The translations under genes were made by a program, and so were the position numbers. 64,000 bases of DNA from Amphiscolops sp. MND2022 (taxonomy: Eukaryota), in assembly GCA_964187785.1 (NCBI GenBank), contig OZ076413.1, positions 33,480,001 to 33,544,000 on the forward strand. The letters are read 5' to 3'. Of the stretch, positions 1-64,000 are shown piece after piece (position 1 is the stretch's first letter; the number at the start of each line of letters is the position of its first letter). The notes beneath the pieces were generated by a model. That model was not told the origin of the DNA, did not search any database, and saw nothing but the letters and a program-made list of their open reading frames with translations.

Positions 1-536
1 AGCTATTTCTAATTTTCTCACTGCGGTAATCTTCGGGATTAATTTCCGATCTCTCAGTCTGAACGTTTCATCTATTTTGTGTCACAACGCAGATCCGGCC
101 TTCGGTGCATTTTGTAACTGAGGCAATATCTGATTGCTTATTGCATCGCTAATTGACCTCTGATTTTGGGTATTACCACTATTCATCATCTCATCCATTT
201 CTCTAGATAACCTAGAGTGTAACTCAGTCGACAACTTGTTGATCTCAGCATTTGAATTAGCACTTGTAGAATTTTGTCCGGGATTGGCATCATTACCAAG
301 TCCCATTTCTCCATGATTCAAGTACATGTTTTCTTCATTGTTTTCGATTATATTACTATTGGCACTTTCTGGCCTTCTAGCTGAGTTGCTATTTACAGAG
401 TGTCTTTCACAGAGTGTATTTCAGAGTGTCTCTCAGAGTGTCTTCCACCTAACATTATGTCTAGGTTTTTTATATCCGAGAAGATTTCTAGTCCTCTTGA
501 CTTTCTTGCCTTCTTTTGGTTTCTAGTAGTAGGCAT
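1..536 (-). pseudogene. Frameshifted gag N-terminal-like ORF inside LTR C
   Basis: ATG at 536 gives MPTTRNQKKARKSRGLEIFSDIKNLDIMLGGRHS. The frame breaks in an ACACTCTG microrepeat and resumes as track ORF 82..327 (...EINKLSTELHSRLSREMDEMM...). Confidence 0.55.
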
Positions 537-1718
537 CAAGACCGATTGTAAATACTTGAATTATTTTAATCAGCAAGGTGAAATTTAAACGGTTTGAACA
601 ACAGAATGGTTTACAGAATTGTGTTCTGCCTATGAGAGTCATCGGTATATATAGTCTCATAGGTATGCTATCTACATTTCTAATCATTAACGTATCAGCT
701 ACATGAAAGGGAATGTTATGGGTTTTCTCAGGGTCACATTCCTAGAATGGCAGATAAACATCAACAAATAGACATTTCAAAGCATTGGACGGAACAGACC
801 ATACATAGTACAAAGCATCAAACATTCTTGGGTAAGGTATTATATTACTATCAGGTCATCAAAGTACTAATACCGAGGTGGAGATATTCAAAATATGCAA
901 CATGTTCGGGCACACGGTAGCACGTGATCATTAGTGAGGGGCATAGGTGAAACAATTTACATGCATCGAATAATTATTGAACAGGCCTAATATGTCCGGC
1001 GTACATACTTTTGTAATCTAATCAAAAGCCGGTATAGGACCGGAGACCAGTTTTTACTACCATCAAAGTAAACCAATATCTAAAACTTCAGAGCATTGCT
1101 ATTTGTCGTTTTCATATTGTAATGGTTATTACATCATGTAAATAAGCATCAATAACCCATTATGCTAAATAATAACATCTCAAGTGCACAACACTTTAAT
1201 CGGCCGGAACCGGCCATCTGCCTGAATAGCACAAGCTTGCTTTTAGTATAAATTACTAGCTTTTAGTCCAACGGCCGTAACCGGCAAATAATCAGACTGC
1301 ACCACAACACAACAATAACGGCTTGTGATTGGTTAAAATGCACTAGTAAGCGACATCGCCGTGAAGGTACGGAAACGCATTTGAACTCGTTTTCTTTACT
1401 GCAGTACAGTTGTATACAGCTCTTTCAGTCTCTTGATTCAATTTATACTTCTAGCAATTCTAACAATTTGGCAACCTGATTTGGATAACCCAAATCGTAA
1501 TTTAACAGACTAATTCTAGTAAACGTATATAAGTTAGCATTAGTTTACAAAATAGTAATTCTTGAAACTAAAGGTGAATAAGAGCAACATCATAGTGAAA
1601 CGTTCAACTGACAAAGCGAGAGTTTTTGTTTAATAAATTGGGAAAGTACAAAGCACTATCTCTTTTCCAATTGATGTCGTTGTGATCCTTGTGCCGTCAC
1701 AGTCGGCAGCCTGCGACA
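1..1718 (-). mobile_element. LTR (5' or solo) of Gypsy-like element C, running off the left edge of the window
   Basis: The minus strand starts TGTCGCAG at 1718, matching the TGTCGC start of the A and B LTRs. It abuts the same target site as A. It contains a basic-start ORF (MPTTRNQKKARKSR...) like the LTR-encoded ORFs of A and B. No PBS found in 1-1718. Confidence 0.65.
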
Positions 1719-2140
1719 TGTGGCGACTGTCGGTGTTGACAGATGTGTTCATAAAGTGTTATTGTTGTGATATTTCGGGAATATGGATTGTTGGAGTAAT
1801 TTTAGTAATTGCTGCTAACTCGGAATACGTCATAGTAATTTATTGGTCATTTTTGGATCGGTAAGGATCGGTACATTCAGAACTTTCGATAGGTATGCAG
1901 AGTTTTCAAAAAAGGGTCAACAAGTGGTAAAGTTCTCTCTACAGATTGCTGCAGAAACAAGTTTTCATTTTGATATAAATGAGATTCCTCGCCAGTTCTA
2001 AACATAATTTTTTGATTGTTTGATATTTATGTGGGGTTTTTATTGTGATTTGGATTAGGTCATTTTTCTTCGAATCAACACATATCTGAAAAATTATACA
2101 AAAATCTTTCGGATCCGCTCGGTCGAGAACATGGGTAATT
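1719..2140. repeat. Right half of the dispersed AGATCTG-rich target repeat (flank of element C)
   Basis: Colinear with 21488-21883 and 42645-43035 (tgtggcgactgtcggtgttgacagatgtgttcataaag vs tgtggcaaccttctgggttggtagatgtgttgataaag). Confidence 0.85.
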
Positions 2141-2429
2141 GCTATCCCTACCAAACCACAATTTCAATGGGTGTCTGCATGACTGAGCAAGAAAATTAAT
2201 GCAAATACGGGGTTACTGCAAGACACCTGGTGCAGCAGTGGGAGGCGAGGGGAAGGCTGTCACGTCGACAGTCACTGCCAAAAATCATGTTAGATTGAGG
2301 CAGCTCAAAAAAACGAAAGAAAAGCACGTCAAAGAAAAGCACGCTTGATAAAAGGTTGAAAGCAGGGCGATTTTTGTCCTCCAAGTAACGGCGTGATATG
2401 GCTGGATCTCTATACTGATTCTAGTCATA

Positions 2430-3830
2430 CTTGCTAGTCCAATCAAGGCTCCTCAGAAGAAGAGCACTCGTTTACGTTTAATAAGTGTCTCAAAAGAGAT
2501 CTCGTTTCAAAACATGGTCATGAACCGTATCCACAGTATTATTTTTAAGAAAATCCGGTGAAAGTGACTACACAAATCCATCCTCATACCGACCAATAAC
2601 GATCTCAAGCTTTGTCGTAAAACTAAATGAAGCTAGATTGCGCTCTTTTCTCGGCAAACGTCAACAACTCGACGAAGGAAGGCTTCAGACCTCACAGAAG
2701 TACTGTTTGTCTGTTGTATCGATTAAAGACCAAGCTAATCGAAGTCAAGCAGAAACATTTGACCAGCGCGTTAAAATCTGTAGACTTTACGATGGTTTTC
2801 GACTTAGTCTGGAGTCGCCGCGACTCCAGACTAAGTCGAAAACCATCGTAAAGTCTACAGATTTTAACGCGCTGGTCAAATGTTTCTGCTTGACTTCGAT
2901 TAGCTTGGTCTTTAATCGATACTTGGGTCCAGTACGCGGCGTACTGGAAACATTTGATCAAACATAAAATTTTCAAAATTCCTGAACGATTCCACACCGA
3001 ATGTGTAAAAACTGATACTAATGGCAAACAGAGCGAAGCTTTTACAGAGGATGTTGTCCAAGCAGAGGAGTGTTCTCTGGCCACTCTTGTTCATATTTCT
3101 CATCTCTGATATGTTCCGTCTTTTGGACTGCAAAAAATTCAAATAAGCAGATCACGGGAACCTTCTGATTCTGAAAAAAAAATTAATGGAGGCTAATTTC
3201 GAAATACCAAAGTGCTTTAGTTAAACTGGAAACTTGGTGAGGAATCCTCGTCAATAGAGACAAAGCAACAATCCTCATTATTGACATCGACACTGTTCCA
3301 ACTGTGGAACTGTTCAACGAAACATGTCCGCTAAAGAGAAGCATAAAAATTCTCGGAAAAAACATAAGCCCGAAATCTCAAGTTGAATGAACACATGAAG
3401 ACATATAACGGCACAGCAGAAAAACTCATAATCAATCCGAAACGATACGCAAGGTCTAATTAGGGCCTGCATTTGTCATCAATAACGAAGATATACAAGA
3501 GCTTGTGCTTGCGCAAATTCTGAATGCTTCGATTTCGTAACATTAACCCACAGCTGTTTTCAAAAAACTACAATATAAGCCCTAAGCCTAATTATTGGCT
3601 TGACTACAAAATTCTATCAAATCGCCGCCATAATCTTATGTGGTATTCCGCCAATAAAGATCTACGTTCAGTTACTTTCAGAGAAAATTGGTATCAGAAT
3701 AATTAATTGCCAAGACAATTTGTTGCTTGAATGGAATATGTATAATGAAGTTTCATTTGGGCAGATCCAGTGTTGTGAGTTACACCTGATCAGAACAAGT
3801 CATAAAAAATCTTAAGCAATGGAAATGGAG
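2430..3830 (+). mobile_element. Highly decayed non-LTR (RTE-like LINE) reverse transcriptase remnant
   Basis: Broken frames give TECVKTDTNGKQSEAFTEDVVQAEECSLATLVHI (resembles the RT ...NGK.SE.F....GVRQGC.LSP.LFNI segment), GILVNRDKATIL...IKILGK and TKIYKSLVLAQIL. Many stops. Confidence 0.45.
2716..2922. repeat. Perfect palindrome: 103-bp arms, 1-nt spacer at 2819
   Basis: 2716-2818 is the exact reverse complement of 2820-2922, checked base by base. The ORF track shows the same peptide on both strands. Confidence 0.97.
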
Positions 3831-4530
3831 TGTCTAACTAAGATTTCGACAGATCAGAAACCACAGCATGACACTTCTCAGGAAATACTTGCTGTACATG
3901 CTCGATGATACTGTTTCCATAGTTTTGAAGGAATGTCGCAATTAAAGCCCCACTGATCAATGTTAACTGCATGTGGTTTCACGTGAGAGTACTAGTGTTG
4001 AAGAGTTTCTCGATCTTATCACTACCACACCGTATCACATCACATGTTCAAATCACATCACATAGTCAAAACATTAGTTTTTCAATTTTTTCATGCATTT
4101 TTTCTTGTTGGTAGATTCTATGGAGGGAAGAATGTTAAAAGAAGCCCATAACGTATGGTTTAGTTACCTGTTACGCATTTTGAGAGACATGCATTTTTTG
4201 CCAAAACAGTGCTTCAAAAGCCCCAAAAATATCTTCAAATACTCATTTTTTGAATGTCGCAGCTCAGTTTGGGATCAAATTCGAAAATTAACGCATCCAC
4301 CTACCTAAACATTGAATTCATAGTCACAGTATTCTTCCCAGAAAAGTAAGTTTGTAATTGTTTGTCAAAAAAGTTCCTAAAAACGATAACTAAGACGCCC
4401 AAATTTAATTTTTTTTTCCAATTTTTGACGCCATACGTCCAAAATCAGACCGTTTTCGAAAAAGACGTACTTTATTAAAACCTACCAAGCTCTACAATGA
4501 AGCATTCAGAAATCAGTGCGTTTTTGGAAC

Positions 4531-4678
4531 AACAATTATTTTCAAAATTCTCGAAAAACGTGAAATTCAATTTTTTATACACTTTTCGGCCATTTTTGAC
4601 CGAAACAATTATTTTAAAAATTCTCGAAAAACGTGAAATTCAATTTTTAAACACTTTTTGTCCATCTGAACGATTATC
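4531..4678. repeat. Two-copy tandem duplication, period ~73 bp
   Basis: aacaattattt(t/a)aaaattctcgaaaaacgtgaaattcaattttt starts at 4531 and at 4604. Confidence 0.75.
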
Positions 4679-5118
4679 CAAACAACATACGTAGAAAAAT
4701 CTCGGTTTTTGGTATATGATGTCAGTAAACGCACTGAGTGACAAAAGATAGGAAAAAAATGTGTTTGTGTATGCTGTTTTGTGCTCTTTTTTTTGTGAAC
4801 CCTATTAGTTAGATTGGACCATGTCATCTATTTCCCCCAGGTACACCTTGTTGGGAATCCGACAACCCCAACCCCCCCCCAATACGAAAGAACATTTTGT
4901 TCTTGAACAAAGATACATCACTAATAAGAGAATGTTATATGAATGTAAATACTTAGAGGATTGTCTTTACACCTGTTTGGACACTTCAGGCAAAAAAATA
5001 CCATAATGTTTTTGATATTAATTGTCCAAAACAGCAGAAATTCACTCTTGGAACAAACTAAAATCGAATAAAATGGCCACTATTTCAGCGCAATTTTTGT
5101 CCGCTATAAGATCTTGCT

Positions 5119-5550
5119 AGGTTTTCGATCTTTCTGCAGGGTTCTGCAAAGATCGTTGCACTGAATCTTGAAGATCCATACAGATTTGCACGATCTTTAC
5201 AGAAGTGTGCAGATTGTCTTTAAATGTGTGTGAAGATTTTTGCAGAAATATGTTTTTTGCAAAGGAACCAATTACTGCATTTTTGGACTTCTTCAACTAC
5301 TTTATCGAGTGTTTTATCTGACCTAGGGTCAGTCAGTTGAAACTCTTCATCACTCAAAACTCTCGAGATGGAAAATTTGTCCCCATCACGGAAACGTTGG
5401 TAACTGGAGAATGTGACTGGAAGAAACAAATTATTGATTATACACCGTAATTTATCCATTTCACTTACACTTTCCAAAAGTAATTTTTGAACTTAGAGAG
5501 GCTCGTTTGCCATATTGACATTGTTTTGGCAGAAAACGTTTGATATGAGA
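5119..5550. repeat. Left half of the target repeat interrupted by element A
   Basis: Starts with aggttttcgatctttc, a perfect 16-bp inverted repeat of 21868-21883. Ends ...gaaaacgtttgatatgaga, matching the empty site gaaaattgatatgtgg at 42634-42649. Confidence 0.7.
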
Positions 5551-7229
5551 TGTGATAATCTTCTTCCTCTGAATTTTTAATTGAGACTAATGTGGCGTCT
5601 GATATCTGTTTCACTTCGAAAAAAGGTTAGCAGGACATCGTGAGTTTTTCATTTTAGAGGCCTTAAGAGGATGATCCTCGTCTTCTGATTCTGAGGTTTC
5701 AGTATTGGATGCGTTAACTCCTATAGATTTTTTTACTTTTGGACCCCGATGGTAGCATATCATCAGTTTCTTGTATCTCAGACCTAGGATTTGTAACAGT
5801 AGATACACTTTTGTTTAATTTTATCTCTTTCAAAATTGCGTCTAGTTTGTTCTCCATCTCTTCTTTCATTTTCGCGATTCTATCGTTGTTTCTCTGTTAG
5901 AAAAATTCGGTTCAAGCTTGTATTTCATTGCTTATTTGACTGGGTTCAGTCAAACAGTTTTCTGGGTTAGATTCACCAAAATCTTCTTGAACATTCAAAT
6001 TAGAATTAGTTAAAGTTGTATTACCTGTTTCTGGAGAATCAACACTAGTTCTGCTACTTTCTCCGCTGGGAGATGGTGTTTCTAGTCTCCTCGACCTCCT
6101 GTTTCTCCTGTTTCCCATCTTGCTTAGTGGAAAACTAGGTACATTTGCTGGGGAAGAATTGGAATTATCTTTTCAATTTTGAAATCCAAACTTGAAAGAA
6201 ACAATGAAAACTGAAGAATTGTTTACACAGACCTGCAGAAACTGTATCAACTGCTTGTGGTGAAAGTTATTCTTGTTCTGAATCTCCTCTTCTCCTGGTT
6301 CTCCTCTTCAAAATTAAAAAGAATGACAAGCACTATTTCAAATGTCATAAAATCCTGGAAAAACAAAAATAGAATAACGTCAACCTTACATCATTCTATT
6401 TATATCACTTCCATGATGATGCCAATATGTTTAAATGGTGTAAAGACTTTAGGAAAAAACTGCAAATTACCATATTAAATTCCAAAAAGGCTGTTTGATG
6501 ATGTATAACTACATGACATTCAAATTTTGCAATTTTGGACGAAACATGGATAATACCGCATATACATTATATCTTGAATCGTAGGATGGCGCATAACGCG
6601 TATGAACATTTTTGTCAAAAAAGAACGTTAATGCATATACATTATATTCAATTCGTAAACTCAGTTTTATTATAAAAAGCGTATGTGATGTATGTTCGTC
6701 ACTGTTTGAACCGCATGACATTGTATGTTGATAGAGATGATAAACGTATGTTACCGCATATACTGATCATCTAAAAGCGCCTATTAACGTATGTTCCAAA
6801 AATCGTATAATGACGCATATTCAAAAGATCATTTCCTGCTGAATGACGTGTTTTCATGCGATCATTTTATGTGTAATGACGAATTTCTGACATTTACAAA
6901 ACGCTCATTGATGCTTATTCGTTGTCCTAAATGTAGTATGACTACGTATAGTGGAAATTAAAGATCACAGATTTATCATACTTATGTACTTTTTCTGCGC
7001 GTGTTAAATTTATGAATTGGGTTTAAATGAGCGAAGTGACTTCGGAGGACCTAGAGACAGGACCAAAAACAGATTCATCATGTAAAGCAAACAAATGATT
7101 TAGATGACATAACAAAAACATCATTAAGATGAGTTTAATGAAGTTTAAAAAGTTCGTTCATCGAGCTCCTTTAGACGTTCCTTTTTCATAGCTGCAGCAC
7201 GGAATCATCGCAACTAGACTGATGCGACA
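5551..7229 (-). repeat. 3' LTR of element A (1679 bp), carrying a copy of the gag N-terminal ORF (MGNRRNRRSRRLETPSP, 6118-5551)
   Basis: Direct repeat of 20148-21487, roughly 80-85% identical by eye. It has ~290 bp (about 6200-6500) that the 5' copy lacks. Confidence 0.9.
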
Positions 7230-7243
7230 GTCCCGCATTTTAA
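7230..7243 (-). promoter_or_regulatory. Candidate polypurine tract of element A
   Basis: Minus strand AAAATGCGGGAC immediately before the TGTCGCAT LTR start; purine run is imperfect. Confidence 0.4.
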
Positions 7244-8205
7244 AAAGGAACCAAACAGATTCGACGCCATGAATGAAAGCTCTGGATCTAATTGCTCTCT
7301 GTTTTACCGTCTCGCACTCAGATTCTGTTGCCCCCAGATACTCACCCAGCGTCTCTAGAGCGATCTGGTCGTTATACTTCCCACAGATGTCGCAGTAGAG
7401 TGCTACATTCGGCATCACAGTAGGCAAAAACTGTTGCACTGTCTCTCATTTGCTGGTATCAGAAGGAAATTGGTGCTGTGGGTTGTATCAAAAGGGAAAC
7501 CAATCTGCACCACTGGCTGCATCTGTACTTGTTGAATTCCATGCCCGTTTCTCTCATGGGAATGGGAAACAGAATGGGGGATAGATTGAATCTCGGAGCA
7601 TTTTCTGGTGTTGTCCCTTGTGGCGGAACCGTATTACCTCGAACTTCTTGTTCCATCGGTTCACTTGCTGGTGGGTGCTGAAACTTTGTCGACTCAGGCC
7701 TGTGATTGGGCGGGTACGTTGGCATTGGCCTCGGCTGGATTCCTCTGGATGTCAGAATCTGCTCTCAGAGTAGGAAGGTTTCTAGCAGTGGGGCGACCAA
7801 AACTATTTGTACATTTGTTAGGACCATTGCCCACTGTCCACAGAAATAAATTTCCTTCTTCGAACTCGCTATCTATAAATGAGTTTGGAGAAACCGCTTG
7901 ATCATCCTGGGGGACCCCATTAATTCCATTAGACACCTCTCTAGCTGAGTCCCTGAAGTATTTGCCGCTTCATTGTGTTCCAGAGTCACACTTATTTTGG
8001 GAAACAAAGTGCCAATCGTCGACTCCACAAACTCAGGCATCAGGTTACTCCCAGCCGGGTTTATCCGGAATTTTTCATCTAGTTGCGTAATGTTTCCAGG
8101 TGCGATGGAAAGTATATCCTCAGAATCACTTGAGATATCCACCACTTCAGGTGATATGAGGGAAAACAAGCAATCCTCGTCGATATTAAATTGAAGCTTA
8201 TTCAT
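7230..8205 (-). pseudogene. Sense-strand accessory ORF of element A, unknown product, frameshifted
   Basis: Four overlapping minus ORFs in successive frames (7873..8205, 7694..7936, 7459..7725, 7158..7439). Acidic/Ser-rich N-terminus and a C-terminal LYCDICGK motif; the last frame reads into the LTR. Confidence 0.5.
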
Positions 8206-8851
8206 TTTCAGGATTACAGAGATTTATATTACGTTTTCAAAGTTTTTGAAGAACGACTGATGTAAAAGATTATGATATCCATATGGTGAATCTTCCTCTC
8301 AGTTTTCCTTGATTTTGTTAAAACACCGCGAAAAAATTGAGTGTCATGGTTGCGTGGGTTTAGCGAAAATCTCATAGGTGATAGGGATGGCAAATTGCTA
8401 TACATGTATAGCGCTAGGTTTAAGTTTTCTCGTATAAAGATAAATAAACAAAAAAGGTGTGAATTCTTCTACATCTTTGATCGTTAATTTTATTTTTCAA
8501 TCTCTCAATTTTGTTTCAACAATATATAAATTTGCCGTTAACAAAATCATCATGGCTTAAATTTCTACAAATATGATTGAATCTTCTACTACATGCAATT
8601 TTCCTCGTCGACATCAATGAAACTTATATCAGGGAAAACATTTTACATGACTATTTCAAGGGTTCATGAAGTTTTAAATCACACGATCATATCATAGTAT
8701 ATCATTGAACGTTCCGCACTTGAAAAGTGCGCAATCTCCTGTGGAGAGTATAGGCACCTAACAATTCGTATATGGTGGAAATGAGTAGGTGTTCACGTGT
8801 TAATGTAGAGTATTTCTTTATGTATCTTTGTATGTAATATTCCAATCTGCC

Positions 8852-9250
8852 GCCGCGTATTTACCTTCTTTCAATACGTACGCTGCTGCAAACTTGTCTG
8901 TGCCAAAATCCATACATTGCCGCATACTCGTCATCGCTCGACGCGACTATCAACGTACGGTAGGTTAAATTTTGACAGCATAATACTGCATACGCAACTC
9001 CACTGGATATGAAATATTTTGCATACTTGTTCTCCTTGCCAAATTGCATACTAGCACATGCTCTTTCAACTATAATTCCTTGCAGTGCTGTATAAACTGC
9101 AAGCGTATTTCCGCATATTGGCGAATGTCTATAAATCGTAAAAACGCAAACTGCTGCATTTTGTTCATCTGTAAGTCCGCATATTTTTGCATGTTCAATT
9201 TTGAATTCCCGCATGCTACCGCTTATACACATGGAGTAAATCCGTGGACT
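8852..9250. repeat. CGCAT/GCGTAT-rich MITE-like insert in the cargo spacer of A
   Basis: Imperfect terminal inverted repeats (ccgcgtatttac / gtaaatccgtgg) and many cgcat/atacg motifs. Confidence 0.35.
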
Positions 9251-9589
9251 GCCGCTCGTTTGTTTGCGTTCTTTTCCGTTCCTGATGACCTAATGTCAAT
9301 TACGTAATCAGACAACCTGGCAGACGTGACTGACATTTAAATTGACCAATCAGATTGGAGTATACCATATACACTTGTACAAGTTTTGTGCGCATTTGCT
9401 TTTTGCCTTTCGTTTAATACGCCACGCCTTCTCTTTTCAAATTTGTCAATTTGTATTTACGTTTGTGTCTTTGTAGACGTCTACTCTAGTTGTTCTATTA
9501 GTCAAGTCAATTTACTTTCCAACTTTCATTCCACTTATTTCCCCGTATGTCCAGTCGTCTAGATTCTCCTAGAATTGTTGTTACTGCAA

Positions 9590-12500
9590 CTATGGGCGAC
9601 AACTGAGGTCGAGAGTTTTCGCAGGAGTTCGCTTCCAGAACGCGGACACGATCATCGGGCTATATATTTCCACCAGATACGTCACCAAGTGAGTTTGAAA
9701 TGTGTTTTTTTTTTCGGTTTATTCCTTCCCATTTTAAGCTTTTTAGAGTGAACATAGTTGGCCAGACCTTGAGCTCAGTGATTCGCTGATCAAGATTTTA
9801 TTTTGACCAGGATTGGTTTTGAAAATATTTCCAATTCCAGTTTCAGTTTTGTTTAACTTCTGCTTTCTTAATACCTGTTACCGCGTTTTAGGTCAAGATA
9901 TTTGGTTTATTTGTTTGAACTCAAAAAACCATTTGTTTTACACAAACTCACGGCAACTGAAAGATCTCCTGCACGCTCTCGTAGGAAAATTTACGGTCCC
10001 CAACAGGTCGTTCCGCCAAGTCATTCAGAGCCATCGGTGTACAGGATTCCACCTCCAAATACTTTTCCCTCTACTCACGAAAGGGTAGGACAAGAACCTC
10101 TTGTTGAAGAGGTTACTCATCCAATTAAAGCCGGAAGATACTGCTACCATGAATAACCCTGACGATTTGCCCAGTGCAGGACATCAATTTGGTGAATTGC
10201 AAAGTTCTGATTTACCAAGCATAGTTAGCCCTGATACTCAAGATGGCTTACAGCCGTAAGTTCTTCTCATTCAGTTTCTCCACGGTTCACTCAGTATCTA
10301 TCTATGGGTCAACAGCTTGGTACAACGGTTGATAACAATTCGCCACAAGAGAGAGCAAACCCAGCTGGAGTAGACGGAAAAGAGACTTTCCAAGAATCCC
10401 AATATTTACCAGAGGAAGTTGACTTACCACCACCCGGAAACAATGCTAGTATCAGCATTTTTCGGAACGAAGTTATTGCACTAACAATTGTATTGGGTCG
10501 TATACCCCAATCGTTCTTATCGGGGGAAAACAATTTGACTTCCGGGCTCACAGTCTCTGTAGTAAAGAACCTTCCAGGGCCTAATTGGGAAATCTCTCCA
10601 CAATACCGAGATATTACTGACCCGGGAAACCTGGACCATGGAATTGCAGCAGAATACGAACCCGAAGAATTTTCTCTAAGGCCATCCAAATGACCAAGAC
10701 CACGACATTGCTTGAGTGAGAGTATGTTAAGAAGACATCCAGTCTTAAAGTTCTCTGCCACCGGGCCAATTGATAAGAAGCAAACGCCGTAAAAATGGTG
10801 GTGCAAAGTCTGCAAAGTCGAATTATCTCTGATGAGCCGAGGGCTTTTAGAGATGATGTCTCACTATAAGACGGAGTCACATCATGTAAAAGATCACAGG
10901 ATCCGAATGGAAACACCAGATTTGGCCTTGTACGATCAAGAAGAGATAGAATTGCAGGGATGGCTTTGCAAGAAGCAAAAAGGACTGCTGAAGACACCCC
11001 ATACCTCCGCAACGCGGATCTCGACGACTGCTTGTAGGACAAGACAAACTACCTGAAGTAAATGGCCAGTCGAGGTTGGGCTTTAGAATTTGGACTGAAG
11101 CATGGTGGAACTATCACCAGCCTTATTGGAATTCACGATGAGATACTACAGCATACTTCAACGGTCAGCGACCTACAGCCTTCCAATTGGGAAAAATCGC
11201 GAAATTTTGTAAGTATTCGCTCTTTTCATACTCCTTACGTAGTAACTAAATTTGGTCCCTAGTCTATTGTACATGTGTTCTTTCCTGGTCTACTCAAGTT
11301 TTAACCTTTTGTTTGTGCTTCAGGGGATTTGGTGTATATGTTCCGAGAACTCATCAGTTATTGCACTACACACAATACCTCATCCGGAAGTTATTCACTA
11401 GTCTTGCAACATTCTTTCCTCTTTCTCTCCTTTTGGTCTTTTTCAGCGACTTTGTATCGGAACTGGACCTCGTGGTGTACTGATCCCCAAAAAGATCCTT
11501 GCACTTATTTTTTCACTTCTCTGCTTATTCGAATCTCCTCCCAATTGTATCAGCCTCGTTGACATGGGGGGAAATTTCAGCAAGTGTTTAGTTTCTGTCT
11601 TAAACAGCAACCCAAAGCCCAGTATTATTAACTGTTTCGGACCTGCTGAATTCGAGAGGTGTTTGGCCACCCCAACTGCCCATGATTTTTGTACAATTAT
11701 CGATTTTCTCCTCATGAACGTACGCAGGGCTCTTGATCGTGATTGGGTACATTCTTTGCCTATCCTCCACAAGGTAATGTTCTATTCAGAAAGTGTTAGC
11801 TTTATACATAAAATAATTATCAAGATTCATTCTCTTTCTTTTCAGTCTTTACTAACTTTGGAGCATTCATTGGCTGAAAGATCTACTTTGATCGAATGCT
11901 TTGCTACCAACTGGGATAGAATCAGAGACCACCTTACACAAGTGTCACGGTTGCCTGCTTACCGTTTTTACATGAGAGAGGCAAATAACTATACATCCAC
12001 ATTTATTGACATTTTTGATTCCAAAATCGGACTTTTGGTTTGTATTATAGCCCACCAGCCTCGACGGATGCTTTCGTCTGAATACCGCGTAACTAGCGTG
12101 TTTATTCATTGTTTATCGATCACTGTTAGTGTTCCTTTTCTTTTTCTCTTCTTTGTAAAACAACTTTATTTTGGAATTAAGCAGTCTCATTTACTTCCGA
12201 ACTCCCGTTATGATGCCAAAAAATCTTTTCTATCACTCCATAGAGGATAAATCACAATAACAATCCAATTACGTGTGAACTCTAACTTTGCAGCAAGTTT
12301 TACAAATACCAGCTCCAAATTTCTGATTCCCGCAATATAACGCATATTCATCATACCAGATAACGTATAATATCGTTTACACAGTGTGTTTGCATCTTCA
12401 TAGTAACGCACTTTCGAAATCTGGATTCCGAATAACTTTGTATATTCTTCATCCCGGGTTCGCATAGTGTTGCATAGCAAGAATGCAAATTCCGTATGAC

Positions 12501-14130
12501 GACGTATATCATTTATGCCAAGTTCCGCATGCCATAGTCAAAATTCAAATTCCGTATAATGATGTATATTCATCAATCTAATTTCCGCAATGCGTCGTAT
12601 AGTCAGAATTTAAATCCGCAGAAAGACGTATCTTCTTCATGCTAAATTCCGCATGGTGTTGCATAGTCAGAATTTAAATTCCACAAATAGACGTATATTC
12701 TTTATGCCAAATTCCGCATGGCGTCGCATAACTATGAACAGAAAACTAATGCGCGTTTCCACGTAATCAGAATTTCAAATCCGCATCTTGATGTGTAGTC
12801 ACCAGTGGAAATTCGCTCAGTGACGTTTTGCCAGTTCGCTGTTTGAAAATTCGCATAATCACGTATTATCAAAATTTCAAATCTATACACTGCTTAATCA
12901 TCGAGATAAAGATGTATAGTTACGATTTCAAACTTCGTGTGTCTATCTGGACACAATTCAGGTTCTAGACAGTGGTGAAGCTTCGGTGCTTTTATGACAA
13001 GTGATTTTAGATTTTGTTCTAGACAACTATGCATTTTCTGAGGTACATGGGGAGTTGAATCAAGGTTTCAGATTTTTCAACCAATTCACCGTTTTCGTGT
13101 ACAGCCAGCCAAAGAATTTGTTACGTGATGGCTTTCCCGGAGACATCTCATATTGGGATCCGAATCTAAAGATTGATCTGACGCAACCTGATGTTCCTTT
13201 TAAAACACCTGCCAATTTTGTTTTAAAAGCAGATATCCACAGCCTCATTACTTCTAGTCAACTACCACGACCACTTATAATCGCGGAGCAATCCATTGCT
13301 TTCTGCAATTCATTTTTTAGTATTTTGTTGTCCCATGATAATTTAAAATCAGCACTGTTTTGTGTACCTTCCTGTTTTGATCATGCCGTTATTCTTGATT
13401 GACCGGAACACCTTTACATCACTGCAATTGAAGATCTCACCAGTTACTTTGTTTTGACAGGAATAATTTCAGGAGGGAACAAATCTAAAGCATTTAGCCA
13501 ATACCGTTCATTCGTTACGAAGCTTCGTACAGTGGAAGATGTCCCAAACGCGATTGGGTTTTGTATCTAGGGTCTCATTATGAGATGCAGAGTCGATCCG
13601 AATTGTCACATGTCTTTCGTATTGCTTTCCTGTGTTTACCGCCAGTGGTGACAGTACCTACAAAAATTTGAAAATTCTGTTCCTGATTTGGAGTCTGATC
13701 AGGATGCATTCAAGTTGGTAGTTAGGAGCTTACGGTTGTCTCATGTCACTGTACCTAACGTCTCTAGCCTCTTCTGTGATTCTAACTCTGTAAAACGAAT
13801 CTTCCGACTGCCTGCTTGGGCGAGGCCAAGAAATACTCAGTGATAAGAACTTCTCCATTTGGGGTTACTTGCGCGGAAGCGGAGCTCGACGGACAACTTT
13901 GTTGGAGAAGTTCGAGGCGGTATACAAAAAGTCCGTTTTACAGACCGAAGGATAGTCTATATTTCTGGAAACCACTGCTCCGAGTGTAAGTCGTTTATTG
14001 AGCACCACCAGCTCACCTGGTTCAGGGCTTTCTGTTGGTTGCGTATCAATTAGTGTAGCCCGCTGCACTAAAGTGGAGCCTGATATAAGCAAGAATAAAA
14101 AAGGGAAAACCGAAAAGGCCAGTGATAAGA
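9590..14130 (+). pseudogene. Antisense multi-exon cargo gene of element A: C2H2/BED-like zinc finger plus weakly hAT-like body
   Basis: WWCKVCKVELSLMSRGLLEMMSHYKTESH at 10802-10882. GT donors (gtgagt ~9688, gtaagt ~11209) and a pyrimidine-rich AG acceptor (~11326). Later blocks IDFLLMNVRRALDRDW, FCNSFFSILLSHDNLKSALF..SCFDHAVILD and RSELSHVFRIAFLCL align to the B cargo gene. Confidence 0.7.
12467..12735. repeat. Degenerate tandem array, ~65-bp unit, ~4-5 copies
   Basis: The atag(t)ca..aatt.aaattcc...gacgtat...aaattccgcatg unit recurs at 12474, 12534, 12599, 12663 and 12728. Confidence 0.8.
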
Positions 14131-14315
14131 AGAATTAATGTTGTTTCATACTCTTCTGAGTTTATTAGTTTGTTGTATAAACTTGGATTGCATTATCTTC
14201 GTTGGTTTGTATTTAATTAATGTTGATTGGTCTGGATGCTGGCAAGGAGGATAGTATACTGAATTCTAAGTCCTCGAAGTTAGAAAAAATTATGTCAGTG
14301 GTTTGCTTTTTTTAG

Positions 14316-17300
14316 TATTTGAAAGAGTCTGAGTAGTTTGGGTTGGGATTAGGACGTAGGTCGTTTTTTCACCAGGAATATTTGTAGGTTCTTCTTGTAA
14401 TGAGGTACTTTGAGAATGTTTCGGGCTGTTTTGGGTATCATTTTCCGATGTATTATTTTTATCTTTTTGGGTTTCTTGTGTATTTGGGTCATCTTCAACA
14501 GAGTCTTGTGGGGTTATATCTATTATTTTTTTCTAGTTCAATGGTTTGTTCCACTGGGCTCCCCCCATTTGTTTTTAGAAAATCGGGGAAGGGTGGATGG
14601 TTATTTTTGGAATTTGTAATCGGTTGTATTCCGTATCTTCGTCATTTCGTGAAGAATCTGATGGGCCATCATCCAATGGGTTGGGGCCAAAATTCGTATT
14701 ATATGAAGGGCAGATAGATCATCATGTGCAACTATCATCTGGTCATCTTTTTGCCAATCAGTTCACGAACAAATATGTCCGCTAGAGGCGCTTGCGGGGT
14801 GAATTTCCCCTATGTAGCAACTGTTTCTTATTAGTGCCAAGTCGCCGTACTTTTTCCACTCTGTACGATCCGCACCATCTGAATTTGCCAAATGGTATTT
14901 TTGTGACTTGATTATCTGCCTTTGGAGTAAGAGTATAGCAGTTATCAGTAGTTTCGAGCGGAGCTGCATTTGCTTTTCTATCGTAGTAAGCTTTGTACTT
15001 GAGATATGACTGCATGATGTTCTTCTTAGTCTAGTCTAGAAGAACCTGCATTCGCCGTTGTAATTCTTCGGCAAAGTCAGTTTGTGGTTGAAATCTGGGA
15101 CTTGGATTATAACGTTATTTTGTGGTATACGGCCATGGAACACTCTCGAAGGTTCGCAACATAGTGATGCATTGTTTGTTGTGTTGTGATTCAGAACTGC
15201 CAATGGGAGATATTTATGCCAGCTCTTCCTAAACTCGCCTATTGCGGCATTTAGATGTGTTTCGACTGGTGCATGGGTTCTCTCAAGGAATCCTATTGTT
15301 TGAACATGTTTCAGTGTGGCATGTTTCAACTCAATCCCTAGTACCGTGGCAATTTCGTGAGTTACCTGGACATTGAATTGAGTTCCGAGATCTGTGATTA
15401 TTATTGTTTGGAGGTAAGTGTGTTTACATAGTATATCCATTATTACTCTTGACACAGCTGTGGAAGTGATGCGGGAATTACAGGATAGACAATCAAATAT
15501 CTCGAGAAGACATCTTTCGCAGTTTTGATGTGGTCATAACCTCCGCTAGGTGGAAGGTTTGGTAGGATATCCATCTGTGAGGTGTCTTCAGGACCAAGGT
15601 CCCATTCCGGACGTTCAAGGAGTTCTGTCCGGAGGAGGTCATTGTGAATACGTTTAGTTTGGATGCTTGTTTGACAATTATTAGCCCTTTTTCAAATGTA
15701 TTTAGCTATACATGCGAAGTAATACTTTTGTCTGCTTTCTTGTATCATCTTTGTGATTCCCGAACGGTTTGAATAATGACCATAAACGGTTTGGGGGAAT
15801 TCTTCCAGGAGTTGTTTAGGGAGCAAAAGTTGGTAGTGAGATATGATTCCTTTGTCAGTATATTGTTTGCGGGTAAGGACTTCCTGTTAGATTTCTAGTC
15901 TTGTCATATTGTGAAGGTAATGTTGGTGTCTGTAATCTGAAGCTAACTCATTTTTGTCGAATGGTTGACCTTCTAGTTTAGCTCGCAAGTTTCAGAATAC
16001 AATATCGTTGTGTTGTTTGAGACTGATTCGGGCATTGTCTTTAAAGTGCCCTGTTGAGCAGGAGATCAGGCCTGATGTGGGTTTATGAAACTGCTGGAGC
16101 TCAGTTCCGTTGTTTTCTGGTTCAAAATGTTTCATTTCAAGCTTGTTCACGCATATTGTGTTTTTCTTTCCTTAATTGATTTTCGTCGATTTCATCATCA
16201 GGAAGGATGTAAAATTTGCTCCTCTTCTACAATGCCTGATGATTGAATGTTAACTTCTATTGGCTTTGTGTTAATTTCATTGCGGATGGTCATTTCAAGT
16301 TTCTCAGTAGGGTTCACTTCAGTTCTCGAAAGGAAATCAGCCGCTGAATTCGTTGAACCGGCGACACGGGCAATGAAAAAAAAATTGTACTGCAAAAACG
16401 TGATCACAAGCGTTCCAAAGTGCTGGGGGATTTAGTTTTGCTTGAAAAAAATTTTTTCACCGACCTGTTGTCTGTGAAGACATTTACTGGCAACGTAGAT
16501 CCCGACATGAAGGGTCCAAACTCAACCAACGCAAAATAAATTGACGGAAATGTTTTTGCGTAAATTGACACCTTTGTTTGTGTCGGATTGAAGGTCTTTG
16601 AGTCAAAAGCTATAGGTGCATAGGTTTTGCGTTTGGATTGTATTTTTTGTTTTGGATCAACTTCTATCATTATTGCGTATCCGGGGGCTGTGAAGCTTGC
16701 GTCAGACATGACTATAAGTTGTTTTTCTTTGAGTGGTTGTTTTAACGCTAATTGGCCAGAGTTTTCAAGGAGTTTGTTCAGGTTTGTGAAATCTTCCACA
16801 AAATTGTTGAAATTTGGAAGTTTTTTGAGGAGTTTGAAAAACGGGTTGAGCCGTTCTGAAAGGCGTGGATCGAAGTTTTGGTAATAATTTAAAAAGCTGA
16901 AAGCGATATACCTCTGTAACGCTTTTTGATTTGGGAAAACGGAGTTTTGAGAGGAAGTCTTTCATTTTGTCGGCTTGAGGGGAAGTCCCAGGAAGTCCGC
17001 TTCCTTAACTCCCAAAATGACACTTTGACATGGAGAGTTTCAATCCCGCATTACGCATGCATTCAGAGACAGTTCTGATATTGGTACAATTATGTTTTGT
17101 GTTGTTGGCTGCTATGCCGATGTCATTGACATATTGGGCACATTTGTCTGCTTTGATTGCTTTGTCCAGGTACTCTCTCATGAAGATTGGGAATGCAGAA
17201 AGTGATCTGCTGAGACCTTGGGCAAGCCGATGATAAGCAAATGTTCTGCTTCCAAACTTAAAGGCGGGCATTTGAATGGATTGATAATCTGTCATTTAGA

Positions 17301-18760
17301 GTCAGTGGTAAGCCTGGGAGCAATCCAATTTGCAGAAACGCTTTTTCCATGCCATGTGTTGGGCTGCATCCGAAAATGTGCGTACCGGGTGGTTGTTATT
17401 GATATAATCTTCAGTAATGAGACGAGAAGTGTGAGACGCCCGTTGTGTTTGCGTTGTGCAAAAATTGGGCTAGCGTATTTGGAAAAGGTAGAGTTGTAAT
17501 TATACCATACTTGTGTAGAAGTGCAAGTTCTACTGTGATATCATCTTTGAGGTTTATCAGTGTTGGCAGACGTTGGCTATATGCAGGCTTGTCATCATTG
17601 GGCGTTAAGTTTACTTTGAATTCACATTTTGCGCCAATGCCAATATCGAAACGATGCCTGGCAAAAATGTCAAGAAATTCCTTGAGAAATTCTTCGATTT
17701 CTTGTTGTTTCTCTGGGCTGAGTGTTATAACGGTGCAGTCAAAATTGGAAGGAAAAGATTTTCTCGAGGATTCATCCTCATGCGGGTTGAGTTTTTCAAG
17801 TTCCCATAGCTCTAGTAGTTCATTGTATATGCGTTGTTGAATTAGAGTGTAGGTTGTTGGGTCGTTTGGTTCTTCGGGGGTTGGGAACCAGTATGTCTCT
17901 TGCTCAGTGTTTGGTTGTGGAACTTTGGGGAGTTCATTTATGTAGACCACTGTGTAATGTTCATGTTGTATTATGAAGGATAACATCGGTGGGTTTACTG
18001 GTTGAATATGCTTGGTTTGTTCGGCTGTGAGTATTTTGAAAACTGCTAAATGGGTGTCAAGGGTATTTGTATATAGTAGTTCGGCGAAATTGATGACTTG
18101 GTACCCGATAGCATTACTTTTAACAGTGATTCTGTGATGAAGATGCTATCTTGGTTTTCAAATTGTTGTGGTGGGGTGACAATACCAGTTGCGTCATGGT
18201 CCATCAAATGGGGCATTCTGCTGGCAATGGCGAGTGTTTCGCCTGGTTGTAAAGTGTATGTATTTTCTGCAAACAACGGGGTTGCTTGACGTATGGATGT
18301 TTGGGTGTCGGATTTAGCTTGCATCGAGAGGTAAGGAAAAGTCAAGATGCCTTGAGGTACGTCGAAAATGGCAATGTTTCTCCTGAGGAAACAAATTCCA
18401 ATTAGTGGGTTTGGGAGGTGTTTCATTATGATGAAGTTTTTCTTGACCATAAAGTCGGCCACTTGAAATTCAAGTAGTACTGTACCACTTGGAATTTCTA
18501 GTTGGCGATTGGCCACAAGGATTCGGAAGTTTGGTGGAAGGGCAGTTTCTTTGTTTGCGTCGCTAGCAAAAAATTGGTTTTGTTAAGGTCTTGCTCAGAA
18601 ATTGCACTAGTCAGGGCTCCTGTGTCAAGGAGACCGTCTAGTGTGAATTTTTCGAAGTCCATTGGAATATAGTACATGTGGCATTTTCGCTTTAAAGTTG
18701 AAGACGTCGAAATTGGGAGGTATGACAAGTTGCGTTCTTTGTCAAACTGCATGTGATCGG
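14316..18760 (-). pseudogene. pol: pol of element A (protease, RT, RNase H, integrase), many stops and frameshifts
   Basis: LLDTGALTSAIS (PR); RLAQGLSRSLSAF...CAQYVND (RT, YVDD mutated); LIVMSDASF...YAPIAF (RH); IITDLGTQF...QTIGFLERTH (IN); C-terminal RPNPNPNY shared with B. Confidence 0.92.
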
Positions 18761-18989
18761 AAAGGTCATCATGCAGCAGAGGTTGTTTTTGATCATTGCA
18801 AGAAGTTCTTATTGTGACTTGAGTTTTTGGCAGGGTGGTGTGGTGAATTTCAGGGTATGAGTCGATTGTGGCGTGGGTTGTTTGTTGCGTAAAGTAGTTG
18901 TCTGGTGCATCATGTAAAAGTTCATAAAAGTCCTCAGGTTGAGTTTTTGGTGTTGAATGTTGTGAATGTGTCGTTGATAAGTCTGTTTC

Positions 18990-20704
18990 AAAGGCTGCTA
19001 TGTTTGTTGGTTTTGGTCTCAGCGTGGCGTGGCGTTCCTAGTTTAAATCCTTCGAGGAGGATTGTTGATGTTGTTCAATTATTTATCGTCGCGTTTTTTG
19101 CTTGTTTCTACTCTTCAATAACTTTCTTATGTGCTTCGGTGAGGTTCCATTGTGGTATTCGATTATCCATTTTGGCACCAAATAGCAATCTTCTTCTTGG
19201 TGGGTTTTTGCATTTGGGGCATTTCAGTGCGTCCGGGTCTTCCTCGAGTTTACGTCGTATTGCTAGTTACGGGCAGTCAATCCTTGTATGACTGGCGTGT
19301 TTGCAATACCGGCATCGATCATTTTGAAATGTTATTTCGGGTACTGTTTTTGGGGTTTGTTTTTTTTGTTTTCCTCATTGTGCTTTTTGTTGGGTTATTC
19401 TGCACTTTGTTATTTTTTAATCACAGTCAATTGGGTTTTTACTAGTTGTTCCTCAGCTTCAAGACCCTTGAGTTCCATCTCTCGTTCAGAGATGTTTGAC
19501 AATTTGGTCATAGGTGCCATTTTGAGGTATTTTTGATTGATGGATTTTTATTTAGATGTCGGGGTATTTTGGCAAAGTGCAAATTCTCGATCAGTAGGTG
19601 TGCATTTTCTCCAAATGCTTTCTCAGCACTTTCCTGGAGTTCTTCTAGGATGTCTGGAAGTTTTTGATTAACGGGTTGAAAGGATTGTCTGTAAAATCTA
19701 TGTTTTGCTGAAGCGCTAGATTCTGTTTTTACCTATTTCCTGCGGAAAGCTTTTAAGATGTCTTCCAGAGTTGTGTGAGGAGTTCTTTGAATGTTTTTAA
19801 AAGGTTTTAGTACCTTTAAGAGGTTTTGAAATGATTAATTTTCATCTCCTCTGTGAGGTTGGGTTGCATTCGTAGAGTTCCACGAAACAGGTCTTCGAAG
19901 AATTCAATTTTCTCATTTTTCTACTTTTTGCCACTGAAGGTGAGTGTATTTTTTGGACGAAATAGTGATTGTGGGATGCTTTTGTTGACTGTTTTTTCTA
20001 TTGCAAGTGGTATCTGATTAACTGGATCAAGTGGGTTTGCTGTCGATGTTGACGTGTTGTGGTCTGCGTGGGATCATGTGGTATCATTGAGAGATTGATT
20101 GTTTTGTGAGCTCTGTCTATGGAGTTGTCGATTGGCTCCTGTCACCATGTGATAATCCTCTTCCTCTGAATCTTCGTTCGAGACTAATGTGGAGTCTAAA
20201 TCTATTTCACTTCGAAAAAAGAAGCTTAGCAGAACGTCGTAAGTCTCTCATTTCAAATGCTTTAAGAGGATGATCCTCGTCTTCTGATTCTGAGTTTTCA
20301 GTTTTGGATGCGTTAACGTCTATAGACTTTTTACTTTTGGAACCCGATGGTAGCATATCATCAGTTTCATTTATCTCAGACCTAGGATTTGTAACTGTAG
20401 ACACACTTTTGTTTGATTTTATTTCTTTCAAAAATGCGTCTAGCTTGTTCTCCATCTCTTATCTTATTTTCGCGATTCTATCGCTGTTTCGCTGTTCGAA
20501 AGTTCGGGTCAAAGCTTGTATTTCATTGCTGATTTGACTGGGTTCAGTTAAACAACTTTTTGAATAAGAGAGTCACCTAAACCTTATCGAACATTCAAAT
20601 TAGAATCAGTAAAAATTATATTACCTGTTTCTGGAGAACCGACCCTAGTTCTGCTAGCCGCTGGGAGATGATGTTTCTGGTCTTTTCGACCTCCTGTTTC
20701 CCAT
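18990..20704 (-). pseudogene. gag: gag of element A, starting inside the 5' LTR
   Basis: ATG at 20704 in the LTR. ...SEEEDYH-MVTGANRQL crosses the LTR/PBS junction, followed by decayed gag-like blocks (MKINHF, LEELQESAEKAFG). Confidence 0.7.
20136..20147 (-). promoter_or_regulatory. Primer-binding site TGGTGACAGGAG of element A (tRNA-Leu-like)
   Basis: Begins TGG directly after the LTR terminal CA; identical PBS in element B. Confidence 0.8.
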
Positions 20705-21487
20705 CTTCCTCAGTAGAAAAGTAGTTATATTTGCTGGGGAAGAATTCAAATTCTTTTTTCAAATTTGAAATCCAAACTTGAAAGAAATGTATAACTAAAT
20801 GACATTCAAATTATGCAATTTTGATTGCAAAATGTATTTTACCGCATAAACGGTATATCTTGAACTGCAGGATGGCGCATAACGCGTATGAACGTTTTTA
20901 TCGAAAGCGAACGATAATGCAGATACATTATAGTTCAATTCGTATGGTAACCTTCGTATGTTTGTCACTGTTTGAACCGTTTGACATTCTATGATGATAG
21001 AGATGAAAAGTGTATGTTACTGCATATACTGATCATCTAAAAGCCCCTATTAACGTATATTTAAAAGTTGTATGATGACGCATATTCACAAAAGATCATT
21101 TCATGCATAATGACGTGTATTCGTGAGATCATTTTATGTATAATGACGCATTTTTGATATTTGTAAAACGCTCATTGATGTTTATTCGTTGTCCTAGTTG
21201 TAGTATGACTACGTATAGTGGAAATCAAAAATCACAGATTGATTATATTTATGTATTTTTTCTGCACGTGTTACGTTTATGAATGGGGTTTAAATGAGCA
21301 ACGCAATTATGGAGGATCAAAAGACTGGTCCAGATTCATCATGAAAAATAAACAATTGATTTACATGACATAGCAAAAACATCATTGAGATAGATGTGAA
21401 GTTTAAAGTGTTTGTTCATCGAGCTCCATAAGGCGTTCCTTTTCCATAGCTGCACTACGGAACCATCGCATCTAGACGGATGCGACA
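20148..21487 (-). repeat. 5' LTR of element A (1340 bp)
   Basis: Minus strand TGTCGCATC...GATTATCACA; direct repeat of 5551-7229. Confidence 0.9.
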
Positions 21488-21883
21488 TGAGGCAACCTTC
21501 TGGGTCGGTTGATGTGTTGATGCAGTGTTGTTGTTATTATATTTCCTCAACAGAAATTGTTGGAGTCTTTTTTAGTATTTACTGTTAAGTTGGAATGCGT
21601 TATAGTAATTTATTTGTCATTGTTTGACTCTCTAAAGATCTGTAAAGATCTGTAAAGATCTGTAAACTCAACAGATCTGTACAGAATGCTACAGAACAAT
21701 GTTTCATAATTTGACAAAAATGAGACTTCTCTCCATTTTTAAACATTTTCATTATTCGTTTGATATCGCTGTAGGGTTTTATTGTGTTTCTGAGTATGTT
21801 AAATTTTTTTCGAAACTGCACATATCTTCAAAGGTATGCAAAAATCCTGCAGATCTGTACAGACTCGGAAAGATCGAAAACCT
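21488..21883. repeat. Right half of the target repeat, between elements A and B
   Basis: Colinear with 1719-2140 and 42645-43035; contains an AAAGATCTGT x3 microrepeat; ends in the 16-bp inverted repeat gaaagatcgaaaacct. Confidence 0.85.
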
Positions 21884-21893
21884 GGGTAATGAT

Positions 21894-24002
21894 TGTTACG
21901 ACTATTGACCGGTGTATTTTCAAAAGTAGTCGCATTTGTTTTCATAGGAGTTGAAGTTGTATTTGGTTGAACGTTTTCTGTCTCACAGTCAGAGTTGTCA
22001 GAGTTTCTAACAACCTCAGTCTTCCCTACAATCGGGGATATTAGTTTTAACATTTCGTTCTAAATTTCGGCTGATATCTTTGTGAATTCATCTAAAATTT
22101 CCTTTCTTAAGGATGTTTTTATCTCGTCAAGATTTTCAGTTTCAACTCTAGGAGCCTTGCGAGTACTAGCTATACAGTACTCCGCTGGATTGTTTTCAGC
22201 TAAAGAGGTTTCTAACTCTCCTGATGCTACCTTCAGCTGTAGTTTTCCTTTTTTGGCTCCTTGTGGTCGTTTTGTAGAAGAAAAATGGGGGTCTTCGGAA
22301 ATTTATGAATTCTTCGAAAACGATTTTATGTTATTCTAACGGAGAGTTTAACTTTAAACCAACAAAGGATTAAGTGAAACTCTTACAACTGTCTACATAA
22401 ATATAGTTTCTTAGCATCATTTGTTCCTCACCTAAAAAAACCTAGGTATCTTAATAATCAGGTTTGTTCACCAAAAGTCCCTAATTATTCAAATTATTTC
22501 TTTCTTGCATCGCCAAATTAGGTATCAATATTCCTAGTTCCGTCAATATTCCGCTGCATTACTGAAATCATTTTTGTTTATGTTAGCACATTTCCTGCCT
22601 AATCTTGAAATGGCGGCAAAAAAACGTCCGATCATCTGCGAAGACACGCCGGCGTGATCAATTAGTCACTTTATGAGCTAAGGATTTTGAAGTTCAAGAC
22701 AAAAGTATGACAAGCAAAAATGACAAGGCTAACGAAACGGAGCAAATATTCTTAGGATTGGAATTGCTCAAGCGATAAAAGACAAAAAGAACAAATGATG
22801 CTGGAATCGAGCCCTTATTATTTAACAAAAATAGCCTGAGGACTGGCAACACAATGCTGAAAATGTCAAACATTAACAAACTGTTCACTTTACATGTTAC
22901 ATTCTAAATTCTACGTAACAACAATTGAAACCAATTGACAGGAGATGGAATGATAATCATAATTGAACAGCACTTTTTCATTGGAGGCAGAACGAAAACA
23001 TCACGTTGTTTTACACCGTATGGGGGAGTAACAATCATATTATAAACTAAGGTATTCAGAACCAACATCAACACATTACAAAACATGGTATTCAATAACA
23101 TACATCATCAACACCTTTCAAAAACAAAACCCTGTTACGCAGATCAAACGTAACTTAGACACTGCATTTTCAGTTGTCAGATGGATAGTATACGATTTAA
23201 CACTAGTGTTACATTTTTTATTCTTCTTTACACTATAACTGTTGTCATGTATGTTTTAAATCTTAGGTCGTTTATGGTAACCTTTTTCCCAAGAAAAATT
23301 AGATTAAATAAGCCTCAGAATCTTACCATCTGCACCGTAAGCGCTCCGTACGTATTAAGATTAGGTATAGATGAGTTACAGTTGACGGACAGTTATCGAA
23401 GAGCGTAGGCATTTTTTCTCTTCCTCTTAACTAAGCGGCGCCGCAAAGGCGACGTTTTTATTGGATTGAGCTCAAATAACTCGGCTAAGAGACAACGCTA
23501 TTGGCCCCTTAATATAGAAAGACCAACTACTTGTTTAATTGAGTGACGCTGCCGTAACGTTGTACTTATTTGCTTAAATTACTTGACTGTAATTTTATTG
23601 AATTCTAACAAACTACTTCTAAAATTGGATAACAATCCACTATCCTATTGTGTATGTTCTTTTCAATTTACATTGTATGATCTCCATTTGGAATGCGGAA
23701 TTATGTATTGTTCTTAATTTCAGAGGACGAAACCGGAAATAAAATATTCACGCCCAAAGTCGTTGGACCGGAAGTTTTAGTTCAGATGAAGTTATTTCCC
23801 AAAATATTCGTAGCGCGTACCTTCAAGTTTATTACTCTGGAAAATCGTAGGTCAAACGTCTAGCTATACTGTAAGTTGAATCACTTAGTTTTAATTACTT
23901 TCATTTAGCAATATTTGCTATGTTCGTATCCAAATGCTCTGGGTCGCAGTCCAGGGATGCCGCAGCAACAAGCAAAACAGCGACCGGGAGCGGGTCGCGA
24001 CA
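21894..24002 (-). repeat. 3' LTR of element B (~2.1 kb)
   Basis: Minus strand TGTCGCGACC...GTCGTAACA; direct repeat of 35661-38168. Confidence 0.88.
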
Positions 24003-24013
24003 GGGCCTCTCTC
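24003..24013 (-). promoter_or_regulatory. Polypurine tract of element B
   Basis: Minus strand GAGAGAGGCCC immediately before the TG LTR start. Confidence 0.65.
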
Positions 24014-24526
24014 GCACGAAAAGCTGTCAGGCCATTACGGTGTGGAAGTTCCATAGTTACTGCGACAGGTTCTTTTCGTGACCTCTGGATGTTCTTAGAG
24101 GAGAATCTTCCAACGCGCCCAGCGAACGAATACAATTTAGAATCACTCAATTCTATTGCGCAAACATCTTCTATCTCTTCCACAGAAGGCTCGCTTAAGT
24201 CATCTTGTTTGTCCATTTTCGGGGGTGGTCATAGGTGGTAGGCGACCCGTTTGTTACAACTCTCAACACAACGGAGGGTTGTAGAGGCGGCAATTGGCGC
24301 GGAGTATCAGGTTCTTCGTACAAGTCGCCAGCGTCGGTTGTTCCACTACGAACGCACAATCTTCGATGTTTTCCCTCCATGTAAAGTGTACTCTGCTGGG
24401 AGACTCTGGTAATTCCAAGGTAGACACTGACGTTACCGATGAATTGAGCTCGGCTTCGCTGCCTCTCCAGACTTCTACGGAAGAATCACTTAAGTCCAGT
24501 CTCCCAACCATGTTTAAGGTCAGCAT
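24003..24526 (-). pseudogene. Sense-strand accessory ORF of element B, unknown product, frameshifted
   Basis: Overlapping minus ORFs 24263..24526, 24195..24380 and 23905..24216; acidic/Ser-rich; the last frame reads through the PPT into the LTR. Same position as the A accessory ORF. Confidence 0.45.
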
Positions 24527-24799
24527 TTCATGGGAGTGCTACAACTTTGATCTTCTTCATCAGAAGAAATGTCGATTACCAGATCGTAATTATTCATCTC
24601 CGGTGCAATTGAAGTATATATTTTGAGCAACTGAGTTTTTCGTTAGTCAGATGGAGAGGTCAACTTTCCTTCGTTTGTAATTTTCACTGGAATTCTATTG
24701 GTCGATTTCCTTCCTTCGTTCCGGTCCGTCTTAAGTTAGGGAAACGCTTTGTTTCCATCTGCGCAGTCATTTGCTGAACCGAGAAGGAAAATCTTTTGA

Positions 24800-27700
24800 T
24801 TTTTGATCTTTACCATGACGCCATCAATTTCTTTCCAAAAGGACATAGTTTGCGGGACGACGTAACTTTAAAGATGGCTTTCCTCTGTTTCTTTTAGGAT
24901 TTGTAGTGATTTTGATCCGTCTCTGATTTTTCAAAGCAATAAGCTTCCGTCGACACAGTAATAGGCCATGGTTGGAAAGTGTTTTGAGGATTCTTGTTTT
25001 AATTAGGTCGACATGACGTTGCTGATTCTCTCTTGAAACCTTACGTCCTAAAGACATTACTCTTTCAGCAATGGGTCTCTTGGATTTATCTTCTGGTATT
25101 TCTTCTGCTTTTTAGATTGCTGTTGATTGATGGATGAGATTTCTGAGCTTCCTCCTCTCACTCCTGCTCCAGTCGCAGGGCTTACCAGTGGCCATGATAC
25201 GAACTATTGCTATACTGACAATACTCCTTTCATTCGGAGGTGGAAGTTGCAGTTACTTCTCCAGGTTGGTAAAATCCTTCTGAATTTCATGGGTAGTTGG
25301 ACTATTTTTTTTGGTGATACTTTTTTTAGTCTTACCCGATTACCTGGATTACCCTCAATCTTGACCTTCAGTAACTCAAAGATCTTGTAACATTCAAAGA
25401 TCTTGATTTTCAGTAACTCAACCAGTTGACGATTGTTCCTGATGCTATACGGGTGAAAATCCTGTCGACGCTGAGGGGTTGCCTTCACTGGAATCCGCCA
25501 CCATTTTGCCTCCAGTCACTGCTGTGCTAGTTGCGCCGCCACTCCGTTCCGTTGACGAAACGCTGTCAGCTGTACTCGCTGGTTGTTCTGTGGCTGAGTT
25601 AGTTACTCCCCCAGTCATTGAGGCTTCGTCTGCCATTCTTCCCCAATTTTCCGGTGTGCTTTCGTCTGGGCTCACTCTGGGTATAGAGCCTCATGGAGGG
25701 GAAGCTGCTGCCCCCTCGTCAGAAACTGAAGGAGGTGACAAAGATGAATGTCAGCCAAGTGGCAGGGGCATGTCAATTTCTTTTGTAGGTGGGGTTTTGA
25801 ATTTTAATATGCTGTTGTGTTCATTAGGGTTGTTTTTGTAGGGTCAAAGGTATTTCCTTTCCGAAAGAGAAACGTACGATTTCAGACGCCTCCAAAGCAC
25901 CAGCAAGAATGTGTGTCTGCGAATGTGCAACGGACGGCTCCGGGCGGTTATAGCAGTCACGGTGACGACGTTGTAACGCCACTGGAAGTAATGGGCATTC
26001 TTTTTCCTGAGATTGCACAGTTGGGTCGACACTTGATGTCGGAAGTGGAGGAGCGCACTAAGCATCACTTTCAGTCAGGTTGGTCAGTTCCATCGATTTG
26101 TATTGCTTCTTTTTCCTTGTTAATGTTTTTTGTGCGGCTTTGGTGCTTGTGTTGTATTTCCTTTTGTAGACTATACGTCTGGGCTCCGCGTGTAGCGGTC
26201 TTCGTGTTGTAGGATTCAATAAGCTTGTCGAGAAAGTGGAGAGTCGTTTGGACTGGTCAAAGCCAAAGACGTACAGCAGTCGGAATCTGTTGCATCGGTG
26301 GATAATGTCACTCGGCGGAAATTTTGTGACTGTTTCGAAATGCGGGAGCCCAAAGTTTTCCTTCTGCCGCGTCTGTAGACGTGATGTTGCCATGGAATCG
26401 CATGGGTCCGGAGAATTCAGTTGTCACTTTGTGTCCAAAAGACACTGGCAACAGTAAGAATTGTCCATATGGCGCTGCCAATCTACAAAAAGCTCATGGA
26501 GCCTATGACTTTATCTGCCAGTCAGGAGGACGTGTTCCGCTCCCGGCTTTTCGTCGATTTGGGCAAGGAGTTCCCATTTCCCGAAGACTTTATGCCAAAA
26601 CATTCAAAAGTAGAGCCAAAAGTGCCGTTTATGACTCTTGGTTCCTGCATCTATGGGTGGCTACGTAGCAGCGGCGATTGCTCCCCGGTTCAACGGCTTT
26701 GGGGCATTTTTGACCATTAGAGTGCACAGGCAAGCCTTATTGCTCAAAGCGCAACATAGTGCTTTCAATATCTCGGATTCCACGACCATACCTTTAACCG
26801 TGCAAAATTGGCAATTCACGTCATTTGTCCTGGATTCCACAAACAAGCATTCCACGGACAAGCAGCGGAAATTTCGTGTCCCGGACTCCACGAAAAGCAG
26901 CAAAAAGCTTGCCTGTGCACTGTAATGACTTCGTTGGGCGGCCGAGAGCCAGAAGTTATATAAAGTGGAGCCGGCCAGAAACTGCTGTTAGTATAATATT
27001 CTTTTTTGTTTTGTTGCTGAGTAAGTTGGTTGTATTGTCATCATTATGTCTTTGAAGTGTGTTGCGTTGGGTGATTTTGGTTTGAAAGGTTTATTCGGCT
27101 AAGTAAGCCGATTTGGTTCTTATATATGTCCTTCTGTAGTCGTTTCTGTGTCAAGGCGTTGCTCCGGGTGTGTTGCGCTGAGCTGATTGGAGTGTCCGTG
27201 AGTACTGTGAGTTGTGTTCAATACGAAAATGATACGTTGGATGAACGTTGCTTCGTTGTGTTTTCAGAGGCGGAACATCTCAAGAAGGTGTGCATCGGCA
27301 ATGAATTGTTGGAGCAACCTGTGCCATATGCTGAAGTTTCTCCTTTATCTCGCTTTGTGTGCTGCCTCGAGGGTGAGAATCTCCATATCTCGATTCTTGG
27401 TGGCAGTCCATCATTGTTGCACGTGCCGAGTGACAGTCGAAATGAGGCGGGGGAGCTATTTGTAGTGTACTAGCTCTTCAGTGCGTAAGTTCTGCTCCGA
27501 TGTGTCTGGTACTCTCATCAAGACGATTTTGGGGTGGTTGAGATAACCACCCTCGTGGAATATACGTTGCACCGATTGAAGAGTGCTCTTTAGGAGGAGT
27601 GGGAGGAGAAAAAGTGGTGCTGCAAAAATCTTATAGGCAGGGCTGTGCTAGTTTCTGTGATCTTCGTCCTGTTTTAACGGACTTGATAGCTCTTTGGCCT

Positions 27701-29435
27701 TCCATTTGGCGGTACATTCGTTGTACCGGGAAAGGAGTCATCTGATAAGGTTAGTTATTTTCCCAGTTTTGGCTGCTGGTTTTCATTGTTTTTTCTTTTT
27801 TATTGGATGTTTGTGTTACGTGGAGTTGCCGCCGTGTCTGCCTTTTGATGTTATTTCATTTATATTGTTTTCCAGATGCAGGGCACAGATTGGCTGTTGG
27901 TGGCTGACAACTTGATTGTCTATCGGTTTAGCCTATTACGTTTTATTGTCGATACATGTGAGTTTGTTTGAGTTTATCTGTTCTAACTGTTTCTTGGCTG
28001 TATTTGGATACGAAGTCTTTTTCTGTTTGACTGTTTTGACTGAGGTTGATTGTTTTGATTGAGTATTGGTTATGGGATTATAACTATTGGTTATGGGATG
28101 CTCTGTCTTGTTTTAGACTATATCAACTTTGGAAAGATGGAGCAGGGACGAACTGACAACGCATTCAATTCATACGGAGAAGTGTGTACTTTTGTCTACT
28201 GTTTGCTGTTGAGAACACGCGTGTCGAGAAGTCTTCCGAGCATTCATGAGTGGGAAGAGTATTTGGATGTTGCCAAGAATAGTGCTTTCCCAAGTATTCC
28301 CATCAATTAATTCCTCGAAAACTAGGACTTTGGAAAGAAGCTGTCGGAAAACGCGCGAGATCAATACGTTTCGGTTGTGGTGTTGCGAATTTTTTGACCG
28401 TTTGATTGTTACTTTGTTGGAGACTACCAGCGTGACTTCAGCTATTAGCAAAGGAATATACAAATTCTGTCCTGAACTGATGCTGGATGGCGACGACAGT
28501 ACTGCGTTTCCTCTGTTTGCTGGTTTTTGTAAAGTTTTGGAGACTTGCGGCGTTTTAGAGCTGGATGAATCCAAAGACGCTCTTTAAAAGTACACCTAAT
28601 ATATAGTGGAGAGGCGGAGGAGTCATGTAAACTCTAGACAGTATGCGAGCGATTGTACTGATGTGATGCAGCATTCATTTTTGGATTTTGGATTTCAGGC
28701 ACGTCATCGAGTTCTCCGCGTGTTTAAACTTTGTTGTCTTTTTGTGGGGACGCCCGCTCGCGAAAATCCTGCTATTAGTTTCGACCTCAGTGGTAGGGCT
28801 TTGGACTCTAAATCTTTCCACGACTGTTTACGACTCGTGCAAACGTACGTGATCAGTGCGAATTTTACTCCTCAGGGTCTCTCTAGTGATCAAGCTCTTG
28901 GTTCGTTCGAAAGGTCGTGTGTAATGCTGTCATCTTCTTCGTCACTGGAGGTTTCAATCAGTGGAAGGACTTCTGTCTCACAAGTTCTGAAGCAGCTTTT
29001 GTTCAACAATATGTGACTTTGTACACTGCGTGGTTGGCTAAACGTCGTAGAGTTTTTGATGCTGACTACAACGCTTGCAATGTTGCTGATTGTTTGGCAC
29101 GTACGCAATCCGTCAGCAAGACACCCGGTCAATTGCCACGTTCAGGGAGCGGCAGTGATGTAGCAGGTTCAAGTGGATCTTTAGTTACAGTGATTCAGAA
29201 AAAGAAAGTGGATGCTGTTCGTGCAAGGTGTTCGACAGTGAAAGCAGATAAGCAGGCTGGTGGTAGTGATAAATGATCTGCTCAAGGTGCAGGCTGTTCT
29301 ACTAGGGGACACTCAAAGAAGAGCGCCGTGACTGGGCTGGACGGTGATGTTACGCCAAAGAAAAAGAAGAAGCCTTCGAAAAAGGAAGTTGATCCAGACG
29401 TCGTGCATAGAATTAGTAAGCCGTCTGGCCGATGA
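24800..29435 (+). pseudogene. Antisense multi-exon cargo gene of element B, homologous to the A cargo gene
   Basis: FCRVCRRDVAMESHGSGEFSCHFVSKRH at 26365-26445. Introns with GT..(Y)nAG ends (acceptor tttttgtag 25841; gttggt 26080 to ttttgtag 26169; gttagt ~26990 to ctgtag ~27138). Later blocks FFDRLIVTLLETTSVTSAISKGIYKFCPELMLDGDD and RHRVLRVFKLCCLF; Ser/Lys-rich tail. Confidence 0.72.
26720..26922. mobile_element. Tc1/mariner-type MITE (203 bp) inserted in the zinc-finger exon of the B cargo gene
   Basis: TA flanks at 26718-19 and 26923-24; TIR (g/c)agtgcacaggcaagc / gcttgcctgtgcactg. Confidence 0.8.
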
Positions 29436-29589
29436 TGTGATTTTGATAAATTGTATTTTGTTATTCTATTAATTTTCTTTCTATGATTTGATTTTTGGCG
29501 CATTATTGATTTTCATTAGATTAGAAAAAGAATAATTAACGTAGCCACTCCGGTTCGGTTTGGTTCACCGATCTCTTTCGTTCAGTCCT

Positions 29590-32500
29590 GAGGTTGGTGC
29601 AGGCCTTCCGTAGTACCTGAGTCGAGCAATCTGAAGTCAGGATTTGTATTAGGCTTTGGATTAGGTCTAGATTATTTCTTCTCACTTTTTCATGGTTTCA
29701 GCCAAAAATAAAGGCGACAGTTCAGGCGTTTTTGGAGGACTTTCTTGTGGCAGTAGAGATAGAATGTAGGGATTATCACTGACGTCCAGAATAAATGACC
29801 TAAAGTTGCCGGAGGATGTTTTATCCTCTTCAGTATTTTCAACTGTGGTTGTTTTAACTACTTCAATTTCCGTTGTAGATGCGTCATCCTCTTCTCTTGT
29901 CCGTGATTTCCATAATTGTGGCATCTTCTGGTGGATTTTCTGTAGTCTTTCCGAACAGAACTTCTCCGAAGTTGGTTTTCCAAGCTGGCGCGTACCAATC
30001 ATCATGGGTTGTTTCAACCTCTGGATCTGGAAGATACTCTTCCCCTCTGACAGTTGGTTCGACGCATAAAGCCTTAGGCGAACTTTTTGGAGGGTTTGTG
30101 TAAATCTTGTGCCCGTTCTTCGTACGACGTAGTTGTTATTCGAGAGTACTCTAACTACTATGTAAAATCCTGTCCAAATGCAGTCTTTGGAAGCAAATTT
30201 CATTGATTGATTGTCTGCTTTCGAGTTGAGGACGTAAATGTAGTCGTTGACTTTGAGAGGCGTAGCGGTTGCTTTCTTGTCATAGTATCTTTTGCACTTG
30301 AGGTAGGATTGCATGAGGTTATCTTTGGCAGACTGGTGTAGTTCTGCTATTTGTTCCCGTAATTCGTCCGCTAGTCCTTCGTTGGCGTCTTTTTTCCATT
30401 ATGGTTTAAGTCCAAATTTGATGTCCAGGATGTAATACGGAATGCGTCCGTAAAACACTGTTGTAGGTTCGCATCCTAGACTTTCGTGATAGCTTGTGTT
30501 GTAGTTCATAACTGCTATCTGTACGTATTTATGCCACATAGAGCATCGTTCTCCTGTTGATATTTTCAATGAATTTTTAAGTGTTGGGTGGGTTTTTTCT
30601 AGGATGCCTATTGTATGTGCGTGTTTTGTCGATGCGTGACTTATCCGTATGTTGAGTGTTTGTGCTATCTGGTTGACAACCTGTGATCTGAATCGTGATC
30701 TTTTGTCAATTGGTAAAACGGTAGGTAGGAAGCAATGTCTCGTCATTACATCGATGTTGCGCCGGGCGACTGTTCTGGCTGCCATGTCGTGTGTAGGGTA
30801 AGCGAAAACGTAACGTGAAAAGACCACCGTCATATTATTGATGTGATTGTATCCGTTCGATGATGGCAGATTTGGCAGTATATCAATTTCTACGCAATCT
30901 TTTGGTCCTATCGTAAACTCGGTGTTGCTTATCATTTTGTTACGTATTTGTCTCGTATCGATTCGTTTGTTAGCTATAGAGTCTGGGCAGCTGGTTACCC
31001 TAGCTTTTATCTTTTGTGCTAGTCCCGGATAGTAGTATTTTGTTGTGCATTCTTGTATCATCTTTGTTATTCCTGGGTGTTTGGTCTTTTTTCTGTGCAA
31101 AGTGGACACTAATTCAGGGATTATGTATTTTGGAAGTATTACTTGATGGTGAGTAACAGTCCCTTTTTCTCCGTAGTATTTTTGCATGAGTACTCCGTCT
31201 TTCATGATGATGCTTTCTTCGTGTCGTAGTAGATTTCTTCCTCTCGGTTGGTTCAGTTTTGAGGAGATGCTTGTCGTATTCTTCGTGGAGTATTCGAAGT
31301 ATTAGCCCTTCGAGAAGTGGATTTGCATCTTGTTCGTTTCTAAAACGGGCTTTTTCCATAATGGCACCGAACGTGGAGACTGCGGAGTTAGATGGTATTT
31401 CACTCACCTCGGTTACTTTGGTTGACAGTTGTGTTTCATGATAGTCTATGGCACGTGGTTGGCTTAGTGGTTTTCTCGTAAAAATTTCTTGTTCTAGTTC
31501 GTTTTCTTCATCTGGCAGTAAGAAAAGTTGTTCTTCATCTGCTACGTCGGTCGATTGAAAGTTAACTTCTATTTGTGACGTTAGTATGTCGTCGCGTAAT
31601 TTCAATTGTACTTTTTCTTTTGGTGTAAGTTCATGTTAGGACAGAAAATCTGCTGCTTATTTTGAGAGCCTGCTACGTGCATGATACGGATTTTGAATTG
31701 CAAAACTTTGTCACAGGCGTTCCATAATGCAGGCGGTGAAGTCTTTGTTTGGAAGAATCTCGTTACTGATCTGTTGTCTGTCAGGACTAGGGGTGGTATG
31801 GTTGTTTCCCATAGTATATGACTATGTTCAACAAAACATGATACATAGCCAGAAATTCTTTGCAGTATATGGACACTTTCAGTAGGGCTTGTGAAAACGC
31901 TACGTGAGCCAAACGCTACAGGTGCGAAAGTGGTTCTTTTTAACAGGATTTCCTGTTCAACGCTTTCCCTTCATGAGAGCCTGACCTGATGCACGGAAGC
32001 TCATTAGTCGTATAACTAATCCACAGGCTTCCGCTAGGCTGGCATTGATTTCCTTGAAGATGTCGAAAAGGTCTTTCGATATGGTAATTTTGGCATCTGC
32101 TTTTAAGAGTTCATACATGCCAAATAGGTTTTTCTGAGAGGCGTGGTATGTAGGTTCTATAGTATATGACGAAACCAATGTTTTTTTGGACTCGTTTCTT
32201 TGATTTTAGGAAACGAACTTTGGGCAGGAAGTTTTCGACTTTTTGATGTTGCTGTGCCACACCGTCTGGGGTGATGGTTCTGCCTAGGAATTCGACCTGA
32301 GTTACTACAAAGTGGTATTTTTCGATTGTCAGTTTTAGACCGGCTTTGCGTATGCATTTGAAAACTGCTCGAATGTTTTTGATCAGTTGTTCCGGTGTAT
32401 TTGCAGCGACGCCGATGTCGTCGACGTATTGTGCATATTGGTTTGACTTGATGACTCGTATGAAACGCAAAAAAGCAGACAGAGCCCTGCTAAGTCCTTG

Positions 32501-34020
32501 GGTTAGACGGCGGTATTCAAACGTCCTGCTAGCAAAATTAAAAGCAAGTAGTTCTACTGATCTTCGATCTGCCATTTGAAGGCAATGATAGGCTTGGGAG
32601 CAGTCGAGTTTGCAGAGCAGTTTTTTCCCCGCCAGGTGTTGCGCAGCATCTGAGAGGGCGCTGATGGGGTGATTGTTGTTAAGGTAGTCATCTGAGATGA
32701 CGGCACTGATCTTCCCCAAGTCCACTAGTAATAGGAGTTTTCCGTTGGGTTTTCGTTGGACGGAAATCGGACTGACATATGTGGAGAAGATAGGGTCGTG
32801 ATAATGCCGTAGCGATGCATGAGTGCTAGTTCGACTGTTAGACCTTCTTTGAGATTGATTGGGACTAGTAGGTTTTGTGTGTAGACAGGTTTGTCATCTT
32901 TGGGTGTTAGACGGACCTTGAATTGCGTGTTCATGCCAATATCGAGTCTGTGACTGGCAAAGATGGCGTTGAATTCTACGATTGTAGATTCTCTGTCCGT
33001 TGCCGTAATTTGTGAATCTGTCCATTGAAACATTGAAACGAACTTGTCTCGAGATTCTTCATTTTCAGTTGAATCAAGTTGTTCAAGTTCGGGCAGTTCC
33101 CGTAGTTCCTTGAGGACTCGCTTTTGTATTGGTGAGTGTTCATCTTCGTTGCCTGGTTGTCACAGGGTTGGGAAGCAAAACTTTTCTTCGTTGTCTTCTG
33201 GGCGTTCGACTTGCATCAAGGCATTGATGTACGTGACTACATCGTCATGGTCGGTTAGTAGGTTGAGTGCTGCTTTGTCAACTGGGCGGATCATTTTCGT
33301 TTCTTCGGGTTTAAGGATTTGTAATTCCGCTAGTTTGGAATCAGGAGTTATTTTGTACGGAAAGCCGGTGGTGTTGGCAATTTTGATTGCTACTTTCTTG
33401 TCTCGTGCTGTTGTTATTGCTGGGGCAACGATGAGTTTTGCACACTCGTCAAGCTGTGGTAGGCGTTGCACTGTTGCAGTTATTCGGTGGTCATTACTTA
33501 CAGGTATTGACGCGTGTATGATGCGGGTTGATTGTGCGGGTTTTGTATGTTTGCTCTCAGTTTTGATGGTGATCGGCTTTGGGCTACAATTCTGCATCTC
33601 GTCCTTGAGTGCCAATGTGATTTCATTTTGCGGGAAATTAATTGTCCCTTGAGCCGTATCAATTGTGGCGGAGTGCTTCCGTAGGAATGCTAATCCTATT
33701 ATGGGAAACCATGTCTGGTTCATTTCGATGAAGGTTTCTTCGAAGGTGTAATCACTGATTTTGAAACGCATCGTGTATGTTGCGACTGGTTGTTCTAATT
33801 CTGCGTTAGCATACTGTACTTTGAAAGGAGGTGGTGCTGTGCAACTTTATTAATGACGCAGGGTTTTGCTGCTGTGTGATTTTTTTGCATCCTTTTCACT
33901 AGTGGCATTGATGTACGCATCTGAGTCTACAAGAGCGTCTATGGTACCGTTACCGGATTTGATAGATAAAAAGAGCATTCTCTCCTTCTTCTTGAGGGCA
34001 ATTGCGGACATCAATGGTAT
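29590..34020 (-). pseudogene. pol: pol of element B (protease, RT, RNase H, integrase), decayed
   Basis: DALVDSD (PR, DSG mutated); KLDCSQAYHCLQMAD...AQYVDDIG (RT); HPGITKMIQ...YYYPGL...C (IN zinc finger); AYPT...VMTRHC...HAHTIGILEKTH (IN core). Confidence 0.93.
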
Positions 34021-36036
34021 GTAGGCGTCAACTTTGTCGTGTTGGATGAATGCTTTGATGGCATCTAGGTCGTGAGGTAGTGTTGGTTGAGACTCCGTTG
34101 TAGTTTCGTTGTTTTCGGATGTGTCTGCACAGGCGCGGTTTGTGGTAAAGGAAGACTAAGCGTCGATCGTCAGTTTTTCTGGGGTATGTGACCACAGCGT
34201 TTTGTCTTCGAGACAAATGATATCGTCTGCATTTATAGGTGTGGACGTTACTGTGACGGGTTTTGTTGGTGATGGTGTTGACTTTTTCAGGATCGGTGAA
34301 GGTCATGAGGGGATTGTTGGTAGTTTCGTTGATTTTTGTTGTCGTTTGGTACCTGTATTTTGAAGGAAAGGGTGTTGTTGTCATAGATTGATGGCTCATC
34401 GCAAGGATCACAGCGATAATCCATGTCGTAGACGTAGATCCTGTCTGTTTTGGATTCTGGTAGAGGTCGTTTGAGCGTTGCATAGTTGACTGGCGATTCC
34501 GTTATCCATGCTGGGAGAGCGGGTTTCGATTTTCTGGGTGCCTGGGGTTTTTGCGTAGAATCATCCCGACATTCTAACGTCGCTGCCATTCTAGTGTTGG
34601 TTCTTCATTGCACTCGGTCACGAAATGTTCTTCGAATCAATTTGGGGAATCTTCGATTGTGTATGCCCTCGCGTTTTTTCCCCTGATTTATAGGCGCGGC
34701 GATTTTGGTTTTTCTGGTTTAGATGATGGTGCGGCCAAAGGATGTTCGCTGATTTTTCTGTTTTTTTTTCATGAGGATTGCAAATTCGTGTCTCTTTCTT
34801 CTTGGGTTGTTCGCATGGGCCGCATGTGTTGCTTTTTGGTTTTTGCGAGTGATTCGCATTTATTTCGTTGCTTCTCACTTTGTGTTCGTAGCGGTCTTTT
34901 TGACTTTCCTTTGTAGTCGTCGTATCTGCCACAGTGGAAGCGGTGGCATCGCTGCTGTTGTTCTTTTTACTCCTTCGATGTGGCTGCGTCAACTGCATTC
35001 AAGGGAATTAATATTGTTTCATCGTGTGCTCTTAGTCCATTTAGTCGCATTTCGCGTTCGAGGTGCAGGACGATGTCATTGTAGGGTTCTAGATATGCTC
35101 GGTTAAGGATCTTTTTGACGTGATCCGGCATATTTGTGTAAAGTGCTTTGTCAATGAATTTTTATTGCAGTTTTTTCTAGCACATCTGAGAATTCTTAAA
35201 AGTTTTGTTTGGTCGGGTCAAAATGCAAGGCGTCCCACTCGCATCTGGCCTTCGCGGAGGTTTGAAAGTCCCCGAAATGTCGTTTAAATGCCGCGATTAC
35301 TTCCTCGAGGTTGTCTTTTTTAGTGTCATCAATGTTGCAATACGCTTGGAGTGCGTTTCTTTTTAAGAGTGAGTGGAAATAATTGATTTTTTGTATTTCC
35401 GTGAGATCGGGGTACATTTTGATGATATTCTTGAACAGGTCTTCGAAAAGTTCAAATTTTTTGGACTAACCGTCGAGGCGGGTAGCGAAGCAGTGAGCGT
35501 TTTCGGCATTGGGAGTTGAGTGGCTGCAATGTTCGCGATTGGGGTGCAAACAGTAGACTTGATGTTGTGCTGTGCTCTCTTGAGTGGTCGGTTTGCGACC
35601 GTGGTTGTTTCGGTTTCTTGGTGGGTTGGTTTGTAGAGTCATTGAGGACTCCTGTCACCAAGTTACGACTTTTGACTGGTGTATTTTTAGAAATAGTCGC
35701 ATTTGTTTATATGGGATTCGAAGTTGTATTTGGCTGAATGTTTTCTGTCTCACAGTCAGAGTTGTCTAAGTTTGGAACAACTTTAGTCTTCCGTACAGTC
35801 GGGGATATTAGCTTTAACAATTCTTTCTGATTTTCGGATAATATCTTTGTGATATCAGTTAAGATTTCCTTTCCTTAGGATTTTTTATCTCGTCAAGAAT
35901 TTCAGTTTGAACTCTAGGAGCTTTGCTAGTACTGGCTATACAGTTCTCCGCTAGATTGTTTCCAGCGAGAGAAGATTCTAACTCTCCTGATGCTACCTTC
36001 AGCTGTAGTTTTCCTTTTATGGCTTCTTGTGGTCAT
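34020..36036 (-). pseudogene. gag: gag of element B, starting inside the 5' LTR
   Basis: ATG at 36036 (MTTRSHKRK) in the LTR; ...TPVKSRN-(M)VTGVLND across the junction; gag core QKINYFHSLLKRNALQ...AKARCEWDALHFDP. Confidence 0.75.
35648..35660 (-). promoter_or_regulatory. Primer-binding site TGGTGACAGGAGT of element B
   Basis: Directly after the LTR end; identical to the PBS of A. Confidence 0.8.
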
Positions 36037-38168
36037 TTTATAGGTGAAAAATGGGGTCCTCGGAAGTATTTGAATTCTTCGAAGAGGTATCTTAAAAATT
36101 GGGTTTGTTCACCAAAAGTCCCTAATGATTCAAATTATTTCATTCTTGCATCACTAACTAGGTATCAAGGTTCCTAGTTCCGTCAATACTCCGCTGAACT
36201 TGCTGAAATCATTTTTAATCATGTTAGTACATTTCCTGCATAAATCTAGAAAGGGCGGCAGAATTAAAGTCCGATCAATACTCATCTGCGGAGACATGGC
36301 GGCGTGATCAATTAGTCAATTTACGAGCTTAGGATTTTGAAGTTCAAGACAAAAGTATGACAAGCAAAAACGACAACGCTAACGAAACGGAAAAAAAATA
36401 TTTTTAGTATTGGATTGGCTCAAGCTATGAAAGACGGAAGGAAGAAATGATGCTAGAATCGAACTATTATTATTTAACAAAAAATGCCTGAGGACTGGCA
36501 ACACAAAGTTGAAAATGTCAAACATTAACAAACTGTTCACTTGAATTGTTACATTCTCAATTCTGCGAAATAACAACGGAAACCACTTAACAGGATTTGG
36601 AAAGATAATGATAACTGAACAGTGTTTTTTCACAGGAGGCAAAACGAAAACATCACGCTGTTTTACACCGTATGGGGGAGTACAAATCATATCATAAAAT
36701 TTGGTATTCAATAACATCATCAACACTTTTCAAAAATAAAATCCTGTTACGTAGATCAAACTAAAGTTAGACACTGCATTTTCAGATGGATAGTAGAAGA
36801 GTTGACACTAGTGTTACATTTTTAATTCTTCCTCAGAGTATAACTTTTGTCATGTATGTTTTAAACCTTAGGTCGTTCATGGTAACTTTTTTCCGAGAGA
36901 AAAGTCCCAAGCTTCTCTACTAATTTCCATTCCCTTTTTGCTACAATTTTACAATATGTTCCGCAATTGCTCCGTATGTATTAAGCTTAGGTATAGCCTC
37001 ACAATCTTACAATCTGCTCCGTAAGCGGCGCTCCGTACGTTTTAAGATTAGGTTTAGCTGAGTTACAGTTGACTGACAGTTATCGAAGAGCGTAGGCATT
37101 TTTTCTCTTCCTCTTAACTGAGCGGCGCCACACAATACGATACATATGCCGCAACGAACTAGCAAGATCTTGCTAGTTCGATTAACAGTAAAAAAAAAAC
37201 GCATTCTTATTTCAGATACGCGTTACTAGTTCTGCTCGTTACACTGTGTGATTTGGCGTTACGCGTAGTAATCAAAATACAGTAAATGACTCTAAACACT
37301 CTCTACAATTACGTAGCTTTGTTTGCAGTTATTTTTACTCACGATGTGTACCAAAATGTGACTGGTTTCCACTTTTCTCTAATTACGTACGCTCAATGAT
37401 CACAGTCCGCAGTTTCTGATTACACTGTGCATCACGATCCATGATGAACAGTGTGCACTCTTTGACTAGAATACGGTTCGCTCTCGTTTTTACGGAAAAT
37501 ACAGTTTACACTTGATGATAAATTCCACTTTTGCGGCATATGTATCGCAATGCAAAGGCGACGTTCTTATTGGATTGAGCTCAAATAACTCGGCTAAAGG
37601 ACAACGCTTTTGGTCCGTAAAAAAAGAAATTCCTGCTACTGGTTTTTTGAGCGACGCTGCCATAACGTTGTATTTATTTGCTTGAATTACTTGACTGTAA
37701 TTTAAGTGAATTCCAAAAACTAATTCTAATATTGAAAAACAATCCACTATACTACTTTGTATGTTCTTTTCTTTTGTATTGTATGATCTCCGTTGTGAAT
37801 GCGGAATTTGAATTGTTCCTAATGTTTCTTTTCAGGATATCAGAAGGAGAAATAACTTTTTTTTGAAACTTTGTTCATGTTTTAAAATTTAGATAAGTAT
37901 GGAGTTTCAGAAGACGAAACAGGAAATAAAACAATCGCGCGCAAAGTCGTTGGACCAGAATTTTTAGTTAGGTTGAGATTATTTTCCAAAAATACTCGTA
38001 GCGCGTACGTTCAAATTTTTTATCTGGAAAATTGTTCGTCAAACGTCTAGCTATACTGTAAGTAGAATTAATTTTTTTTAATTAGTTTAATTTAGCAATA
38101 TTTGTTATGTCAGTGTCCAAATGCTCTGGGTAGTCAAGGGATGCCGCAGCAACATGCAAAACAGCGAC
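35661..38168 (-). repeat. 5' LTR of element B (contains a 420-bp MITE)
   Basis: Direct repeat of 21894-24002. The terminal A of the CA end is mutated to T; the outer TGTCGC end is shortened. Confidence 0.85.
37133..37552. mobile_element. MITE with 22-bp TIRs inserted in the 5' LTR of B
   Basis: Absent from the 3' LTR (gcggcgccgcaaaggcg is contiguous there). TIR caatacgatacatatgccgcaa / ttgcggcatatgtatcgcaatg; apparent CA duplication. Confidence 0.8.
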
Positions 38169-39142
38169 TTGTGCAACTTTTAACTGACAGTCAATGTAAT
38201 GGATAGATTTATGTCGACATCAATTCTTTCATTGGAAAAAAATTTCAACCCAAATGGTGTCGACATAATAGCAATCGAACCTTCTGTCTTATTCAAGCCC
38301 CCGTAAAGTTCACAGTATAAACCCAAAGATGACAAAAGCTTCAATCCTTTACAGTATAATTCCACTTTGGAACAACACTCAGAAACATCTGTGCCTTTGC
38401 ACTTCCGTAATTGATTTTTAAAAGTTAATGGCTACGCAGCATTATTTCCACTGAAATTATTCAGCTGTTTCTATTGCAGTGTCCTAATGAGCCAATGTCA
38501 AGACTTCATTTTTTGGAAGTTTCTTTTCTTACAAAAGTATGTTCATTACTCCGAAAAGTGGAAAATTAGAGCATTCAGCAACTTTTTTCCCATTGAGAAA
38601 TTACTTTTCTCACATGAAACAATGTGTAAAAGGAAGCAAAGTTGCCAGTTTTTGATGATCTTGGTGTAGTGGTTTACGTGTTATGCCTGTCTCAACAAGT
38701 ATTTAGCTTGAAATCTAGGTTAATTCAGCGCAATTGCGATTGGAGTAAGCTCCTAATTACAACCGTAGCCACATGTTCAAGACAATGCGTCTGTTGGCGG
38801 AGAATAGAAACGTTAAATCTCAACCAAAGTCCGAATAATGAGAGCGACCGTCAATTGATCATGTGGCTGCAGCTAAGGTATTGTAGCTTTCTGTGCGGAG
38901 ATAGTACTGTGAAAGGTACCTTCTTCCAAAGTTGAAATTGAACCAATTCCGGATACTGCCTATATCGGGAATTGATTTCTTTTTTCATTAACAACCTCCG
39001 ACACTTTTATTGACCGTATTACATTTTTGCGTGAATACTGGTATCCACAAACACTTGGATACTTCGCGTACTCTTTGATAAAGTGTTCTTTTGATCCGCT
39101 TCTGCACAAACCCACCGTCGCTGAGCCTGTTCAAGAAACCTA

Positions 39143-39967
39143 GTAACTACTACCAGTCTTCTATGTGGTTTTTCTCGTTTTCTGTCAGTGCTTCGACAAT
39201 CACACAGTCGTTACGGTCTGACACTTATTCATCCTGGCATGTAGTTTCGCCTGCATCCGATGCTTTGGTCGAGGAACGGATTTTTGAAGAGCTTCGTCCC
39301 TACATATATTCGACCAATTTACATTAGTCATTTTCCAGCTAGAAATTGCTGTACGGTCAATGGTGCTTGAAACAATCAGGAGGCGACCACGATTCTATCT
39401 ATTCTTGAGTGAGCGAGATCGGCTCATCTTCAATGAGAAGCACAGGCAATGGTGATGAAAGAGGGGCGTGTCCGGTATTGGAGCCTCACGTGGGAATCAT
39501 TGGGTGACTTGATGGTCCATTGTCGTTCAGTTCATTCCATGTGGTACTAGATGGTAACTACTACCAGTCTTCTATAGGGTTTCCTCTTTTTCTGTCAGTG
39601 CTTCGACAATCACACAGTCGTTACGGTCTGACACTTATTCATCATGGCATGTAGTTTCGCCTGCATCCGATACTTCGGTCGATGAACGGATTTTTGAAGA
39701 GCTCCGTCCCTACATATATTCGACCAACTTACATTAGTCATTTTCCAGCTAGAAATTGCTGTAAGCTCAATGGTGCTTGAAACAATCAGGAGGCGACCAC
39801 GCTTCTATCTATTCTTGAGTGAGCGAGATCGGCTCATCTTCAATGAGAAGCACAGGCAATGGTGATGAAAGAGGGGCGTTTTCCGGCATTGGAGCCTCAC
39901 GTGGGAATCATTGGGTGACTTGACGGTCCATTGTCGTTCAGTTCATTCCATGTGGTACTTGATGGTA
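39143..39967. repeat. Tandem duplication, period 411 bp, two highly similar copies
   Basis: gtaactactaccagtcttctat starts at 39143 and 39554; the units are colinear with scattered substitutions. Confidence 0.92.
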
Positions 39968-40029
39968 TCTCTTATTCTTCATATCCTTCATATTCCCATA
40001 CTGGTTAATTCAAAATGTCTTCATCAACG

Positions 40030-42400
40030 TAATGCTCTGATCATGTCGCGACCAGGGGGTGAAGTTGAAATGTCGTCTCCTAATACGAGTCGCTTGTGGT
40101 CAAAGCAACTGAGATACAACTTGTTCGTCTTGACTGTTTGCAAATGGTGCTTGTGCCAGTCTTTTCTCATGTTTATGGTCCTGTAGGACTATCCAGTTTT
40201 GGATATTCTTTATGAATAGGTTAGCTCCTTCCAGGCGATTTGTAGAGAAACTCATCATTTCACCCCGACAAACTCTTTGATTGGCTCGGCTCTGTAATTT
40301 GTTTTGATTTTGAGTGTGAACATTGCATTATCACCGTTAAAGATGTGTTCTTTAGGGTAATTGGGAAGGTCAAAGTGCATGCAGAGCTCATCATCAGTTG
40401 CTATAAGTACATTGAAGTCTGTGTTCAATCTCATACAACAAAGACTCTGAGTCAGAGAATAACACGAAGCAGTTGAACTGCGTCTTCGTTATAATGTGGT
40501 ATAATTTGACCTTGTGGACTTTGACCAAGTGTAAAACAGACTTTTCAAAAACTGTTGGTTTTTTCCATAGGATGGATTTTTTCCTTGGCGAATTAGCTGC
40601 AAGACCTTAGCTGCAAGACCTTAGCTGCAAGACAATCAATGAAGATTTTTAGCTAACAAACGAATGGGGTGCCTGTTCTCCTCGAATTACTTTCGCTGTT
40701 ATGTGCAAGCTGAACAATGAGATTTTTGTTTGCTCTCGAGTGTTTTCCCGTAGCATGGGTTTTTCAATAATTTGAAAAAACTTCGAATTTGTTTCGAGAA
40801 AGTCTTTTCTTGTCCGTGTTCAGCTGCTTTTAAGACGTTAATCGATCTGACTGCCTGAGTTTCAAATCTCGATGGATTTTTGTCACATCCATGCCGAGAC
40901 TAACATCCTGTTTAAGTGTTATACAGTGCACTGTAGAGTGCTTATCAACAAATGGTTTTGAAATCAACTTCTTGTTTCGGCTATAAGGTCTGGACTTGTC
41001 CATTAGCCCTATCAGCTCTTTGCATTTTCTCGGAAAGCTTCGAAAAAAATTGCTCCTCTATGGAAACCAGCGGCGAGCTTTCATTCACATCATGCAGCTT
41101 GTTGGGATAAGGTGAATCATATTCGCCAATGTATCTTTCTTCTGAATCATTGGCACTGGCAGTGTCCAATTTGTCTTCCTCCAAAGTGTCATAGGAGTTT
41201 GAGTTATGCTCGGTCACGTACCTGTTGCTGTTTTTGAAGAGCTGCTTGCCAAAAAGCGAATCAACACCACATTCTATCATGTTCTCCGCCATTTGCAAAT
41301 GAGAGCGATGTGTTAGAATCTAAATATCCGCTCAAAAAATCCCCAAAGTAGCCAAATAAAAGCCGGCAGGTTAGGTAATTGGCGCTGTCCAAGTCAAAGA
41401 TTTTGTAACAAAAGGTTCGAAGTTCTTCCAGCACGCACGCATGAAGTACAAATCATTTTATGTGCCCAAATTGCTGCACATAAATCGTTCAAAGACTTCC
41501 ACAGCTAGATTCCATTCATGTTCAAGCATCATTATTACACTTTTCCGAAATTACATTTTTCCGAAGTGAATCAACTGTTTTCTCGATGATGGCTTTTCGA
41601 ACTTGATAGAATTATAGAAGTAGGAGTAAGGATAGTATCTTGCCTGATGCAATAGTCCCTTGTCTGATTCCGGGTAGTCATCGAAGCAACTGCCGAGTAT
41701 CTTGGAATAGACAGCTTTCTTCAACTAGACAGCTTGTCAGTGGTTCCAGTGGGCAAGCAATAAACCTGAACGAGTCAATGAAAGGCAAATACGCAAACAA
41801 AGTTCTTGTCATCCAGTGTTTGTCTTAGTAATTTCTCACTGGTACACCGATCGTCAACGTGGCGTATTGCTCATCAGTAGTCTATACCACGCCTACTTTG
41901 CAACCAAGTTGGAGCTTGTGAATGTGTAATGTGGGCTTTCCCAGAATGTGGGCTTGTCCCCGGTACGAAAATGATTGTCTTCCTTTTGAGATTGCATTGT
42001 GGATGCACGAATCCAAGAAACTTCCCAGGGTAACAACGATATTCAATTATCTTGTCGTCCTCAACGTATCTAGTTTATCCAATACAACTAGGCCTTTCGG
42101 GTACTGAGTGTCGTGCAATCGCTTCAAGTGCTACCACTAATTTTTCCATGCAGGTTTCAAATAAGGTTCCCATGCTCATTTTCAATAGTACAGTAGCGAT
42201 TTAGATGACGAATTGGTGTGATACATGTTTGTGTGCTTTGCATTGTGATAGCCAACAGCTGATTGAATGACTGATTCCAGATCGAAATAAAGGACATAGA
42301 TGCAAATCACGAGGCACCTATGTTGGTGAGCATATTTTCTTTTCTTAAGGCTTTGGCATTTTGGCTAGTGCAAGCAACTGTTTCGATGCCGTTTGTAAGT
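40030..42400 (-). pseudogene. Decayed Polinton/Maverick-type protein-primed DNA polymerase B
   Basis: Motifs in the expected order across broken frames: DDKIIEYRCYPGKFLGFVHPQCNLKRKTIIFVP (~42050-41960), FIDSFRFIACPLE (~41780), VLFSDSESLLYE (~40470, degenerate SDTDS), EPIKEFVGVK, NKLYLSCFDHKRLVLGDDIST (~40100). Confidence 0.7.
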
Positions 42401-42629
42401 GCCCTCAATCCTGTAAAAGAAGGAACAGCATCTACAGAGAACTATCTGATATAGTGTTGTTGATTCTGCAACATTTGAAATTGGTTAAAGTAAAATCCAA
42501 TACAAAAGAATAGAGATACCCTAGTCCATCATTCACCAGCAACCGGTCATTTTCAAGGAAATTGTCTTTTTCTCGAGTGACTTACAGGGCAACCAGTTGC
42601 TTTTTAGTGAATTTGAATACGTTGACATT

Positions 42630-43035
42630 CCATGAAAATTGATATGTGGCAACCTTCTGGGTTGGTAGATGTGTTGATAAAGTGTTCTTGTTGTGGTGAT
42701 TGTTCGGGAAAATGGTTTGTTGGAATAATTTTAGTAATTGCTGGTAGCTCGGAATACATTATAGTACTTTATTGGTCACTGTTTGGCTCTGTAAACATCT
42801 GTAAATACCTGTAGTCTCTACAGATCTGTACTGATCGCTGCAGAAAATTGTTTCATCATTATTTTGATATAAATGAGACTTCTCTCCAGTTTTAAACATT
42901 TTAATTATTCGTTTGATATCGCTGTGGGGTTTTTATTGTGTTTCTGAGTGGGTCATTTTTTTCGAATCTGCACACATCTGCAAAGTTCTGCAAAAATCCT
43001 GCAGATCTGCACAGGTTAGCAAAGATCGAAAACAT
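42630..43035. repeat. Uninterrupted (empty-site) copy of the target repeat
   Basis: gaaaattgata-tgtgg-caaccttctggg is contiguous here (TGTGG at 42645-42649); colinear with 1719-2140 and 21488-21883. Confidence 0.85.
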
Positions 43036-43366
43036 GTGGAAACAAACTAAAGACGCAGATGATCGATTGGTATATTTCCGGACAATTAGGCTATAGAACG
43101 CAGGATCAAATCACGGCTTCTCTAGTCGTTTGTGCGATTCACTGAAAACATCCGTTTAATGGTTCCAAGTCGTCGTCGCAAAATCTGGGGTGCAATTGCT
43201 CCCAATTGACAGTAATTTAATTTCACATAAATGGTAACGATCAACTTTCTTTTCAAAATTGAGTTTCAAAATAAAAAAAAACTATACAATCTGACTGGTT
43301 GATTCTTTTTCAAAGCACTCTTTCTTAGAAAGTCCAGACTTTAGTAGTGACTTTTTGGAAGATACT

Positions 43367-43822
43367 TCAGGCAAATTGCCATGGGTTCGAAGTTTGCCCT
43401 TGGGACGAACTCTTTTGTAAACTCATCTTAGCATCTATATTGGTTATGCCTGATTGTGCTCCCTGTCTCACAACCAAAAAAAAGCATTGTTGGTCTCCTT
43501 GGCTCTCATTACAGCCCCATTGGTGACCATTCGTTGGCCATAACACTTCGAAGCAATTGGGCATTAACAATTTTTACCAATAATTGTAAATTTTTCTAGG
43601 AAAGACAATATTATACACACTAACCGTCATTGTGAAGAGAGTGAAACGGCGTTCACTTTCAACGTGCACTTTATCAGTAGAGTCTCTGAGGAAACGAGGG
43701 AACTCGTTACTCAAATCTAGCAGGTTTGCCCATGGTCCGGTCAGTTCATACCTATTCAGTGTTGTTACATATGCCGTGGGAAGGCAGAGTGAACAAATTA
43801 TTGCAAATGGTAGTAATTCCAT
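43367..43822 (-). other. Possible host gene fragment or pseudogene with a signal-peptide-like start
   Basis: MELLPFAIICSLCLPTAYVTT is hydrophobic; possible gttagt donor; downstream Cys/Trp-rich frame. No family recognised. Confidence 0.2.
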
Positions 43823-45120
43823 CTCAAACAGCCGTGGATGAAATATGAAAACAAATATCTGAGAAATGTTTTAAATTTCAATTAACTTCCTGTCGCTTTT
43901 GATATTGATATACCTTCTTAGATCTATTTTTGCAATATTGTTTTGCTTGTGTCGGTTTTTAATTTGTTGGAGATTTCATTAAATTTTCAATCTATTGACA
44001 TGAAAGCTTTTCATCGGTAATTTGCACGCTCATCTGTTATAAGATCTATAATTATATTTGATAACGACTTGATCAAATTTGACAAGAAAGATGAAACGAT
44101 TTGCAAGAAAGATGAAACGAAAAAAGATCATTGCATAGTCAATGATAATGTCACGAAAACCAACCATGCAGTGATATTTTTAGATTATAGGCGCCATTAA
44201 GTCCCTTTGATGTCAGCAAAAGCTATCTCTCGGAATGAGTGTTTCCTGTTTCTAACTGAGCGGCATTTCTAGCAGCTCACTTCACAAAGCAGAAGTTGCT
44301 ACCATAAACAAAGTAAATTGATACGAAATGATCAAGAAGACGTGGCAGAGGAAAACCAAACATTCAAGAATCGTGCAAGATCTTTTCCAAAGCACAACAT
44401 TTCAGGACAGGGGTTGTTTCACGACACCTTTCCTGAAATTGTTTTCCTTACCAGATACTGTACCTTTAATAGGAAAAAATATCCTTGCAAAGTTCTCACA
44501 AAGAGACACGACGCTGAAAAAATTCTTCCAATTGGTAATCTCCAGACACATCACATCAATTGCCAACAGCATACTGTCGTTTTTAGTTTTCTTTAGACGT
44601 AAGGTCAACTTTTTCGTTCATGTGTTCAACTTGACCAGAACATACCGGAAGCGTCAAAACCTCAACCTCATCCATCCAAAAGAAAAAATCGACGTTCAGA
44701 ACCTCGAAAACAAACTAAGTATCACCACTTTGGCTATCTTGGTGTTTTTAACTCGGCACAATGAGACGTTTTTCGAAAATCTTTTGACTGAACCAAAATG
44801 TCCCCTCCTTCATTTTTTTGATATTTTGCAACAGAATGGATTTTAAAAAATCTCAAAGGGTCCCCCCTTTACGATTTTTCGGCACTATGAGACTGTTCAA
44901 AATTCTCACCTTCCACTTTTTTCCAAAAACTTTTTGATGTCCCTAATTTCTTGATGCCCCCCTTCAATTTTTTTGCCATACGTTTTTGTCAACATATAAA
45001 CACGGAAAGGGAAAAAAATTCGCCCAGAAATCGGTTTTTGCGGTACACTTTTTGTTACAATTTTTCAAAATACCTTTAAGAAATTGCTATATGAAAACAA
45101 TTTCTTACAGAAAGGCAATA

Positions 45121-46709
45121 CACCATGTTCGTTTTGTTTATGCAAGTGAAAATTTTGAAAGACCTTCTCAATAGAATAAGAAAAACACTATTATGTTTAA
45201 AAAACACATTTTATTTGAACGAATCATAAGTATATATAAAGCAAGAGAAAACAGATAACTGTATTTCCCTCCAAAATACAAAGCTAAAAAATTAAACTGT
45301 TCTTTTTGTTTATGCAAATTCATTTGCTATCGATAGAAAACGATTTTTTTCCGAAAGTCGGGAAGTACAATTACCATAAAGTAATTGTATCGCTGACTAT
45401 ATAAAGAATCCGAATCAGTTCTTTATATAGTCACCGTTCAGGCGTATCACTTTCAATAATCTTTTATCAACTGAGGAGGTCAGTTTTTAAATTACGTTTG
45501 GGTCAATTGCCTTAGCAGCATTGACAATCGCTCTCCACAGATCGTTCTTTGAATGAAACTGCTTGTTTTCCGCATGAACATTTCATTTCTTTTCATGATA
45601 CCCCAAAAGTTTTCAATGGGATTCAAAGCCGGTGATGCTGGTGGCCAGTTCATTAATCGTGACTCAAATATGCCAATACTCGCCAGATATGACATAGAAT
45701 TTTTGGCAGCATGCGAAGGTGCATTGTCATGCATGAAAACCAGCGATTTTTTCTCATTCGGTGGTGGGCCGTGGTACCATGGTTCAAATTTTTTTGCCGT
45801 AAGAAAAGTTGGTAGGAATTGGAATCCATTTTCATTCCCCCATTTTAACCCTATATGGTCCTACTACCTTGTTATACACAATACCGCCTCAAAACAATAC
45901 TCCGCCACCACCTTGCTGGCGACGTAGCCTACGTGGAATTTCAGTTGCGGTAAGCAGCGACCCTCTACAGAAGCCATCTGGTCCATCTAATGTGGCCCGA
46001 CATTCATCGGTAAATAAAACTCGTTGGACATAAAACATAGAATCTAGTTGCACGTCTTGTTTCGCCCATGCTACACGTTTTGATCTATGCACTTCAGACA
46101 GAGTATGTTGGCGAATTGATTGAACTATTTTTCCAATTGTTGATAGAATTTTACATCTAAGTGTCCGACCACTGTTTTAGATGCCAGCTTCACAAAATAA
46201 TTTTCCACTGGTTGAAAACGGATTTTGCTTCAATTTTCGTGCCAAAAGTGACTTGCTCCTTTCTGTAACTTTGCAAATTCTCCTTCTCCCATTTGTACGA
46301 ACTTTGGTAGAGTTGATAGCAATTGATTTGTTGGTCCGATGATTTCGCTGGACGTCTTTGGCGATTTGCAATGTTGATATTCCTTTCCCAAGTAAACGAA
46401 CAATAGAATCGTTTTCAGACGATGTAAAATCTTGTTTTTCGCCCATAGTAAAAGTTTCGGATAAATAACTTCAATAATGGTTTAAATAAATGTTCATATA
46501 GTAAAGTTGCTAAAACAAACTGAGCACTTAAAAACTCAATTTGCATAAATTCATTTCCTGCCTTTTACCTAAAACACGTGAAAACAATTTCATGCTTTAA
46601 AAAAATTTAAGCATGCAAGATGTGTTTCAATACGTTGAACTTTTTCGTTACAGACTGAAGCTACATTTCTTTTATCAGTGACAGTTGCATAAACAAAACA
46701 AACGTACTG
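45121..46709 (-). mobile_element. Tc1-like DNA transposon of DD37E (TRT-type) family, 1589 bp, decayed
   Basis: TA flanks (45119-20, 46710-11); 28-bp imperfect TIRs (23/28 match); transposase motifs inside. Confidence 0.9.
45492..46446 (-). pseudogene. DD37E Tc1-family transposase, with stops and frameshifts
   Basis: VLFTDECRATLDGPDG, RRQQGGGGV, MHDNAPSHAA and WPPASPALNPIEN; 37 residues counted between the second D and the E. Confidence 0.9.
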
Positions 46710-47379
46710 TAGTTTTTAGCAATTGACATCTTAAAAACAAGTTTTTTTGAAGTCTTGGGTTTTATTTAAATAATTAGTTTTAATTTGGTCTCACTACCAA
46801 AAATTTGAGCTATATCTTTTTACCTTGAAAAGCTATACTTAGACTATTGAAATTAATCAAATTTGGCTCCAATTTGGGGTTTTTTATATCATATTTTCAA
46901 ATATATTTGGATATAAATAAATCTTTGATTAGTATTTCAGGTCTCTTTTTATGATATACATTTTCTTCTTAATATACTATCTACATACAATTCAAAAATA
47001 TTTCAAAAATTTTATGTACCATATAAAACCATTTGGTCCGAATCACGGGATTCCATCAGTTCAAAAGTTCTTTGAAAAAATAAGGGATTCACTTTAAAAT
47101 TTTTCAAAATAGTATTTCGTACTAATCATAGGATTTTTAGGGAGACCCAGGAATCAAAAGAGACTAGACTTTTTTGCGCAATCCATGAGATTAAATCGAG
47201 GGGCAGTTCTAATTTTGCGGAATTTAAGATAGCTAATTGCATCCAAGAGGGTTAAATGGCTCAATCAATATTTCCGTGGAATCCGAAATTTGATTGTGCG
47301 GAAACTAAGGTTTTCTTGCTTTTCCCAACATCAAAGGATGGTCTTTTCTTAGATTCCGCAAACATCAAAGAGATTGGAA

Positions 47380-47461
47380 TTTCGTAAGCGCGTCTTGGAT
47401 TCCGCAAAACCTTGTCCTGGTTACCGCAAAAAACGCGTAAAAAACTTGTCTATGCACTGTA
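47380..47461. repeat. Right end of a MITE related to the 26720-26922 element
   Basis: aaaacttgtctatgcactg-TA resembles aaaagcttgcctgtgcactg-TA, and the internal aatttcgt..ggattccgcaaaa is similar. The left end was not found. Confidence 0.4.
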
Positions 47462-48363
47462 ATGGAAAGCGACTACTAAGTACAGTGTTTAATTGTCTTT
47501 TAAAAACGACTTGATAACATTTGCGCAGCTACTGAACTGTCAATCAAAAACGCTCCAGCAAAGACCTCCCAAAACAATTATCATGGAGTTTATACTGATT
47601 TGAACAGTTGGTCGAAACATTGAAGTGTCACAAGTTTTTCATCTTGTTAAGATTCGCTTTCAGAACGAATACATCTCAATAGGCTCCTTTTCAAGGAATC
47701 CATGGTCGTCAAGACGCAGAAAGAAATTGCTAGGACCTTGACCAAATATGCTAGCAAGAGGGTAAAGCAGGGTTTACTACCTCTAGTTTTTGCCTTTATT
47801 CCATTCACTACCAATGATGTACTGACTCTATGATGTTCATCCTTTGATTTTTTGTCTCGAAATCATTCGTTCGAACTCGATTGTTACGTCTTTCTCGTTT
47901 ACAAGTCTGGGTTCTTTTTGTTTGTTGTGAATATAAATATTAGAACAGAAGGACTCAATGTCATACAGGAACGTTTTATCATGCAGAAAGTTGGAAATAT
48001 AGGATTTAATTGCACTTCCTTCACACTACTTCGTCTTATGCAGTCGCGCATTCTTGATTGGAAAACCAACACCTTCAACTTGAGTCACAAAATACGTTCA
48101 AGTAGAACATAATCACCCCCAAAATGTGTGAAAATTGTTTTGTGCAAACTCAAAACTATTCCCAAAGAAATTAATTTCCGGTTCTGAAGAAAGATTTCAT
48201 TTTAATTCAAGCCAGTTCGAAAAGGTTGAAGAACGAGAACAGAAAAAGTTCCAGATCTACAATGACTGCCCATTTGGACCACCAACGAAAAATCATAAAA
48301 AATGAAAGTTGATGATTCATAGAAACACTTCAGTCATGCAAAGACCATACTCTTCCGGTCTCG

Positions 48364-51300
48364 TGTACCGGGGTAGCTCTCAAGCTACAACGGGGGAAGT
48401 CAAGAACTCAAGAACTCAAATTGCAAAATGACATAAGTTTGAGTATGCGGTAGACAAAATCAATTTTTGTTCTCCGGGGATTGGAACTCCAGACCTTCTT
48501 GTGAGCCATTATTGAGTTTGCCACAGCACCAACATCGTACATAAGGGAATTGAATATACTTTAGTATTTCAGTTGGGTGTCTGCAGCAGCAGTAAAACTT
48601 TAAAACGATGGCTGGTTTTCTTTATTCTCTTCACACACTAAACCTCCTCCCCCGTCCCCGTGAGGAGGGAATCCAGATCTGAGCAATATTCCCTTAGGAA
48701 ATTGGAACTTACTCGTGAGAGCGAGGCTGGAGTGGGTGCGTGGGCACGAATCCACCAACCGACCTGGCGGCTCAAAATGGATCGCAGTCAAAGGACGTTA
48801 CCGCTGTAACACTGCACGCAGTTTCATTATCGTTCGTACTGCTACTATTTGAGTGCATGATGTTGAACGTTTGCATTGTGGAGGTCATTGTCCCTAACTG
48901 GTAGACGTCTCAGCTTGCTGACAGGCCTTGTGAAATCACCGCGCGATGTTCTCACCAACACCATTCGAGCTAAGCCATCGTGACCTAGCTTCAATTGCAT
49001 CACTCGACCAATACTCCATTGCAGCGGGGGTATGCCATTGTCTGTGTTCAGTGCTACGTCATCAACTGAGAAGTTTTTAAGCTCTTGTCGCCAATTGCCT
49101 CAATGCTGAAGTGATGCTACATACTCCAGTGTTGTGGGATAGCATCCAATCAGCTGCCACTGACTAGCATCGACGGAGTGAGCGCAATGATGTCATCTGG
49201 GTTATTTGTGACAGCCATCAGTTGACGATTGTTCAATACTTGTTTTATTTGGTACAAAATGGTTGTCAACTCCTCGCATTTGAGAATGAAACTGCCCATG
49301 ACCCTTCGCAAATGATGCTTCATCGACTCCACATCTGCTTCCGATAGCCCGCCAGAGTTGTGTGAGTGAGCAGGAAAGAAGAGCCATTCAATGCTGCTGT
49401 ATGATTGTGCCCCAGCCAGGACCACTTTCTCCAAATCATTGAGGTCACGCCTTGCACCCACCAAGTTGTACGCATTGTCGGACACAATTTGACTTGGGAT
49501 TCCTCGTCTTGCAATGACTTGTCTTTGAGCTGCCACCATCGCATCTGACGTTAATGACGACGCCGCTGCCTCTAGATGAACAACTTTTGATGCAAAACAT
49601 ATTGAAACAGCTACGTAACCTCTGATCGTCAGTCATTGAGTAGGCTCGTGGGCCAATCTGCCGCCGACCCTGATGAAGCCGTTGTCCATGAATGGGTAGA
49701 GGGGCGCTATTCAGCTCTTCGGTTTGATGGACTCACCATTTGAGAAATGTCGATCCCAACCATGATAGTCCTTCAAACCAGAACTTCTGCTGAGCCACCA
49801 GCTGCGTTGCTAGCAGTCCACGTGAGCACAGATCTGCTGGGTAATCTTCGGAGGCACGTGAACGAATTGAGTAGCATTGAATGAAATTGAGAGACACGGT
49901 TAGACAGAAATAACTGCCATTGACCGGGATCTGCCTTGATCCATGAGAGGGCGATCATTGAGTCTGAGTACAACACTGAGATATCCAGTGCGTGCTGCAA
50001 TTTTGATAGTGCCCCGTAACCGCAGGTGCAAGTTTGGCATTAGTGTGCAACGCTATTAGCTCGAGGCGAGGTAGAGTTGAGGGTTTGATTGCAGCCAACT
50101 TGCATTTGGAGGAAATGAGGGTTGAGGAGACGATGTCATCATTTACTGAGACCAGATAAACACAAGCACTGTATGCTTTTTCGGAAGCATCACAGAAGAC
50201 TTGCAAGGACGCTTCATCGTACAAGAGGATTGGTAGCACCTCCTGGGGTATCTTGAGTTGTGAGAGCGAGCACTTTTCGTCTTTCCAGTTCGTGTATGCC
50301 CGTGACACACCATCTGGAACTGTATCATTCGAGATCCAGCTTACAGGACGACTGAATGACGACCTTGGCGCTATGAGGCAAATTGGATCGAAATACTTTG
50401 AAACACCACTATGTAAACTTCTTTTTGTAATCTTTGAAACACACTTACTACTTCCTGTGTACACGAAGTGGTCATCTAGAGGGTGCCACGTCAGTCTCAG
50501 GATTTTGATTTGATTGGTTTTGTCATCGATTTCGAAAGCTTTGCCAGCTTCTTGAAAGTCTTTGGGAAGACGCGTGACCAGTTGGGTTCGTTGCTGCTCC
50601 AATTGCGTAGTGAGTGACAGTTCTTGTTGAGGGTTTCAATCAGATCGTCTTGAAGCACACATGCTTCCTCCAGTGTATCAGAGCCACTAAGTAAATCGTC
50701 AACGCAAAATTCCTTGAGAATCATATTGACTGTGTTGGGATTGCGTCAGTGTATTTTACGACTTCCTTGAAGTGCTCGGGTTGAATTGTGGGTGGAGCTG
50801 GCAACACCAAACGTCACAAGAGTCATACGCACTTTTCGGATATCGTCTTTCACGTAGACAGGCCACAGAATTCGATGGAAGTCACAATCTGACTCGTATG
50901 AAGTCACATGCCGGTACACCGTTGCCACATCTGCCGACAACGCATGTTGATGGAGGCGAAAGGGTATGAGGATGTCAAAACGTCGTCTTGTAGGCGGGGT
51001 CCAAGCAGCAGACAATCTTTGGGGGAAAAGCTATTCGTAGACCCGCTGCTGGAATCAAACACGAGACGAAGCTTGGACGTTGTACTAGTCTTGAACACAC
51101 AGTGATGGGGTAAGTAAAAGCACAATCCTGAATTCTGAGGAGCTTCTTCCAATAAACCCATGTCTACAAATTCCTTGATGAACGTAGATACTGTTCCTTC
51201 ACATCATCATCATCATTCTTGAGTTTCTTTTCCAGTGCGAACAATATCTGCTTTGTTGTTTGAAGGTTGTTCGAGGGACGTGACTCAGGCATGAAAGCGG

Positions 51301-53430
51301 GATGAACTGTGATTCGGCCGTCATCAGCAACGGAGGTCATTTTTTCGTTGTACACGCTGACGATTTTCTTTGGCTTCATTCGAGGAACGTCTTCTATTTC
51401 CCAGGAGCGAGCAAGGTCCAGTTCCACTGAAACTTGGAAGGGTTGAGATTGGTAGACACGCTCATGGGACAACATTCCAGTAACCACCCAGCTGAAGGTT
51501 GATTTCCGATAGTGCAGCCCTTGATACTTTTTCACTTCCGTTCGTCCAGAACGGATCCTCGTACACATCCGCGCTCAACAGAGATTGAACGGGGCTAGGT
51601 TGACAGGAATTGTTATGTTGTTGTCCGCTATTGCTACACTTTTCACTGACATTAACTGTTTCAAGTTATTGGATTGAGAACTTGATGTACCTGCGATTGA
51701 GTTCAGCACCATGGGACTTTTGGGGACCAACTAGGAGATTTTGACGTCGACTATTGAACGGGCAAGGTTGAGTTTTGACGCAGCATCAGCTGCGATTAAG
51801 GATGTTTGGGGCCCAGAGTCCAGCCAGGCTCGAAACATCAACTTCTTTCCAGGTGTATCATCTATACCAACTATTGCTGTTGACAGTAAAAATGAGAGAC
51901 CACTGAGTTTTGCTCTACTCGTCACACCAACTTGCTGCTTGACTGGACGATCAAAGTGCAATGATTTATGATGCCTCTCGTTGCAAGTGCGGCAACTCAA
52001 CTTCGATAGAAAGTCAGCCATGAATTGGCTCCCCGTACGGTTCTTGCAAAGTTTGAGCTTCCTCACCACTGCCTTTGTCTCACTGGAGCCCAACTGCTTG
52101 CAGCGATCACACTGGAAGATGGAATGGAACCCATTGCATTCTTTCACCTGCCAACTTGCGGAGTGCCCAACAGTTGAAGAGTAGGCTTCTTCATGCACCT
52201 TTTTAGGAGTTGTCTTGGGAACGGAAGCTTCAGGCTAGTAATCCACTGGATTGCATGCACGGCTTCGTCTATCCATGAATGTATTCAACTCTTTGAATGT
52301 CGACACATCTGTGCCGGTAAAGACAATTCAAATTGATACCTTGATTCGGCATCAAGTTCCTCCAGCAACCAGTACACTAGTATTGCATCCATTCATCCTC
52401 AGACAACATCAATGCCAGTGTTTGCACATTTTTATTCTTCGACTCCAGCAATCTGCGCAGCTCGGCACTTGACTACTTGTCAATGACTGGTAGGGCATGA
52501 ATTGCCGGTAGGTGCGCCTTCACGATTCAACAATTGTTGTTGAGGAGCTCTTCTAACTTTCGCTTTGCAATGTCGTAGTTTGCATCAGTTTGCAACAACA
52601 ATGAGAGACTATCTGAGCTGCATCACCCTTCAGTGACAATTTGAGGTACGATAGCTTGTCAACGTTAGCAATAACGATTTTACTGTCAACCGGTGTTGTA
52701 ATTTAGTCTCAGAACGAAACACAATGTGTGTATTCACCGCCAAAGAATGGAAGGGTCAGCTTGGGGAGATTTGTGGTCAAACTGCCATTTGATGGATCGG
52801 ATCCGCTGCGCCTCTTGTGCTTGGAGGCTGCAGCACCTTGATCTTGCCCTGGCACCATTTCACTGCTTGAGGAAATCAGCAGCATCCTTCACATCGGCCT
52901 CTAGGTCGTCGTCGTCGTCTTCAATGAGTTGTTGTGAATCTGTGCAACCGACTCAATCGGGAGCTTACGAGAATTGATGAACGAACTCCAGTGTTGCTTG
53001 AACATCCTCACGTGGTCCACCGGCTTACTGGATTGCTGGTGCCCGTCTGGTGAGAGCGCAACGATGAGCCCCTCTCGATCTCATCAACTGAGGCGGCTTC
53101 AACACACCAGCAGATTCCTCTGAACCTCTGCTCTTGACATTCCGTCGAAGTCACCAGTGTTTCAGGGTAGCTCTCAAGAAAGAGAACTCGAGAAAAAGTT
53201 CGAACAAAAGAGAAAGAACGAACTCAAAGATAGTCAACTTATTGAGATTTGGGTCTTGTCTCAAGGCAAGAACTCTGTAATTGATAACGTTTATTGATAG
53301 TATTATTGAAAGATAAACGATACAAGAAGTAAGAAATGAGAACTCGTTATCAGCGGGTTGTTGAACCAGCAAATTAGGAACTTGAAGCCAACGAGACAAC
53401 AAAAAGGTCTTTGCAGGTTGTTACAGACAT
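48364..53430 (-). mobile_element. BEL/Pao LTR retrotransposon remnant (gag-PR-RT-RH-IN)
   Basis: DKLSYLKLSLKGDA (gag); Cys/His knuckles; RAWLDSGPQTS (PR); FYLPHHCVFK..KLRLVFD and FCVDDLL (RT); LQVFCDASEKAY..TLPRLEL (Pao RNase H); RRGIPSQIVSDNA (IN); PBS-like TGGTGACTTCGAC at 53156; PPT-like GGGGACGGGGAGGAGG near 48650. LTR limits are uncertain. Confidence 0.88.
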
Positions 53431-54029
53431 AAACGTATAGGTAAATGAGCAAAAATAGGTTAATAGAAGAACTTAGCATTATGATTAAGTGTTAGATAAA
53501 GTGTATGATTGATCAAAACTACAGTTCAGAAATCAGAAAAAGAGGAACAAAGAAAACAAAAAGAAGCGCCGTCACAGATTCGAACTCGCGCCGACCGGTG
53601 CGGAGGCAAAGACTGATCCACTATGCTATGAAGTCATGCTCCAACAATACTAAAACCAAATCCATGCAAGTTGTAAACATGATCATACAACCGTTATTAT
53701 TTGACAACAGCCTTCTTATTTTACGTCCACACTTCATATGGAAAAAGAAAATATTTGAATCGAACGGGTTTTTTCTTTTACAAAAGTTGCCAAGCACCAA
53801 GTTTATTTGCAAGCTAAAGGGATTCTGACGTTATACTAGTATTATAGTATTATGCGGTATGTATTTATAGAGATTTTAAAGACTTCGTGGTTTACCCCGA
53901 AGACCCAGAATGACTCAGAGTTGACCCCGAAAACAGTAAATCTGCAACATTTTCCAATTTTTATCGTTTTATGCATTTTTTTTTCAAATTTTCTATGATT
54001 TTTGTGGCTTAGGATATTGAAAACGTTCG

Positions 54030-54800
54030 AAAGGGAAAAATTTTGTTATCCAAGATGCTTTATTGAAGAAATAAAGGCAACTTTCTAATAAAAACGCCCT
54101 CAAACGGAGATCGAAAAGAAAATAATTTCCAACAAATTCAGCTTTTAAACGTTTTTTGCAATTTTTGTCAATATTTTGAATTCACGTGCTAGCTTTGAAA
54201 GTCAACAACGTTCCACGTCACCGAGGAAAAATTCGTTGTCCACGATGCTTCTTCGAAGAGATAAAAGCAATTCGTTTTGGAGAAATGCCTCTAATTCAGG
54301 CTGAAATGGAAAAAGATTTCAAAAAAATAGTTTTGAAAAAATATATACACTTTTTCTACTAATTTTTGAAGAACTTGGTGGCTAAGAATGTCACAGACGT
54401 TCAAAAAGGAAACGATTTGTTATTTGGGAGATTTTTTCGAGGATATAAAAGCAATTAGTTTCAAAACAATGCATCAAACATGGACTGAAATTGACAAAAG
54501 CACCAAAAAAATCACATTTTCATGCATTTTTCAAAGTTCATGCAAAAGTTTCATGCATTGTTGTGTATTTATCGAAAACCTTGGTGTCTGATAAAAGAAA
54601 AACGTTCGACAAGGAACAAATTTGTTGTCCGCGAGGCTTATGTTAAGAAATAAACGAAGTTTTTGATAGGAAAAACCGCTTAAGTTGCGACCAAAAATGA
54701 CAAAAGCTCCAAAATATACGTTTTTCTTGTTTTTCTGCATTTTTTGTCAAATTTCGAAAAAAAATTATAGATTAAAACGTTGAATACGTTCAAAAACGAA
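54030..54800. repeat. Diverged AT-rich tandem array, period ~190-200 bp, ~4 units
   Basis: ggaaaaatt.gtt(g/a)tcc..gatgctt..t.aaga.ataaa recurs near 54030, 54225, 54408 and 54613. Confidence 0.55.
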
Positions 54801-56420
54801 TGAATACGGAGTCCAATAGTGTTGTTTCGGGAAATGAATTCAGTTTTGAAAAAATAAGCCAAAATGACCCTAAAAAAGTCAAAAAAGTTTTATTTTTTTT
54901 TCATTTTTGTATTATCTGTAAAAGCAAGCTGTTATCGGTCTCTTAACGCGTTAACAGAGGTGGAAGATCTTGCAGAAACAGGTGAGGTGCTCGGGACTGT
55001 CGCCCATTGCTTTAGATCCATTTGCTTCCAGGGATGGATTACGTCCCGGGATGTGTGTGCTTCGACGAATATTGTCCGATCGGTCCTAGTTTTAGATTGC
55101 TTAAAGTAACGGGAATCTTTTTGGCTCTCTAAAGACCACTGCTTAACTAGAACTTAAAATCAATGCTACAAATAAGGCAAACTACAGTTCCAGGGTGACA
55201 TCGGAATAGTCTCTAAAATCCGGAATTGTATCTAAGATCGTAAAAACTTGCACTGGGGCGCATGGGCTCCAAGTACCAAACAATATTCTTAAGCGAAAAG
55301 ACTCGTTTTAACGGTTGCCGCTTCATAGGATAGCATAATACTCAAAATCGATGAAAACCGGGTACTAGCACCAAAAAAGATCTTTATATGAGTTTTCTCA
55401 GGCAATTGGGCTCTCAGGCCCTGTCGTTCTCAGTGTTCTCGCTCGGTCTGGCCTCCTCTTCGTTTTGCATTGAAAAGGGCGAAAACAACGAGAAGAGCAA
55501 TCACATGCTCAGTGCCACGTCACACATCTACTTAGAATTTTTGACAAACTTTCAGAACATCTCAAAGTTGTAAAATTTGCTTTACCAGAGAGTGCCGTTA
55601 CATTCCAACGCAAGTTTCGTAAAAATTTTGACGTTTTCATGGATTAGAACTCTGAAACTGTTGAACAACAACTGAAGTTTGTCGTTTTTCCTGCTGTTTG
55701 TCTACAGTTTCTGAAAGTTTTTGATGACTAAGAAAACTTAAAACACTCAAAAACGAATAAACTAGCTATGCAGTATGCTATTTTGAAGAGAGTGCAGTAA
55801 TTAGCTTCGAAATATCTTCAAAAATGACCCTGACCAGTCGGAAAGGAACAAAAGTCCAGTTTCAACGTTTGTCATGCAAAGTAATGAATTTATGAAGAAG
55901 TTTCTATCGTTGGAAGAAGTAAAACGTTCAACAGCGTTGTTCAGTAGGCTTTTTGAAGGTCAATTGCAGTTTCACGTTTGAAAAGAGGCGTCAAATCAGT
56001 CGAAAACAATTTGGCAGTTGGACGACAAATCAATGAATTTTTAATAGAGTTTACCAATATTCCAAAATATTCTATAAGTCTAAATTTATTTAAGTAGGCA
56101 TGCATGCAGAAAGTTTAAAAATAGAAATTGTTTAGGTAAAAAGTTCGTCAGAACGAATTGAAGCTAGTGAAACTCCATTTTTTTGGTTTTTGGTTTTCGA
56201 ATTGTTGATATACTTTTGTTGTAAACGTTTCGAGCACTCTTGAAATCTGATAACAACTGGACCCATTATCCAATAGGCGTTTTCAAAAACGACATCTAGG
56301 TTTTCGAAAAGTTCTAATGACCGCAAAGTTGTCGAAAAAGCAAAATTTTCCAAATTTTGACGTTTTTGGTGACTTCGCGCAAATTTTCAAAAAATATTAT
56401 TAATTGGGGGTTGGTATACG

Positions 56421-56620
56421 NNNNNNNNNNNNNNNNNNNNNNNNNNNNNNNNNNNNNNNNNNNNNNNNNNNNNNNNNNNNNNNNNNNNNNNNNNNNNNNN
56501 NNNNNNNNNNNNNNNNNNNNNNNNNNNNNNNNNNNNNNNNNNNNNNNNNNNNNNNNNNNNNNNNNNNNNNNNNNNNNNNNNNNNNNNNNNNNNNNNNNNN
56601 NNNNNNNNNNNNNNNNNNNN
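56421..56620. other. Assembly gap (200 N)
   Basis: Run of N. Confidence 1.
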
Positions 56621-56844
56621 AATGACTAGGATGGGTGAAACTTTTTTTTGTGAATTTTGAATTTTTGTTGCACTTTTTTGTCAAATAGGGCCAAAAATGG
56701 CCTTTTTTGCGTATTTTTTGCTTGACAAGCGAATAGCTTGCGTTGAGTTGGTACTAGCGATATGGGTGTGGGGTATGGATTTGTAGGCGGTCTAAGTTCC
56801 TTTCTAATGATGTTTTTCAATTTTCGCTCACATCACCCCCAACG

Positions 56845-57180
56845 CCGGAAATGCCCGATTTGTCACTTCCGGTCGCAATTTTCCACTTTTTTGGATGAAA
56901 TCAGAGCCCATTTCCGGTGTGAAGGAGTGGGCTGAGCGCGCCATCAGCATATTACTAAAAGTAGGTTTAGACAAAGTCCTTTCAGGAACAGTATGGCTTG
57001 AGCCTCCACCTATCACCCCCTCACCGGAAATATGGTTCACGCCTCCTTTTTCTGTGTTGCAAAAGTGAGATGTGCACATTTAGCCAACTCTCAAGCCCGG
57101 ATCATCGTGGTACCCTAGTACTTTCTAAACACCAGTCCCTCACTCTACCGGAAGTGACCGGAAGTTGCACCGGAAATGAC
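56845..57180. repeat. Cluster of CCGGAA(A/G)T motifs in both orientations
   Basis: About seven copies, including accggaagtgaccggaagttgcaccggaaatg at ~57148. Confidence 0.5.
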
Positions 57181-59778
57181 ATTCTTGGACCGAAAATGGT
57201 CAAAAAGTGTCTTTTTTAGTTCGAAACAGACACTTTTGTTGCAGTTTTGATGCGAAAAGCGTGTTTCATTAAACGCTTGTTGCACTTGAATGTGCCGTCC
57301 TTCAGCGAGAATCCGCAAGACATTAAGTAGCACATCAATTAGTCCGTTGCGTTTCGTGCAAAAGACCCATTTGATCAGAACTGGCCATTTTTGAGTATAA
57401 AACTGCTTTTGCTCTAATTTAAACAGTTTTTTGCGCCATGAAACAGTAAGACGTGCTCGTCGGATGCTGTTTATCAATTCCAAACCACACTGAGTGCTCT
57501 TTAGAACATTAATGTGAGAAGTCCCGATCTCTACCGGATGCCCAGAAATGCGAGTGATAGCCACCTTTGACGTTTGAACGTTAAATGGTTAAAATCTGCA
57601 AATTATTTGTTCCACGATTGTTGCTGAGATTTTATATAAGCAATAAAATCTGCTTGTCGTTAAGTGCTGTAATCTGTGAGATATAAATATTGCTGTGTAA
57701 TAGTATTACATACGTGAATATCCGCCGAAATAATGTAAAAATAATTTTGTATTGAATAAACCAATTTAAGGTCCTCATTGTCCGCATACCCTAAACAACC
57801 CTAAAGTTCCTAGTTTCGATTATCAGGCTTCTGCGACGATTTAGTTGGGATGATAGTTTACAGGTGCTTCGCACAACATGCATTTCAATATGTTCTTGAC
57901 ACATTTATTAGGCTGGTTCACATTGTAATCCAAAACTAGTTGATCATACAAATTGAAACTATCAAAAAGTTTTCAATTGCGTATTAAATCTCTTTAAAAT
58001 GCGTTTCCGTTGAAGCCATTTTGTGACTTTTAGAATAGGTTGAATTAGTTGCAAAAAGAAGCAAGTGCGACACATCGTTTCATACAAAGCATTCAACATC
58101 GTCTTTTTGCGAACAAAGACAAGAATGATTTGTTAGAAGTTATCACCATATCGCTTCGAATCGGTTGTCACAAACAATGAAAGTCCCGTTTTCATTGCTA
58201 CTTCGTAGGCAACGTGAAAACGCAAATCAGTCTAATGAACTATGGAGCTGAAAATAATTTTTTCAAGTCTGGTGTTCAACTTATTCATGTCACTCCAGAT
58301 AATTTTTATGTCATAAGAGTAATAAATGGTATTAGCCAAGGAAAAAACGAACAGTTGTAAAATTAAAACGTCCAAAATGGGAAGAGAAAAACAATTAGTT
58401 ATTCTGTAAAAACAATGATAACGTAAAAGACTTTTTATCGTTCAAGAGTCCAAAACGTGAAGGACTTTTTTTAATATTCAAGAAATCCTAACCTAGCATG
58501 CGTTCCAAATGTCACACATGGTAGCATCGTTTTCAAACCACAGTGCTTTTTAATGAGGTTTAATACTGGCAAAAAGAACTCAGGCCCAACCACGTTCTCA
58601 AAATCCCTACAAAACAACCGATTTCTCTGAAAATCCTAATTGATTCCACAAGGTATATGGTGAAAACCATATTGGGTTCCAAAGATCTAACCTGATTTCT
58701 TGGGTTTGCGAGATAAATCATAACGGAAATATGAAAGCAGGTCGTCTCAATAGAATAGCTGTTGCTCTGCAAGCAAATGGACTTGAGTAGTTGAAAATTA
58801 GTCGAATCGGATTGGTTTCAGGTGGCTCGAAGTGCCAACTGAACCAACCTTTCAAATAATGAAAAACCCTACAACTCCCTTCATGCCATGCTACCCCGTT
58901 TAGCGTCTAAACTTGACAAAAATTGGAACGTTTGATTTAAGCGTCGATTGGGATTGTCACACCAGTGTCGATACTAAATTTGGAAGAGAAATCGCAGAGT
59001 TGATTATCAGTTCTGTCCCGTTGGTTTAGTTTGGCGATGGTACAAAGTAGTGTGGGAAACTAACTTGCATTTCCCCTGAGGGAAAAGAAAAAGTTGTAAC
59101 CTTGAGAAGTTCCGGAATAAATTGAATCATGTTTCATTTTTTGTGAGATCAGATGTCACTCAATTATCAATTTCTGTTTCAAATTTTTGAGGACAATTAT
59201 TCTAAGTTTGCTCGACTGTCTTCGATAATGCAACGATGAACTACTAGTCTGTGCTCGTGAGAAAAAACAACTGCCAGTCCAAAAACAATCTGTATGTATT
59301 TGAGTTATCTTGTAGAAAGTTGCTTTCATACCCCCTGTGACTCAACAAACACCTGTAAGTAAAGAAACCTTTAGCACATTCATCTCTCAATCAACGCCCA
59401 CCGTCCGTAGGCATGCCGAGGCATGCCTTTCGACGACGCGCGCCAAATGCAATCAAACGGCGCGATCACATCCCTGGATCAGAACATGGAAAGTCCTACT
59501 ACCTCCAAACAATCTTGAATTTCTTGCCAAGAGTCTTGCCAAGGTTCTCATCAGAAAATCCGGGAGGTGAACATTTCGAGTAGTTGATACTTTAGTATGG
59601 TTTTGCAAATTGTTGAATTAAGGCCTGTTCACAGTAATTTTGGGCCATGTTATGGAATAAATTACCCTTTTAAAAGCAAATTTACGACCAATTTCAAAAG
59701 CCAATTATCTGCAATTACAAATTCTTCAACTTTTTATTCTTCAATAAACTTTTTTGGGTCCGAAACCCATTGTAATTT

Positions 59779-60080
59779 TTAGATCCTTAATCCATACCAA
59801 TTGGATCTTCTTTTCAATTCTTTCTCAATTGAATTCTCTTCTCAAAAGATCAGAATTTTGCTTGATTCAGATCTGAATATGCAATTGTGAGAGCAGAATT
59901 CAATCCTTTTCTGACTTCAGCTGCATTTTTGCATCTTTCATGATCAATTTGGGGTCTGAAACATGTATTTTTCAGATACTTAATCCAAACCAATTGGATC
60001 TTGTTTTCAATCCTTTTAGATCATAACTTTGCTTGATTCAGATCTGAATTTGAAATTGTGAATGAATCTTGAATCCTCTT
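59779..60080. repeat. Local direct duplication, period ~195 bp
   Basis: ttaatcca.accaattggatctt.ttttcaat and tttgcttgattcagatctgaat each occur twice. Confidence 0.65.
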
Positions 60081-63000
60081 GCATTTTCTTGCCTATTCTA
60101 GGTTTTTCTTGAAGCCAAGAAACCCAAAATTATCCAAGATTTTTATCAAAAGTTCGAAGAATGGCCTGTAAACCTGAGTAGGCTGTTAGAAATAATGTTA
60201 GATATGACTTCCAAAACTTTTCTATTTCCACAACATGTAATGAAAAGCGCTTAGCGTTTGTTCGCTACACAGATTGGAGGAGCTGAGGCTATGGATTAAG
60301 ATTCGGGACTAATCACCATAACTCCAGGAGGAGGGGGAACCGTCTCTAGAGATGCTTTTTGACCTGTTCCGGTCTGTTACTGCTGAGAATAACGGGCATT
60401 ATGCTTGTTCCTTCATAACCACCGTATAAACAGCTTATAAAAAAGGGGCTAAGTTGCATAGAACTAAATTAAACGGTCCAGATGTGAATCTAACGTAAAT
60501 GACATCAACAAGGGTAACTCTCGAATTAAGAATTCATCAAACAAATCGGTAAACACATCAAAGAAGAGTTAAAATTCAGTTTGGCGAATTGGGTCTAGGT
60601 GGCATGGCACTGGCACTCGGGTTTGGCACAACCCTGGGTCCGGATATTGCTGTTACTCCGACATACTGGTTCTGCACGAACTGTGATGGGCACCATGGAA
60701 ATTAGCGCATAGGCTATAGTTTTTCGGTTCCGTGGCGTTTCACGCGCATTTTCTGCTCTTTTTCGACTTTTCGGTTCTTTTTCCGCCTCGCGGGGTCAGC
60801 TTGTTCTGTCTCTTTATGATTTTTGCGGGCTGGTACCTCGTGAAATCATGTTTGAGGTCCACGTCATTTTTGAACGAATTTTTCAGAAAATTGTCATAAC
60901 TTCGAAAATTTTGTTGATCACAGGATGCCGTTACAACACAAGCAAAGTTTTGGGAAAATATAGGAAAATGGGCATATAATAAAGACGATTCAATGGATTT
61001 GTGTGACGTCATCAAAACAGAGTGAAGTAGCGTGTTTGTGGAGTTGATGAAAAGGATTTTCAGCAGACTTTCTCAGTTAAAAACATACCGTGTGGGTTGG
61101 TGGTCGAAGTGCCTGATTTCGAATCATAAAAAATACAGGTATAACCACATAGTTATGAGAAACCTTTTTATATCAAATTTGATATAACAAGAAGGATGTC
61201 AAATAACAAATGATTTCAATCTCCATTGTTCGGTTTTATAAAAGTTTTCTTTTCAAAACCAAACTATGCATTTAATCTAACGTCGTAGGGAAGAATTGAA
61301 AAGTTCCTCATCATGAGGAACTTTGAGCCGGATGATTCGGCTTCCAGCGGACGAAACACGACCCAAATTTTTGAACCAAGTGTTAAAGTGTCACTGTGCA
61401 CTGCCTTAGTGAGAAATACCTCACCTACCTAAATTCAACCAAACTATTGCACCTAATCACTTTCACCAAGTATTTTTCTTCCACAATATTCACAAAGAGT
61501 TGATGCTAGATGAAACTGTGATTTTCGAAGATTTTAGCGTAAAATTTTCGACTTTTCAAGTGCCATTACCTGTCAAAAAAAGCGTTGTTTTTCTATTTTA
61601 AAATTATTTTTGCAAATCTGTAAAATTCCGGCTTCAATTAGACTCATGAAGCCGTAATTTTATAGGTTTTCAAATATTTTTAGAGCCCTTGTTTCAGCCC
61701 TTTTTCATGTCGCATTTACATATACAAATTCACTAGCGTCTGTTCATGTAACGTCTTTAATTTTTTTGCATAGTTCCATTTTGAAGGCATGTTGATGAAA
61801 AACTGCTCAAAAAAGATGAGCAAAAAGCACTGTGCTTTTTATCGAAACAGGGGCTCTGGGGATTACATAATTAGCCGCAAATTCATTCTTGTCTCCTCAA
61901 AGGATGACTAAGATTGTTTGAAAGTCGACCCATGGCTTCGCATTTTTGTCACAATGGGTAAAAACATAACAAAAGGTTGCTCTTCTGAACAAATTCAGGA
62001 AACCATCTTTGAATTACGTCATAGGTGGATGAACCTCCCACCAGTTTAACACTTATACCGCATTCATTGAAACAAAAGATTTTTCTCCACTAACGTCAGT
62101 TTGAACAAATGACGTCATTGGTTATTGTTCGCACAGGTTTTACTTATCATGTGTTATCCAAGAGTTACAAGGAACACTGAAAAAAGCAGTGCTCGAGTTC
62201 CTAAAATTCAAATAAATTATTCACTGATACAAAGGTAAGCCTTTATAAAAGCCACATCAATTGTTTAACCTGAAATTTATAGTTTCATGTTTGGATGTTG
62301 TAGACGTTTGGATGTTGTTGACAAGCTTTCCACAGCCCTGATCTGTTGCTTAGTACTGGGGACCGTTACTAAAAATCCTGCTTTTCGTGTTTTAAAGAGC
62401 TGTAACTTCTCCCGAGCGGAGGTGGTGTTTTTCCTTCGAGCCTAATTCTGCTGAAAGTGTACTTTACCAACTAAAATCTTGACAAGTGTAAAGGCTGATT
62501 CCAATAGCTAAGGTGCTCGAACCGTTGGCCTGTCCCTGGCGTGAATATTACTTTGGAATTTTAGCGAAGTCCCCGAAAACGTTACTAAGCCCTGTTGAAA
62601 ATTGAAGAATTTTATCTTCCAAAACACTCTCAACTTGCTTTAAAGAAGTCATATTTCCGTTCTAATATGGTCATGCAACATCTCAGGTACTTCGACTAGT
62701 AGAATTAACAATATACAAGCCAATATTTATATATAAATAAGAACTTATGAGTGAATATCCAATGGTTTACTACAAGTAATCACACTTTCGTACTCAGTAA
62801 AAAGGCTATGCTGGACACTTTCTGCCTATCTAAGTAGGCTAATATTGACTACAAATACTCAAGTATACTCCCACAACATGTTCACAAACAAATATGGGGG
62901 CTAATGTGGGTTAAATAGGAAATGGGCGGAAATAACTAGCTCAAAAGTGATACAATTCGCAAAGGTCTAAAAAACTCCCCAGAAAAAATAATTATGAAAA

Positions 63001-63151
63001 AATCTCTCCGAATTCCAATTTTATCTTGTGTCCCGGTAGTTTGGCTAAAATGAGGAAGGGTCCTACTTGTTTGGGTTCATTCTTTCATTGGGGTCGAAGT
63101 TATGGATCTCCAAAGTCACCAAATTTGAGGTCCTTTTTTGTGCACTGGTTT

Positions 63152-64000
63152 TCAGGCCTTTTCATTGCCGGCCCTGTGTTTCTCTTGAAGAGGAACACAC
63201 CCAATCTCTTCAAACACACGGGACAACTTGACTGTAGGTTGAGAAACAACTCCCGACTGAGTAAGGATGTCACAAGATCGAATCTTACAATCGTTCCCGA
63301 AATGGCACTTTTTTACCCTTCCAAGGCGGTAAAAACCTCGTTTTTCCCGATCGTCCACAATCCACACCAGATCATGATCTTTCAATTGGGGACGTTCTTT
63401 GTATTAGTTATATCTGGGGTCTATGATGCAGCGGAAGGATTCTTTCAACCGTCTTGACCAGATGTTGCAATACTCGGCCGGCCCAAAAGGCAATGATTTT
63501 GCGTGAGTGCCTCCACGTCTGTTGGATCATTAGAATCAGGAATGAGAGAGCGTGCATTTAACAGTTGCTCCGTAAGACAAAGAATTGTAGCTAGAAGCTC
63601 ATCTGTAAGTCGTTGTCCATTCAGCACATGGTAGATGGTTTGTTTGCAGGTCTTCACCAACCGCTCCCAAGATACACCAAAAAGTGGGGCTGCGGCCGGG
63701 TTGAAATCCAAACGATCTTCTTTTGACGCTGTTTTTCCTGGAAGTTACTAGTTTGCCACGTTGATGTAAACTGCTTCAGTTCGTTGTTCGCACCAACAAA
63801 AATGGTTCCATTATCACTCCACATTGTCGATGGGTGGCCTCGTCTGGCTATAAATCGCGTTAATCCGCTCAGGCAAAAATCTGTATCTAGTCAATAAACC
63901 ATTTCGAGGTGAATAGCTCTCGATAAGCTGGTGAAAACACAAACCCATCTTTTCATGGTTTTTCTCATTTATTTTAACTCTATAGGTCCAAAGTAGTCAA
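63152..64000 (-). mobile_element. Second BEL/Pao remnant: integrase core and C-terminal domain, PPT and start of the 3' LTR near 63164
   Basis: DYFGPIEVK..KRWVCVF, FIARRGHPSTMWSDNGT, FNPAAAPLFGVSWERLVK, DLVWIVDD...RGFYRLGRV; GGGCCGGCAA then TG at 63164. Confidence 0.88.

Follow-up and report, generated by a model that had tools for sequence, protein, structure and literature searches.

Do the extra genes between the integrase and the 3′ LTR of two large LTR elements belong to those elements, and where did they come from? The window, a 64,000-nucleotide stretch of contig OZ076413.1 from Amphiscolops sp. MND2022, contains two ~16 kb Ty3/Gypsy elements, A and B, both on the − strand. The first-pass annotation described two giant Gypsy elements with unrelated LTRs. 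The LTR pairs, primer-binding sites (PBS) and Pfam profile matches to RT, RNase H (RH) and integrase (IN) in A and B bear out the elements, although "giant" amounts to just ~16 kb. Their pol order, RT-RH-IN downstream of gag, is that of Ty3/Gypsy, and gag-pol of A can be aligned to gag-pol of B. The LTRs of A indeed gave no alignment with those of B (best blastn E 0.078), and the PBS TGGTGACAGGAG adjoins the 5′ LTR in both. The PPT that had been reported is a short tract, purine only in part.

Both copies are old and decayed, as seen in LTR-pair divergence and broken ORFs. The identity of the LTR pair is 81–85% in A and 82–91% in B (aligned in pieces). The target site of A retains a 4/5 match to a 5-bp TSD, and no TSD was found for B because its 5′ LTR is without its first bases. 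In each element the cargo (A, ~7.1 kb; B, ~5.6 kb) consists of a zinc-finger gene on the antisense strand and a sense ORF, the two being divergent. The features, by window position, are:

5550..7229 (−), A 3′ LTR, ending ...TATCACA
7192..8205 (−), A sense accessory ORF, decayed, terminating within the 3′ LTR
8206..9590, A spacer between the divergent genes, right border approximate, presumed internal promoter
8920, 9111, 9177 and 9209, CCGCAT motifs in the A spacer
9944..11208 (+), exon 2 of the antisense gene in A, frameshifted, with a disordered N-terminus and a CxxC-x16/17-H-x4/5-H zinc finger, followed by donor GTAAGT at 11209
11323..11773 (+), exon 3 (middle exon) of the antisense gene in A, predicted position of an RNase H-like core, no profile match
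11846..11980 (+), exon 4 of the antisense gene in A, 71% to an intact relative
12051..12124 (+), exon 5 of the antisense gene in A, followed by donor GTTAGT at 12125
12440..12730, 65-bp tandem array, CCGCAT-rich, within the last intron of the A antisense gene
13023..14120 (+), last exon of the antisense gene in A, with stops and one frameshift, encoding a helical domain that matches the C-terminal half of hAT
14581..19037 (−), A pol, broken, RT-RH-IN matched at 14581-18127, upstream ORF pieces assigned to the protease region
19041..20758 (−), A gag, broken, reading frame beginning within the 5′ LTR
20134..20147 (−), A primer-binding site TGGTGACAGGAGCC
20148..21487 (−), A 5′ LTR, starting TGTCGCA
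21895..23984 (−), B 3′ LTR
23953..24600 (−), decayed sense accessory ORF of B, with a VIDISSDEE motif, terminating within the 3′ LTR
25479..25763 (+), low-complexity piece of an N-terminal exon of the antisense gene in B
26200..26986 (+), zinc-finger exon of the antisense gene in B, broken by a later insertion, followed by donor GTTAGT at 26987
26715..26928, 214-bp high-copy dispersed repeat in the B zinc-finger exon, outside the module proper (34/47 rows match this piece alone, 95–98%)
27140..27749 (+), middle exon of the antisense gene in B, an intronless equivalent of A exons 3 and 4, followed by a donor at 27750
27876..27957 (+), short exon of the antisense gene in B, followed by donor GTGAGT at 27958
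28137..29420 (+), decayed last exon of the antisense gene in B
29965..34155 (−), B pol, broken, RT-RH-IN matched at 29965-33435, upstream ORF pieces assigned to the protease region
35009..35465 (−), the part of B gag that was matched
35649..35660 (−), B primer-binding site TGGTGACAGGAG
35662..38168 (−), B 5′ LTR, first bases missing

The first-pass annotation also proposed that A and B share a conserved 5.5–7 kb cargo. Direct comparison of the two cargos by tblastn and blastn gave nothing significant (best tblastn E 0.19), and the homology, which holds for the antisense gene, is visible solely via intact young relatives in the same genome. All 20 copies selected by integrase, a sample made up of the top-scoring young B- and C-lineage copies with lineage A and sister clades outside it, have the three antisense segments in order plus the sense ORF. 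Among A/B copies selected by cargo, 19 of 20 are situated between an LTR pair, in agreement with the proposal that the cargo moved with the element. The young copies have TG...CA LTRs, a PBS (13/13) and mostly a perfect 5-bp TSD (11/13). LTR identity exceeds 99% in many carrier copies, and at least 150 copies are 98–100% identical to one C integrase. In the within-genome RT tree, each of the three lineages (A, B, C) makes up one side. In the last-exon tree A and B do so as well, and so does C if the TIR copies are counted inside it. The last-exon and RT comparisons correlate (Spearman 0.61–0.71), and the trees are largely congruent.

The antisense zinc-finger gene was correctly recognized as to finger and strand, but it is really one multi-intron gene, probably derived from a hAT transposase. 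It is predicted to have six exons (five introns) and ~1,074 codons; in one intact copy the exon phases combine into a frame of 1,074 codons from ATG to TGA. GT-AG sites occur at homologous positions in the three lineages. The donor of the zinc-finger exon is kept in 46/47 copies, the acceptor and donor of the middle exon in 43/47 and 44/47, the short-exon donor in 40/43, and the zinc ligands in 43/47. The B short-exon acceptor, C exon 4 and the C last exon are outside these counts. Median dN/dS is 0.087 for the zinc-finger exon, 0.073 for the middle exon and 0.082 for the last exon (16–26 pairs per exon, which are not independent), whereas reading these codons from the opposite strand yields 1.2–1.7. 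Judged by these ratios, the antisense gene is under purifying selection. Over the antisense exons and the A sense ORF the medians are about 0.07–0.11, below the value of 1 that had been proposed as a check. All three pol lineages have the module fixed; it is selected as a protein on the antisense strand, and its splice signals are conserved.

It is exceedingly improbable that the cargo is a neutral passenger or entered A and B by independent nested insertions. Such a reading could draw on the lack of direct alignment between the window cargos and on the gene copies that lie outside LTR pairs. However, 19 of 20 cargo-selected copies do lie within LTR pairs, and the copies outside reflect secondary capture by a DNA transposon, the non-LTR copies falling with lineage C. 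Both versions fail because the module is lineage-wide, under purifying selection (dN/dS ~0.08) and co-divergent with pol. Independent nested insertion was rejected on these ratios, the splice sites with intron positions common to the lineages, the congruent trees and the 20/20 integrase-selected copies. The earlier view of a long-retained, predicted functional module is supported by the same retention, selection and co-divergence.

The sense ORF is conserved within lineages. Intact relatives of that in A encode ~342 aa with an N-terminal SIM-like motif and a C-terminal CxxC and helix (median dN/dS 0.112; for sense ORF B a single pair was available). A sense ORF common to A and B had been claimed, and its order and orientation are the same in both; homology is unsupported, since hhalign gave a probability of 12% over 14 columns and only the short SIM-like motif is in common. 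Env of the errantivirus-like ORF3 type was rejected for the sense ORFs, which lack transmembrane glycoprotein features (maximum KD19 0.3–1.1; no Pfam match). No transmembrane feature was found anywhere in the cargo proteins (maximum 19-residue hydropathy 1.62).

Searches with the cargo ORFs and alignments matched no Pfam family, and TRP28 (PF04195) was not found in the antisense ORF. Sequence comparison to PDB gave chance-level matches only, such as ApcE and C-reactive protein. Protein search found no longer relatives of the last exon, and with the zinc-finger alignment it recovered 85 unnamed family members, with no Pfam domain among them. The homologs recovered group into 864 clusters. A metagenome DNA search with one homolog from outside found no locus.

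We compared the antisense protein with metagenomic hAT transposases carrying Pfam Dimer_Tnp_hAT. The zinc finger matched these with probabilities of 88–96% (E 4e-6 to 1e-9). The last exon matched hAT residues 402–558 at E 5.5e-4 over 146 columns, with a modest probability of 2–30% and z about 3 against block shuffles. The two matches are collinear and to the same hAT subgroup, and reversed and Ac-type controls gave E ≥0.35. The middle exon and exon 4 showed no similarity to hAT profiles, and Dimer_Tnp_hAT itself was not matched. By eye, exon 4 resembles the hAT stretch after the RW motif; no score was obtained. Ac-type hATs and one Tip/DUF4371-like hAT of the same genome were not similar above shuffles, and no close, donor-type hAT was found among the sampled hATs of the genome. 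Genome searches with DUF4371 and zf-C2H2_12 returned nothing, the controls being equally silent, and the hAT motif pattern was not found in viral contigs. For the zinc-finger part, the Atlas lists GTF2IRD2, SPIN-DOC-like and FAM200 look-alikes, which are a lead only because of the recognition warning and scores of 0.88–0.92; on the last exon it gave no usable match. The ER.FS motif occurs in 0/58 last exons and no conserved Asp is seen at the expected first catalytic position (set by eye); the DDE residues are likely not kept and the enzyme dead.

A gene captured from the host or from some other source, still functional as an accessory, is an improbable origin. A count of five introns would be usual for a host gene, the middle exon is without a match, and the finger match could be generic and that of the last exon a chance one between helical proteins. 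The last-exon single-sequence fold was unusable (pLDDT 38), and with the alignment-based fold (pLDDT 60) Foldseek and VIA gave generic helical bundles with Z up to 5.2, none ≥6. Against this stand two independent collinear matches to one hAT subgroup with silent controls, and the Ac-type BED finger, which did not match the module's zinc finger. A catalytically dead hAT transposase is the likely ancestor of the antisense gene.

An unrelated EnSpm-like DNA transposon of 34–38 kb has likewise captured the antisense gene in intact form, with open frames in at least five copies; this transposon carries SET-like ORFs as well. The non-LTR (TIR) copies group with lineage C sequences, and on sequence grounds the EnSpm-like transposon is a secondary acquirer of the gene. 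In lineage A, CCGCATA is the top 7-mer in 4/4 subfamilies, with clusters in the LTR, spacer and last intron; the 9–19 occurrences against ~1 expected are inflated because the motif lies partly within tandem arrays. No motif common to seven B, C and D copies was found.

Our preferred reading, held with middling confidence, is that A and B are decayed members of a large animal Gypsy lineage with an antisense nuclear DNA-binding regulator, derived from a dead hAT transposase, that would keep the elements expressed. A hAT DNA transposon was very probably acquired, in reverse orientation, by an ancestral element. The introns were very likely retained because splicing never acts at these sites on the packaged RNA, which is the opposite strand, as follows from LTR replication. 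Transcription of the antisense gene would probably start at an internal promoter in the spacer common with the sense ORF. The protein, keeping the zinc finger and C-terminal helical region without DDE, may quite possibly bind clustered motifs (CCGCATA in lineage A) and counter host silencing like VANC/TnpA; transposases and dead derivatives are described as sequence-specific activators in plants (bioRxiv 10.64898/2026.08.24.746577, in part). Doubtful is a role of the acidic sense protein with its SIM-like motif as a partner against SUMO-dependent silencing.

It is unlikely that the antisense protein instead acts in RNA or particle steps, whether as a Rev/CERV-like exporter of unspliced genomic RNA from the nucleus, in nuclear import, or by tethering integrase to the chromatin of the target. 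CxxC-H-H fingers are able to bind RNA, the module's finger has weak matrin/jaz-type Pfam scores (E 0.2–0.8), and a basic stretch ends the last exon in all lineages examined. Cer1 CERV is an accessory protein with such a role in an animal LTR retrotransposon (excerpts of PMC10309623). However, the finger resembles a transposase finger, and the open-frame gene in the EnSpm-like transposon has neither an RNA intermediate nor integrase to serve, although it may be recent hitch-hiking. Also quite unlikely is a self-limiter or competitor that restrains copy number or acts as a dominant negative against rival hATs or elements, with antisense RNA adding repression. A dead transposase with its C-terminal region could poison multimers, and antisense transcription could form dsRNA with genomic RNA (PMC7264820, in part); yet the carriers are extremely abundant and young by the integrase and LTR identities given above, and the sampled hATs include no close donor type. 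An accessory regulator with a predicted anti-silencing role is most likely.

Plant and fungal Gypsy elements with antisense extra ORFs are already known (aORF-3R, between pol and the 3′ LTR), including Retand TRP28, maize Grande gene23, rice RIRE2 and Botrytis Boty (sections of PMC7264820 and PMC11963269). The module resembles these in position, orientation, a 3–6.5 kb pol-to-LTR region with tandem repeats, lineage-wide retention and proposed nuclear regulatory role (same sections). Its antisense ORF, lying after pol and before the 3′ LTR, is also a trait of Tat/Ogre/Retand, whose hosts are flowering plants; the Wnt genes in this genome identify an animal host, in line with the animal Gypsy lineage originally suggested. 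Unlike aORF-3R, the antisense gene occurs in an animal, matches neither TRP28 nor any other Pfam family, and is paired with a divergent sense ORF. It also differs in its five predicted introns (the word "intron" is absent from the available part of PMC11963269) and in an origin apparently traceable to hAT, where the available parts of both reviews call the origin unknown. Literature searches turned up no animal or hAT-derived antisense extra ORF. At ~16 kb, A and B are at the low end of Ogre (16–25 kb) and half of Burro (>30 kb; PMC6431247, in part).

The antisense product would resemble transposon-encoded anti-silencing factors and transposase-derived regulators (Arabidopsis VANC, Spm TnpA, FAR1/MUSTANG) in being an accessory protein of a mobile element; TnpA has a transposase as its ancestor, and DDE residues are lost in domesticated transposases (bioRxiv 10.64898/2026.08.24.746577, in part). 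Those systems belong to plant DNA transposons or host genes, whereas the carrier here is an LTR retrotransposon, the donor another transposon class, and the activity predicted. VANC targets are clustered short motifs in non-coding DNA, as in lineage A. In LPHSNA..ER.FS-type hAT transposases and the hAT-derived GTF2IRD2, FAM200/ZBED5 and SPIN-DOC-like finger, zinc finger and C-terminal helical region align with the module in order; unlike hAT transposases, the module is without DDE, ER.FS, its own terminal repeats and a detectable core match. Large animal LTR elements that retain accessory genes include those with env-type ORF3, bdelloid ORF3 (DEDDy, GDSL), planarian Burro and C. elegans Cer1 CERV, and bdelloid genes are also common to unrelated element classes (PMC5408684, in part). 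Those extras are ORF3s, polyprotein domains or spliced element mRNAs in the available parts of PMC5408684, PMC6431247 and PMC10309623, unlike the opposite-strand, intron-containing gene here.

Where antisense extra ORFs in LTR retrotransposons come from, and what they do, are described as open questions (PMC7264820, in part). This family offers a likely traceable origin (a hAT transposase) and a rationale for the antisense orientation, which lets the introns survive. It also supplies young intact copies by the hundred within a single animal genome, together with candidate target motifs, and the question is therefore directly testable. Tentatively, an LTR lineage may have domesticated a DNA transposase, keeping its introns by backward carriage and turning the dead enzyme into a sequence-specific anti-silencing factor useful enough for takeover by a giant EnSpm-like transposon, an animal counterpart of VANC/TnpA that crosses transposon classes. 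The anti-silencing proteins in the literature consulted are those of plant DNA transposons; an animal retrotransposon case, if true, could help explain how such a lineage swamps a 1-Gb genome.

Both Gypsy elements in the window lie on the minus strand, and self-comparison of the window delimited their LTR pairs:

5550-7229 and 20148-21487, - strand: LTR pair of element A (81-85% identity)
21895-23984 and 35662-38168, - strand: LTR pair of element B (82-91% identity in pieces)

Pfam matched RT, RNase H and integrase in A and B, which have the PBS TGGTGACAGGAG in common and can be aligned with each other in gag-pol. No alignment was found between the A and B LTRs, in agreement with the first-pass annotation, which had described two Gypsy elements with unrelated LTRs. 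Stops and frameshifts occur throughout both copies. The annotation had also claimed a conserved cargo between integrase and the 3′ LTR, comprising an antisense zinc-finger gene and a divergent sense ORF. This stands for relatives, which carry the module lineage-wide, and not for direct comparison of the two window cargos, which do not align (best tblastn E 0.19); conservation was therefore tested via relatives.

Other features of the window include a gag frame that begins within the LTR (a 211-aa ORF) and continues through the PBS (20148-20758; also locus L016), and a young, high-copy 214-bp repeat (95-98% identity) inserted in B (26715-26928). A dispersed repeat of ~400 bp occurs in three copies (1712-2139, 21481-21890 and 42641-43036; 68-79%), one of them exactly between A and B. 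Elsewhere are a 417-bp tandem duplication (95%; 39143-39970), a Tc1/mariner-type DDE_3 fragment (45495-45860; E 4e-9), a BEL/Pao remnant (49153-52234; Peptidase_A17 E 8e-23, with weak rve and protease matches) and an assembly gap of 200 N (56421-56620).

The 1.07 Gb host assembly contains Wnt genes, and the host is therefore an animal. It yielded at least 104 matches to the A last-exon protein, at least 145 to the B cargo protein and at least 108 to a distant outside homolog of the cargo, and each of two integrase searches gave at least 150 scored matches; these totals are minimum counts and should not be read as copy numbers. Among loci selected by cargo, 9 of 10 A-type and 19 of 20 A/B-type loci lay between an LTR pair with gag-pol, and the five B copies closest at the DNA level were old and partly deleted. 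With the distant query, pol adjoined the cargo in 8 of 10 loci and was missing from two; a further 10 comprised five LTR elements with pol, one cargo without pol and four taken because they were related to the pol-less type. The young copies measure 15.6-16.9 kb, their LTRs reach 99.9% identity, and a perfect 5-bp TSD flanks 11 of 13. The reverse test sampled 20 loci from lineages B and C (10 each) in even steps down the integrase lists, passing over one that was already in the sample; in all 20 the order of the three antisense segments was the same, and a sense ORF was present. Carriage of the cargo inside LTR pairs, as originally proposed, holds for most of the cargo-selected loci. The zinc-finger and middle exons occur twice in tandem in a young element of lineage C, whose LTRs are 99.3% identical (L177:2839-7478). 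Elsewhere, a full cargo adjoins a direct repeat of 370 bp, and the 30 kb inspected yielded no gag-pol (L191-L192, L209); this is possibly a non-autonomous derivative.

Selection was assessed from pairs with dS 0.15-1.2. Median dN/dS was 0.087 for the zinc-finger exon (18 of 406 pairs), 0.073 for the middle exon (26 of 595) and 0.082 for the last exon (16 of 561), and the opposite-strand control gave 1.3-1.7; the dN/dS<1 put forward earlier as a check on the cargo was thus found. We conclude that the module is real, lineage-wide and selected. The A and B antisense proteins are only 15-26% identical over three aligned segments, and the cargo has diverged much faster than RT (maximum distance 0.86 vs 0.23), with pol-cargo distance correlations of 0.61-0.71. 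Lineages A, B and C are resolved with strong support in the RT tree. In the last-exon tree, which was built by a quick method and carries a long-branch warning, A and B form separate groups and the pol-less copies fall within the C sequences.

The predicted gene model of a single intact A copy has six exons (97, 1325, 486, 135, 82 and 1100 nt) whose ends are GT-AG and whose phases are compatible, reading 1,074 codons from ATG to TGA. In copies from three lineages, the donor of the zinc-finger exon is kept in 46 of 47 and the middle exon acceptor and donor in 43 and 44 of 47; the short-exon donor is kept in 40 of 43, and the last-exon acceptor in all 31 A and B copies. These counts leave out the B short-exon acceptor, C exon 4 and the C last exon, for which reference coordinates were off; in 9 of 10 rows the B short-exon acceptor has an AG three bases upstream of the reference position. 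The intron between exons 3 and 4 of lineages A and C is absent in B (window 27140-27749; L055:7614-8234), an intron gain or loss within the gene. Introns in an LTR element can persist only on the strand opposite the packaged RNA, and from this replication logic we propose that the gene is antisense for that reason.

The sense ORF (260-390 aa) is acidic and of low complexity, has no transmembrane stretch, and runs into the 3′ LTR, where it ends. Its dN/dS in lineage A is 0.11 (24 of 171 pairs). A and C sense ORFs have a C-terminal CxxC domain in common (E 1e-14 to 3e-4), and those of A and B only a V[VI]DISS-acidic motif (19/19 A and 7/7 B rows), which presumably resembles a SUMO-interacting motif.

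A C-type antisense gene with open frames also occurs at five or more near-identical loci inside a 34-38 kb DNA transposon:

G000:C12 (host-genome contig), ~13924700-13958500: EnSpm-type element (L201, L202, L161, L162)
Contig C2: further locus (L203, L204, L185, L186)
Contigs C10, C1 and C281: further loci

The element has CCCCAG...CTGGGG terminal inverted repeats, flanking duplications of 2 bp that are clear in three of four cases, a 654-aa EnSpm-type transposase (DUF1258 E 4e-9, Transposase_21 E 0.002), two weakly matched SET-like ORFs (E 0.015 and 0.075) and a piece of B-type sense ORF. Its copies are mostly 88-97% identical, and a shorter, 8.9-kb relative exists (L169-L170). Because the EnSpm-borne genes group with lineage C and the element has the B-type piece, their sequences indicate a secondary capture, and these copies outside LTRs leave the lineage-wide result standing.

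Pfam, PDB and fold searches with the antisense protein gave nothing clear, and neither Ac-type hATs nor one Tip/DUF4371-like hAT from the host genome matched it. For the zinc-finger part, Atlas listed hAT-derived look-alikes. A metagenome search with a motif ascribed to another hAT subgroup gave 54 loci, four long ORFs from which carry Dimer_Tnp_hAT; one metagenomic hAT transposase has an OTU deubiquitinase-like domain joined to its N terminus (E 4e-14; L240:260-2959). The cargo zinc-finger profile matched the metagenomic hAT fingers at E 4e-6 (best reversed control 0.076), and profile-profile comparison of the finger gave a probability of 88-96%. The last exon gave a modest match to hAT residues 402-558 (E 5.5e-4, 146 columns, probability 30%; z ~3 against 30 block shuffles), and the order of the two matches fits a whole transposase. 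Descent of the gene from a hAT transposase is therefore, on these profile matches, the likely reading. The middle exon and exon 4 gave no signal against hAT in the profile-profile comparison, which favours a non-hAT origin, an alternative that we consider improbable. Given hAT descent, the protein is almost certainly catalytically dead: the ER.FS motif of the hAT subgroup used for comparison is missing from 58/58 last exons, and the site presumed to hold the first catalytic residue has no conserved Asp. The zinc ligands are kept in 43 of 47 copies.

The antisense protein may well be a nuclear, sequence-specific regulator that would counter silencing, a tentative reading drawn from its probable descent from a transposase whose enzyme function is lost, its basic tails, the uptake of its gene by an element of another class, and enrichment of the word CCGCATA. 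That word is the most enriched 7-mer in all four A subfamilies, clustering in the LTR, spacer and last intron; seven B, C and D copies had no shared motif. In B-related copies, CRE-like words (GACGTCA/ACGTCAC) form clusters in the LTR or spacer (L193, L061). A role in RNA export or integration is unlikely: the open-frame gene in the EnSpm-type transposon hints that it also serves an element without an RNA intermediate, although it may be a hitch-hiker there. That the gene is a self-limiter we hold more doubtful still.

We compared the available text of PMC7264820, PMC6431247, PMC11963269, PMC5408684, PMC8220671, PMC13547354, PMC10309623 and bioRxiv 10.64898/2026.08.24.746577. As far as that text describes them, the layout matches plant and fungal antisense extra ORFs (PMC7264820, PMC11963269). 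Membership of Retand/Tat fails because the antisense gene has no TRP28 and the host is an animal. The literature search, which covered mainly openly accessible papers, returned no animal Gypsy element whose accessory gene is hAT-derived or is antisense and contains introns; the family may already be annotated, for example in Repbase. A last-exon profile search of 1.84 billion proteins gave 864 clusters at 50% identity. Ten that were looked up had no informative name, and some came from short MGnify/JGI/ENA contigs, which suggests a wider range for the antisense gene.
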